Shown here piece by piece: positions 1-64,000 of a DNA stretch of 64,000 bases. Location of the stretch: contig NC_135760.1 of assembly GCF_052425735.1 (NCBI RefSeq), positions 3,782,001-3,846,000 on the forward strand. The letters are read 5' to 3'. A program made the position numbers and the translations under genes. The stretch is from Oculina patagonica (Eukaryota). The notes beneath the pieces are model-generated. The model searched no databases, was not told the DNA's origin, and saw only the letters and a program-made list of their open reading frames with translations. Each line of letters begins with the position of its first letter. Position 1 is the first letter of the stretch.

Positions 1-488
1 GGAGTATATCACGATTCACCTTCTACTAAACTCGTCAACTACATATAGACGTTAAAGAGAAAACTTATGTTCCAAGCACAATATTGTTAGAAACTATATT
101 TTATATAACGCTAATAAAAGTGAATTTTTATGGAGTTTTATGTCTCCTATTCGCGACCGAGCCTTTCATTATAATAATGAGGAACATTTTAGCAAAGGAA
201 ACGAAAATAGAGTTTGATCACACATTAACGTTTTCCATACCTTTTAGATTATCTTGACAAGACTGTAAGCAGAACTATCTTGTAATTCCTCTTCTCATTT
301 GTTACTTGTGCTGCTTTCCCTGCCTACATGCTTGGTTCTGATGTTTCAAGAAGTCATCTTGGTGTTCCGCTTGGGTGTAAGAAGGGGCCAACGACGCTCG
401 TTGAGAAACGTTCTTATTATTAAAGGCTTAGAAAAATTGAAACTGGCAAGTAATAACGTTCAGCAAATGGAAAACTAAGTGAAACAGT

Positions 489-991
489 TGCCAAGGTAAA
501 GGCCAGATCGCGCGCAGGTAGCGAATCAGAGAGTAGCTCGTAGTTTTGTGGAGACAGCAAGGTATTCATGGAAGACTGAACTTGTTCCGACAAAATCTTC
601 AAGGTGGGGTGGGACGAAGAGGCCTTGGACAACTTTTCGGAGACGCTAGCGTGGAAAGCCTTCAGTACCTGCGTAAAAACAGGAAAGATATGAATAAGAC
701 ATAACAAGAATATTATAGTGCTGTTAGGAAATTTACTTGTACCAATCCAACATCGAGGCACATAAAAAGCAGATGTTTTGTTTAATGTCTAGCTTGAAGA
801 AACAAGTCTCTCTCTCACGTGCAAGATCGATTAAAGCTCCAATAACTGAGCTCAATAAAAAAGGAAAACTAAAACAGACAGAAACATTATTTCAGAAACT
901 TAGTATAGTTTACCTGTCCTTGACTTTTAAACACAGACCTCAGTACATCTAACGACAGAACATTCGTGGTTCCTTCCCAGATGGGCAAAAC
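489..991 (-). pseudogene. Acyl-CoA dehydrogenase (ACDH-11/AidB-like) pseudo-exon pair, copy A
   Basis: Exon 914-991 reads [26 protein letters not shown] (ACAD C-terminal IWEGT motif); its acceptor is AA where copy B has AG. Exon 489-668 reads VLKAFHASVSEKLSK...PARDLAFTLA and is truncated. Paralogous to 25871-27568. Confidence 0.8.
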
Positions 992-1949
992 TTTATAAAC
1001 AAAATAAGAGACAAAAAAGTTAACCACTAAAATAAATTGCCCTTATAAAACACACACACCTAGACACCTGTAAATTATAGAAACCCTACATTTATGTTGC
1101 CTAAATTAAAGAGGCTTGTCACGGCTAAGTTAAGTCTGTTTTATTATGTTTTATATTATAGTTGGCAGAGCTGCGCAATCAAACTCAGCATTCGAAAGTG
1201 CGCAACGTTTACCAACTAGAAGATAGTTACCAAGTTCTTTGGAAACCTTCTTTAATATTTTTTTATTAATGAGCATCAAAAATTTCCCTGATTAATAACA
1301 AATTTAAGCTATCATACTGTGACAGTACTCGAAATATCGAGTCTTGGAAAAGGACCCAGTCGCTAAAAGATATATATAACATTTAAAAACATCACACGGC
1401 TTAAACAAGGAAATTCATAAAATATAAAGATATTTAATGAATATAAGGAATGAGATATGAACATTATCAAGTTGTGCTCAGTCTACCACAGCCACCCCCA
1501 TAACAATTAAAATTATTTTAATTACAATTATTCTAATTATTATAATAATTCATTTATCGTTTATAAACACCAAATAAATCACGCCCTGAAGCACAATAGC
1601 GAAGCCCGCGAGTGACGTCACGACTCAGACAAACAAACCGAAATGGCGGACGATTTTCCTAAAACACATTCTAAAGCAGCCAGTATTCCTAAAACACTTT
1701 TATAAAACGAAAAACTTCGCCTAGATTCCTTCTTTTTCTCTCAGTACACGCTGGTGGTTTTTGAGCCTTGTGGCGGTTATTTTCATTTGCATAAAATTTT
1801 TAGACATCGCGCGCTTCGCTATTGATACGACACCGCTGCATTTGCCATTTTCCCAAACGAGTATTTCTTAAAATTGTTACAGTTCCAGATGCAACTTGTG
1901 TGACTGTAATTTTCAAACCAGAATGGTCTGAAGAAAGTTAGTTGCGGCA

Positions 1950-2040
1950 TAGCGTGACCGGGAGATGTTGACGACATTTCCTGTCACGCTAACTGTTTGC
2001 GTGATGTCTAACTCCAAAGTGATTTTATATTCAAATTTTG
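1950..2040 (+). promoter_or_regulatory. Conserved upstream module of BTB copy 1
   Basis: TAGCGTGAC..GTCACGCTA inverted pair, then TTGCGTGAT and TTTTATATTCAAATTTT; homologous modules precede copies 5, 9 and 12. Confidence 0.55.
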
Positions 2041-2147
2041 TAAGTTGCAGCTGTCTACAGACTGCAGTCTACTGTTGCCACCCAGTTTTCCGCGGAAACT
2101 ACGCTGCCTAGCAAACTGCAACATTCTTCGATCTAAAAACATAAACC

Positions 2148-3482
2148 ATGGCCGTCGTCGAGAAAAACTGGCAAACAACAAGACTCACCGTCAAAGAAAG
2201 ATGCAAGTTTATGATCAACAACGATCTCTTCAGCGATGTGAAATTTGTTGTTGTTTGCAAGACTGAGGGCGAACGTGAAAGTAGACATGCCGTGTTGCCA
2301 GCTCACAAGTTCGTGCTGTCAATTAGCAGTCCTGTGTTTGAAGCCATGTTTTACGGTGAGTTGGCGGAGACTGGAGACTCTATTGAACTGCCTGACTGTG
2401 AGTACGAGAGTCTGTTAGAGTTGTTTCGTTACATGTACAGCGATGAAGTGCAGTTAAGCGGAAGTAATGTGATGGGAGTTCTGTATTTGGCGAAGAAATA
2501 CATAGTGCCTTCATTAGCTGATAAATGCACGCAATATCTGCATAACAACTTAGATCCGTCGAATGTTTTCAGCATCTTACCATCTGCTCAGAGATATGAC
2601 GAGAAAGACCTGGTGGATCGTTGCTTGAAACTGATCGATGAACAAACAGAAGAGGCTGTAAAATCGGATGGATTTGCGGCAATTGAGAGGTCCTTACTTG
2701 AAGCAGTAGTCGTGAGAGACACTCTGACGATTCAAGAGATAGAGCTGTTTAAAGCGGTTAACTTGTGGGCAACAAGGGAATGCGAGAGACAAGGTTTAGC
2801 GGCAGATGGTGCAATGAAAAGAAAAATTCTTGGGGAAGAAATAATCAAAGGAATACGTTTCCCAACAATGAAACTGGAAGATTTCTCCAGTGTAGTCTTG
2901 GGCAGCGACATTTTAACAAAAAAAGAAATTGCAAGTATGACCAATTGTCTCGGTTCAGCGTCGAGTTTTCCAGTGAAATTTTCAGCAACAAAGAGACGTG
3001 GTTTTCAAGTTGATGGTGATATTCAACGATGTTGTAGATTTGGCTCACCGTCTGCTTGTGGATGGAGCTATACTGGCTCCACAGATGCTATCAGTTTCTC
3101 TGTGGACAAAGATATTGTGCTTCACGGAGTGTGCTTCTTTGGCAATGAGAATAAAGCTTACTCGGTAGACCTAAAGGTAGCTGATACCTTATCAGTTCTA
3201 GTGTCTAAAACTGGACAATTTTTTTCAGAGCTATTACAGGGAGAGAATTGCAGCTATTATGGTTTTAAAGTGAACTTTGACAAAGAGAAAGTCATTTTGA
3301 AGGAAAACACGAAGTACGACTTAAGGGCTAAAATATCAGGCTCTCCTTCGTTACGTGGAGTAAATTGTGTCAGTTCTGTTCAATGTTCAGATGTAACATT
3401 CACATTTATGACTAGTGACTACCCAAATTATGGAACGGATGTTAGTGAGGGCCAATTTCCAGAGTTGTTGTTTTCTCTTTAA
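2148..3482 (+). CDS. BTB/POZ-BACK-PHR protein (BTBD3/6-like), copy 1, 444 aa, single exon
   Basis: NWQ..RCKFM.NNDLFSDVKF, PAHKFVLSISSPVFEAMFYG, LYLAKKY (BTB); IELFKAV.LWA..EC.RQ and IRFPTM (BACK); RCCRF..DAISFSVDK..GQFPELLF (PHR). Confidence 0.95.
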   Translation: MAVVEKNWQTTRLTVKERCKFMINNDLFSDVKFVVVCKTEGERESRHAVLPAHKFVLSISSPVFEAMFYGELAETGDSIELPDCEYESLLELFRYMYSDEVQLSGSNVMGVLYLAKKYIVPSLADKCTQYLHNNLDPSNVFSILPSAQRYDEKDLVDRCLKLIDEQTEEAVKSDGFAAIERSLLEAVVVRDTLTIQEIELFKAVNLWATRECERQGLAADGAMKRKILGEEIIKGIRFPTMKLEDFSSVVLGSDILTKKEIASMTNCLGSASSFPVKFSATKRRGFQVDGDIQRCCRFGSPSACGWSYTGSTDAISFSVDKDIVLHGVCFFGNENKAYSVDLKVADTLSVLVSKTGQFFSELLQGENCSYYGFKVNFDKEKVILKENTKYDLRAKISGSPSLRGVNCVSSVQCSDVTFTFMTSDYPNYGTDVSEGQFPELLFSL

Positions 3483-4374
3483 ATAAACCTTGAACATTTC
3501 GTTTATCTATCACAGATCTTACCAAATGTCAGGTGTAGATACTCTTTTAATCAAACTACCGCGTCTTTTAAATCCTGGAGTAGAAAATGATTTTTTATTC
3601 CGAGGAAAGAAGGGTGGTTACATTGAAATAGTTTTAACGCCAAACTTAACTGAAGAATAAGCTTTTTGTTTGAATTTTCAGCAGGACACCATTTGCTCAA
3701 CTTTCTCGGAGAAACTCTTCAATTCCCAAAAGTGATAACAAATAAATTCGCCTTACAGTAATAGAAATGAGACGAGAAAAATGAACTAAGAAATATAACT
3801 TCATGTATGTACAAACAAGTTGTCCGAAACATACATTAGAAGCAAAAATGCGTGGACGTAAGCCCTTGTAAAATAACAAAACAGTACTGAAACTGTAGTG
3901 TTTTCTTGTTAGATATTTATATAAAAACTCTGATGCTTATAAATAAAACTACAATGATGAAATCATTTGGCTCGATCTATGCGTTTTAAGACATGAGCTC
4001 GGCTGAGAGAACACTCATGTCTTGCAACTGGGAAAATGTCACGCAAATATACTAATATCAGTCAAAGCTCATTTCTTCAATAATAAATGTATTATTACAT
4101 ACTCGTGTGAAGGAAAATAGGCTCCTGTTTTGTGATTGGACCCCCTTCTCCTTGTACCGCCCCGCTCAACTTGTCGTCATCTTATCCCCAAAACTATTGA
4201 CACAAACATTGTAAGAACCCTTTTTAAGAGAAACAGTGTCTGTTGTAAACAAGCGTTTCCTGCAAAATATATCGCCCTAACAATACGTTGCCTATGCGTG
4301 TGCAATAATTTTGATTTTTTTTTTCCGGTTTGTTTTTACATAATACCGCTTGGTTCGATTTTCAAACTCTCGGG

Positions 4375-4398
4375 GTCACGCCTAGTGTAGTGCGTGAC
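4375..4398 (+). promoter_or_regulatory. GTCACGC-N10-GCGTGAC palindrome upstream of copy 2
   Basis: Perfect 7-bp arms ~100 bp before the ATG; same motif at 31624-31647 before copy 7. Confidence 0.5.
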
Positions 4399-4494
4399 AA
4401 ATTCCATGTAAGTAATTACAGCGGGCTCAAGTTTCCACAAGAAATTCCATTATAATCAGTTTATATTGTAGCGTAGGATTTCACAACAGAAACC

Positions 4495-5832
4495 ATGTCT
4501 GTCGTCGAGGAAAACTGGCAAACTACAAGACCCACCATCATAGAAAGGAACAAGTTTATGTTCAACAACGATCTCTTCAGCGACGTGAAGTTTGTTGTTC
4601 GCAAGACTGATGGCGAAAGTGAAAGTAAACAAGTGATTCCAGCTCACAAGTTCGTGCTGTCGATTAGCAGTCCTGTGTTTGAAGCCATGTTTTACGGTGA
4701 TCTGGCGGAGTCTGGAGACTCTATTGAACTGCCTGACTGTGAGTACGATAACCTGTTGGAGTTGTTTCGTTACATGTATAGCGATGAAGTGCAGTTGAGC
4801 GGAAGCAATGTGATGGGAGTGTTGTATTTGGCAAAGAAATACATAGTGCCTTCACTGGCTGATAAATGCACGGAGTATTTGCAAGATAACTTAGATTCGT
4901 CGAATGTTTTCAGCATCTTGCCATCTGCTCGGAAATATGACGAAAAAAATCTTGTGGATCAATCCTGGAAAGTGATCGATAAACAGACAGAAGAGGCTGT
5001 AAAATCGGATGGATTTGCGACAATTGAGAGGTCCTTACTTGAAGCATTAGTCGTAAGAGACACTCTGACGATTGAAGAGATAGAGCTGTTTAAAGCTGTT
5101 GACTTGTGGGCAACAAAGAAATGTGAGAGGCAAGGTTTAGAGGAAGACGGAAAAGTGAAAAGAACAATTCTTGGAGAACAAATAATTAAAGGAATACGTT
5201 TCCCAACAATGAAACTGGAAGATTTCTCTAGTGTAGTGTTGCTCAGCGATATTTTAACGAAAAACGAAATTGCCAGTATTGTCAAAAGTCTCGGTTCACC
5301 GGCGAGTTCTCCAGTGGAATTTTCAGCAACAAAAAGACGTGGTTTTCAATTTTACGGTGATTTGCAACGATGCTGTAGATTTGGCTCACTTTTTAACAGT
5401 GTATGGACTGATAGTAGCTCCAATGTAGATGCCATCAGTTTCTCGGTGGACAAAGATATTGTTCTTCACGGAGTATGTTTATGTGGCAGTGGTAGTAATA
5501 TTTACTTTGTACAATTAGATATAATGGACTCAAAAAGCAAATTAATTTCCGTGTCTAAAACTGGACAATTTACTTCAGAGCTACTACAAGGAGAGAATTG
5601 CAACTATTATGGTTTTAAAGTGATATTTGACAAAAAGAAAATCGTTTTAAAGAAAAACACGAAGTATGACATAAGGGCTAAAATTTTAGCCTCTGTTCCA
5701 TGTTTTGGAGTGAACGGTGTCAGGTCTGTTCAGTGTTCAGGAGTTGCATTCTCATTTATGGACAGTAAATATTCAACTACTGAAACGGGCGTTACTCAGG
5801 GTCAGTTCCCCGAATTGTTGTTTTCTCTGTAA
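4495..5832 (+). CDS. BTB-BACK-PHR protein (BTBD3/6-like), copy 2, 445 aa
   Basis: Intact ORF with the same domain motifs; AAACCATG start context. Confidence 0.95.
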   Translation: MSVVEENWQTTRPTIIERNKFMFNNDLFSDVKFVVRKTDGESESKQVIPAHKFVLSISSPVFEAMFYGDLAESGDSIELPDCEYDNLLELFRYMYSDEVQLSGSNVMGVLYLAKKYIVPSLADKCTEYLQDNLDSSNVFSILPSARKYDEKNLVDQSWKVIDKQTEEAVKSDGFATIERSLLEALVVRDTLTIEEIELFKAVDLWATKKCERQGLEEDGKVKRTILGEQIIKGIRFPTMKLEDFSSVVLLSDILTKNEIASIVKSLGSPASSPVEFSATKRRGFQFYGDLQRCCRFGSLFNSVWTDSSSNVDAISFSVDKDIVLHGVCLCGSGSNIYFVQLDIMDSKSKLISVSKTGQFTSELLQGENCNYYGFKVIFDKKKIVLKKNTKYDIRAKILASVPCFGVNGVRSVQCSGVAFSFMDSKYSTTETGVTQGQFPELLFSL

Positions 5833-6673
5833 ATAAATATCCAACATTTTATCAATAAACATAGTTTAAACGCCACACTTTGAGAATGAGCTTTTAGATC
5901 GAATTCGTCTTAGGAGACCATTAATTGAACCTTCTCAGCTAAACTCTTCAATTCGCAAGAGTGATAAACAAATAATTTCCCCTTACAATAACAGAAATGT
6001 GAGCAGAATAATCAACTAGGGAATGTATCTTCATGTATGTACAAACAAGTTGCCAATATGGCGGTAAGCACTTCAGGGAAAATAACAGAACAGCAAAATG
6101 TGTGTTTTTTTAGACAAAAAAAAACTCTGATGCAACATATTGCTTATCAGTCTTATCAATTTGTTTCCCATTCATGGGGGCATTTTTATTGTTTTTGCAT
6201 TAGCTTTTCCTTTTGGAGTCTCTAAGTCTAAGGGTAATATTTTAGTGATTTTCGCAGCCTAACCTTCAAATCCCATAGGCAGTCAATAGGTAATTTCTCC
6301 TAACCAAACATATGATGAGAATTTAGAAAATCATCAACTAGGGACCAAATAGACAAGCATTAAGTTTCCCTTTGGATCAGCAATCAGTTAACTCAAATAA
6401 CAACTACAGTTGAATTATAGCATACTGCACTGAATATGCCCAAGTTGTGCTCAGTTTTGTTCTACGGATACAGAAAGTTTGTCATAACTTTTCCCTCTTT
6501 CTCTTTCATTGCAGCCAGAGGCACTCTCCTTTTCATAAACACAACACTATCATTTGATGTTTCCGTACCAGAAAAGTATTTCTTACTAACGTTAAAAAAC
6601 CTGTTAGTCTCTGTTTTTGTGTATGATTTTGAAAAGGAATGACCAGAAGAATTCGATTTTTAGCAATTTCGCG

Positions 6674-6723
6674 GTCACGCTTACTGAGTGCGTGATTTTG
6701 GTCACGCCAGCTGAGTGTGTGAC
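6674..6723 (+). promoter_or_regulatory. Double GTCACGC-N9-G(C/T)GTGA module (distal element of copy 3)
   Basis: Homologous to 34271-34316 (copy 8) and 48238-48258 (copy 10). Confidence 0.45.
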
Positions 6724-6829
6724 CACTTATTTCTATGACGTACAATACACGACAAGGACGCTAAAACACAGTATGTGTTATTGCGTTCCGGTCAGTCTTT
6801 TTTCAAAGCTACCGATGCTTGGTTAGCAA

Positions 6830-8559
6830 TAGCCTGCGAACCCAGACGCATTTCCGGCTGTCGCTTGTCTCCGCCGAAAAATAGCGTCTGCGAAACCGAG
6901 CCAGAGAATGATTTCTGTGACGTCACTTCAAGGTAACCAATCACAATTTACCTTGCATATCCGAAGAGGTGCCACGCGTGTAGTCTGCAAGAGCATTGCA
7001 CAATCGCGTGGAGAAGACAATGGCGAATGAGTTGGACACTGCACTTCGATGGGGAACGTGTTTCAGGTTAATGCTTTAACATACGTGAATTGGAAGAGAG
7101 AAGACGTACTCACTAATCTTTCGAATGGATTTGAGATCGGACATCAGTTATTTTCTAAGCATTGCCTGAGAGGAATATTTAGTATACTATTGTGATCGTC
7201 TTTTCGCCACTCGTATTAAAGTTGAATGAAGGACTAGCAGGTCAGCCTATTATCGTCGCTTGGCGTAAATGAAATAGCGCTGAATAACGATACATTGAAA
7301 ACCGAGAAAATAAGTATTGACAACAGCCGCTATTCGATCGTTTACGGATCACCAGAGTCTTGGATAGGTGAGCATGAGATAAATATCCGGTAGCAGCAGT
7401 CGTTGACGAGCCACATGTTACTTGTTTTGTTGGTAAGTTTATTTGATTGTATACTATCACCAGCGATTTCAAAACAAGTCATAAAATCAATCAGGAATTT
7501 TACGGTAAAATGCATGATCAACTGGAACCGTGCAGCCAAGAGAGCGATGGAAATCGAGCCTAGTTCCGGTGTTTTTGGGTCAATTGCGCTATTAAAATTA
7601 ATACTTCTGTTAACAGTACATTTACTAATAGACAAAACTACCCTGTACTGAAACTAGGAGGAAGATAATAAATAAAAACAATAAATAAATATTATTGGTC
7701 AGAGTTGTATTTTCAGTGTACTGTCTCTTCCGAAAGAGACGATTCGTTCGAGCGACTCGCTGACATTCGCCTCTACGCCGCGGTGTAGATATAAACATAA
7801 TTTTAGCTATCGCTGAAACCTGCAAAGGTTTATTGGTTTTCATTCTTTGGGACCAGTGTTTGAGTCTTCATGGTGCAAAGAAGGGCGCTAGAAAAGCAAA
7901 AGGGCCGGTTAAGAACTCGCAGGCATTGCAATGACGCTTGTCGCAACTTTTAATTTTTTGTGTAATTTCTCGAAACTGGTACAGCCGGAAATGCGTTTGG
8001 GTTCGCAGGCTACGAAAGGTGAAGATGAAACTCACCTGGTCGATTACCACCTCCTGTGTGTTGCTAGAATTTTTACCTATCTGCCGACAAAATGTCGGAC
8101 ATCAACCACAAAATCTTATTGGATTCCAAGCCCAATTTCGTCCAAGTTTTGCAGGGCGTTCTTTAATCGCAAGAGTCGGTCGGTCAGCTATTCACGGCCC
8201 ACGTAAACAGACAGATGTACATCTTTGGTTTTGCACTGAATGATTTAAAAATGAAAGTATGCCTTATACATAAACCGAATACAATAAATTCCTTTGCAAC
8301 TGAAAAAGTTTTTTTGCAAAGAAACAACTTTCTCCGGCGTAAGAAACCTTCGATGTTTGTCCAACAGCTCGAAACAGCGATGTCGCGAGGGAGCCGCGCG
8401 GTGTGCACTCGTGTTTTATTCTGTCGCGTAATCTGATTGGCCAAAGGGAAAACAAAAGATGCGACGCGTCACAGAAATCATTCTCTGGCTCGGTTTCGCA
8501 GACGCTATTTTTCGGCGGAGACAAGCGACAGCCGGAAATGCGTCTGGGTTCGCAGGCTA
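6830..8559. mobile_element. Non-autonomous AcademH-like DNA transposon
   Basis: 93-bp perfect TIRs (TAGCCTGCGAACC...), 9-bp TSD GGTTAGCAA (6821-6829 and 8560-8568), empty paralogous site near 34395, decayed RecQ helicase motifs at ~7100-7243. Confidence 0.85.
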
Positions 8560-8949
8560 GGTTAGCAACGGCTCCCAATTAATCATGCCGAGAGACAATC
8601 TTGATTTCCTGAATAAAGCTCTTAAAATTTCTTCCGTCTTTTCTTTTCTCCTCTTAGTCCATTAGACTTTTTTCCATCCTCTCTCGGTCACCTTGTTAAT
8701 TTTATCCTCAACGTTTCAAGCTACCACACGCTGTCTCGACTTGCCACTAACTTGTTATCAAGAAAACCACATGAAATCACGAAATCCAACAGCTTATCAC
8801 GAAGTCCAACAGTTTCAGTGTCTGCTTGACTCTCTTGGGTGATCAGTAAGCAGATAATAATGGCTAACCCGAGCTTGTGGAGGTACCACACATGTAAAAT
8901 TGTCCATCAGCGATAGAAAAAACTATAGCTTTAAGAACTGAAACTCAAC

Positions 8950-9022
8950 TAGCCTGCGTACCTCGCGCTTTGCGCTCGAACTCTACTTCTCCTTCCCCTT
9001 CGAACGCCGGCCACGCAGGCTA
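8950..9022. mobile_element. 73-bp TAG..CTA MITE (AcademH-like)
   Basis: TAGCCTGCGT..ACGCAGGCTA ends; degenerate 9-bp TSD AAACTCAAC/GAACCCAAC; empty site GAACTCAAC at ~56360. Confidence 0.7.
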
Positions 9023-9227
9023 GAACCCAACGGGAATGCAATATTTAGGTCACACGGATGCTAATACACCGATGAGGTTGTGACGTCGTAAACGCTGATT
9101 TACATAATTGTGAAACCATTAAGTACTTGCGTAACATAAAAATAAGAGGCTAAGCAAATTTTCCGCTTTGTGCGAAATATAATTTGCGCAACAATTTCTT
9201 GCTTTAAAAGATATCGATTCAGCAACC

Positions 9228-10559
9228 ATGTCTGTTGTCGAAGAAAGCTGGCAAACAACAAGACCCACCATCAGTGAAAGATGCAAGTTTATGTTCAACA
9301 ACGATCTCTTCAGCGATGTGAAGTTTGTTGTGCCAAAGGTCAATGAAGAAAATGAAAGTAAACAAGTGATTCCAGCTCACAAGTTCGTGCTTTCGATTAG
9401 CAGTCCTGTGTTTGAAGCCATGTTTAACGGTGAACTGGCGGAGACTGGAGACTCTATTGAACTGCCTGACTGTGAGTACGAGAGTCTGTTGGAGTTGTTC
9501 CGTTACATGTACTGCGATGAAGTGAACATAAACGGAAGTAATGTGATGGGAGTGTTGTATTTGGCAAAGAAATACATAGTGTCTTCACTGGCTGATAAAT
9601 GCACGAAATATGTACAAGATAATTTAGATCCGTCGAATATTTTCAGTATCCTGCCCTTTGTCCAGAAATACGAAGAAAAAACCTTGGTGGATCGATGCTG
9701 GAAAGTCATTGACGAAGAGACAGAAGAGGCTGTGAAATCAGATGGATTTGCGACAATTGAGAGGTCTTTACTTGAAGCTATAGTCGTAAGAGACACTCTG
9801 ACGATTGAAGAGATAGAGCTGTTTAAAGCTGTTGACTTGTGGGCGACAAAGGAAAGTGAATGGCAAGGTTTAGCGGCAGATGGTGCAATAAAAAGAAGAC
9901 TTCTCGGAGAAAAAGTGATTAAAGGAATACGCTTTCCAACAATGAAGCAAGAAGATTTCGCTAGCGTGGTACTGGACAGTAAACTGTTAATAACAGAAGA
10001 AATCGTCAATATTATCAAATATTTCAATTCAGTATCCACTTCTCCGGTAGGATTTCCAGAAACCAAAAGATCCGTGAACAGTGGTAATAATATACTACGA
10101 TGCTGTAGATTCGGCTCAGTGTCAGACCAAGCTTGCGGTTATGGTGACCGGAAGGATGCTATTAATTTCTCTGTAGACAAAGACATTGTACTATATGGAG
10201 TGTGCTTCTTTGGAAATCAAGAAAATGAACTTTTCTCAGTCGATTTGGAGGTGGTGGACGTCCAAGGTAAAAACGTCTTGATGTCAAATTCCGGAAGATT
10301 TTCCTCATCACTTCTACAGGCCGAGAAATGTAGTTATTATGGTTTTGAATTCTTACTTGAGAAGAAAATTATTCTAAGCAAAAACACCACGTACGGCATA
10401 AGGGTTTTCATATCAGGCTGTTCTTCGTTACGTGGAGTAAACTGTATCAGGTCTGTTCAATGTTCAGATGTAACATTCACATTTATGGACAGTGTGTACG
10501 CATGTAACGGAACGGATCTTAAACAGGGGCAATTTCCAGAATTATTGTTTTGCCTTTAA
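9228..10559 (+). CDS. BTB-BACK-PHR protein (BTBD3/6-like), copy 3, 443 aa
   Basis: Intact ORF; its PHR half is closest to copy 11. Confidence 0.95.
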   Translation: MSVVEESWQTTRPTISERCKFMFNNDLFSDVKFVVPKVNEENESKQVIPAHKFVLSISSPVFEAMFNGELAETGDSIELPDCEYESLLELFRYMYCDEVNINGSNVMGVLYLAKKYIVSSLADKCTKYVQDNLDPSNIFSILPFVQKYEEKTLVDRCWKVIDEETEEAVKSDGFATIERSLLEAIVVRDTLTIEEIELFKAVDLWATKESEWQGLAADGAIKRRLLGEKVIKGIRFPTMKQEDFASVVLDSKLLITEEIVNIIKYFNSVSTSPVGFPETKRSVNSGNNILRCCRFGSVSDQACGYGDRKDAINFSVDKDIVLYGVCFFGNQENELFSVDLEVVDVQGKNVLMSNSGRFSSSLLQAEKCSYYGFEFLLEKKIILSKNTTYGIRVFISGCSSLRGVNCIRSVQCSDVTFTFMDSVYACNGTDLKQGQFPELLFCL

Positions 10560-10980
10560 ATGAACACTGAACATTATGGATTGATCAAATAGAAGATAAG
10601 CATTAGGCCATCGAGACGTTTCAAGCTTGTTAAGACAAAGGAAAATGTAAACACTGATTTTAGTGCGAAAGATGACTTTCATTACTTTCGACTTGAAGAT
10701 AGAGAAAAAACGAAGAGAAGGCGGCTGCGTGTTGGTGGTGGTGGGGGGGGGGGGGGGGAATTGTATGCTATAATGCGCATACACGAAAAATGATATTGAG
10801 GAATTATCTTCAGAAATACAGAAAGAAGTTCAAAATCTAGCTTTTAAAAGACAGCAAAACTGCCTTTTTTTAGCCCAAAGGTTCAATATTGGCTACATAG
10901 CACTCAAAATTCCCCGATTTATTGTTAAGTGCTCAATATAAATTTTGTCACTCAAGGGGTAATTCGAAAAGTGCTCTATA

Positions 10981-11130
10981 TAGCCTGCCAGTAGACTCTT
11001 GTGTTTTCTTGTCTGGGTTTTACGTTGGCTTTTTTCGCGAGCGACTGAATTACGAGCCGGCAGGGATGTGGCTTGCGGCTTAAGCCTATCGCGCAAAACC
11101 CCAAACAATATATAGTCTATTCGCAGACTA
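10981..11130. mobile_element. Old TAG..CTA MITE (AcademH-like), shared with 60146-60286
   Basis: TAGCCTGC..GCAGACTA ends; TGTTCG(C/T)CA is seen on opposite flanks of the two paralogous copies. Confidence 0.55.
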
Positions 11131-11784
11131 TGTTCGTCACATTATCAAGCAGACTAGTGATGATGAGTGTTACGAAAATATACGATGTGGTTTGATGAAC
11201 TACTAAATTCTATGCACTGACATTTAAAGAAATGTATGGTGAACGGTATTGAGAATTGATATCTTGAGCTTGGAACTGAAGTCGTACTGTATAGCAGTGG
11301 TCATGATTTGACTTCAGTGCACTTTTGTCCAGAAATTCACTGAGAAATAAATTCAACGACAATACGAAAAAATTAAAGAAAATCCGTATTTTTTGTTGCT
11401 CCACAAAACTTAAAAAGTGAAAATTCCTAGTTCTGATAACACTGCGAAAAAAAAAAATAAAAAAAAAATAAAACGAAAAATAAAATATCGTGGAGGTAGA
11501 AAAGGATTACACATATAACGAAAATCACAATATGTGGTGTTGCTTTCTTCTATTTTAAAGCGATATGCAAAAACTTGCATTGCCCTGTCCAGTTCACGAT
11601 TTAACCCCTAGCGGACGGAGGTGGAGGGTTTTTTTTCTACAAAACCTCTACCGAGATAAACGTTTTTGCTTCATACATTTATTTATTACGTCGAACCAAA
11701 CAAAACTATGAATGTTTTGACATAAGAGTCTCTGTAACATTATTTGGTGCAAAGAAACATTCAAATTGTCTTCTTTCTGATAAG

Positions 11785-12516
11785 CAGGGTTCAAAATAGC
11801 AGCCGGCTGTCGGCGGTAGCCGGCAGTTTGACGCCACTTGCCGGTTACTTTTCACCGAAGAAATAGAAAATATCATGCCTTGATCGGCCAACTGAAATAA
11901 AAGCTGTCAAAGTGGCGGTAATGTTGAAGTAAACATTTCATATCAGAAAATAAAGCAGCTACAGGGCTAGAAAGTGCGACTCATTGGTCGCTAATGCGAC
12001 CAAAATTTCATCTTGTCGACGAAAACTTCTGGTTTTACAGTTTACTTAGTCGCCAACGTCGACTTCATTTCAAGTTCGTCGTTTGTAAAGGAATCCGTGT
12101 CAATCTTCTCCAATCTTAACCATTCTCAGGGTTCAAAATAAAATTTCGTTTTAAGCCGTCGACTTCATTTCTGTGTTAAGATGAATAACGGGCCGCCCCA
12201 CCTTCTCAGGTATTGTGTCCCTCCAAAAAATTACATTGAAGATCTTATTTGCTTCTCAAACATTCAAAATAAGAAAAGAAGTCACATTGCTCCAATCCAT
12301 TTTGTTGCTTTGCCGTAAAATATTCTATCACTTCGGAAAACTTGCAAATGGCCGACTGTGTTTGAAATCGCCCCAGAATGCATCTGGGTACGTCATGTAT
12401 GCAGATGGATTGTGTCCCTTGAAAATGCATAGCTCTCTAACAGCCGGGAAAAAATGAGCCTTGACAAAAAAATCCGACAAATTCAGGCTTAAAACGAAAT
12501 TTTATTTTGAACCCTG
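11785..12516. mobile_element. hAT-like non-autonomous element with extra internal ends
   Basis: CAGGGTTCAAAATA..TATTTTGAACCCTG termini with GATAAG repeated on both flanks; an inner left end at 12127 gives a 31-bp perfect TIR with the right end. Confidence 0.65.
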
Positions 12517-13302
12517 GATAAGCAAAATAATTACAAACCTCATACTTTTGTCCATTATCGGCAGGAAAGCATACTATAAGTAAACACGGGAAAATAGATC
12601 AAAATAGTGGATACAACGAGTCAATTACAACTATCACAACAATACCGACCTCTAAGAACTTCGCTGCCATTTCTTTTAGCGTCTCTACCGGGATACATGA
12701 TTAGTTTCGCTCCTCGATGGCCTTGTTGTCTTCCCAACCGTCACCATTTTGATCAATGGAGTCTTCTTGCTCGCTGAGTCACTACTGAATCGACAAATCG
12801 CGCTTGTTTTTTTCTTGTGAAATTTACATGCAAAAGCTATAATGTTGCCATGTTCGCCGATAAATGTCAAACTTCTCGTTCACAAAACGACCATCTCCGC
12901 TTATTCTGCCAAAGAAATTCTTTCTAAACATAATTGGACGCCATATTTAAAAGGAACAGCACATAACGGGAAAAAATACTCCAGCTTACTTACCCTACGT
13001 GCAAGAGGTTTTCTCTTTTCGCGCGGTTTCCGCTTTCGGTTAAAGGCGGCTTTCTGTTTCTGCGGCCTTTCGAACGATCCCACTGTACCTACGGACACTG
13101 TACGGAGCGCCAGAAGAAAATGTCTGCGACGCAAGTTAACTCTTAGTCGCCTTGTAATCTTAATTATATGTCAGTAGCCACTACAAAGTACAGATGAACT
13201 GCAGGATACTGCGCTGTTTGTCATCAAGAAACTGTTCGGATTTTTCAATAAAAATTTCAGCCGATGATCTCACAGTGCTGTCGCTCCACCCAGGACTACT
13301 AA

Positions 13303-15335
13303 GGGAGCATTCATTTTTTAGAAGGGGAGAGGGGGTGGACCGGAGGAATTCAGGGGAGGGTCATCAATTTTTTACTCACCAAAAAAGGGAGGGTCACCAT
13401 GAATTTAACAGCTGAAATAAACTGTTAAAAAAAGGAATGCAGAATGGTTATTAAAAGTTACAGTCACAGATCAGTGTCAGTCACTGATCAGAATCACAAA
13501 GTCACTGATCAGAGTCATCAGAGTCACTGAGGCTCTCACTATCAGATGAAGCAAAGGATGGTGGTAAGGAATCAGAAATGTAGGCTTCACCAGCTTCTGA
13601 GAATCGGCTGTCAGACTTGACTGTCTCATGCAAAACCTTTGCCTCCCTCCCTGATAAACTTACTAATGCTGCAACGAAAATGTCTTCCTTCTCAATAGTT
13701 ATATTCACACTGTCATGGTTGACTCTCGGTAACACTTTTTGGAGTACTCTTGCTTTTGCATTTTCCATCCTGGCTTACTTTCGTTTGATACCTCTCCTTT
13801 TATTTTGCTTCCTTTTTCGAGCTTTGGAGATAGTTGGCTTGTAAACAAAGCCCTTGAATGTGCTCTGTAACTCATTTAGCTTTTCATCAACTTGAGCCAC
13901 AAATGCTGAAACGTTTTGATCTAGCTCATTAAGCTTGTATATTGTAGCAGAATTAAAGTCATGGTGAATAGATTTCCCAGGAGAAAGTCGCCTGCCACTC
14001 TTATCAAAAAGGCCTTGATCCATGGCTACCACTTCATCTTTAAGCTTGTTTACTTCTGATTTCAAGCTAGTGAGCTGATCCAAATGTTTCGACAAAACAG
14101 CTACGTCACTAGCTTTTGGAATATAGATCGGGAGCCAGCACCAAAAGGTTTTCTTAGTGCAATTGTTTCAGAAAAGCCTGGCGAAGAATTTTTCTACAAC
14201 AAAGAATATCTATCTAAGTTTAACAACACTTCAAAGTTAAGCGACGTGAAATACCCGGACATGCCAATTTTAATAGAGTTGAGACCTTTTTTGAGTTGCA
14301 CTACGAAAGGGGATATAGCTCTATTTTGAATTTCTGAAAGGGGATTGCTCAAGAAAGGGAGAACTGTGTGAGACATGTAACGAAAACGGTTGGATAGGTC
14401 CCGACTTGCTGAAGCGCACACCACGCCCTTACCCAGATACCACGCAACTCCCTTTCTATCACTATCTCTCAGTAAGTAACACCCTGGTACAGAATAGAGT
14501 TCCAGATGATTTCCAACCTCGTGCGCAGTTACTAAATGTGGTGAAAATGACAAAATTGAAGCATTTGCTAAAAAGTACATTGTCAACACTGATTTGGTTA
14601 AAGGCTATCTTGAGCAGCTTACAAATATTGACGTGAAAAAAATGTGCGCCAAGAAGAAAAGCGCAAGGCAAAGAAAGATGAAGAAACCAAAGGCTACGAT
14701 GACTACAATTGGGAGGAATTGTACAAATCCGGAAACCTAAAGAAGCTGAAGGTTCCAGAGCTCAATAAATATATTTTTCACCACAACTTATCAAGGAGAA
14801 AAATGTCCAAATCAGAAAAAACTTAACCTTCTATCAGCTCACATCAGCCAAAGTTTATGTGAAAGGATCTTGACACTAAGTGCTGTTGAAACTGCAGCAA
14901 TGGAAGCCTCAGACACTCAGTCAGAAGATGATGATGTCAGCAAGGGCTCCGAAAGTGAAGGTGAAGTACTTTTTGAATTTGGCAATGCAAGCAACTCAGA
15001 CGAAAATGACTCAAAGAACAGTGAAGCTGAAGAAAGAGAAGAAGAGTTGCCTGTAGGAGGCAGGGTAAACTGTTATGGCAGAAGAGTGGGCAATTGTAGG
15101 TTGCGTTATTCTAGCTAACAGGTGTGTGTGAAGGACCACGGGATTGTTATACAATCCCATGGCTCAGGACGAAGGAGGGTTGGTCTCTAGAAATTTAACT
15201 ACTGCTCATGGGAGGGTCACATCTTTTAACAAAAAATATAAGGGGAGGGTTGGGAGATTTTATATTCACTGTCAAAGCGATTCCTCCGGCCCATTCCCCC
15301 ACCCCCCACCCCCCTTCTAAAAAATGAATGTTCCC
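13303..15335. mobile_element. Internally deleted TWA-TSD DNA transposon (Zator- or PIF/Harbinger-like) with coding remnants
   Basis: TIR GGGAGCATTCATTTTTTAGAAGGGG / CCCCTTCTAAAAAATGAATGTTCCC; TAA TSD; empty site near 56884; broken ORFs at 14084-15118 (+) and 13502-14095 (-). Confidence 0.8.
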
Positions 15336-15668
15336 TAATGGGCGCCACGAACCTGACTAAAATGCTGGTGAAATTAACTTATCAACAAACTGCGATGAAG
15401 AAGAATCCCATTCAAAGGGAGACACTGTACAAATAGTCGCCAGATATAAACAAAGTGACGCACCCAACGTGGATTCAGAACAGACTATGATAAATATTCT
15501 CAAGGTGTGCTCACTCTTCCATTACCGACATTGTCATTCTTTTAACGTTCACCAACACTCCAGATAAAAAAACGCCTATAAATAATTAACCACGGTATAA
15601 AAAATGCTATTTTCTAATCTTTTTTTTTTTTTTTTACAATAAAACAAGAAGTAATGGCGCTCTTCGTA

Positions 15669-15730
15669 AGCGTGACCGAGTCACTCTTACTGATTGCGTG
15701 ATGACTTCCGGCCAAGAAGTTTTATATTTA
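15669..15730 (+). promoter_or_regulatory. Upstream module of copy 4
   Basis: AGCGTGACC..TTGCGTGATGACTTCCGGCC..TTTTATATT; homologous to 58188-58250. Confidence 0.5.
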
Positions 15731-15847
15731 AATTTTATAATTCACCGCTGGCTCAAGATGCCACCTCACTTCCCACGAGAAATACCCGCTTTCAATAGCA
15801 AACTGAAACTTTTTCGTCTATATTTCTTCGATTAAAGTACAGAAACC

Positions 15848-17180
15848 ATGTCTGTCGTCGAGAAAAACTGGCAAACAACAAGACCCACCATCAGAGAAAG
15901 AAGCAAGTTTATGTTTAACAATGATCTCTTCAGCGATGTGAAGTTTGTTGTTCGCAAGTCTGACGGCGAAAGTGAAAGTAAACAAGTGATTCCAGCTCAC
16001 AAGTTCGTACTGTCGATTAGCAGTCCTGTGCTTGAAGCCATGTTTTACGGTGAGCTGGCGGAGACTGGAGACTCTATTGAACTGCCTGACTGTGAGTACG
16101 AGAGCCTGTTGGAGTTGTTTCGTTACGTGTACAGCGATGAAGTGAACTTTTGCGGAAGAAATGTGATGGGAGTATTGTATTTGGCGAAGAAATACATGGT
16201 GCCTTCTCTGGCCGACAAATGTACTAAATATCTCCAAGACAACTTAGATCCGTCGAATGTTTTGAGCATCCTGCCCTCTGCCCAGAAATATGAAGAGAAA
16301 GACTTGGTGGATCAATGCTGGAAAGTGATCGATAAACAGACAAAAGAGGCCGTGAAATCAGAGGGATTTGCGACAATTGAGAGGTCCTTACTTGAAGCAG
16401 TTGTCGTAAGAGACACTTTGACGATTGAAGTGAGATTGAGATGTTTAAAGCTGTTGACTTGTGGGCAACAAAGGAGTGTGAGAGACAAGGTTTAGCGGCA
16501 GATGGTGCAATAAAACGAAGAATTCTCGGAGAAGAAGTGATTAAAGAAATACGTTTCCAGCAATGAAGCAAGAAGATTTCGCAAGCGTGGTGTTAGACAG
16601 TGAAATGTTAAATCTAAAAGAAATCGTCAGTGTTATCAAGCATCTGAATTCAGTTGCCAGTTCTCCAGTGGGATTTCCACAAATTAAACGATCTGGTTTT
16701 TGCGGAGATATTCAACGATGTTGTAGATTTGGTTCGATGTCAAATCATTTTCGTAGTTATTCTGGCCTGTCACACGACGCCATCAAATTCTCTGTGGACA
16801 AAGATATTGAGCTACACGGAGTGTGCTTCTGTGGTAGTGAAAATAATATTTACTCTGTAGAATTGAAGCTAACAGACACCACGAGTGGAACAGATTTGGT
16901 GTTTAAAAATGGACAATTTCCGTCAAAGCTATTGGGCGAGAAATATAGCTACTATGGTTTTGAAGTGTTGTTTGACCAAAAAATCACCTTAAACAAAAAT
17001 ACCACGTACGAGATATGGGCTCAAATAACAGGACCTGATTCGATACGTGGAGAAAACGGTAGCGGTTCTGTTAAATGTCGAGAAGTAACATTCATGTTTA
17101 TGGAGAGGAGCAGCTTGTTCAATGAAACGACCGTTCAATGTGGTCAGTTTCCCGAATTGTTGTTTTCCTCTAGAGAATAA
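15848..17180 (+). pseudogene. BTB-BACK-PHR copy 4, frameshifted
   Basis: +2 insertion near 16430 (GAAGTGAGATTGAG vs GAAGAGATAGAG) and -1 near 16558; split into 215-aa and 205-aa ORFs. Confidence 0.9.
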
Positions 17181-18652
17181 ATATTTATTTGGGACAAGAC
17201 ATATTGTTCATCAGTAATTACCAATTCGAGCAAAGCTGATAAAGTTCCTCTACTCAAATGACGAGTGACTAACGAGTTTCGATTCTGAGAAAAAATTTTA
17301 TTGCATAAATTTTAATTCTAAGAATATTTGCTGTATTTCTAAGAAATCACAAAACCATTAAAAAGAATTTGTATAATGCACCTTGCTTCAGAATTAATTA
17401 CATTTGTTGTTGTTGTATTTAGCCAAGATACTGTTATGGAATGTAATTCACAGTACGGATAAAGATTTAGTTTCTAGAACCTTACGACAGGTAATGACAA
17501 AAAAGTAAAGAATCACTAAGAGATATAATGTGTCTTGATTTACAGCCAAATTCTCTGAACTTGCATGAAGATTATACTGTAGAATAACAAAAGAGAACTA
17601 ACATTGTAATCTTGAGAGTCCGGATTAAAATGCAACATAATGGAGTTTACTTGTGAATTCACTTACACAAGGGTTAAAATAAATAAATAAATAAATAAAT
17701 AATTAACTAATTTGAAAACTGGAAGGAAAATTAAAACAAAAGTTGAATTATAGCAAAAAGAAACTTCAGGAGAATTGGAACGAAAATTCCTTGTTCCAAT
17801 AAAACTGCAAACTAAAACAACACATAGAGGAAAATTAATTGGAGGCAGAGGAGGGTCACAGATACGAAAACCATAAATTATTTGCGGAGATGTTTTCTTC
17901 TATTTTAAAGTGCTGTGCTAAAATCCCACTCAGTTCATAATTCAGTGTAACAAATATATTACTTAGTCTTCACTCGCACTTCACACTTGTTATCAAGAAA
18001 GTTTAGTTTTCGTTCAGACGCATCATGGAGCAGTTTACCCTTACGTCCCTGTTGGCCTTCGGCCTATGCTACCGAACCCCAAGCGCGCCAAAACAAACCT
18101 CTGGTACCCAAAGTAAGACAGCTATCTTTTAATCGGTTTATCCTCCTTGTTGTACGTGGACTGGTTTGCGAACTGACAGTTACACGCTGTCTGTAATCTA
18201 AAAACAGTTCGGATTTTGATAATAAAATTTGAGATAATTGCACTTTGCTGTCTCTCCGGCCACCCAGCCAAATATAAATAGGCGTCAAGGAATTGTTAGG
18301 GCAACCTGAGCAGAATGCTGGTACAATGCCATTCAGAGTGAGTCGCTGTACTAATTTTCCAGTGATGTGAGCAAAGCGAAGCACCGAATGTGAACTTAGA
18401 ACAGACAATGATGAACGTTCTGAAGTTGAACTCAGTCTACCATCATAGCTACCGACATTGTTATTCTTATATGGTTCACAAACACTCCACAAATATCACG
18501 CACTGAGGCACAATTGATCACTTGTGCATTCAACAACATAAGTGCATTTGCTGTTTCTCTGAACAAGTGTTTCGTAAAATATTTAATGCTCAAATAAAAC
18601 GCAACTTGTGAGTGTGTAATTTTCAAACCAGAATACTCGCAAGAAAATTTGT

Positions 18653-18750
18653 TAGCGTGACCGAAAGATGTTGACAACTACTGAAACATCCCGGGTCACG
18701 CTAACTGACTGCGTGATAACTTCCTGCTAAGTAATTTTATATTCAAATTC
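18653..18750 (+). promoter_or_regulatory. Upstream module of copy 5
   Basis: TAGCGTGACC..GGTCACGCTA-ACTGACTGCGTGAT..ACTTCCTG..TTTTATATTCAAATT. Confidence 0.55.
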
Positions 18751-18859
18751 TCAAAGCCACCGCTGGCTCAAGTTGCCACCCAACTTTTCACGAAAACTAC
18801 ACTGTTTAGCAAACTGAAACATTCTTCGTGTATCCTTCGTCAATCTCAGTACAAAAACC

Positions 18860-20194
18860 ATGTCTGTCGTCGAGAAAAACTGGCAAACAACCAGACCGAC
18901 CATCAAAGAAAGAAACAAGTTTATGTTCAACAACGAGCTCTTCAGCGACGTGAAGTTTGTTGTTCGCAAGACTGACGACGAAAGTGAAAGTAAACAAGTG
19001 ATTCCAGCTCACAAGTTCGTACTGTCGATTAGCAGTCCTGTGTTTGAAGCCATGTTTTACGGTGAGCTGGCGGAGACTAAAGACTCTATTGAGCTGCCTG
19101 ACTGTGAGTACGAGAGCCTGTTAGAGTTGTTTCGCTACATGTACAGCGATGAAGTTCAGTTGAGCGGAAATAATGTGATGGGAGTGTTGTATTTGGCAAA
19201 GAAATACATAGTGCCTTCACTGGCTGATAAATGCACGGAATTTCTGAAAAACAACTTAGATCCGTTGAATGTTTTGAGCATCCTGCCCTCCGCCAAGAAA
19301 TATGAAGAGAAAGACCTAGTGGATCGATGCTGGGAAGTGATTGATAAAAAGGCAGAAGAGACCGTGAAATCTGATGTATTTGTGACAATTGAGAGGTCCT
19401 TACTTGAAGCAGTAGTCGTAAGAGACACTCTGACGATTGAAGAGATAGAGCTGTTTAAAGCTGTTGACTTGTGGGCAACAAAGGAGTGTGAGAGGCGAGG
19501 TTTAGCGGCAGATGGTGCAGGAAAGAGAAGAATTGCCGGAGAAGAAGTGATTAAAGGAATACGCTTTCCAACAATGAAGCAAGAAGATTTTGCTAGTGTA
19601 GTACTGAACAGCAAAATTCTAACATTAGACGAAATTGTCAGTATTATCCAATATCTTAGTTCCGTCCCGAGTTCTCCAGTGGGATTTCCAGAAACAAAAA
19701 GAGTTGGTTTTCGCGGTGATATTCTACGATGTTCTAGATTTGGCTCGTTGTTAGGCCCTTATTTTCAATATAGGGACTTCGAATACGATGAAATCGAATT
19801 CTCCGTGAACAAAGATATTGTGCTTCAAGGAGTTTGCTTATTCGGTAGTGAGAATAATTCTTACTCGGTCAACTTGACGGTAACTGACACCGAAACAAAC
19901 TCAGTTCTGATGACTAAAACTGGACAATTTCCCTCAAAGCTATTACAGTGCGAGAATTATACCTATTATGGGTTTGAAGTGTTGTTTGACATGAAAATAA
20001 TTTTAAAGACAAACACCACGTACGCGGTATGGGCTGAAATAACAGGACCTGATTCGTTACGCGGAGAAGCGGGTGTCGATTCTGTTAATTGTCGAGGTGT
20101 TACATTCACGTTTTTCGAGGACGAAGAAGCCTGTTTTAATACAACGGACATTCAATTTGGTCAATTTTCTGAATTACTTTTTACTTTCAAATAG
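18860..20194 (+). CDS. BTB-BACK-PHR protein (BTBD3/6-like), copy 5, 444 aa
   Basis: Intact ORF; PHR loops are unusually acidic. Confidence 0.95.
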   Translation: MSVVEKNWQTTRPTIKERNKFMFNNELFSDVKFVVRKTDDESESKQVIPAHKFVLSISSPVFEAMFYGELAETKDSIELPDCEYESLLELFRYMYSDEVQLSGNNVMGVLYLAKKYIVPSLADKCTEFLKNNLDPLNVLSILPSAKKYEEKDLVDRCWEVIDKKAEETVKSDVFVTIERSLLEAVVVRDTLTIEEIELFKAVDLWATKECERRGLAADGAGKRRIAGEEVIKGIRFPTMKQEDFASVVLNSKILTLDEIVSIIQYLSSVPSSPVGFPETKRVGFRGDILRCSRFGSLLGPYFQYRDFEYDEIEFSVNKDIVLQGVCLFGSENNSYSVNLTVTDTETNSVLMTKTGQFPSKLLQCENYTYYGFEVLFDMKIILKTNTTYAVWAEITGPDSLRGEAGVDSVNCRGVTFTFFEDEEACFNTTDIQFGQFSELLFTFK

Positions 20195-21913
20195 ATGCTT
20201 TAAATTAGCAATGGAGTTTTATCACAGATTTAACCTAATATTCTGGGTGAGAAAGCTCAACTGAAGCTAACGAGCCTGTGTGAACCTGAAGTGACTGAAG
20301 AGTTTGGAATCCGATGAAAATTGCGACCACTTAAAAATGTTCGCTAAACTTCTAAGAAATCAGAAAACCTATAAAGAAGAATTTGTACAAAAGGTGAAAT
20401 AAAGCATCACTTTTACTGAACTGTAAATAAGATTGTCAGTTATTTAGCCATAAGAGCGTTTGAATAAAATTCGCGAAAGCGATGAAAATCAAATTTCTCC
20501 TTACTACATCAACAGGTCTTCAAGTAGACAGGTGACGAAAATAACGAAAAGAATCAATCAAGAGATGCAATGTGTCTTGATATACAAACAGATTCTCACA
20601 ACTAGCATAAAGGGTTAAATGCGATACAACTGGAACTCCGGAAACAGTTTTTGCGTAAAAAAGCTTCTGTGAAAAACAGTTTGCTTACAATAAGAATGCA
20701 ACAAGAAAGCGTTGCTAAACATAATTTCAGTTTCCCTACAACGTGTCCAAGTTGTTTTTTGCATTAGGAGATTTCTCATACTTGGTTTATCATCTCAATT
20801 GTATAAAAAATGACAAAATAGAATTACAATTAAATTGAAGCACACTTCACTTCCTACACTTTTTTGTTGACATTTCACAGATTTTGCTCCTTTACTGAAA
20901 CTACTGACACTGTAGCAAGCTGGAGTGTGAAGAATCTGTCAAGGAAAATAGCGACTGCCAAAATAGAAATAGAGCTCCAATGCCATACACCTTGGCCATA
21001 TTGCAGCGACATAACATAAATAACACTAGCACATGTTCCTTTGTTCCCAACAAAACTATATTTGTGTGTTTCCTAAAGTAAGTATTTCTTCGATTTTGGT
21101 GTTCCCTGGTCCCTACATTATGCTCTTGTTCCCGTGCTACCTGTTTTATTTTTAACTTGTCCCCATGTTCCCAAAAGGTTCAGTAATGACCATGTTCTCT
21201 TGTTCCCTGAAACCCCTGGGGGAGCCTCAGCACAAAAGCAGAACTAATAAAGGGCCACTTACTTTCGATTGTTTGTTCTAGGAAGAGAATTTATTAAATT
21301 TTTACAGCTCAACCTTTTTCAAAGGGTTTAAAATTCCAAGAGTGATTACCATCTTATTTCTCCTCACAATATCAAAACATTGTGGAGCAGACAGGTGATG
21401 AGAAGACAGAAAGTCATCGACTAATGCATATCATTTGCTACAAAATTGTAGGAATTAAACTATACTTTAAAGTAATGAATGGTAAAAAGAAAGGTGAATC
21501 ACCAAATTCTCAGAACTAACATCAAAAAAAATGTACCACAACAAAACATGTTTTACCTGAGCATTGCGTGGGATAGCATTTTTAAGTTTTTCTTAGCTTT
21601 TAGTTTATCTTGACATCACTTTAACCAGGGCTACTTTTGTGGATTCTTATCCCAGCTGCTAAGTGTGCTGCATTTGCTACGAACATGTGTGCTTCTGATG
21701 TTCCAACAAGTCATCTTGATGATCTGCTTGGGGATAAGAAGTCGTTGGCATAGCACCGCACTTCGTTATTACAATGTGAAAACCATTCACCCCGAAGCCT
21801 CTGCTATGAATGTGTTGTCAACGTTTACACATTAAATATTTAGATCAGATGACCTCTCAGTTTCCAGGCCAAGAGACGTGATCCATATACTATAAATACT
21901 ATACCATAGTATA

Positions 21914-22100
21914 TATACACCACTTTCATAATGGCGGCCAATTTACTTATTCTTTTATATGTATGTTAATTAGCCCTACTGGCCTCGTTTTAGAGTAAAA
22001 ATTATTTTGAATTTTTCACATGCTGACGAGGCCAGTAGGGCTAATTAACATACATATAAAAGAATAAATAAATTGGCCGCCATTATGAAAGTGGTGTATA
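21914..22100. mobile_element. Palindromic MITE (~187 bp)
   Basis: ~75-bp near-perfect inverted arms starting TATACACCACTTTCATAATGGCGGCCAATTTA. Confidence 0.75.
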
Positions 22101-22287
22101 CCACTATATAAATACTATCTATATACTGAAGGTCAAGCATTTCGACTGTTAAATCCAGCCTGGGTTACCCCACAAGAAGCTGGACCTCTTGCTTAGGTGA
22201 CATACTATAAAGCTGTTCGGGTGCACGCAAGCCACCTTCATTCGACAACGGGTGGGCTACGGGGCACACTTCAACGCATTGGTTTAA

Positions 22288-22779
22288 AGGAGAAGTTCAC
22301 TCCAGAATGGCCATTTATTTCCAACGTTCGCTTTAACCCTACGAAATCTTTCCCAAAACTCGCCAACTGAACGCCGCCATCTTGGAGCTGGTAATGTATG
22401 CGTGACGTCAAAGAGCTCAGCCTGAAGTTTGGCGGGAAAATGGAAATATTCGAAACTCCTTGTTTCTTAGTAGTGGCTTTTGTTTGTCAAAATGCCTGTT
22501 TGTGCAGCTCCATTTTGCTCAAACAGAGTTCCACGAAATACAAAAAACAAGGAGTTTCGACTATTAAAATTTCCCCGCCAAACTTTAGGCTGACCTCTTT
22601 TACGTCACGCATACATTACCAGCTCCAAGATGGCGGCGTTCAGTTGTCGAGTTTTGGGAGAGATTTCGTAGGGTTATAGCGAACGTTGGAGGCTGAAATT
22701 TTGGTGAATAACATATCTTTGTGTAAACTTTGTATTGGCGTAAAGAAAATAAATGGCCATTCTGGAGTGAACTTCTCCT
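22288..22779. mobile_element. Kolobok-like foldback MITE
   Basis: TTAA TSD; AGGAGAAGTTCACTCCAGAATGGCCATTTATTTT TIR; inverted symmetry extends through most of the element. Confidence 0.8.
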
Positions 22780-23419
22780 TTAAAGGTTGTTCCCTTCTTG
22801 GCTTGCTGTTGCTTTCGTCTCGTTGTCCCGCTTTTTATACTCTAACTTTATTGCAACATTTTTTCCGCTTGGCCCAGCCGCTTAGCTTGATTAGCCCTAG
22901 CTATTTCTAAGTGACTGCGCTCCGTTTTCATTGTAAAGTTTTAATATTGCATATTTTTATCTGTATTGTAAAATTTCAGGGCACGAAATATAGATTGTTG
23001 TTTGTTGTTCGTTCTTGGTTCGTGTCTCGTTCTGTATTCATCGATTTTCCTGCCTTTTGTTTTGAATCTCTCATACATTGTTGATACATCACCACTTAAA
23101 TGTTGGTTGCAGCTCTTTACTCTCAAGAGCGAACAACTCCTTACTCGATCTTAGCGTCAATTATGCTTACTTAAACTTACTTAAAACCTACTTCTTTTTA
23201 TCAATCCTCGCAGTACATTAGTGGCAAACAATGAGACTATCCATACTCCAGGTCTGGGGAATTAGCACCTTGTCGAAATCTCATTGATCCGTATCCAGAT
23301 GCAAAAAAAGATCTGAGTACAGCATTAAAATTCGTTTCTAAGGAATCATGAGCAGTTTTCTCACTACACAGCATCGCGTATCTTTATGGCGTCACGTAAA
23401 CTCAAAAACCCGATAGCAA

Positions 23420-23610
23420 ACGCGGGAAATCATGTAACCGATAGTAAACGCAATAAGCGAGAGAAAAAGCGTGTAACTGGTGCAAAGCGCGGGAACACAT
23501 GTTACTGGTAATAAGCGCGCGAAAACATGTTGCTAGTGGTAAGCGCGGGAAAACATGTTACTGGTGGTAAGCACGGGAAAATATGTAACCAGTTGCAAAC
23601 GCGAAAAAAA
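23420..23610. repeat. Degenerate ~28-bp minisatellite (AAGCGCGGGAAAACATGTTACTGGT)
   Basis: About six imperfect tandem units. Confidence 0.7.
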
Positions 23611-24185
23611 TCACGTCAGCCAAACCACGATTGTTTGGGGTTTTCATCACTTTCAGTAAATAGAAAACTAAAGTGAAACAAATTACTTTCAATAGTAAAA
23701 AGCGCTCTAGGGGGAAATGGTCTACAACAAAAGATTTGAAAGTATTCGAAAGTGGGGAATGAGTTTTAAAAAGCAGAGAGTGAAACTGTAGTATCATAGA
23801 ATTGAATAGACAACGTCTGCAGTTCCAAGTGAAGTTAAAAATTCACGAGATGCATTTAATATTGGTAGGTATTTATGTAGCTACAATACATAGCAATGTG
23901 TTATTCTCAGAATTTAAAAGAGTGTTCATGCCTCCCAATTACCCAGTACAAAGAGGAAGAGCGCGAAGCGCGAGGGCATCTTTTCGCTTCGCACTTCGTG
24001 CTCGCCCTTGCGGTTCGCGTTCGCGTTTTGCGCTGTGCTCCGCTAAACCACCTGTTCTGCAGAAAAAATTTTCAGTGCTATACATTTAAATACAAATACT
24101 AACCAAACTCAAATTATTTCGTTTAAACTATAATATTGTGACAATTCTCTTGTCGATCACAAAATTGGTGGTTTTCATCAAAGTT

Positions 24186-24325
24186 AGGACTGTGATGAAA
24201 GAGCTGGAAGAGATGGGTCTATCATGGGGCGAAGAGCAAACCAAAGCTCAGGGTAGAGTTGGGTGGCGAAGTATTATTGCGGCCTTATGTCCCCGACGGG
24301 ACGAAGAGGTTGACTGAGTAAGTGA
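24186..24325 (+). mobile_element. RTE-type LINE 3' end fragment
   Basis: Translates RTVMKELEEMGLSWGEEQTKAQGRVGWRSIIAALCPRRDEEV, typical of an RTE ORF C-terminus. Confidence 0.7.
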
Positions 24326-24729
24326 ACAAAATCTGTTTGGTTCCTTGAACAGAATTTGAAAACTAAAAGGTTGCCTCGACGTTTTTGACGGTATCTATTA
24401 ACCTATTTGTGTGAAGAGAGGCACTGACCATTTCCTGACCTGTGGCAACCCTGCAAAGAGATCATGATAAAGCAAAAAGGAAAAAAATGATAGTTTGGGA
24501 TTGATTTTGAACGACGAACTTGTTTTGTGCTAAAATCAGTTTCAAGTAACACTCTCTGTGTAGTAGTTCTTTGACCTTCTTTTACAAATCTCTTGGGTGT
24601 TTTAGCAGTCCAGTAAATTCTTCTGGTTGTTTTGCTCAATGTTGAAAAATAAACATAGTACGTAGACCATTGGATCATTTCAGTTTTTTGATGTTTGTGG
24701 CCGAATTGCAGTTCCCAAAAGACAACCAC

Positions 24730-27568
24730 TCATCTTATTCTTGTAAACTCTGAACGCCCCTTCATGACTAGTGCCAGGTCACAAGCGGAGCTATTGGCGT
24801 CATACGCGTCGTGTCTGAGGTTAGTGAGGACTGGGGTCAAGTAGCTTCAAGTCCTGTTGACACCACCTAAAGAATGACACCACTCATAAGCACTTTTCTT
24901 CTTTAGTTTATACCACAGTTAAGATCGGGTCGATAAAAAACGAGAGTGGATGAGACTTAAGGGATAAGAATTGCACAAGAGTTTTCTTCAACTCTCATCA
25001 CCTACCATCATTGCGCAGTCAATCGAGCTAATAGTACGTGAAAGTTGATATCATCTACCTGTCGAACAAGTGGAAACTGGTGTTCACACTCATAGAACTT
25101 TGATCAGGTTTAATTTCGACGAGAGTCGTTTATAGTGTAAACCACAAAGAGAGTTTGAACTCGTGTTCTTGTTTGAACCAGTTTTATGGTGGCTAACGAT
25201 ACTTCAGACGTTTTCGTCTTGGGCAATCTATCACAAGTAGTCCAATACTGCTGACAACTAATGTAAAACGGTAAAGTATTTAAACGTACTCTGATCCGTA
25301 AGTACTCACAATTGGTTGCCATAGCATCGTCAGTAGCAGTCAAAGGTAACCAAATTATCATATGTTGAGGCTAATAACTACAAACAGACAGTTTGACCAT
25401 TTCATTTCTTTTTCAGAGCTACTTCATTTTCTAATAAAGTTAAGTTGTCTCTGAACCCGTACATCTGAGTACAGCACACAAAGCTAACTTTTCCTTTTAT
25501 TTCCACAAACGGTCGCATTTCTATTTTTGTCTCGAGTAATTATATGAAATGGCTGAGATGGGTGTCTCTGAGAGTGAAACTAAATGAACATGGTATTACC
25601 CTACCTCTTCGCAGCTTCAATGTCATGTTCTTTGGTCTCTTCCAAGACGCATGCTCTATTAGCAAGGACGCTGTCAAAAAGAAAAGGGATCATTTTATAT
25701 GTATGAGTTAAACGGAAAGAACGGATTGTAGAATAATAGCAATTTTAATCTTGCCGATAAATGAGAGGATCAAGAGTGCAATGCCCATGGCTTAAACTAG
25801 GACCTCTGGAAGAGCAAACTATTTTCGACTATTTGGTCTCCAATAAATTGCGAAATAAGGATTGCCATACCCATGTAAATCCTTGCCAAGCTAAACGCCA
25901 GATCGCGCGCAGGCAGCGAATCAGAGAGCAGCTCGTAGTTTTGTGGAGACAGCAAGGTATTCATGAAAGACTGAACTTGTTGCGACAAAATCTTCAGGGA
26001 GGGGTGGGACGAAGAGGCCTTTGACAACTTGTCGGAGACGCTAGCGTGGAAAGCCTTCAGTACCTGCGTATCAACAAGAATGATATGGATTAGACAATAA
26101 CAGGATATTAAGAGTGCTGTGAGGAAATTTACGTACAACATTTATATACATGGAGGCACATAAAGCGGTTTTCTTTTGAGTGCTGTAATACCAGAAACAA
26201 AGTAATCACTCTTGCCATTACAAAGGACACAAACAATACAGCGAGCCAATCATAACTCAAAGAAAATACATGTAGCCGCCGCGAAGCGCGGGAAAATGTG
26301 TGTGAGCGAGTCACGAATAGGTTTGGTTTAATTTACTTCTGATTGATTGACAAAGTGGTGCGGGATTTTTAAACCAATGGCCAAGTGCAGTACTGAATGC
26401 AAAACCAAACCAACGCAATTTCGACACTCAAGTAAAAACTGCTCAAAAAAGTAGATACATTAGATTGTTTTATGTCTAGCCTAGGAAACAAGAGCCATGA
26501 GAGACGCCTGCTAACTCGGGCTCTTCCGCAAATCTTCGTAAAACCACGCGAAGTGTTTCCGATTGTTATAAGCCAGTCAGAAACTAGCACGACCACTCCG
26601 AAAGCTGTCAGGTCAGTTAATCGCCATCAAGACATGTCAAACGCCCTATTTAGTAACCTCCCGCCAAAAACCGCGAGGTGAGGTAAACGTGAAGTCTACA
26701 TTCGAGCCTAGTGGCCATCAGGTCGGAACTTATCCCGGTTTCAGTAGCATGAAGCGACTAGAAGTATCTCTACTCCCCCCTGGATGGGATTTATCATTTT
26801 CATGTGAATTTGTTTGAAGTTGAAAGAAATTATTCTCAAGGGTAACATCTCGTGGTCTGAAATGGGACAACAAACAAATGAAGCTTAAAAGCAAACAAAA
26901 AATAGTAATCGATTAAGTGTGATCTGTAGAATCGGTGAAAAACATGTAAAAGGTGCAAGCGCAGGAGATAGAAAACGGCGCACGTATTTACATAGCCTGA
27001 TAAAAACACTCGAGAAAGTTTAGAAGATTTTAAAAAATGATGTTAATCAAGGACTTACAGAATTCGCTTGGACGGGCGTTTTTCACGTAAACTAAAAGCA
27101 GCGGTTTTCCGTCGCAATGTTTCAACATTGATTGACAGTTTCCTCGAAGCAACTAGCAACTTTAAGTTTAAAGTTGAACTTGGCAACTTACTTGGGCAAA
27201 TTTGAATTTTAAGCAAAGTTGCAAGTTGCTTCCAGCAAACTGCATTCAATATCGGGGACGTTGCGTAGAAGCATTGCAAAATTTTCAAAAACAAAATAAT
27301 GTAACCAGTGGGCAGCGCGCCCAGGAAAACGTCACCAGTGGAAAGTGCGGTCAAACAAGTAACGGGTGGCAATCGCGGGAAAACTCGAGTGCACGATCAA
27401 TTATAGAGCCAAAAGCTTAGAAAATTAATGTAAGTGTTAGTAAAAATTACTACTGTAAGAAAACGTTTTTTGATTCAAATTACAATTTACCTGTCCTTGA
27501 CTTTTAAACACCGACCTCAGTACGTCTAACGATAAAACATTCGTGGTTCCTTCCCAGATGGGCAAAAC
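24730..27568 (-). pseudogene. Acyl-CoA dehydrogenase (ACDH-11/AidB-like) last four exons, copy B
   Basis: Exons 27568-27491 ([19 protein letters not shown]..), 26063-25871 (..ARDLAFSLARIYM), 25670-25605 (SLLIEHASW..DIEAAKR, apparent 1-nt deletion) and 24866-24730 (WCQQDL+10-nt insertion+TPVLTNLRHDAYD..DLALVMKG..stop). All splice sites are GT-AG. Confidence 0.85.
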
Positions 27569-28593
27569 CTTTCAAACGAAACAACATACAAGACAATCAA
27601 CTTCTTTAGCAAGTAAATTTTTTATCACTGATGTAAATTTTTATTGTAAATTTCATTTTTAATAATATTTTACTGTAAAGCGCCATGAGCCATGGATATA
27701 ACGGAAGCCTTGAGCCAAGTGACCCATACTTGCCGGAGCTTATCGGATCTTTGATATTTCCGGCAACAAGAATTTTGTTGAAATAGCCACAGCGAAGAAA
27801 AAAATTAAATAAGACAACTACGGCGAATCTCTCGGCTTCGACGGCGAACTGATGTAGTCACAAATGCCCTGCATCATCAGCATGCAGGGCTTGTTTTTAG
27901 GTCCAGCAGGTTTAACAGGCAAAAAACCATCAAATCGAAAAGTAGATAAATACAAAAATTCAAAAACTTTCTTTGCTTGACCTACTAACTATTATTTCGC
28001 TACAAAGGGCTCGTACAAGGTAATAGATTTTCACTTATTCGCTGTGGCTGATCAAGACGTCATAACTTCAATAAAAAAGTTAAAAGGAAACAATTTACAT
28101 AATGAGAGGTTGCATTAAAATATATTTTCTATTAGAGTCGGAATTGCTGCACTTATCTGGCAACCAACTAACGTAATATATTCTGATCAAACATAGCAAA
28201 GTAAAAGCAAATAAGACAGCCGAGCGATAAGCAAACCTCACCTTTGAAAAATTTACGAAGAATGCTTAAAACGGCGGGCAGAAGTCCGAAAATAATGGCC
28301 CGTTAAGGTCAAGTAATCAGTGGAAAAATATTTTTAGTGATCGAAAATTTTTGATCACTTGAGAACTAATTATATGTCAGTCGAGAAATTTTCATCGGTC
28401 ACGTATTAAAACAGTTTCTTAATGAAATGCACGAGAAACTCCTGCTCTTGTGTACTTTATAAACACGTCGTTTTTTAATTAATCCGTTAAAAAATTAAAT
28501 TGATTTAAAAGGCCCCTCTCAAAATGCACAGGAAACTGCTGCTCTGTGTACTCGATTCAGAGTCACGTCAAAATTAACGTGCCCGAGAAACTC

Positions 28594-28689
28594 TAGCCTC
28601 CCACGCAGTCGTTCTTAGGGGCGATGGTGTTTCACTCCTCCCCACGAGTGAAACACGATCGCCCCTAAGAACGACTGCGTGGGAGGCTA
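28594..28689. mobile_element. 96-bp hairpin TAG..CTA MITE (AcademH-like)
   Basis: Near-perfect hairpin with a perfect 9-bp TSD GAGAAACTC, inserted in a degenerate tandem repeat (28430-28870). Confidence 0.85.
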
Positions 28690-29273
28690 GAGAAACTCCT
28701 GCTTTGCGTATCTAAGTAAGTCACGCCGTTTTTGATTGGTCGAGACATAAAAAACATTAATTTCCTTTTTAAAATACCAGTGAAACTGCTGCTCTCTGTA
28801 CCTAAGTTACTTACGTCGTTTTTAATTGGTTGAGAAATTAAAATACATAAGAAACTCCTGCTTTTTACGCGTCCGTCTTTAAACGAACTAACGAAATTTC
28901 GACAGCAACATGCGAACCATTCTTAATTGCGGCATTACAAGCTTCAAAATTCAGACGGGAGGCACGCATATCTACCCTAACAGGGCCTCATTATCCGCGC
29001 TCTGAGAAACAATTTTATAAGAGCAACAGCGTTAGCTATAAACAGAGGGTTTTCGCAAAATTTATTGCTCCAATTTTAAAACTTCCTGGTCACGCTTACT
29101 TGAATGCCTTACGAGTTCCTGTTGAGTAATTGCCAACGATTTTCAAATTGTTTTAACTACCGCAGGCATAAGTTGACACCGCAGTAGCTCCACGTTTCCG
29201 CGAGGACTTCCTGACGGGAGAGACTGAAAATTCGTTTATCTGTTTACACTGCATCGACCTCACCATAGAAGCC

Positions 29274-30602
29274 ATGACTTTCGTCGAAGAAATCTGGCAA
29301 ACAACAAAACCAACCATCAGAGAAAGGTGCAAGTTTATGTTCAACAATGATCTTTTCAGCGATGTAAAGTTTGTTGTGCCAAAGGCCGATGGCGAAAGCG
29401 GAAGTAAAAAAGTGATTCCTGCTCATAAGTTCATGTTGTCGATAAGCAGTCCTGTGTTTGAAGCCATGTTTTACGGAGATCTGGCGGAGACTGGAGCCTC
29501 TGTTGAACTGCCTGACTGTGAGTACGATAGTCTGTTGGAGTTGTTTCGTTTCATGTACAGCGATGAGGCGAACATAAGTGGAAGTAATGTGATGGGAGTG
29601 TTGTATTTGGCGAAGAAATACATAGTGCCTTCACTGGCTGATAAATGCACGGAATATCTACAAGACAACTTAGATCCCTGTAATGTGTTTAGCATCCTGC
29701 CATCCGCTCAGAAATATAAAGAGAAAAATCTGGAGGAAAAGTGCTGGAAATTGATCGATAAACAGACAGAAGAGGCTGTGAAATCTGATGGATTTGTGGC
29801 AATTGAGAGGTCCTTACTTGAAGAAGTAGTCGTGAGAGACACTCTAACGATTCAAGAGATAGAGCTGTTTAAAGCTGTTAACTTGTGGGCAACAAGGGAA
29901 TGCGAGAGACAAGATTCAGCGTCAGATGGTGCAATGAAGAGAAAAATTCTTTGAGAAGAAATAATCAAAGGAATACGTTTCCCAACAATGAAACTAGAAG
30001 ATTTCTCCAGTGTAGTCTTGGGCAGCGACATTTTAACAAAAAAAGAAATTGCAAGTATGACCGATTGTCTCGGTTCAGCGTCGAGTTTTCCAGTGAAATT
30101 TTCAGCAACAAAAAGACGTGGTTTTCAAGTTGATGGTGATATTCAACGATGTTGTAGATTTGGCTCACCGTCTGCTTGTGGATGGAGTTATACTGGCTCC
30201 ACAGATGCTATCAGTTTCTCTGTGGACAAAGATATTGTGCTTCACGGAGTGTGCTTCTTTGGTAATGAGAATAAAGCTTACTCGGTAGACTTGAAGGTAA
30301 ATGATACCTTATCAGTTCTAGTGTCTAAAACTGGACAATTTTTTTCAAAGCTATTACAGGTAGAGAATTGCAGCTATTATGGTTTTAAAGTGAACTTTGA
30401 CAAAGAGAAAGTCATTTTGAAGAAAAACACGAAGTACGACATGAAAGCTAAAATATCAGGCTCTCCTTCGTTACGTGGAGTAAACTGTGTCAGTTCTGTT
30501 CAATGTTCAGATGTAACATTTACATTTATGACTAGTGACTACCCAAATAATGGGACGGATGTTAGTGAGGGCCAATTTCCAGAGTTGTTGTTTTCTCTTT
30601 AA
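29274..30602 (+). pseudogene. BTB-BACK-PHR copy 6, single premature stop
   Basis: TGA at 29952-29954 aligns to a Gly codon (GGA/GGG) in paralogs; otherwise in frame; 3' half nearly identical to copy 1. Confidence 0.9.
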
Positions 30603-31735
30603 ATAAATATTAATCATTTCGTTCATTAATCACAGATCTCATCAAATACCAGGCGAGGATGGTCATTTAGTCAAACTACTGAGTCTTATAAAACCTGGAG
30701 TTGAAAATTATTTTTTATTGCAAGGAAAGAAGGCTGCTGGTTACATTGAAATAGTTTTAACGCCAAACTTTAAGAATAAGCTTTTTGTTTGAATTCTCAG
30801 CAGGATACCATTTACTCAACTTTCTCAGAAACTCTTAAATTCACAAAAGTAATAACAAATAATTTCTCCTTACAGAGAAAAAAATGGGACGAGAATAATG
30901 AACTATGAGATATAACTCCATGTATGAACAAACATGTCAAGTTGTCCAAAATTAACATTAGCAGCAAATATGTATATATAAAAGTAAGCACTGGAAAATG
31001 GCAAAAATAACAGAACAGTACTGAAACTGTAGTGTTTTCTTGTCAGAGATAAAAAAAAACCTCTTATGTAACAGATTGCTTATCAATAAAAATGCAGTGA
31101 CGAGATCTCTCGGCTCGATTTCTGCGTTTTACGACCTGTCTCATACAGTGACAGCTGCAGTGAGTTCGGCTGAGAGGACACTCATGCATGTCTTGCTACT
31201 TGGTTATTGAATGGAAATGACACGCAAATTCACTAATCAGTCAAAGCTCATTTTCTCCAATAATAAATGTATATAAAATACTTGTTTCATGATTTGAAGG
31301 AAAATATTCTCCTGATTCGCGATTGTATCCCTCTCCCTCCCCTTCTACCGCCCCGCTTAAGTTTTCGTCATCCCCAAAACTACTGACACATTAAATTCCA
31401 TTTACAAATCAGGATTAGACGCGCTGTGGAACATTTTAAGGACCACTTTTATAAGAGAACAGTGTCGGTCGTAAACAAGCGTTTCCTGCCAAATATATCG
31501 CTCTATCTACACGTTGGCTATGTGTGTGAACTAAATTTAGAACATGAAATGTCAAAAGGAATTTTGATTTTTTTTTTCGTTTTGTTTAACTTTACCGCTT
31601 GGTTCGATTTTCGAACTCTCGTGGTCACGCTTAGTGTAGTGCGTGACAAATTTTATATTCAAATAGTTTTAAACTACCGCAGGCTCAAGTTGCCAAAAGA
31701 AAACTGAAATATTGTAGGATTTCACAACAGAAACC

Positions 31736-33203
31736 ATGGCTGTCGTCGAAAAAAACTGGCAAACTACAAGACCCACCATCAGAGATAGAAACAAGTTCAT
31801 GTTCAACAACGATATCTTCAGCGATGTGGAGTTTGTTGTTCGGAAGACTGATGGCGAGAGTGAAAGTAAACAAGTGATTTGAATTGAATTGACTTTATTT
31901 CCCATAATAGAATAATACAGCATGTATATTTTTCTGTTACAATCTGCATTAGGGAGGAAGACTAAGGAAACCCTCGCGGGCTTTTACAAAACCATGGCTG
32001 TCGTCGAAGTTCGTGCTGTCGATAAGCAGTCCTGTGTTTGAAGCCATGTTTTACGGTGAGCTGGCGGAGACTGGAGACTCTATTGAACTGCCTGACTGTG
32101 AGTACGATAGTCTGTTGGAGTTGTTTCGCTACATGTATAGCGATGAAGTGCACTTGAGCGGAAGCAATGTGATGGGAGTGTTGTATTTGGCGAAGAAATA
32201 CATAGTGCCTTCACTGGCTGATAAATGCACGGAATATCTGAAAGATAACTTAGATCCGTCGAATGTTTTCAGCATCTTGCCATCTGCTCGGAAATATGAC
32301 GAGAAAAATCTTGTGGATCAATGCTGAAAAGTGATCGATAAACAGACAGAAGAGGTCGTGAAATCTGATGGATTTGCGACAATTGAGAGGTCCTTACTTG
32401 AAGCAGTAGTCGTAAGAGACAGTCTGACGATTGAAGAGATAGAGCTGTTTAAAGCTGTTGACCTGTGGGCAAAAAAGGAATGCGAGAGGCAAGGTTTAGC
32501 GGCAGATGGTGCAATAAAGAGAAGAATTCTTGGAGAACAAATAATCAAAGGAATACGTTTCCCAACAATGAAATTGGAAGATTTCTCTAGTGCGGTTTTA
32601 GACAGCGACATATTAAAAAAATAAGAAATTGTCACTATTATTAAACGTCTCAGTTCAGTCTCGAGTTCTCCAGTAGCATTTCCAGAAACAAGAAGATGTG
32701 GTTTTCAATTTGACGGTAATATTCAGCGATGTTGTAGATTCGGCTCATCGACTGGCAGTGGATGGAGCTATAGTGGCTTCATCATGATAGATGCCATCCG
32801 TTTCTCTGTGGACAAGGATATTTTGCTTCATGGAGTTTGCTTCTTTGGAAGTGAGAATAACACTTACTATGTAGAATTAGATATAATTGACTCCAACAGC
32901 AAATCAATTTTTGTGTCTAAAACTGAACGATTTCCTTCAGAACTGTTACAGGGAGAGAATTGTAGCTATTATGGTTTTAAAGTGATGTTTGACAAAGAGA
33001 AGGTCATTTTAAAGAAAAACACAAGGTACGATATAAGGGCCAAAATATTAGGCTCTCCTTCGCTATATGGAAACAGTTGTGTCAGTTCTGTTCAATGCTC
33101 AGGAGTAACATTTACATTTATGAATATTAAGAGTCAACACTCAAATATCAGAACGGAAACTGTTCAGGGTCAATTTCCAGAATTGTTGTTTTCTCTTAAA
33201 TAA
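31736..33203 (+). pseudogene. BTB-BACK-PHR copy 7, insertion plus nonsense codons
   Basis: Insertion at ~31880-32006 in the BTB; TGA at 32325-32327 (Trp position) and TAA at 32622-32624 (Glu position). Confidence 0.9.
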
Positions 33204-34764
33204 ACATGGAACATTGCCTTCAGTTATCACAGATCTAATCAAATGCCAGGTGAAGATACTCGAGTTAATTAAAAAAAGCTGTGTTGCCAAAAATCCGACA
33301 ACATTGACCGTGGGTATAAAATTTTGGGCTCCTGTGTACCCGACTATACACTGTTGTAGTGTTATTTTTATAAAACAGTGGTGGGAAACAGTAAAAATTG
33401 AAAACCAGATCTCAACCTGTCTAGCTAGCTATAGGAAATAAAATCCTTACATTGACAAAAGCGTTGTTCGCCAGATCTATCTTAGAGTTATTAAGAGCCT
33501 TGTGTTTACTGAGCGTGTGTATTTTAATTTGTTATATATTTTTCTAAAATATTGTTTGTCGCGTTAAACAACAATAACAGTAATAAGAATTGCTACCATT
33601 ATTACCGAAGAAAACTAGCTAGGTGAAGGTGTAAGTAATCGAAATGTAAATAAAAAATATAAGTAATGAATTGATGTATTTGATTAAAATAAATGTTTCA
33701 AAACAAATCAACTATTGGATAGAATTTAGCTTGATGTACAAGTTAATTCTCAGAACTAACATAACCAGTTATGTATGACAGTAAGAAAGGAGAATGTGTT
33801 ATTTATAGCTTAAAATTGAAATGCTTACATAAAGTACAACTGGGAGTGTATCGGTGGTTTTACTGAGAAACAAAAAACCCACACCAAAGACTGTTTGCTT
33901 ATCGTAATAAAACTACAATAGCGAAGCTTTATTTAACAGCCGCTAAGTAGTTTGCGCTACACTTCTTTTAAAAGTTTCCCTTTGCATCAGCAATCAGCTA
34001 ACACACACTCCGTTTTAATCCAAACTTATAACAACTACAGTTAAATTATAGCACACTACACTAAATATACCGAAGTTGTGCTCAATTTTGTTCTACGGAT
34101 ACAGAAAGTTTGCCATAATATATTTTTCTTTCTTTTTCTTTTATCGCACCCATAGGCACTCTTCCTTCATAAACAACACTATCGCATTTGCTCTTTCTGG
34201 ACCAGACAAAACCTGCTAGTCTCTAACTTTGTCTTTGTGGGTATCATGGTCAGATTTTGCGCAATTCTCGGTCACGCTGAGTGCGTGATTATGGTCACGC
34301 TAGCTGAGTACGTAACCACTGATTTCTATGACGTCAATGCAAAAGCACGACAAGGAAACTGAAACACAATATGCGAAACTGTGTACCGACGCTTGGTTAT
34401 CAACGGCTTCCAATTTATCATGACGAGAGACAATTTTGATTTCCTGAATAAAGTTCTTAAATTTTCTCCTTATTTTTGTTTTCTCCTCCATAACACACCT
34501 TTTTTTTATCATTACTCGGTCACCTTGCTGTTAAGACTTGCCAGAAACTTGCTATCGCGCAAACCACACAAAATCACGAAATTCAACTATTACGAAGTCC
34601 AACAGCCAATCTGCCTAAATGTCTTGGGTGATCTGACAGTAAAGCAGGTATAAGTGGTCGTCCCGGGCTTGCGGTGGTACTGGAACTCAACTAACTCAAC
34701 TGAAACTCAATAAAATACCGGCCCGGGAATTCAATATTAAGGTCACCAGCCATGTTACACGGAT

Positions 34765-35057
34765 AATCGTATCTATAACAAAATTCTCGATTTTGATTGG
34801 TTCTCCGCGCGCCTATTTGTCGCGTAATTGGCGCGCGATCACGTGGGTGTCCAATTACAGGTATCCAATTTGGACAACTTCAAATTGGATACCTGAAATT
34901 GGACACCTACGCCATTCGCGCGTCAATCACGCGCATTTAAATGGGTTCTTTTTTGCCGTTTTCCCACTGTTTGTACAACCAATTGAATTTACCCTTAACT
35001 TTTTCACACTAACAAAGATTCTCAAAGACTTCCTAACCTCGAATTTTGTTATTGATA

Positions 35058-35096
<39 letters not shown>

Positions 35097-35212
35097 AGAG
35101 TAATCGAGCTCGTAATTTCAAATCGTCCTCGCGCTGCGCGCTCGGCCGATTTTGAAATTACTCGCCCGATTACTCCCTGAATTTTACTCCACTCAGTCCA
35201 ATTACTATTACT
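34765..35212. mobile_element. Non-autonomous Crypton-like element
   Basis: Absent at paralogous sites (~9072, ~56409); 5' end inverted against internal 35041-35062; 3' long hairpin; no clear TSD. Confidence 0.6.
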
Positions 35213-35362
35213 AAGGTTGTGACGTAAGAGCAAAATTACACAATTGTGAAACTAACAAGTACTGACGCAACATGAAAATAAGAGGCTAAGCAGATTTTCC
35301 GCTTTGGGCGAAATATAATTCCCGCAACAATTTCTTGATTTAAAAGAAAACATTCAGCAACC

Positions 35363-36697
35363 ATGTCTGTCGTCGAAGAAAGCTGGCAAACAACAAGACT
35401 CAACATCAGTGAAAGATGCAAGTTTATGTTCAACAACGATCTCTTCAGCGACGTGTCGTTTGTTGTGCAAAAGGCCAATGAAGTAAATGATAGTAAACAG
35501 GTGATTCCTGCTCACAAGTTCGTACTGTCGATTAGCAGTCCTGTATTTGAAGCCATGTTTTACGGTGAGCTGGCTGAGACTGGGGACTCTATTGAACTGC
35601 CTGACTGTGAGTACGAGAGTCTGTTGGAATTCTTTCACTACATATACAGCGATGAATTGAACATAAGCGGAAGAAATGTGATGGGAGTATTATATTTGGC
35701 GAAGAAATACATGGTGCCTTCACTGGCTGACAAATGCGCAAAATATCTGCAGGACAACTTAGATCCGTCGAATGTTTTCAGCATACTGCCCTCTGCTCAG
35801 AAATATGAAGAGAAAAACCTCGTGGATCGATGCTGGGAAGTTATCGATAAACAGACAGTAGAGGCTGTGAAATCAGATGGATTTGTGACAATTGACAGGT
35901 CCTTACTTGAAGTACTAGTCGTGAGAGACACTCTGACGATTGAAGAGATAGAGCTGTTTAAAGCTGTTGACTTGTGGGCAACAAAGGAGTGTGAGAGACA
36001 AGGTTTAGCGGCAGAAGGAGAAATGAAAAGAATAGTTCTTGAAGAGCAAATAATCAAAGGAATACGTTTTCCAACAATGAAACTGGAAGATTTCTGCGAT
36101 GTGGTGTTATACAGCGACATTTTAACAAAAATAGAAATTGTTAGTATTGTTAAATGTCTCGGTTCAGCGTCGAGTTCTCCAGTCGGATTTTCAGAAACAA
36201 AAAGATGTGGTTTGCAATTGGACAGTGATATTCAGCGATGTACTAGAATTGGCTCATTGCCTAGCAGTGGATGGCATTATAGTGGCCGCCGAGACGCTAT
36301 CAGTTTCTCTGTGGACAAAGATATTGTGCTTCATGGAGTGTGCCTCTTTGGAAGTGAGAATAATGCCTACTCTGTAGAATTAGATGTAATGGACTCCAAC
36401 AGCAAATTAATTATTGTGTCTAAAACTGAACGATTTCCTTCAAAACTATTAGAGGAAGAGAATTATAGCTATTACGGTTTTAAAGTGTCGTTTGACAAAG
36501 AGGTCATTTTAAAGAAAAACACGAAGTACGTAATAAGGGCCAAAATATCAGGCTCTCCTTCGTTATGTGGAGTGAACTGTGTCAGTATTGTTAACTGTTC
36601 AGGAGTAACATTCACATTTATGAATAATGAATACTCGACTAATAAAACGGATATTTATGACGGCCAATTTCCTGAATTGCTGTTTTCTCTTAAATAA
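35363..36697 (+). CDS. BTB-BACK-PHR protein (BTBD3/6-like), copy 8, 444 aa
   Basis: Intact ORF with all three domains. Confidence 0.95.
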   Translation: MSVVEESWQTTRLNISERCKFMFNNDLFSDVSFVVQKANEVNDSKQVIPAHKFVLSISSPVFEAMFYGELAETGDSIELPDCEYESLLEFFHYIYSDELNISGRNVMGVLYLAKKYMVPSLADKCAKYLQDNLDPSNVFSILPSAQKYEEKNLVDRCWEVIDKQTVEAVKSDGFVTIDRSLLEVLVVRDTLTIEEIELFKAVDLWATKECERQGLAAEGEMKRIVLEEQIIKGIRFPTMKLEDFCDVVLYSDILTKIEIVSIVKCLGSASSSPVGFSETKRCGLQLDSDIQRCTRIGSLPSSGWHYSGRRDAISFSVDKDIVLHGVCLFGSENNAYSVELDVMDSNSKLIIVSKTERFPSKLLEEENYSYYGFKVSFDKEVILKKNTKYVIRAKISGSPSLCGVNCVSIVNCSGVTFTFMNNEYSTNKTDIYDGQFPELLFSLK

Positions 36698-49996: not shown

Positions 49997-52900
49997 ATGA
50001 TGTTTCTGACGAATGAGCTTGCGAAGAAGGCTGAAACAACTATTTTGCCGGCACGGGATACAACACGGCCTGGGCTCCAGGCCGGTGCATTATGGGGGTT
50101 AGCCAGGGGTATATAAAGGGAGTAAAACACGTGATAGTCATCTAGGTCTCTGAACCAACCCTGTTCAGTGCTCCGTTAATTTTGTTCACTCGGTTTTCTC
50201 TCGCTTGTGCCGTTGTGTTCGCTATGTCTATTGCCTACGACGAAGTTTCGGCTCTTATCAGCGCCAACAACCCGCAGTTGATAAATTCTTTCCAAGCATC
50301 TCCTGCAGGTTAGCGGTGGCTAAATTAACCTGGCCACGAGGAAGCCGCGGATATACAAATGGAGGAGTTAAAGAAGCTTTCAGTCAGCGAGCCACTCAAG
50401 TTTAATCGTAAAGCTTATGAAGTCCAGTTCAAGCTCAATCTAAAACTAGCGGAACTAATCGTCGGCGCCAAGTCTGCCGCCCAAAAGTCTCAGCTCGTCA
50501 ATATTGAAGCCGATCTGGACGAAAAGAAATACTCTAAGAAACCCGGGCATTAGCGTGCTACCTGTTCAACGATGACCAAACCGTCTGCCTTCGCTAGCTC
50601 CTAAAAGAGTTCAAGAGAAGGACAAACCAGGTGTAGTCCATTTCGATTTTAATATCGAAGCGATAGTTGATGATAGAAATTTGAATTTTGCTTTTCATCG
50701 TTTTGCTTTGAAATTGTTTTGCTTGAATGTTTCTTATACGCTCTTTTATTCACATTGTGTTTCCGATTTTTCCTCTAGCCTACCGTGCGAAGAGGGCTTT
50801 TATATAATTGTGGATTGATTTCTGGCGTTCCTGAGAATCTTTACAATTCATTTTTAATGTCACCAGTCAAGGTTACAAGAGTCTCAGTCTTCCTCGAACT
50901 TCAACGCCTTCTGGCAAGGCTAACAATGCTTCGGTGCTTTGTTGCAAAGCTGTTAACGAACTCCTCCATGCAATCCTTACTGTAGAGATTTTTTGCGTGC
51001 AGATATTATCAACTGTAAAGCTTAAATTATGAACTCATATTCCGCTCGACAGATGTGTACTGTATGTGTCGAGTCGCTACTCGCATAATAATTTTCTTAC
51101 ATGTGCAATATGCTAATTATTAACTAACACAGAGAAAACAATGTGTTATGTTGCATCTACATTCACGCGTAGCTCCGGCTACAAAGGTTTATTTTGGATC
51201 TTAAGCACGTGATTTCTCCCTTTTTTGTAACTTGATTTGACGACTTGAACGTCGTCGTTCAGATCTTAAACAAAGGTTTCCATTTATTCTTATTTGGTTT
51301 GTAATCAGGATATTGTCTCATCGATATTTTTCCCGCGCATCGCAATTTTCTTTCGTCCGCCTAGCTTTTTGGGTATGGTTTTTTCAGATTATTTCTTTTT
51401 TGCGTCCTTCCATTTGGACGGTCTTCAACCCCCTTTCATGTTTATTTTATTATAGTGTTTTACCTATTCTTAGGCCCTATGAAGGTACGGGCTTCCCTAT
51501 AGCTATTTCCCTCGATAATGGGTTTAGTGGGGAAGCTGACCATCTTTCCGTCGAAATTATCAGTTTATTTGTGCACTCTGGCTTATTGAAGTCTGGCTTT
51601 GTTCCTTACCTAGACAAGTCTCAGTACAGTGGGAGCCTGCACAGACCTACGTAGTTACAAGATTTATTTTCTTGGTGATCTACATTGCTGTTTCTTGGGA
51701 ATATCATTCCTGGTTTCGCTACCCTGCAGTATGTCATTTCTGTTTAGACTTTCGGAGATACAATATCCTCTCCCTTTATGGGTAGTGTTTTGGGTGGCTT
51801 AGTCTAGAGTGCAGTAAGTTCCACTTGGAGGGTACTTTAGGCTGTGTGCCTCGCCTCAGAAGCCTTTCATTGTTAGCTTGTTAGTTCTTAGGTCATCTGG
51901 TTTTCCTTCAACCAGAATGTTGCACTGCCTTCCTTTTTTCTTTACCGTGACGGCAGTAGGAAGGTTGATCCCTTGCCTTTTATTGGATTTTATTATTTCC
52001 TTGGGGTTTTGCATTTACTGTTGCCTTTATTGTTATTGTTATTTTACGCCATGGTTGCCTTATATTCGCCATATAGGTTAGCCTCTTGCGTGTAGTTTGC
52101 TTTTACTTTTATCGCGAATCAAGACTCGTTTTCATTGTGTCTTTCTCTAAATCATAACTTTAGATGTCCTTTTTATGCTATGTTTTGCTCTGCTTGGTTT
52201 TTCTTTTATCTCCTCAGGTGTTTTTTGCTCAGCTTCTGGCGAAACCAGACCGTACTGGCAGATGTATTGGCCCTATCCAGGCCGGGTCCGGTGGACAGTC
52301 TGAAAACTACGGTCCCTTCTTCTAAGGCACGCAGTACTTCTTTTCAGTATTACCGTGCATGATGCAGGTGGAAGGAGTTCGCGGTCTGTAAGATTTGATA
52401 ATATTTTTGTAGTGAGAAAAAGTGATATTTTCTTCTATGAAAGTTTCATTGCCATTCAAGTGCTTAAAAGTTAGAACGGCCAGCTCCTTTAGGTAAAGTG
52501 CGTTGTTATTTTCGAGCTATCCAGCTCCGCTTGTCCTGTTTATTTGCACACATGGTACTTTGATTATCTTCATATTTCCCTCCACTCTAGAATACTCATT
52601 CTTAGCCCATTTTTAGGGGAAGGTTCTTGCTACACCGTAGTTTCTGGAAGTCTGCTTTAGCCCAAGATATCAATGTAGATGACAGCATTGAGCAAACAAC
52701 TTACGCCCAATACTTTGTCGTTCTATCGTGGTTTGGGTTGGTTCGTGTCAGGCCGCCCTCCTAAATAAACTTATTTGTCCTATAGCTGTGTGCTTGTTTG
52801 TTGTGTAGTGGAGGCAAAATATGATGTTTCTGACGAATGAGCTTGCGAAGAAGGCTGAAACAACTATTTTGCCGGCACGGGATACAACACGGCCTGGGCT

Positions 52901-55072
52901 CCAGGCCGGTGCATTATGGGGGTTAGCCAGGGGTATATAAAGGGAGTATAACACGTGATAGTCATCTAGGTCTCTGAACCAACCCTGTTCAGTGCTCCGT
53001 TAATTTTCTGTTTTTTGTTTTTAGTTTTTTCATATTTTCTTCCGCCTCGTTGCTGACTAGCCTTGATTTTACTTGATAAGCCTCCGTAGGTCGGGCTACC
53101 AATCGTTGGACATGAGCCATGGTTCCTACCCAGATTTCCGGCCTCTTTATGGCAGGTTTTTTCTGGCCTCCGTGCTATCAGTCTATTGCTCCTGTAGTTT
53201 TTTAGCCTACCTGGTACTAATTGTTTTGTACTTTTTGTTTTGTATGAGTAGGTTCTTCTTTTTGGTCCAAAGTTGTGGATTACTCAGCCCATCTGGCAGT
53301 TTACGCTAATTAGAGTTTGTTTAACTTGCAACTATATTTGCCTTACTGGCTCTACAAGTTTGTATATAGGGGATTAAGGTCCAAAGAAGTGGGCCCCTCA
53401 GACTAACTGGCAGTTGAACACTAAGCTTGTTTTCCTTGCACTTTATTTTCCTTACTGGCTCAATTAATTGTATTTAGGGGGTCTTAGTCTAATGTAGTGT
53501 ACTCCCCAGTTCGTTTGCCTTGCAAGTTTGGCATGTCGCTTTTGTATGTGGGGTATTTTGGTCCAAAGTTGTGGACTCCCCAGCTTAACTGACAGTTTGA
53601 GATGTAAAGCTTGTTTAGTTACCGTTTGGTCGTGCACTTACCAGTTTATGTAAACTTGAGAAATAGCTCCGCACTTTCATATTCATTTTTTCGTAAGTCA
53701 TTCACAGTGTGATGTCATTCTACTTCAGTATACGTATGAGTTGTTACGTATCTGCTTTTGTTTATACTCGCTGTGTAGCCCTTGCAGCTGTTTGTAGAGA
53801 ATTAGGTTTGTAGCTACTGTAGTTTATTAACTGGTACTATATGTTATTTCTGACGAATGTGCTCGCGAAGGAGGCTGAAATAACTATTTTGTCGGCAAGA
53901 GATAGAACTAGAATTGGGCTCCAGGCTGTGAGGTCACGGGTAATGACGTAGGGCTATATAGGACAAAGGACATGTAGGACAAAGAGAACTGAAAGCTTTT
54001 TTAACATTTCGCTACATTTCGTAACTAATATTATGCGTAGTCCTTTCTTGATAGATTTTTAATTGTAAATAGTTGACTTATCATTTCATGTAAGTGTTAC
54101 TCGATAATTCAGTTCCGTTCAACTGCAAAAGAGTTTAAATTAACTATAGGAAGACTTTAGTGTATAGCACGTGGCTGTCAAGGCCTCAGAGCCAACTGCT
54201 TTCTTGTTCTGCAGTTTACGTTTATTTTTATTTCATTTTGTAAAGCCACGTAGGATTGGCTTGGAGCTTGAGCCTTGGTTCCTACCCAGGTTTCCTGGCA
54301 TGCATTTTTTCCCCACTGGGGTTTTTTGTGCCAGGTTTTTCTGGCCTCCGTCTAACCGTATGCGTTTTGTAAGCGGTTGCTCAGCTCTGTACGCTTTAGG
54401 GCTTTTTCATTCGTTTTTCATTTTCAATGTTTTAACGGTACGTCCACGTCGTTAGAACATATGAGATTTGTAACACATCCTAGATTCTTGTCTTATCGGA
54501 GTTTTGGTTCTCCGACCTAACTAGCTAAGCCTGTGTTTTAGAGTAGCTCCCTAGCCTAACTGGCACTAAGCCTGAGAGCTTACTGGGAAATGTAGTTCAA
54601 GGCGTGGGTTTTCGTCCACGTCGTTAAAACATATGAGATTTGTGACATATCCTAGATTCCTGTCTTATCGGAGTTGTGGTTCTCCAGCCTAACTGGCTCT
54701 TAGCTTGTGATTTAGAGTTGCTCCCTAGCCTAACTGGCACAAAGCCTGAGAGCTTACTGGGAGATGCAGGTCTAGGCGTGGGTTTTCTTTGTAAATTTCG
54801 CCTAACTGGCGTCCTATCGCCTTGTCCAGTTGATGTCGTAGCTACTATTTGTAATGACAGTAATTTAATTAAGTTTAATATGGATAAGGATATTTTACTA
54901 TAGATGTGTCCTGTAACAAGAGTTTTGAATGTGTTCTACTTGTATGTAAACATTGTAAAATAGTGTAAGGAAATGTATGGGATTTGGGTTGGTTCGTGTC
55001 AGGCCGCCCTCCTAAATAAACTTATTTGTCCTATAGCTGTGCGCTTGTTTGTTGTGTAGTGGAGGCAAAATA
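49997..55072 (+). mobile_element. Ngaro/DIRS-group tyrosine-recombinase retrotransposon, decayed
   Basis: Split direct repeats A1 49997-50183, B1 52732-52821, A2 52821-53007, B2 54983-55072; gag-like LKFNRKAYEVQFKLN; RT-like IAISLDNG..KSGFVP..KS; YR-like remnants at ~52300-52560. Confidence 0.8.
54441..54787. repeat. ~172-bp tandem duplication inside the Ngaro element
   Basis: Two units beginning CGTCCACGTCGTTA.AACATATGAGATTTGT. Confidence 0.8.
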
Positions 55073-55780
55073 AGTTAATTCTACTGTTTGATTTGTATTG
55101 GGGTTTACAGTTATGTACATGTGATATGAATGCTGTGCTAGGATTGGTTTGCACCCTCATGAATAATTAATGAATTTTACAATTATAATTATCGGCACTG
55201 CCTACCAGTACCTTGTCTAAGTGCATCAAGGCCCGCACTTTCTAACCTGTGGTTACCACTAGTTATTATTGGTAAACAGGTCAATTACTCTAACCGGCTC
55301 AAGAATATACTACCCCTTTTGCATCATGTTATCATAAAAATAAAATATATATATATTGAATCAATTGAGCGATCCATTGCCATAGAAAATAACAAACTAA
55401 AAACTCACGTTGAAAAGTGGAAGCCATTCATCAACAGTCTGTAATATAATGTATAAGATTATTAAGTTTTTTGGAGATTAGGTTTTTAACACGTACCGTA
55501 ATTAGTTTTGTAACGTGTAACGTAAGTAATGTAGGATATTTGTGTAATAAAACATAATTTACTGTGTAATGTAATGTAAGTAGGGTTATAAAAATGTAAT
55601 GTGCTGTAGTGTAAGTCTTTTGGAGCATTAAAGTAAAAAAAAAACCTTGTTAATTTATCTTAACTGTTTTTAAACTACCGCACAATGTCTCGACTTGCCA
55701 CAAACTTGTTGTTGCGAAATCACGAAGTCCAACAGCTTCAGTGTCTCCTTGACTCTCTTGGGTGACGAGTAAAGCAAATA

Positions 55781-56277
55781 CAGTAGAACCCCGGTAACTC
55801 GAACTCTGAAGGGAAACGTAAAACAGTTCGAGTTACCGGGGTTTCGAGTTATCGGGGTCGATTGCATATTTAATTTGCCAAGTTAATAATTGATAGTTAA
55901 CTGATTTTTCAGCACTTCAGTATACGGTACAGTGCAAATTGAACTTAACTTGTCAGAAACTCTAACAAGACCATACATTCTTATTATAAGAGTGGAAAAT
56001 GGTTGTAAAATACGTGATCTGTTCGTTGCTCTAATCAATGGGCAACCGTGCCAAGTTGCAAGAACCGGAATTCGAGTTATCGGGGTAAATTTGACCCAAA
56101 TTTTGTTCAAGGGAAACGAAATTTAGTTCGAGTTAGCGGGGTTTTCGAGTTATCCGAGTTCGAGTTAACCGAGTAAAAATGACTGAAAAATGAGGTCAAA
56201 TCCAAGGGAAATGGAAGTTTGTTCGAGTTAGCGGGGTTGTTCGGGTTATCCAAGTTCGAGTTACCGGGGTTCTACTG
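55781..56277. mobile_element. Tc1/mariner (pogo-like) MITE
   Basis: TA TSD; TIR CAGTAGAACCCCGGTAACTCGAAC; internal TTCGAGTTA repeats; empty site near 8854. Confidence 0.85.
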
Positions 56278-56567
56278 TAATAGTAGCGAACCCGAGTTTG
56301 CGGAAGTACTATACATGTTGAATTGTCCATATAAGCGATAAAAAACTATAGCTTCACTGGAACTCAACGGGAATGCAATATTAGGTCACACAGATGCTAA
56401 TGCACGGATGAAGTTGTGACGTAAACGCTGAATTACATAATTGTGAAACTAAGAAGTACTTGCGTAACATAAAAATAAGAGGCTTGAGAAGCAAATTTTC
56501 TGCTTTGTGCGAAATTTTATTTGCGCAACAATTTCTTGGTTTACCTGAATATCTCGATTCAGCAACC

Positions 56568-56747
56568 ATGTCTGTCGTCAAAGAAAGCTGGCAAACAACA
56601 AGACTCACCATCAATAAAAGAAGCAAGTATATGTTCAACAACGATCTTTTCAGCGATGTGAAGTTTGTTGTTCGCAATACTAGTGACGGTGAAAGTAAAA
56701 GTAAACAAGTGATTCCAGCTCATAAGTTCGTGCTTTCGATTAGCAGC
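56568..56747 (+). pseudogene. BTB copy 10, 5' fragment only
   Basis: MSVVKESWQTT..PAHKFVLSISS, then an abrupt join to sequence homologous to ~13175. Confidence 0.85.
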
Positions 56748-58366
56748 CACTGCAAAGTGACATGTAAAGTGCAGATGTACAGTAGCATACTGAACAGCTG
56801 TTTGTGATCCAGAAACTGTTCGGTTTTTTGACAATAAAAATTCAGTCACGATCTTACAGTGTTGTCACTCCACCTAGGAATATTAATGGGTGCCAAGAAA
56901 CCTGACCATGCTGGTGAAATTAACAAAAAAAACTGCGATAAAGAAGAATTCCATTCAGAGGGAGACACAGTACTAAAAGTTAGTTGATTTCAACAATGAA
57001 AGTGAAGCACCGAACGTACGGGCTCGGACTATGATGCCGGAATATTCTCAAGGTTGCTCAGTCTACCATCGATCACAGCTTAAATAAACGCACCAACACT
57101 CCAAATAATAAATGGCACGCAATGCATGCAGAAGCGATGACGTTTAACAAAGGGTCTTAACAGGAAAATTGTCAAAAATTTATTGACAACGCAAATAAAA
57201 GTTCAGTGGAGCCCCGCTTTACGGAACCTGCTTTATGAGGATAGTTTCGTTTGTCCATACATTTTCTCTATCATTAACTTGGTTGATACATGTGTAAGAA
57301 TACCCATTAATAACGGACACTTTTTATTCTGTGATCCGCAAGTGAAACGCTCTCATACAAAGTTAACCTCGGTTTATGGACACTTTTCGGTCACTGCTTA
57401 TATTACCTTTGCACCGTACATTTTTCCATTTGTAACCATTGTGTGCTTATTACACTTCCTTAGAAAAATGAAAACTTTTCTACAGGCTATGCGTTTCATT
57501 CTAGTTTCGTTACGTTGAAGCGTGACTTTCGATTTACGATATACGATACTTGTTGCGAGCGACCAGACATGCAAGGTCAAGTGCTATCTCTGAGCGGACC
57601 ACACAGGCCCATTGTATTAAAACATCTCTTAAGAAATTTCGAGCGACTGTGTAAGCGCATATAAACAGTGCTTTTAAATGCTGATTTTAAACGGAGAACA
57701 CGGTGCCAGATAGAAGAAATATGATCCATACTTCGGAGTTACTGCCCGGGCAGTTACCCTGAAACGAATGCAACATATTTCTTCTATCTGGTGCATTGTT
57801 CTTGTTTACACAGGCCAATTGTACAAATGTCTGTTTACTGAATCTAATAGAATTTGTCAAATATAATTTGTCTCTCGAAGGGCTCCGACATAAAGCGTTG
57901 ACTACGTCACGCTTAAAAAAAGCGCTGACGAACAATTGACCACTCTTACACTAATGCATTTGCTGTTTCCCCTACTAAGTGATTTTCAATAAAGCCGTAA
58001 TAGCAAACCGAGACCTGAATTGCATGTGTGAAATTTCGGACAAGAATGGTCTAAAGAAATATTTTTTACCTCTGTTTTGTTTGTTGTTGTTGTTTTTTTA
58101 CAATAGGACAACAAGAAGTAATGAAGCTCTTCGTGAAAGTGACCAAGAGAAAAGTCAGAGAAGTTGACAATTATTGAAACATCCCTGGTCACGCTAACTT
58201 AACTGATTGCGTGATGACTTCCGGCCAAGTAATTTTATATCCAAATTTTGCTAATTTTTTCTAAGCCACCACTGACTCAAGTTGCCACCCAATTTTCCAC
58301 GACAACTATACAGCCTAGCAATCTAACATTCTCTGGCTTTACTTCTTCGATCTAAGTACAAAAACC

Positions 58367-59704
58367 ATGTCTGTTGTCGAGAAAAACTGGCAAACAACAA
58401 GACCCACCATCAGAGAAAGAAGTAAGTATATGTTCAACAACGATCTTTTCAGCGATGTGAAGTTTGTTGTGCTAAAGGCCGATGGCGAATGTGGAAGTAA
58501 ACAAGTGGTTCCAGCTCACAAGTTCGTGCTGTCGATTAGCAGTCCTGTGTTTGAAGCCATGTTTTACGGTGAGCTGGCAGAGACTGGAGACTCTATTGAA
58601 CTGCCTGACTGTGAGTACGAGAGTCTATTGGAGTTGTTTCGCTACATGTACAGCGATGAAGTGCAGCTGAGCGGAAGTAATGTGATGGGAGTGTTGTATT
58701 TGGCGAAGAAATACATGTTGCCTTCACTGGCCGATAAATGCACGGAATATCTACAACATAATTTAGATCCGTCGAATGTTTTCAGCATCCTGCCCTTTGT
58801 TCAGAAATACGAAGAAAAAACCATGGTGGATCGATGCTGGAAAGTGATCGATAAAGTTACAGAAGAGGCTGTGAAATCAGAGGGATTTTCGACAATTGAG
58901 AGGTCCTTACTTGAAGCAGTTGTCGTAAGAGACACTCTGACGATTGAAGAGATAGAGCTGTTTAAAGCTGTTGACTTGTGGGCAACGAAGGAGTGTGAGA
59001 GACAAGGCTTGGCGGCGGATGGTGCAGTTAAAAGAAGAGTTCTCGGAGAAGACGTGATTGAAGGAATACGCTTCCCAACAATGAAGCAAGAAGATTTCGC
59101 TAGCGTGGTACTGGACAGCAAAATTCTAACGCCGGACGAAATCGTCAATATTATCAAATATTTCAATTCAGTATCCACTTCTCCAGTAGGATTTCCAGAA
59201 ACCAAAAGATCCATTAACAGTGGTAATAATATACTACGATGCTGTAGAGTCGGCTCAGTGTCAGACCAAGCTTGGGGTTATGGTGACCGGAAAGATGCTA
59301 TTAATTTCTCCGTAGACAAAGACATTGAACTCTGTGGAGTGTGCTTCTTTGGAAATCAAGAAAATAAACCTTTCTCAGTCGATTTGGAGGTGGTGGACGT
59401 CCAAGGTAAAAAAGTCTTGATGTCAAATTCCGGAAGATTTTTCTCATCACTAGTACAGGCCAGGAAATGTAGTTACTACGGTTTTGAATTTTTACTTGAG
59501 AAGAAAATTATTTTAAACAAGAACACCACGTACGGCATAAGGGTTCTCATATCAGGCTCTCCTTCGTTACGTGGAGTAAACTGTGTCAGGTCTGTTCAAT
59601 GTTCAGATGTAACATTCACATTTTTGGACAGTGTCCACGCATGTGATGGAACGGATCTTAAACAAGGTCAATTTCCAGAATTATTGTTTTGCCTTAAACA
59701 GTAA
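58367..59704 (+). CDS. BTB-BACK-PHR protein (BTBD3/6-like), copy 11, 445 aa
   Basis: Intact ORF; PHR half closest to copy 3. Confidence 0.95.
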   Translation: MSVVEKNWQTTRPTIRERSKYMFNNDLFSDVKFVVLKADGECGSKQVVPAHKFVLSISSPVFEAMFYGELAETGDSIELPDCEYESLLELFRYMYSDEVQLSGSNVMGVLYLAKKYMLPSLADKCTEYLQHNLDPSNVFSILPFVQKYEEKTMVDRCWKVIDKVTEEAVKSEGFSTIERSLLEAVVVRDTLTIEEIELFKAVDLWATKECERQGLAADGAVKRRVLGEDVIEGIRFPTMKQEDFASVVLDSKILTPDEIVNIIKYFNSVSTSPVGFPETKRSINSGNNILRCCRVGSVSDQAWGYGDRKDAINFSVDKDIELCGVCFFGNQENKPFSVDLEVVDVQGKKVLMSNSGRFFSSLVQARKCSYYGFEFLLEKKIILNKNTTYGIRVLISGSPSLRGVNCVRSVQCSDVTFTFLDSVHACDGTDLKQGQFPELLFCLKQ

Positions 59705-60811
59705 AGATTACGGAAAAATCAAGTCGAAAATGAGCCAAAGTTCATCCAAGACGCTTAAAGCCTGTTCTCGATAAAGGAAAAAAGACTATCAGTTTTCAAA
59801 TTTAATTGTAAACCATTCAGTGCGAAAGACATACGTTGACTTTTGCCGAAGGTCACCTTATGTCTTTTGCACTGAAAGACTTGAAGACGGTGATAAAAGG
59901 AAAGGCGCATGGGTGAGGGTTAAAGGGGAAAGAAGGAAAACAAAACAAAACAAAATATTGTAAGTTTTGATTCGCATACACGATAACTGATTAAATATTG
60001 TGAATTTGTCTATAAAAATACAGAAATTAGTCCTTATTTTAGGAACGGTTCAATTTTTGCAACAAAGCACTTGAAGATCCCGTTTTAATCCTTAATCTCC
60101 ACAGACATTTTGTCACTTATGGGGTAATTCCCAAAGTGTTCGCCATAGCCTGCCAACAGACTCTCTCTTGTTTAATTCTGCGCTGCTCTCTTGTCTGAGT
60201 TTTACGTTGACCTCACGCGAGCGACTGAATTACGAGCCGGCAGGTATGTGTCTCGCGGCTTTCGCACAGAGAACGCTCGCAGGCTACGGCGTCACAAGCA
60301 GATTAGTACGGATGAGTGTCAAGAAAAGAAACAACGATGTGGTTTGATAAACCACGAAATTCTATGTACTAACATTAAAAGAAATGTATTGTGAACAGTA
60401 TTGAGAATTGATATCTTGATTCTGGGACTTAAACAGTAAACCTTACTACTCCTGAGTAGTAGTATACTAATAGTCATGATTTTAACTTCAGCCGGCCCAC
60501 CTTTGTCCAAAAAACATTTTGCAATAAATACAACAAAAATACAAAAAGTAACAGAAAAAAATCCGTTTTATGTTAATCCTGTAAAAGAGTATAGAACCTC
60601 ACAAGAAATACAGTGAAAATCCTAGTACCGATAACACAACGGCCCAAAATAGCAGTGTTGCTTTCTTCTGTTTTAAAGCAATGTGCAAAAAACTTCCTTG
60701 TTCAGTTTATAATTCAATGTTACAGCCCTGCGATAAAGATGCTTCCAATCCAACTAGAGTTTTATTTAGAATAAGGGTTTCAATTTTCACATAATTTTAA
60801 TTTTTATCTTA

Positions 60812-61192
60812 GGCCGTCCCCTTTTTTTTCTCTGTTTACCGTCGACTGCGTTTCCTTATTTTGGGTCGGTCGGTCGGATCAAAAAAAAAAAAACTTAAAA
60901 AAAAAATCAGGAGAAAGCTGGAACTAAGAGCCTGGAAACAACGAAACGTGGTCTCAAAATCAACATGGCGGCAATGGAAAAAGAAAAGTTCGATGTAGTG
61001 GTTAAACTCAGCCAAGAAAAGCGAAAACAGATGAACAACCAACACTCGTTTGGGATCTGCGAGCATCCACGACTTTCCAGCAACCGCTGGAATAGCAATT
61101 TTTTCTAATATCACAATTTTTTTTTTTTTTGGAAAACCCCAAAATTTGGGTCGGTCGGACGACGGTAAACGGAGAAAAAAAAGGGGACGGCC
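60812..61192. mobile_element. TTA-TSD MITE (Zator/Harbinger-like)
   Basis: TIR GGCCGTCCCCTTTTTTTTCTC.GTTTACCGTCG; TTA on both flanks. Confidence 0.85.
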
Positions 61193-61537
61193 TTAGTTTT
61201 TAATTAGTGTCACCAATTAGTGTGTAAAACGCTAGAACGATTGACAATAAAGTTTACTACTTTTACTACTATCCAGAGGAAGTCGTTAATGCTAATACTC
61301 GCCGGATGCAATTACTAACAGACCTAACAGACTATGAAGAATATTCTCTCTGAGTTGCGCTCTGTCAACCATAACAGATACCGACATTGCTATACTTTTA
61401 ACACTGATTCACGAACACTCCAAATCACGGCATAAGCACAACTGACCAGTCTTGCATTCACCAACAACACTTGAGCATTTGCTGTTTTCCTAACACGTGT
61501 TTATTGCTCATATAAGACGCAACTTGACTAAATTAGT

Positions 61538-61635
61538 TAGCGTGACCGAGAAATGTTTACACCAACAAACACATATCCTGTCACGCTAACTGATTGCGTG
61601 ATGACTTCCTCCTAAGTAATTTTATATTCAAATTT
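61538..61635 (+). promoter_or_regulatory. Upstream module of copy 12
   Basis: TAGCGTGACC..GTCACGCTAACTGATTGCGTGATGACTTCC..TTTTATATTCAAATT. Confidence 0.55.
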
Positions 61636-61744
61636 TATAAGCTACCGCTGGATCGAGTTGCCACCCACATTTCCACGAAAACTACACTGCTTCGCAAACT
61701 GAAATATTCTTCGTCTATATTTCTTCGTTCTCAGTACAGAAACC

Positions 61745-63091
61745 ATGGCTGTCGTCGAGAAAAACTGGCAAATAACAAGACCCACCATCAAAGAAAGAAA
61801 CAAGTTTATGTTCAACAATGATCTCTTCAGCGATGTGAAGTTCGTTGTTCGCAAGACTGATGGCGAAAGCGAAAGTAAACAAGTGATTCCTTCTCACAAG
61901 TTCGTGCTGTCGATTAGCAGTCCTGTGTTTGAAGCCATGTTTTACGGTGAGCTGGCGGAGACTGGAGACTCTATTGAACTGCCTGACTGTGAGTACGAGA
62001 GTTTGTTGGAGTTGTTTCGCTACATTTACAGCGATGAAGTGAACCTGACCGGAAGTAATGTGATGGGAGTGTTGTATTTGGCGAAGAAATACATGGTGCC
62101 TTCACTGGCTGATAAATGCACGGAGTATCTGCAAGATAACTTAGATCCTTCGAATGTTTTCTGTATCCTGCCCTCTGCTCAGAAATATGAAGAGAAGGAC
62201 CTGGTGGATCGATGCTGGAAAGTGATCGATAAACAGACAGACGAGGCTGTGAAATCAAACGGATTTGCGGCAATTGAGAGGTTCTTACTTGAAGCAGTAG
62301 TCGTAAGAGACACTTTGACGATTGAAGAGATAGAGCTGTTTAAAGCTGTTGACTTGTGGGCAACAAAGGAGTGTGAGATGCAAGGTTTAGCGGCAGATGG
62401 TGCAATAAAACGAAAAATTCTTGGAAAAGAAGTGATTAAAGGAATACGCTTTCCAACAATGAAGGAAGATGACTTCGCTCGTGCAGTGTTGGACAGTGAT
62501 ATTTTATCAAAAGAAGAAATCGTCAGCATCATCAAACATCTGAATTCAATCCCGAGTTCTCCAGTGGGATTCCCAGAAACCAAAAGGTCTGGTTTTTGCG
62601 GAGGTATTCAACGATGTTTTAGATTTGGCATGATCAGGTCAGAAGATACACGTCGTTATGGTGGCCCGATATACGATGCCGTCAAATTCTCTGTGGATAA
62701 AGATATTGAGCTACATGGAGTGTGCTTCTTTGGCAGTGAGAGTTATTCTTACTCTGTAGAATTGAATGTAACTGACGCCAAGAGTGGAACAGTTTTAGTG
62801 TCAAAAACTGGGCAATTTCCCTCAAAGCAATTACAGTGCGAGAAATATAGCTACTATGGTTTTGAAGTGTTGTTTGACAAAAAAAGTACTTTAACTTTAA
62901 AAAGAAACACCACGTACGAGATATGGGCTAAAATCTCAGGACCTCTTTCGTTAAGTGGACAAGACGGTATGGGCTCTGTTACATGTCGAGAAGTAACATT
63001 TACGTTTATGGAGGGGAACAACGCCTGGTTGAATGGAACGAAGGTCAAAACTGGTCAATTTCCCGAATTGTTGTTTTCCTTTAGAAAATAA
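61745..63091 (+). CDS. BTB-BACK-PHR protein (BTBD3/6-like), copy 12, 448 aa
   Basis: Intact ORF; PHR and 3' flank closest to copy 4. Confidence 0.95.
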   Translation: MAVVEKNWQITRPTIKERNKFMFNNDLFSDVKFVVRKTDGESESKQVIPSHKFVLSISSPVFEAMFYGELAETGDSIELPDCEYESLLELFRYIYSDEVNLTGSNVMGVLYLAKKYMVPSLADKCTEYLQDNLDPSNVFCILPSAQKYEEKDLVDRCWKVIDKQTDEAVKSNGFAAIERFLLEAVVVRDTLTIEEIELFKAVDLWATKECEMQGLAADGAIKRKILGKEVIKGIRFPTMKEDDFARAVLDSDILSKEEIVSIIKHLNSIPSSPVGFPETKRSGFCGGIQRCFRFGMIRSEDTRRYGGPIYDAVKFSVDKDIELHGVCFFGSESYSYSVELNVTDAKSGTVLVSKTGQFPSKQLQCEKYSYYGFEVLFDKKSTLTLKRNTTYEIWAKISGPLSLSGQDGMGSVTCREVTFTFMEGNNAWLNGTKVKTGQFPELLFSFRK

Positions 63092-63756
63092 ATATTTATT
63101 TGGGACAACACATATTGTTCATTAGTTACCGATTTGAGCACAGCTCCTTTACTCAAATTACTGTCTGTAAAACTCTTGAATGACTGACGAGTTTCAAAAC
63201 TGAGAAAAATTATTGCTTACGTTTTAATGCCACGAATATTTGTTGTATTTCTAAGAAATCAAAGATCACAAGAACATTAAAAAGAATTTGTATAAAGCAC
63301 CACTTTTACTTGCTTCAGAATTACACTTGTTATTAAGTCAAGACACTGTTTATAGAATGTAATTTTCAATAGCGATAAACATTTAATTTCTTGAACCTTA
63401 CAACAGGTAAGAATAACAGAATAAAGTAAAGAATCGCTAAGAGATATAATGTGTCTTGATTTACAGCCAAATTCTCTGAACTTGCATGACAAAGGAGAAT
63501 CTAAATCTCAAACTTGAGAGTCAGAATTAAAATGCAACATAATTGAGCTTACTGGTGAATTCGCTTACACTAGGATTATAATCCAATAAATTTGAATTAT
63601 TAGAGCAAACAATAAAGAAGAACTAAAACGAAAGATTCCAAGTTCCGACAAAACTACAAACAAAAACAAAACATAGAAGTAAATTTAGTGGAAGGGACAC
63701 AAATACGAAAACCCGAATGTGCGGAGATATTTTCTTCTATTTTAAATGCTGTGTTA

Positions 63757-64000
63757 GGGCCTGTTTACATGGAAGGCGGGTGCCCCGGCTAACCGAGTTA
63801 CCCGGCTAACCAAGCTACCCTGGGCGAGCCAACTTTTCATACGTTTCCTTAGAAAATGTATTGAAGCCTTTAAATGCTAGAAGGGTAACCCGCCTTGCCG
63901 GGGCACTCGGTCTACTAATGCCCGGGGCACCCTTCTAGGCGGAAAAGCTTTTTGCCATGTAAACGGTTATGACCGAGCTATCCCGGCTTGCCGGGATAGG
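63757..64000. mobile_element. Left part of a Harbinger-like MITE (runs off the window)
   Basis: TTA then GGGCCTGTTTACATGG, with internal ACCCGGCT repeats; homology to the paralogous flank (~17915) breaks here. Confidence 0.55.

What the first reader, a model, noticed from the sequence alone, without database searches (positions are those of the whole stretch)
2148..63091. Twelve-copy array of intronless BTB-BACK-PHR ubiquitin-ligase adaptors with CDR-like hypervariable PHR loops: candidate diversified intracellular recognition system
Seen: the BTB core (PAHKFVLSISSPVFEAMFYGELAETGDSIELPDCEYESLLELFRY) is almost invariant, while three PHR segments differ across copies and carry indels. Loop 1 follows RCxRxG: SPSACGWSYTGST / SLFNSVWTDSSSNV / SVSDQACGYGDRK / SMSNHFRSYSGLSH / SLLGPYFQYRDFEY / SLPSSGWHYSGRR / MIRSEDTRRYGGPIY. 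Loop 2 is SLRGVNC / CFGVNG / SLYGNSC / SLSGQDG. Loop 3 precedes GQFPELLF: TSDYPNYGTDVSE / DSKYSTTETGVTQ / EDEEACFNTTDIQF / EGNNAWLNGTKVKT. Known: BTB-BACK binds CUL3, and these same segments (WRYRGRCD, SYFGQEG, STNGTGVQGGQIP) are conserved in BTBD3/6. Expanded nematode and plant MATH-BTB and F-box families show the same constant-scaffold, variable-binder pattern and are proposed to act in immunity. Inference: this is a birth-and-death repertoire that targets foreign (viral, symbiont or transposon) proteins for degradation.
Basis: partly seen in the sequence, partly recalled or inferred. Interest (0 to 1): 0.9.

Follow-up and report, generated by a model that had tools for sequence, protein, structure and literature searches.

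The report
Diversifying ubiquitin-adaptor gene array in coral
A stony coral carries a tandem array of single-exon BTB-BACK-PHR genes, likely CUL3 ubiquitin-ligase adaptors, whose ligase-binding half is kept uniform while a few loops of the PHR domain evolve under positive selection; what these proteins bind is unknown.

Summary
The window (Oculina patagonica, scaffold CM126637.1) has 12 same-strand BTB-BACK-PHR loci. Seven are intact single-exon ORFs of 443-448 aa. Four are pseudogenes and one is a 60-codon stub. The array runs past the window, with 3 more copies in the next 21 kb. A second array lies 2 Mb away, and the scan noted three more on other pieces of this genome.

Pfam, a predicted structure and PDB matches confirm the architecture, and a CUL3-type phi-x-E motif is conserved. 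My codon site models matched IQ-TREE's likelihood. They reject neutrality for the linker-PHR half (LRT 47-61, p below 1e-10).

The BTB-BACK half is under purifying selection. It is also homogenised by gene conversion: its dS is half that of the PHR and the two halves give conflicting trees.

RNA-type runs cover g1 and g2 plus a 3'UTR, but not the intergenic DNA.

This is a new variant of a known kind, the adaptively evolving ubiquitin-ligase adaptor families. The new feature is the PHR domain as the variable module, in a cnidarian. The claim that it targets foreign proteins is untested. I could not check 3D clustering because no model coordinates were available.

The parts
2148..3482 (+). g1, intact BTB-BACK-PHR gene (444 aa). 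Loop 1 is at 3048-3083, loop 2 at 3342-3362 and loop 3 at 3411-3449.
   Evidence: ORF. Pfam BTB, BACK and PHR all above the curated cut-off. AF2 model with PHR pLDDT about 90. RNA contigs with 0-2 mismatches over the PHR part.
3483..4007 (+). 3'UTR of g1
   Evidence: RNA contigs run from 3462 to 4007 with 0 mismatches in X1. Depth is zero at 4049-4442.
1950..2147 (+). Promoter and 5'UTR block of g1. It has GCGTGAC at 1952 (+) and 1983 (-) and a TATA-like TTATATTCAAATT about 123 nt before the ATG.
   Evidence: Upstream alignment of the 12 copies. Heptamer count 26 against 3.6 expected. The same positions recur in other arrays and assemblies.
4495..5832 (+). g2, intact (445 aa)
   Evidence: RNA depth over the gene body.
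9228..10559 (+). g3, intact (443 aa), a recent duplicate of g11
   Evidence: dS to g11 is 0.20.
15848..17180 (+). g4, pseudogene with two frameshifts near 16430 and 16555
   Evidence: tblastn pieces lie in three frames.
18860..20194 (+). g5, intact (444 aa)
29274..30602 (+). g6, pseudogene with one in-frame stop near codon 229. It is 88% identical to g1 and has the same loop 1.
31736..33203 (+). g7, pseudogene with a ~120-bp disruption after codon 48 and two in-frame stops. It is the g2-like partner in the duplicated g1-g2 / g6-g7 block.
35363..36697 (+). g8, intact (444 aa)
43956..46684 (+). g9, pseudogene split at about codon 180 by a transposon-like insertion
   Evidence: tblastn gives two pieces, 43956-44492 and 45911-46681.
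44482..45917 (.). 1.4-kb non-autonomous element with 70-nt terminal inverted repeats, inserted in g9
   Evidence: Inverted repeat I1 has arms 44482-44551 and 45848-45917, 96% complementary.
56568..56747 (+). g10, a stub holding only the first 60 codons
58367..59704 (+). g11, intact (445 aa). It carries a 72-nt patch (59551-59622) 97% identical to g1 3335-3406, which covers loop 2.
61745..63091 (+). g12, intact (448 aa)
488..1014 (-). Duplicated fragment of the 3' exons of an ACAD10/11-like acyl-CoA dehydrogenase gene. It flanks the first copy of the array.
   Evidence: 89-95% identical to L003 5503-5756 and 6280-6365, which are the real gene's 3' part. The called fragment has a weak ACDH-11_C hit.
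25883..27591 (-). Second copy of the same ACAD 3' fragments, upstream of g6. It marks a block duplication of [ACAD fragment + g1 + g2].
   Evidence: 89-90% identical to window 488-766 and 909-1014.

Best explanation
This is part of a large, old, lineage-specific expansion of single-exon BTB-BACK-PHR genes in stony corals. The proteins most likely act as substrate receptors of CUL3-RING ubiquitin ligases.

Each gene has its own small promoter and is transcribed. The array grew by block duplication and loses copies to frameshifts, stops and a transposon insertion.

The N-terminal BTB-BACK half is the part that would dimerise and dock on CUL3. It is kept nearly uniform by purifying selection and by gene conversion between neighbouring copies.

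The C-terminal PHR beta-sandwich keeps older, partly trans-species lineages. A handful of residues in its loops change under positive selection. Most are in the loop after the first strand, on either side of a conserved W-x-Y anchor. One more lies in each of two later loops.

Shown here: the architecture, the fold, the array anatomy, transcription, the selection pattern and the mosaic history.

Inferred: that the BTB-BACK binds CUL3, that the PHR loops bind substrates, and that diversification retargets the ligase to different or changing partners. The class of partner, host or foreign, is unknown.
For: Architecture and fold:
- Pfam BTB, BACK and PHR are all above the cut-off in three copies.
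- The AF2 PHR domain has pLDDT about 90.
- Top Foldseek hits are BTBD2 PHR (3NO8) and MYCBP2 PHR (3GBW, 3HWJ). The BTB-BACK part matches KLHL11-CUL3 and KBTBD2-CUL3 complexes.
- The closest reviewed proteins are BTBD6/BTBD3 at 36-38% identity.
- L72-A73-E74 aligns with the M-S-E of KLHL3 in a CUL3 complex entry. L72 is invariant and E74 at least 90% conserved in 72 members.

Selection on the linker-PHR half:
- 13 sequences: M2a vs M1a LRT 46.8, M8 vs M7 52.9, M8 vs M8a 40.7.
- Gap-free columns only: LRT 27.1.
- Halves analysed on their own trees: LRT 55.5 for the half with loop 1 and 7.6 for the other.
- A grid model with synonymous-rate variation keeps sites 302, 303, 305 and 400.
- 18 sequences: LRT 61.0, with sites 301, 303, 305, 311, 400 and 434.
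- My M0 likelihood equals IQ-TREE's.
- 16 null simulations gave a maximum LRT of 1.56.
- In close pairs the loops have dN/dS of 1.2-1.9, against 0.32 for the PHR framework and 0.28 for BTB-BACK.

Gene conversion:
- dS is 0.35 in BTB-BACK and 0.70 in PHR.
- The pair L002a-L002c has dS 0.15 in the N half and 0.75-1.05 in the PHR.
- AU tests reject each half's tree on the other half's data (p 8e-47 and 8e-9).

Expression:
- Depth covers the gene bodies and a 3'UTR and is zero in intergenic stretches.

Scale:
- More than 120 close family clusters in public data.
- 25 Atlas clusters, mostly Cnidaria.
- Arrays in two other coral assemblies and elsewhere on this scaffold.
- Other metazoans have 4-7 such genes (PMC1257465).
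Against: - No binding data exist for any coral member.
- In vertebrate Btbd6 the mapped substrate Plzf is recruited through BTB heterodimerisation, not the PHR (10.1101/575910).
- Pooled over all pairs the three loops have dN/dS of 0.82, so much of the loop variation could be relaxed constraint. Only about 5% of sites carry the positive-selection signal.
- The BTB-BACK control also gives a weaker positive LRT (16.5). This shows that recombination can inflate these tests.
- Residual recombination inside the PHR half was not formally screened. One short conversion patch covers loop 2.
- Whether the selected sites share one surface could not be tested. A fourth hypervariable turn (345-348) probably lies at the other end of the domain.
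- Expression rests on assembled contigs of runs whose RNA label is a guess. Only g1 and g2 were examined.
Confidence: 0.7

Rival explanations
1. The loops are simply unconstrained. The family is a set of redundant duplicates drifting apart, and the variable loops have no specific recognition role.
For: Pooled loop dN/dS is 0.82, close to 1. Five of 12 loci in the window are dead. The youngest pair, g3/g11, shows no loop divergence (dN 0.07).
Against: Models with a neutral class are rejected in favour of a class with omega 3.5-7. This holds with gap-free columns, with separate trees and with synonymous-rate variation. Null simulations reach an LRT of only 1.6. 48 of 194 PHR-half sites are under clear purifying selection, and conserved anchors (W306, Y308, G404, T430) sit inside the variable loops.
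Confidence: 0.12
2. The PHR domain is not the substrate binder. Substrates are other BTB proteins captured by BTB heterodimerisation, as for Btbd6 and Plzf. The PHR loops instead tune localisation or regulation.
For: Btbd6 binds Plzf through the BTB domain, and its PHR promotes nuclear localisation (10.1101/575910). The coral BTB is near identical among paralogs, so it could pair with a common partner.
Against: A uniform BTB cannot explain why selection diversifies the PHR loops. The PHR-like region of BTBD1/2 is reported to bind topoisomerase I (PMC1257465). Kelch, MATH and PHR occupy the same position in BTB-BACK adaptors.
Confidence: 0.13
3. The array is an inert by-product of segmental duplication at the 3' end of an acyl-CoA dehydrogenase gene, or an assembly artefact, with no function of its own.
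For: ACAD 3' exon fragments were co-duplicated with the genes. Some copies lie antisense inside host-gene introns.
Against: Seven long ORFs stay open at dS of 0.2-0.65 between copies. BTB-BACK has omega 0.28-0.40. The promoters are conserved. There is RNA coverage. The copies are 70-88% identical, not collapsed or duplicated assembly repeats. Similar arrays occur in other assemblies.
Confidence: 0.03

Closest known systems
Vertebrate BTB-BACK-PHR (BBP) proteins BTBD6, BTBD3, BTBD1, BTBD2
   Same: The three-domain order is the same. Full-length identity is 34-38%. The PHR fold matches the BTBD2 crystal structure 3NO8. The BTB is 46% identical to the BTBD6 BTB structure 2VKP. The phi-x-E motif is conserved. 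The W-x-Y and NGT..GQ(I/F)P anchors are shared with BTBD2 and MYCBP2 PHR domains.
   Different: The coral genes are single-exon and lack the ~100-residue N-terminal extension. They occur in arrays of a dozen or more, against 4-7 genes per genome elsewhere (PMC1257465). Their loops are under positive selection. They are equally distant from BTBD3 and BTBD6, so 'BTBD6-like' is a nearest-hit label and not orthology.
Expanded MATH-BTB and F-box adaptor families of nematodes and plants (Thomas 2006, as cited in PMC8120010; Stogios 2005, PMC1257465)
   Same: [quoted passage not shown] Both have a proposed but unproven role against pathogens.
   Different: The variable module here is a PHR beta-sandwich, not MATH, FTH or FBA. 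The host is a cnidarian. The constant half is also homogenised by gene conversion, with strongly conflicting trees for the two halves.
TRIM5 / finTRIM-type E3 ligases with variable B30.2 (SPRY) loops (from my own knowledge, not tested here)
   Same: A constant ligase part is joined to a beta-sandwich whose surface loops are hypervariable and positively selected. The genes sit in tandem arrays.
   Different: The coral proteins have no RING, B-box or coiled coil and an unrelated fold, and would work through CUL3. Antiviral function is proven for TRIM5 and unknown here.

Membership tests
BTB-BACK-PHR (BBP) family | N-terminal BTB/POZ domain | tested here: met
   PF00651 scores 86-97 bits against a cut-off of 20.5 in three copies. 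phmmer hit to the BTBD6 BTB structure 2VKP, E 2.6e-26.
BTB-BACK-PHR (BBP) family | BACK domain after the BTB | tested here: met
   PF07707 scores 34-41 bits against a cut-off of 20.9. Helical region 140-270 is modelled at pLDDT about 80 and aligns to KLHL11 and KBTBD2 BTB-BACK.
BTB-BACK-PHR (BBP) family | C-terminal PHR beta-sandwich domain | tested here: met
   PF08005 scores 96-99 bits against a cut-off of 23.6, over the full profile length. Foldseek to 3NO8, 3GBW and 3HWJ gives target-normalised TM of 0.77-0.85.
BTB-BACK-PHR (BBP) family | One-to-one orthology with BTBD6, as the database name implies | tested here: inconclusive
   Identity is equal (36-38%) to BTBD6 and BTBD3. The genes are a single-exon, lineage-specific clade with many paralogs. 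No outgroup-rooted tree was made.
CUL3 substrate adaptors | phi-x-E motif in the BTB and a BACK 3-box that contact CUL3 | tested here: met
   L72-A73-E74 aligns to M-S-E of KLHL3 and is conserved in 72 members. This is the motif only.
CUL3 substrate adaptors | Physical binding to CUL3 and substrate ubiquitination | not testable with these tools
   Shown only for vertebrate Btbd6 BTB-BACK (10.1101/575910).
Adaptively evolving ubiquitin-ligase adaptor families | Lineage-specific tandem expansion with gene death | tested here: met
   12 loci in the window plus 3 just beyond it, 6 of the 15 broken. Further arrays seen.
Adaptively evolving ubiquitin-ligase adaptor families | [quoted passage not shown] | tested here: met
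   BTB-BACK omega is 0.28-0.40. PHR-half LRTs are 27-61, with the selected sites in the loops.
Adaptively evolving ubiquitin-ligase adaptor families | Selected sites form one binding surface | not testable with these tools
   The structure tool returns no coordinates. Secondary structure places all selected sites in loops. Loops 2 and 3 flank one short hairpin (410-421), so they share an end.
Innate immune recognition repertoire | Induction by or binding to pathogen, symbiont or transposon products | not tested
   No condition metadata came with the runs. No relevant paper was found.

The most novel reading that the evidence does not exclude
Stony corals run a germline-encoded intracellular recognition repertoire of dozens to hundreds of BTB-BACK-PHR adaptors. 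Gene conversion keeps the BTB-BACK half interchangeable, so that all paralogs dock on CUL3 and can heterodimerise with each other, giving combinatorial pairs of PHR domains. The PHR loops diversify to follow proteins of viruses, bacteria, transposons or dinoflagellate symbionts and send them for degradation.
Probability: 0.15. Interest if true: 0.85.

Novelty: new variant of a known kind. Interest (0 to 1): 0.6.

Why it matters
The PHR domain has no well-defined ligand-binding mode, even in MYCBP2 or BTBD1/2/3/6. A family in which selection marks a few loop residues around conserved anchors points to where the domain contacts partners, and that prediction can be tested by pull-downs.

For coral biology, this adds a large, expressed, fast-evolving ubiquitin-ligase adaptor family to the expanded innate-immunity-type gene families. 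It is a candidate for host-microbe or host-symbiont conflict. Oculina patagonica is facultatively symbiotic (from my own knowledge), so symbiotic and aposymbiotic tissue of the same species can be compared.

The split history is also a clear example of mosaic evolution within single-exon genes: concerted evolution of the constant half and divergent evolution of the variable half.

Tried and rejected
- Rfam and tRNA scans of the window found nothing. The very high RNA depth at 1488-1881 is therefore not a known small RNA and looks like a dispersed repeat.
- Literature searches for BTBD6 or BTB-BACK-PHR with coral or cnidarian terms found no description of this expansion. 'PF08005' matched only Plasmodium gene names.
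- One paper with BTB hits in corals concerned KCTD7, which is unrelated.
- The PHR structure paper (PMC2881670) is not held. The 'apical conserved loops' point therefore rests on my memory only.
- The listing of cluster members gave no organism names for the unnamed relatives.
- A Pfam scan of the ACAD-like fragment failed on stop codons. I used nucleotide identity to the neighbouring gene instead.
- A run-length test for conversion tracts gave p of 0.002 at best. That does not survive correction for 36 pairs, so short-tract conversion is suggestive only. The half-versus-half incongruence is strong.
- No PAML or HyPhy is installed, so I wrote the site models myself and validated them.


Full report
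**What is there**

The window is 39% G+C eukaryotic DNA with no gaps. Its proteins match a 30-Mb scaffold of the stony coral Oculina patagonica (CM126637.1 of GCA_052425735.1). g1 lies at 3,784,148 on that scaffold.

A tblastn with the first ORF finds 12 loci, all on the + strand.

- Seven are uninterrupted ORFs of 443-448 aa.
- Four are full-length but broken: two frameshifts; one stop; a disruption plus two stops; and a 1.4-kb insertion with 70-nt terminal inverted repeats.
- One is a 60-codon stub.

Two of them come only from pseudogenes.

**Architecture**

Three copies scanned against Pfam carry BTB, BACK and PHR above the curated cut-offs, and the PHR match covers the whole profile.

I made an AlphaFold2 model of g1 from a 72-member alignment. 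The BACK domain has pLDDT about 80 and the PHR about 90. The first 80 residues are poorly modelled.

Foldseek places the PHR on the crystal structures of BTBD2 PHR (3NO8) and MYCBP2 PHR (3GBW, 3HWJ). It places the BTB-BACK on KLHL11-CUL3 and KBTBD2-CUL3 complexes.

The closest reviewed proteins are BTBD6 and BTBD3 (36-38% identity), then BTBD1 and BTBD2 (34-35%). The coral proteins lack the ~100-residue N-terminal extension of these proteins.

In the phmmer alignment to KLHL3 (entry 4HXI), the coral L72-A73-E74 aligns with M-S-E. From my own knowledge of BTB-CUL3 structures, this is the phi-x-E contact. L72 is invariant and E74 at least 90% conserved in the 72 sequences.

**Variation**

Among the seven intact genes a 16-residue BTB core is identical. 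In the 72-member alignment mean column entropy rises from 0.51 bits (BTB) and 0.66 (BACK) to 1.28 (linker) and 1.48 (PHR).

The peaks are at g1 residues 301-311, 345-348, 423-427 and 432-434. Residues 399-405 are moderately variable, and the indels fall in these loops.

Conserved anchors sit inside the variable loops: W306 and Y308 in loop 1, G404 in loop 2, and T430 and G435-Q436-F437 around loop 3. They align with W-x-Y and NGT..GQ(I/F)P of BTBD2 and MYCBP2.

**Selection**

PAML and HyPhy are not installed, so I wrote GY94/F3x4 site models. Their M0 likelihood, −5075.28, equals IQ-TREE's on the same data and tree.

The first data set had 13 sequences: the seven intact window genes plus six from two other coral assemblies fetched with the look-up of encoding contigs. 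For the linker-PHR half:

| Test | LRT | Note |
|---|---|---|
| M2a vs M1a | 46.8 | p 7e-11; 5.5% of sites at omega 4.1 |
| M8 vs M7 | 52.9 | |
| M8 vs M8a | 40.7 | |
| M2a vs M1a, gap-free columns | 27.1 | gapped columns and their neighbours dropped |
| M2a vs M1a, residues 251-345, own tree | 55.5 | omega 7.1; sites 301-305, 311, 312 |
| M2a vs M1a, residues 346-444, own tree | 7.6 | p 0.02; sites 400, 434 |
| M2a vs M1a, 18 sequences | 61.0 | sites 301, 303, 305, 311, 400, 434 |

- A FUBAR-like grid that lets the synonymous rate vary keeps sites 302, 303, 305 and 400 at posterior above 0.9. It finds 48 of 194 sites under purifying selection.
- The 18-sequence set added five paralogs from the same genome.
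- Sixteen data sets simulated under the fitted M1a gave LRTs of at most 1.56, and refitting M1a from other starts did not change it.

Tree-free counts agree in direction. In closer pairs the three loops have dN/dS of 1.2-1.9. The PHR framework has 0.32 and BTB-BACK 0.28. Pooled over all pairs the loops give 0.82.

So most loop variation is near-neutral, and a small set of sites, mainly in loop 1, is positively selected.

As a caution, the BTB-BACK control also gave a weaker positive LRT (16.5, five scattered sites). That half is demonstrably recombinant.

**Mosaic history**

Synonymous divergence is about half as large in BTB-BACK (0.35) as in the PHR (0.70). For one pair of neighbours it is 0.15 against 0.75-1.05.

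Trees of the two halves conflict. L002a and L002c are sisters in the N half (99%) but belong to different PHR lineages. L003b groups with g3/g11 in the N half and with g12 in the PHR. AU tests reject each topology on the other half's data (p 8e-47 and 8e-9).

A 72-nt patch of g11 is 97% identical to g1 across loop 2, although the two PHR domains are otherwise divergent. This agrees with an earlier scan note, but the permutation p of 0.002 does not survive multiple-test correction.

**Array anatomy and growth**

Copies share about 300 nt upstream and up to about 450 nt downstream.

The upstream block has a TATA-like element about 123 nt before the ATG. It also has one or two GCGTGAC/GTCACGC heptamers at about −165 and −205. 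The same positions recur in other arrays of this genome and in the two other assemblies. The density is 2.9 per kb upstream against 0.21 per kb elsewhere.

Fragments of the 3' exons of an ACAD10/11-like gene flank g1 and recur upstream of g6. The real gene lies just right of the window, where two more copies sit antisense within its span. Together with the g1-g2 / g6-g7 correspondence, this shows growth by block duplication.

The 21 kb after the window hold three further copies, two intact and one broken. Another array lies 2 Mb away inside an M1 aminopeptidase gene. The scan has noted three more arrays on other pieces of this genome.

No pair is younger than dS of about 0.14-0.2, so the array is old rather than a recent burst.

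**Expression**

Contigs of four RNA-type runs were laid on 700-6600. They cover g1 and g2 and about 550 nt downstream of g1, with 0 mismatches in one run. Depth is zero in the intergenic bins 1882-2078, 4049-4442 and 6216-6600.

Contigs over the paralog-specific PHR part of g1 have 0-2 mismatches. No canonical splice joint falls in the coding regions.

Three caveats apply. The RNA label of the runs is a guess. Depth over the conserved BTB part is shared among paralogs. Only two genes were examined.

**Comparison with what is known**

Stogios et al. 2005 (PMC1257465) report four to seven BTB-BACK-PHR genes per metazoan genome. They expected the PHR to be the substrate module, and they note that the PHR-like region of BTBD1/2 binds topoisomerase I.

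Vertebrate Btbd6 binds the CUL3 N-terminal domain through its BTB-BACK. However, it recruits its known substrate Plzf by BTB heterodimerisation (10.1101/575910).

Expanded F-box and MATH-BTB families with a conserved docking domain and a positively selected recognition domain are known in nematodes and plants, and an immune role has been proposed for them (Thomas 2006, as cited in PMC8120010).

I found no paper describing such an expansion of the PHR class or in corals. NCBI labels these genes only 'BTBD6-like' or hypothetical.

**Verdict**

The functional part, targeting of foreign proteins, is untested. Whether the selected sites form one surface could not be checked, because the model's coordinates are not returned.

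From the secondary structure, loops 2 and 3 flank a short hairpin and so share an end. The hypervariable 345-348 turn probably lies at the end opposite loop 1.

Noticed in passing
window 1488-1881 (core about 1594-1731): A short element 420-550 nt upstream of g1 has RNA-contig depth up to 1800. Contigs diverge into many different flanks at 1594, so it looks like a dispersed, highly transcribed repeat. It contains TGACGTCA. There is no Rfam or tRNA match.
   Followed up: partly
window 1952-1989 and the equivalent places upstream of most copies; also L001, L002, L003, L004: A conserved promoter heptamer GCGTGAC/GTCACGC sits at about -165 and -205 from the ATG, with a TATA-like box at -123. It is 14-fold enriched upstream of the genes. 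Its core GCGTG resembles bHLH-PAS (AhR/ARNT-type) sites, which is a lead only.
   Followed up: partly
window 488-1014 and 25883-27591; L003 5503-6365: Three copies of the 3' exons of an ACAD10/11-like acyl-CoA dehydrogenase gene. Two are orphan fragments co-duplicated with the BTB genes. An Acyl-CoA_dh fragment also lies beside the array in another coral assembly (L002 20049-20240), which suggests conserved synteny.
   Followed up: partly
L003 (scaffold 3,846,343-3,867,686) and L004 (1,731,480-1,752,808): BTB-BACK-PHR genes sit antisense within the spans (presumably introns) of an ACAD gene and of an M1 aminopeptidase (ERAP1-like) gene.
   Followed up: no
window 44482-45917: A 1.4-kb non-autonomous DNA-transposon-like element with 70-nt terminal inverted repeats (96% complementary) is inserted in the coding region of g9.
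   Followed up: partly
window 21914-22100, 22283-22784, 28591-28692, 57695-57802: Palindromic, MITE-like hairpin elements (84-100% self-complementary) lie in the long intergenic stretches.
   Followed up: no
window 23472-23586: A 28-nt tandem repeat with 4.1 copies at 82% match.
   Followed up: no
window 59551-59622 versus 3335-3406 and 30455-30526: A 72-nt patch covering PHR loop 2 is 97% identical between otherwise divergent paralogs (g11 versus g1 and g6). It looks like a short gene-conversion tract that moves a loop between lineages.
   Followed up: partly
window 52001-56000: Strong negative AT skew (-0.185) in a gene-free stretch between g9 and g10. The cause was not examined.
   Followed up: no

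Follow-up and report, generated by a model that had tools for sequence, protein, structure and literature searches.

Why do neighboring copies in a coral gene array carry front and back halves whose closest relatives differ? The question was raised by a window of 64,000 nucleotides of Oculina patagonica DNA (contig NC_135760.1, positions 3,782,001 to 3,846,000 of the forward strand, chromosome piece C3), the whole stretch that was analyzed and to which all coordinates below refer. The original prediction for this window held that promoter and BTB halves are shuffled relative to PHR and 3' halves, and that a near-identical BACK stretch between them serves as the recombination platform.

A tandem array of BTB-BACK-PHR genes

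The window contains 12 BTB-BACK-PHR (BTBD6-like) units, which are intronless and all on the + strand (12/12). The array extends 110 kb past the window, and the whole comprises at least 27 units over 170 kb. Five of the 12 window units are damaged, and 12 of the 27 are damaged or fragmentary across the array. At least 627 BTB-BACK-PHR candidate loci were found genome-wide, many of them in intronless tandem arrays. The three domains each exceed their Pfam gathering cut-offs: BTB/POZ at the N-terminus (PF00651, 85.9-89.4 bits, cut-off 20.5), BACK in the center (PF07707, 33.9-35.6 bits, cut-off 20.9) and PHR at the C-terminus, over the full profile length (PF08005, 96-99 bits, cut-off 23.6). The best solved relative is the human BTBD6 BTB domain (2vkp, E 2.6e-26), with further matches to the PHR structures of MYCBP2 and BTBD2 (E 4e-11 to 3e-7). 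The array proteins are presumed to be Cul3 substrate adaptors. By analogy with the family, in which PHR is the presumed substrate-recognition module, they would bind Cul3 via BTB and substrate via PHR (PMC1257465). A search of the window against Rfam gave no matches. The units are listed below, with those labeled e lying outside the window, U-A to U-D denoting families of upstream sequence and I to III clades of the PHR half.

c1, 2148..3482, + strand: intact, 444 aa, BTB-BACK-PHR; upstream family U-A, PHR clade I; a mosaic with a 5' part like e16/e13 that is c6-like (96%) from ~nt 500-586 onward
c2, 4495..5832, + strand: intact; U-D upstream, otherwise only in c7; PHR clade I
c3, 9228..10559, + strand: intact; U-B (with c8, c10, e21-e23); PHR clade II (with c11, e22, e24)
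c4, 15848..17180, + strand: first stop at codon 216, frameshifted (three frames in tblastn); U-A; PHR clade III; whole-unit paralog of c12 from -170 to ~+2000
c5 with upstream region, 18045..20194, + strand: intact; U-A; PHR clade III; upstream sequence common to c9 and e13 out to ~-820
c6, 29274..30602, + strand: premature TGA at codon 227; U-C upstream (with e14, e25); 3' part (from ~nt 400-530) and 3' flank c1-like
c7, 31736..33200, + strand: broken, with a rearranged 5' end
c7 5' fragment, 31736-31879, + strand: CDS nt 1-143, c2-like, U-D upstream
c7 insert, 31880-32006: 127 bp, with a second start codon at its end; the CDS then resumes from nt 153, c2-like until ~nt 630 and c9-like (93-98%) beyond
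c8, 35363..36697, + strand: intact; U-B upstream with PHR clade I; near-copy of e21 (95% over 3.5 kb)
c9 with upstream region, 43132..46684, + strand: reading frame broken by a transposon; upstream region and CDS to ~nt 530-640 like c5/e13/c12, 3' CDS and 3' flank like c7
Transposon in c9, 44486..45913, no strand: non-autonomous DNA transposon of 1428 bp at CDS nt 532; 66-bp terminal inverted repeats, target AATT, AT duplication; no ORF of its own of at least 60 aa; thousands of copies in the genome
c10, 56568..56747, + strand: 180-bp 5' fragment only (CDS nt 1-178); U-B upstream; truncation point identical to that of e23
c11, 58367..59704, + strand: intact; U-A upstream and first ~380 nt of U-A type; remainder and 3' flank clade II (c3/e22/e24)
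c12, 61745..63091, + strand: intact; U-A; c9-like to ~nt 530-650, then e16-like (clade III)

A search for the source of the first ~108 nt of the 127-bp c7 insert found none.

Conflicting histories of the two gene halves

Whole-tree AU tests of the 5' CDS versus the 3' CDS gave dlnL values of 140 (p 5e-29) and 1013 (p 2e-5), a conflict much larger than chance would produce. At the level of single clades, the 3' data reject c9+c12 (p 4e-47) and c2+c7 (1e-43), and the 5' data reject c7+c9 (p 0.003) and c1+c6 (p 0.026). The whole-tree tests, which compare topology only, were added because a single-break likelihood scan, which places the best break at nt 640-700 (dAICc -547), mixes rate with topology. 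PHI was significant (p<0.001), also in each gene half, indicating that short conversion patches are present throughout the gene. The non-coding flanks switch partner together with the adjoining gene half: families of 3' flank match the PHR clades perfectly, and the four upstream families, U-A to U-D, are spread across them. All four combinations of upstream family and PHR clade occur in one set, (A,I), (A,II), (B,I) and (B,II), and again in a second, (A,I), (A,III), (C,I) and (C,III). The array is monophyletic in both its 5' and 3' halves, and the donors are therefore local. The copies are confirmed as recombinant mosaics with front and back halves of different histories.

The groupings from which shuffling had been proposed hold up within the window. 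The PHR pairs 1=6, 3=11, 7=9 and 4~12 are nearest partners there (p-distances of 0.038 for c1-c6, 0.071 for c3-c11, 0.068 for c7-c9 and 0.176 for c4-c12), and their 3' flanks fall into the same groups. On the upstream side, c1, c5, c9 and c12 share one family, with c5 and c9 86% identical over 538 bp, reaching ~-820. The group 3=8=10 was recovered (c3-c10 87%/215 bp, c3-c8 84%/153 bp), as were 2=7 (c2-c7 68%/605 bp) and 4=11, the latter as (c4,(c11,e24)) with support of 86/84 in the upstream tree. The leading example, c9, does combine a c5-like upstream region and a peptide shared with c12 with a c7-like PHR, and the BACK peptide is present too. Separate partition trees, which had been suggested as a check, are incongruent and contain conflicting supported sister pairs. 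For several copies the true nearest relatives lie outside the window (c8=e21, c11=e24, c12~e16, c3~e22), and both example chimeras are broken: the CDS of c9 holds a 1.4-kb transposon, and the 5' end of c7 is rearranged.

A sharp linkage boundary in the coding sequence

PHR clades show essentially no linkage to either the upstream families or CDS nt 1-650, and the boundary, at ~nt 650-660, is sharp. On the upstream tree the PHR-clade label changes 11 times (minimum 3, shuffled mean 12.7), on that of nt 1-300 8 times and on that of nt 541-650 9 times, all of which is random-like; the number drops to 3 in nt 651-760 and to the minimum of 2 from nt 761 through the 3' flank. Similarly, between-clade differentiation is ~0 at nt 181-420 and 541-660, and 0.3-0.5 from nt 661.

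Breakpoints were mapped over nt 380-820, most of them at nt 500-710 (nt ~380, 400-530, 580-631, 636-641, 647-711 and 730-820). In the divergent 3' half, painting with a copying model flips between equally distant donors and is unreliable, and therefore only segments of at least 93% identity were used. Of the two islands of identity, nt 150-300 and nt 540-660, the latter has an excess of breaks nearby and the former none seen, in counts of few and perhaps non-independent events; that switches are placed at the border of a conserved block is due in part to how they are detected. The c9 switch is itself diffuse (nt 530-640). Linkage between the modules does break at the 3' edge of the BACK stretch, in or near which switches had been proposed, but the breakpoints themselves are spread over nt ~380-820.

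An array-specific island of homogenization

BACK island in c1, 2688..2797, + strand: CDS nt 541-650, codons 181-217; equivalent in every full copy, e.g. ~62285-62394 in c12

At codons 181-210, dS inside the array is 0.08-0.12, compared to 0.35-0.6 in neighboring gene windows and 0.7-1.8 versus other chr3 clusters. Inside clusters B and C of the same family, dS at these codons is 0.47-0.71 and the island is absent. Synonymous divergence falls 4-8 fold locally, in this array only. When the longest identical tract of each pair is located, the BACK stretch is the second most frequent site, after nt 150-300. A lower dS in the 5' part was seen family-wide. Plain purifying selection accounts for part of the 5' conservation.

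The conflict between halves might be attributed to rate heterogeneity and selection with no exchange at all, given a conserved 5' half of low signal and a fast PHR half. Purifying selection is indeed stronger in front (dN/dS 0.2-0.3 in the 5' part; 0.23-0.27 in the 5' half versus 0.53 in the PHR half), and the 5' tree is star-like. We find such an account barely credible, as conflicting sister pairs are well supported in both halves and AU rejects the alternatives, every four-gamete combination of PHR clade with non-homologous upstream family occurs, and the drop in dS is restricted to this array.

Segmental duplications

Block c1-c2-c3, 2143..10575, + strand: collinear with c6-c7-c8 (29269-36709), both intergenic regions included

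Multi-gene duplications end within genes in three cases: c1-c3 / c6-c8, e14-e15 / e25-e26 and c10-c11 / e23-e24. In the first of these, relatedness shifts within the genes at either end. The pairs c8/e21, c11/e24 and e14/e25 have the same module combination at 2-14% divergence, which shows the chimeras to be of some age and to have been duplicated in their turn.

Support for the assembled copies

A more trivial explanation is that the chimeras are assembly artefacts, made from collapsed or mis-joined paralogs. The region is highly repetitive, with word depths in the 5' CDS and the c9 transposon that exceed the single-copy level by a factor of 100 to 1000. Logan contigs from four runs, compared over 42800-47800, are short and none bridges the c9 junctions, as they are interrupted at the high-copy 5' CDS and at the transposon. 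As no read or contig lies over any junction, physical linkage is therefore taken from the assembly itself. Artefacts are nevertheless very improbable. In a genome-wide comparison, every module of every chimera is at least 4-12% from the closest relative, so that no source copies can have been merged, and module combinations recur as the diverged duplicates c8/e21, c11/e24 and e14/e25. Contigs from two independent samples, X3 and X5, contain unique c9 segments with 0-2 differences each. Finally, the flanks of the c9 transposon rejoin in frame with the element's usual 2-bp AT duplication.

We also considered whether c9 arose when two transposon copies recombined, or through a mis-join at the element, and rejected both since the flanks restore the frame in this way. 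The assembly was searched for a second c9 haplotype and none was found, the nearest matches being 88%. Coverage by a run that was guessed to be RNA is limited to the c9 PHR and ~630 nt of 3' flank, which hints that this part is transcribed.

Origin of the mosaic genes

The observed mosaic structure, linkage boundary, local homogenization and segmental duplications very probably result from non-allelic homologous recombination between misaligned paralogs in a birth-and-death tandem array. Through unequal crossover or the transfer of long blocks, the upstream region and 5' CDS from one lineage would become fused to a PHR and 3' flank from a different one, with the junction falling in the conserved BTB-BACK part. 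The same events would generate multi-gene segmental duplications ending within genes. Short gene-conversion tracts would scramble the 5' half and homogenize the ~110-nt BACK stretch array-wide. Exchange would halt at ~nt 650-660, at the collapse of sequence identity, so that the fast-evolving PHR half would keep a clean tree matching that of its 3' flank. The underlying process would be crossover or conversion; reciprocal crossover and long-tract conversion fit these data alike.

The original prediction had gone further in casting the homogenized core as a recombination platform. The mosaics and the array-specific homogenization are real, but breakpoints are not confined to the stretch. A stronger form of this idea is that the BACK/BTB core is a selected cis-element that promotes promoter/PHR re-pairing, for example to diversify immune or symbiosis adaptors. 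Homogenization of the island in this array only would agree with it, as would the sharp linkage boundary at the island's 3' edge, the re-paired modules in the intact genes c1, c8, c11, e24 and e26, the PHR windows with omega up to ~1 and the sheer number of candidate copies in the genome. We regard it as improbable, however, considering that 12 of 27 units are damaged or fragmentary, the island is missing from two further clusters of the family, breakpoints also lie at nt ~380 and ~730-820, the RNA fold of the stretch is nothing unusual (z -0.07), and passive homology-dependent recombination predicts the same pattern. The core may simply be the only part similar enough to recombine, without selection as a platform. 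Further proposals are that the island is an active recombination hotspot through which corals would recombine expression context and substrate specificity across a very large Cul3-adaptor repertoire, by germline cassette exchange for innate immunity or symbiont management, and that long-range exchange keeps the BTB core uniform across Mb-distant clusters; these are likewise unlikely.

Relation to known gene families

Recombination between neighboring copies is a textbook mechanism for tandem gene families, and the coral array is an ordinary outcome of it rather than a system of a new kind. In C. elegans MATH-BTB Cul3 adaptors, the substrate-binding domain is reported to have evolved adaptively (Thomas 2006). 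Those genes resemble the coral ones in forming large tandem families with a conserved BTB half and a fast-diverging substrate-binding half, but their variable domain is MATH instead of PHR, and the studies did not focus on module exchange between paralogs. The C. elegans MATH-BTB expansion was noted in the survey of Stogios et al. 2005, in which the BBP family (BTBD1/2/3/6) numbers 4-7 genes per metazoan genome surveyed (PMC1257465). The coral genes share the three-domain architecture of the BBP family and have a BTBD6 BTB domain as their best structure match, yet number at least 627 candidate loci. Our literature searches for coral BTBD6/BBP expansions turned up no paper.

In the human KIR cluster, hybrid genes arise via unequal crossing-over (Traherne et al. 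2010, PMC2816608). The two systems have in common tandem paralogs, NAHR hybrids, copy-number change, the use of pseudogene sequence and the switching of a promoter relative to the recognition part. KIRs are intron-bearing receptors of immunoglobulin type with Alu elements as proposed recombination sites, whereas the coral genes are intronless, encode cytosolic adaptors, have their junctions in coding sequence and are represented by one haplotype. The sea urchin Sp185/333 genes (PMC5103432) are likewise clustered and rapidly diversifying through segmental duplications, deletions and recombination between copies. They encode an unrelated protein, and the role of short tandem repeats emphasized for them was not seen in the coral array.

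Formal tests thus document how a very large coral-specific BTB-BACK-PHR expansion diversifies, with PHR halves as stable, fast-diverging lineages among which promoters and BTB-BACK halves are exchanged. Re-pairing may alter expression or substrate choice. Should the adaptors serve immunity, symbiosis or allorecognition, modular exchange would offer new combinations of expression and specificity. The locus is a clean natural example of recombination that stops where sequence identity ends.

Array composition and state of the units

The window (C3:3782001-3846000 of the stony coral Oculina patagonica) contains 12 units (c1-c12) of an intronless BTB-BACK-PHR gene of ~444 codons, arranged head-to-tail on the + strand. 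The BTB, BACK and PHR Pfam domains all score above their curated cut-offs in the array gene. The closest solved structure for the array protein is the human BTBD6 BTB domain, and the MYCBP2 and BTBD2 PHR domains also match. Seven of the 12 units are intact (c1, c2, c3, c5, c8, c11 and c12), and five are damaged (nt, CDS position within the gene):

c4: frameshifted
c6: premature TGA
c7: rearranged 5' end, with a 143-nt 5' fragment followed by a 127-bp insert (31880-32006) that carries a second start codon, after which the CDS resumes at nt 153
c9: 1428-bp non-autonomous DNA transposon at CDS nt 532 (44486-45913; 66-bp terminal inverted repeats, AATT target, AT duplication)
c10: 5' fragment only, 180 bp

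The array extends 110 kb past the window (units with e labels lie outside it), to a total of at least 27 units, 15 of them intact. At least 627 BTB-BACK-PHR candidate loci are present genome-wide in the O. patagonica assembly, and most of the 95 family loci scored are intact, intronless ORFs, grouped in tandem on several chromosomes. The metazoan genomes surveyed in 2005 had 4-7 BTB-BACK-PHR genes each (PMC1257465). Our literature search for this coral expansion found no paper.

The 5' and 3' halves of the units have different relatives

The original prediction held that the promoter/BTB halves and the PHR/3' halves have different closest relatives. We recovered all of its pairings in the PHR, the 3' flank and the upstream region, and found the peptides it quoted in the units. 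The PHR pairs have p-distances of 0.038 (c1-c6), 0.071 (c3-c11), 0.068 (c7-c9) and 0.176 (c4-c12), and the 3' flanks group in the same way. Upstream, c5 and c9 are 86% identical to ~-820, c3, c8 and c10 belong to a common family, c2 and c7 have their own family within a longer duplication, c11 is the partner of c4 (support 86/84), and c1, c5, c9 and c12 form a single broad family. Several units have their nearest relatives outside the window: c8 with e21, c11 with e24 and, more loosely, c12 with e16 and c3 with e22.

Maximum likelihood trees of 24 copies were calculated for CDS nt 1-540 (5') and nt 650-1332 (3'). The strongly supported sister pairs (c2,c7), (c9,c12) and (e15,e26) of the 5' tree conflict with the 3' tree, and the likewise well-supported pairs (c1,c6), (c7,c9), (e19,e26) and (c12,e16) of the 3' tree conflict with the 5' tree. 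In AU tests, the 3' data rejected c9+c12 (p 4e-47) and c2+c7 (p 1e-43), and the 5' data rejected c7+c9 (p 0.003) and c1+c6 (p 0.026). Exchanging whole trees between partitions cost 140 and 1013 log-likelihood units (p 5e-29, 2e-5). The PHI test was significant over the full gene and also within the 5' and the 3' half. The tree conflict, the uncoupled halves and the duplications that end inside genes support the predicted recombinant mosaic structure. A re-pairing of expression with binding specificity is a hypothesis, and its chief examples, c9 and c7, are broken genes.

The chimeras are unlikely to be products of mis-assembly. Contigs from the sequencing runs examined are short, being interrupted by the high-copy 5' CDS and the transposon, and none bridges a junction. 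Four points argue against mis-assembly: every chimera module differs by 4-12% or more from any other genome sequence; module combinations recur as diverged duplicates (c8/e21, c11/e24, e14/e25); the reading frame is restored across the two flanks of the c9 transposon, which show the AT duplication typical of this element at an AATT target; and independent samples contain c9-specific segments with 0-2 differences per contig.

Histories uncouple around the BACK stretch

The three clades of the 3' tree (PHR clades I, II and III) correspond exactly to three 3'-flank families. Four mutually unalignable upstream families (U-A to U-D) cut across them: U-A is combined with all three clades, U-B only with I and II, U-C only with I and III. 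Thus, all four "gametes" are present twice over. We measured linkage as the number of PHR-clade label changes on trees of successive segments.

PHR-clade label changes along the unit
Upstream -220 to -1: 11 (minimum 3; shuffled mean 12.7), random-like
nt 1-300: 8, random-like
nt 301-450: 6, partial linkage
nt 451-540: 4, partial linkage
nt 541-650 (BACK stretch): 9, random-like
nt 651-760: 3, near minimum
nt 761 to 3' flank: 2, minimum

Differentiation between PHR clades is ~0 in two intervals (nt 181-420 and nt 541-660) and reaches 0.3-0.5 from nt 661 onward. A single-break likelihood scan placed the best break at nt 640-700 (dAICc -547).

Breakpoints of individual units (triplet max-chi-square)
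c1: nt 579-586
c7: nt 580-631
c9: nt 636-641
c12: nt 647-711
c6: about nt 397
e26: nt 806-813

Copying-model painting added a switch near nt 380 in c11/e24. These breakpoints and painted switches suggest that switches centre on the BACK stretch, as predicted, without being confined to it. Part of the tendency of switches to map to a conserved block's edge is a detection effect.

The core is both homogenized and constrained. The dN/dS is 0.23-0.27 in BTB-BACK versus 0.53 in PHR, where windows at codons 291-320, 341-360 and 391-430 reach omega ~1. In profiles of 20-codon windows, synonymous divergence within the array falls to 0.08-0.12 at codons 181-210, whereas adjoining windows reach 0.35-0.6. 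For the same codons it is 0.7-1.8 between the array and other chr3 clusters; within two further clusters it is 0.47 and 0.55-0.71. The ~110-nt BACK stretch is therefore a site of array-specific concerted evolution. Protein-level constraint was rejected as the cause of its low synonymous divergence (omega there is 0.65-0.73), as was RNA structure as the cause of its conservation (fold z -0.07, no Rfam match). Of 274 copy pairs, 148 have their longest identical tract (median 49 nt) at nt 150-300, and 59 have it at nt 540-660.

Traces and possible route of exchange

Homology between upstream families extends no further than ~20 nt before the start codon. Because these families lack mutual homology, a change of promoter partner needs an exchange with one junction in the CDS that carries the flank along. 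This could occur by unequal crossover, or by transfer of a block anchored in two adjacent genes. Direct traces of such exchanges are seen as collinear blocks whose relatedness shifts inside genes. c1-c2-c3 is collinear with c6-c7-c8 across both intergenic regions, with shifts within the first gene pair (c1/c6, at about nt 500) and the last (c3/c8, at about nt 550-650); e14-e15 and e25-e26 are 94% identical over 5.2 kb, with identity dropping past nt ~730-820 of e15/e26; and c10-c11 matches e23-e24.

A gene's PHR clade is no less informative about the upstream family of the gene that follows (MI 0.38, p 0.019; p 0.056 once near-copies are dropped) than about its own (MI 0.28, p 0.09), which is weakly suggestive of an exchanged unit spanning BACK to BACK. 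Exchange probably ends at ~nt 650-660 because of the collapse of identity there; selection against PHR conversion would give the same picture. When 14 distant copies are included, the array units form a single clade in each half, indicating that donors were local. Tandem arrays are well known to form hybrid genes through non-allelic homologous recombination. In the KIR cluster, some such hybrids switch promoters (PMC2816608), resembling what we infer for the tandem paralogs of the coral array.

Between clusters, too, the 5' and 3' trees are in conflict. Synonymous divergence of the BTB core (codons 45-120) is 0.23 inside the array and no larger to C3 clusters 0.4-3 Mb away (0.18-0.28; loci L015-L040 at 0.6-3.4 Mb), versus 0.42-0.62 to the array's closest 3'-half relatives (C3 4.08 and 4.11 Mb, and C11). 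Either the BTB core has been exchanged over megabase distances, or the array founder was chimeric.

Other features of the array

c10 (56568-56747) and e23 (C3:3911188-3911367) are 5' fragments with the same truncation point, nt 178, each followed by a U-A-type upstream region and then a clade II gene. This common arrangement indicates that the broken arrangement was itself duplicated. In the c7 insert, the last ~20 nt repeat the family's start-codon region, and the first ~108 nt have no match elsewhere in the 204 kb examined. Three further ORFs lie on the - strand:

420-761, -, PF22217 (acyl-CoA dehydrogenase 11 C-terminal domain), E 2e-7
25797-26141, -, PF22217, E 5e-12
39680-40174, -, 164-aa ORF, QRICH1-domain match below threshold (29.7 bits; cut-off 30.8)

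The two acyl-CoA dehydrogenase 11-like fragments are 89% identical to each other and may represent either exons or parts of pseudogenes scattered through the array. Two independent DNA samples both give the c9 transposon a word depth hundreds to >1000 times that of single-copy sequence. Contigs from X10, a run guessed to be RNA, lie at 46094-47314 and cover only the c9 PHR part and ~630 nt past the stop, and are absent from the intergenic DNA on both sides of the c9 region and from the transposon interior. This coverage may reflect transcription of the disrupted c9, or of an allele without the insertion.
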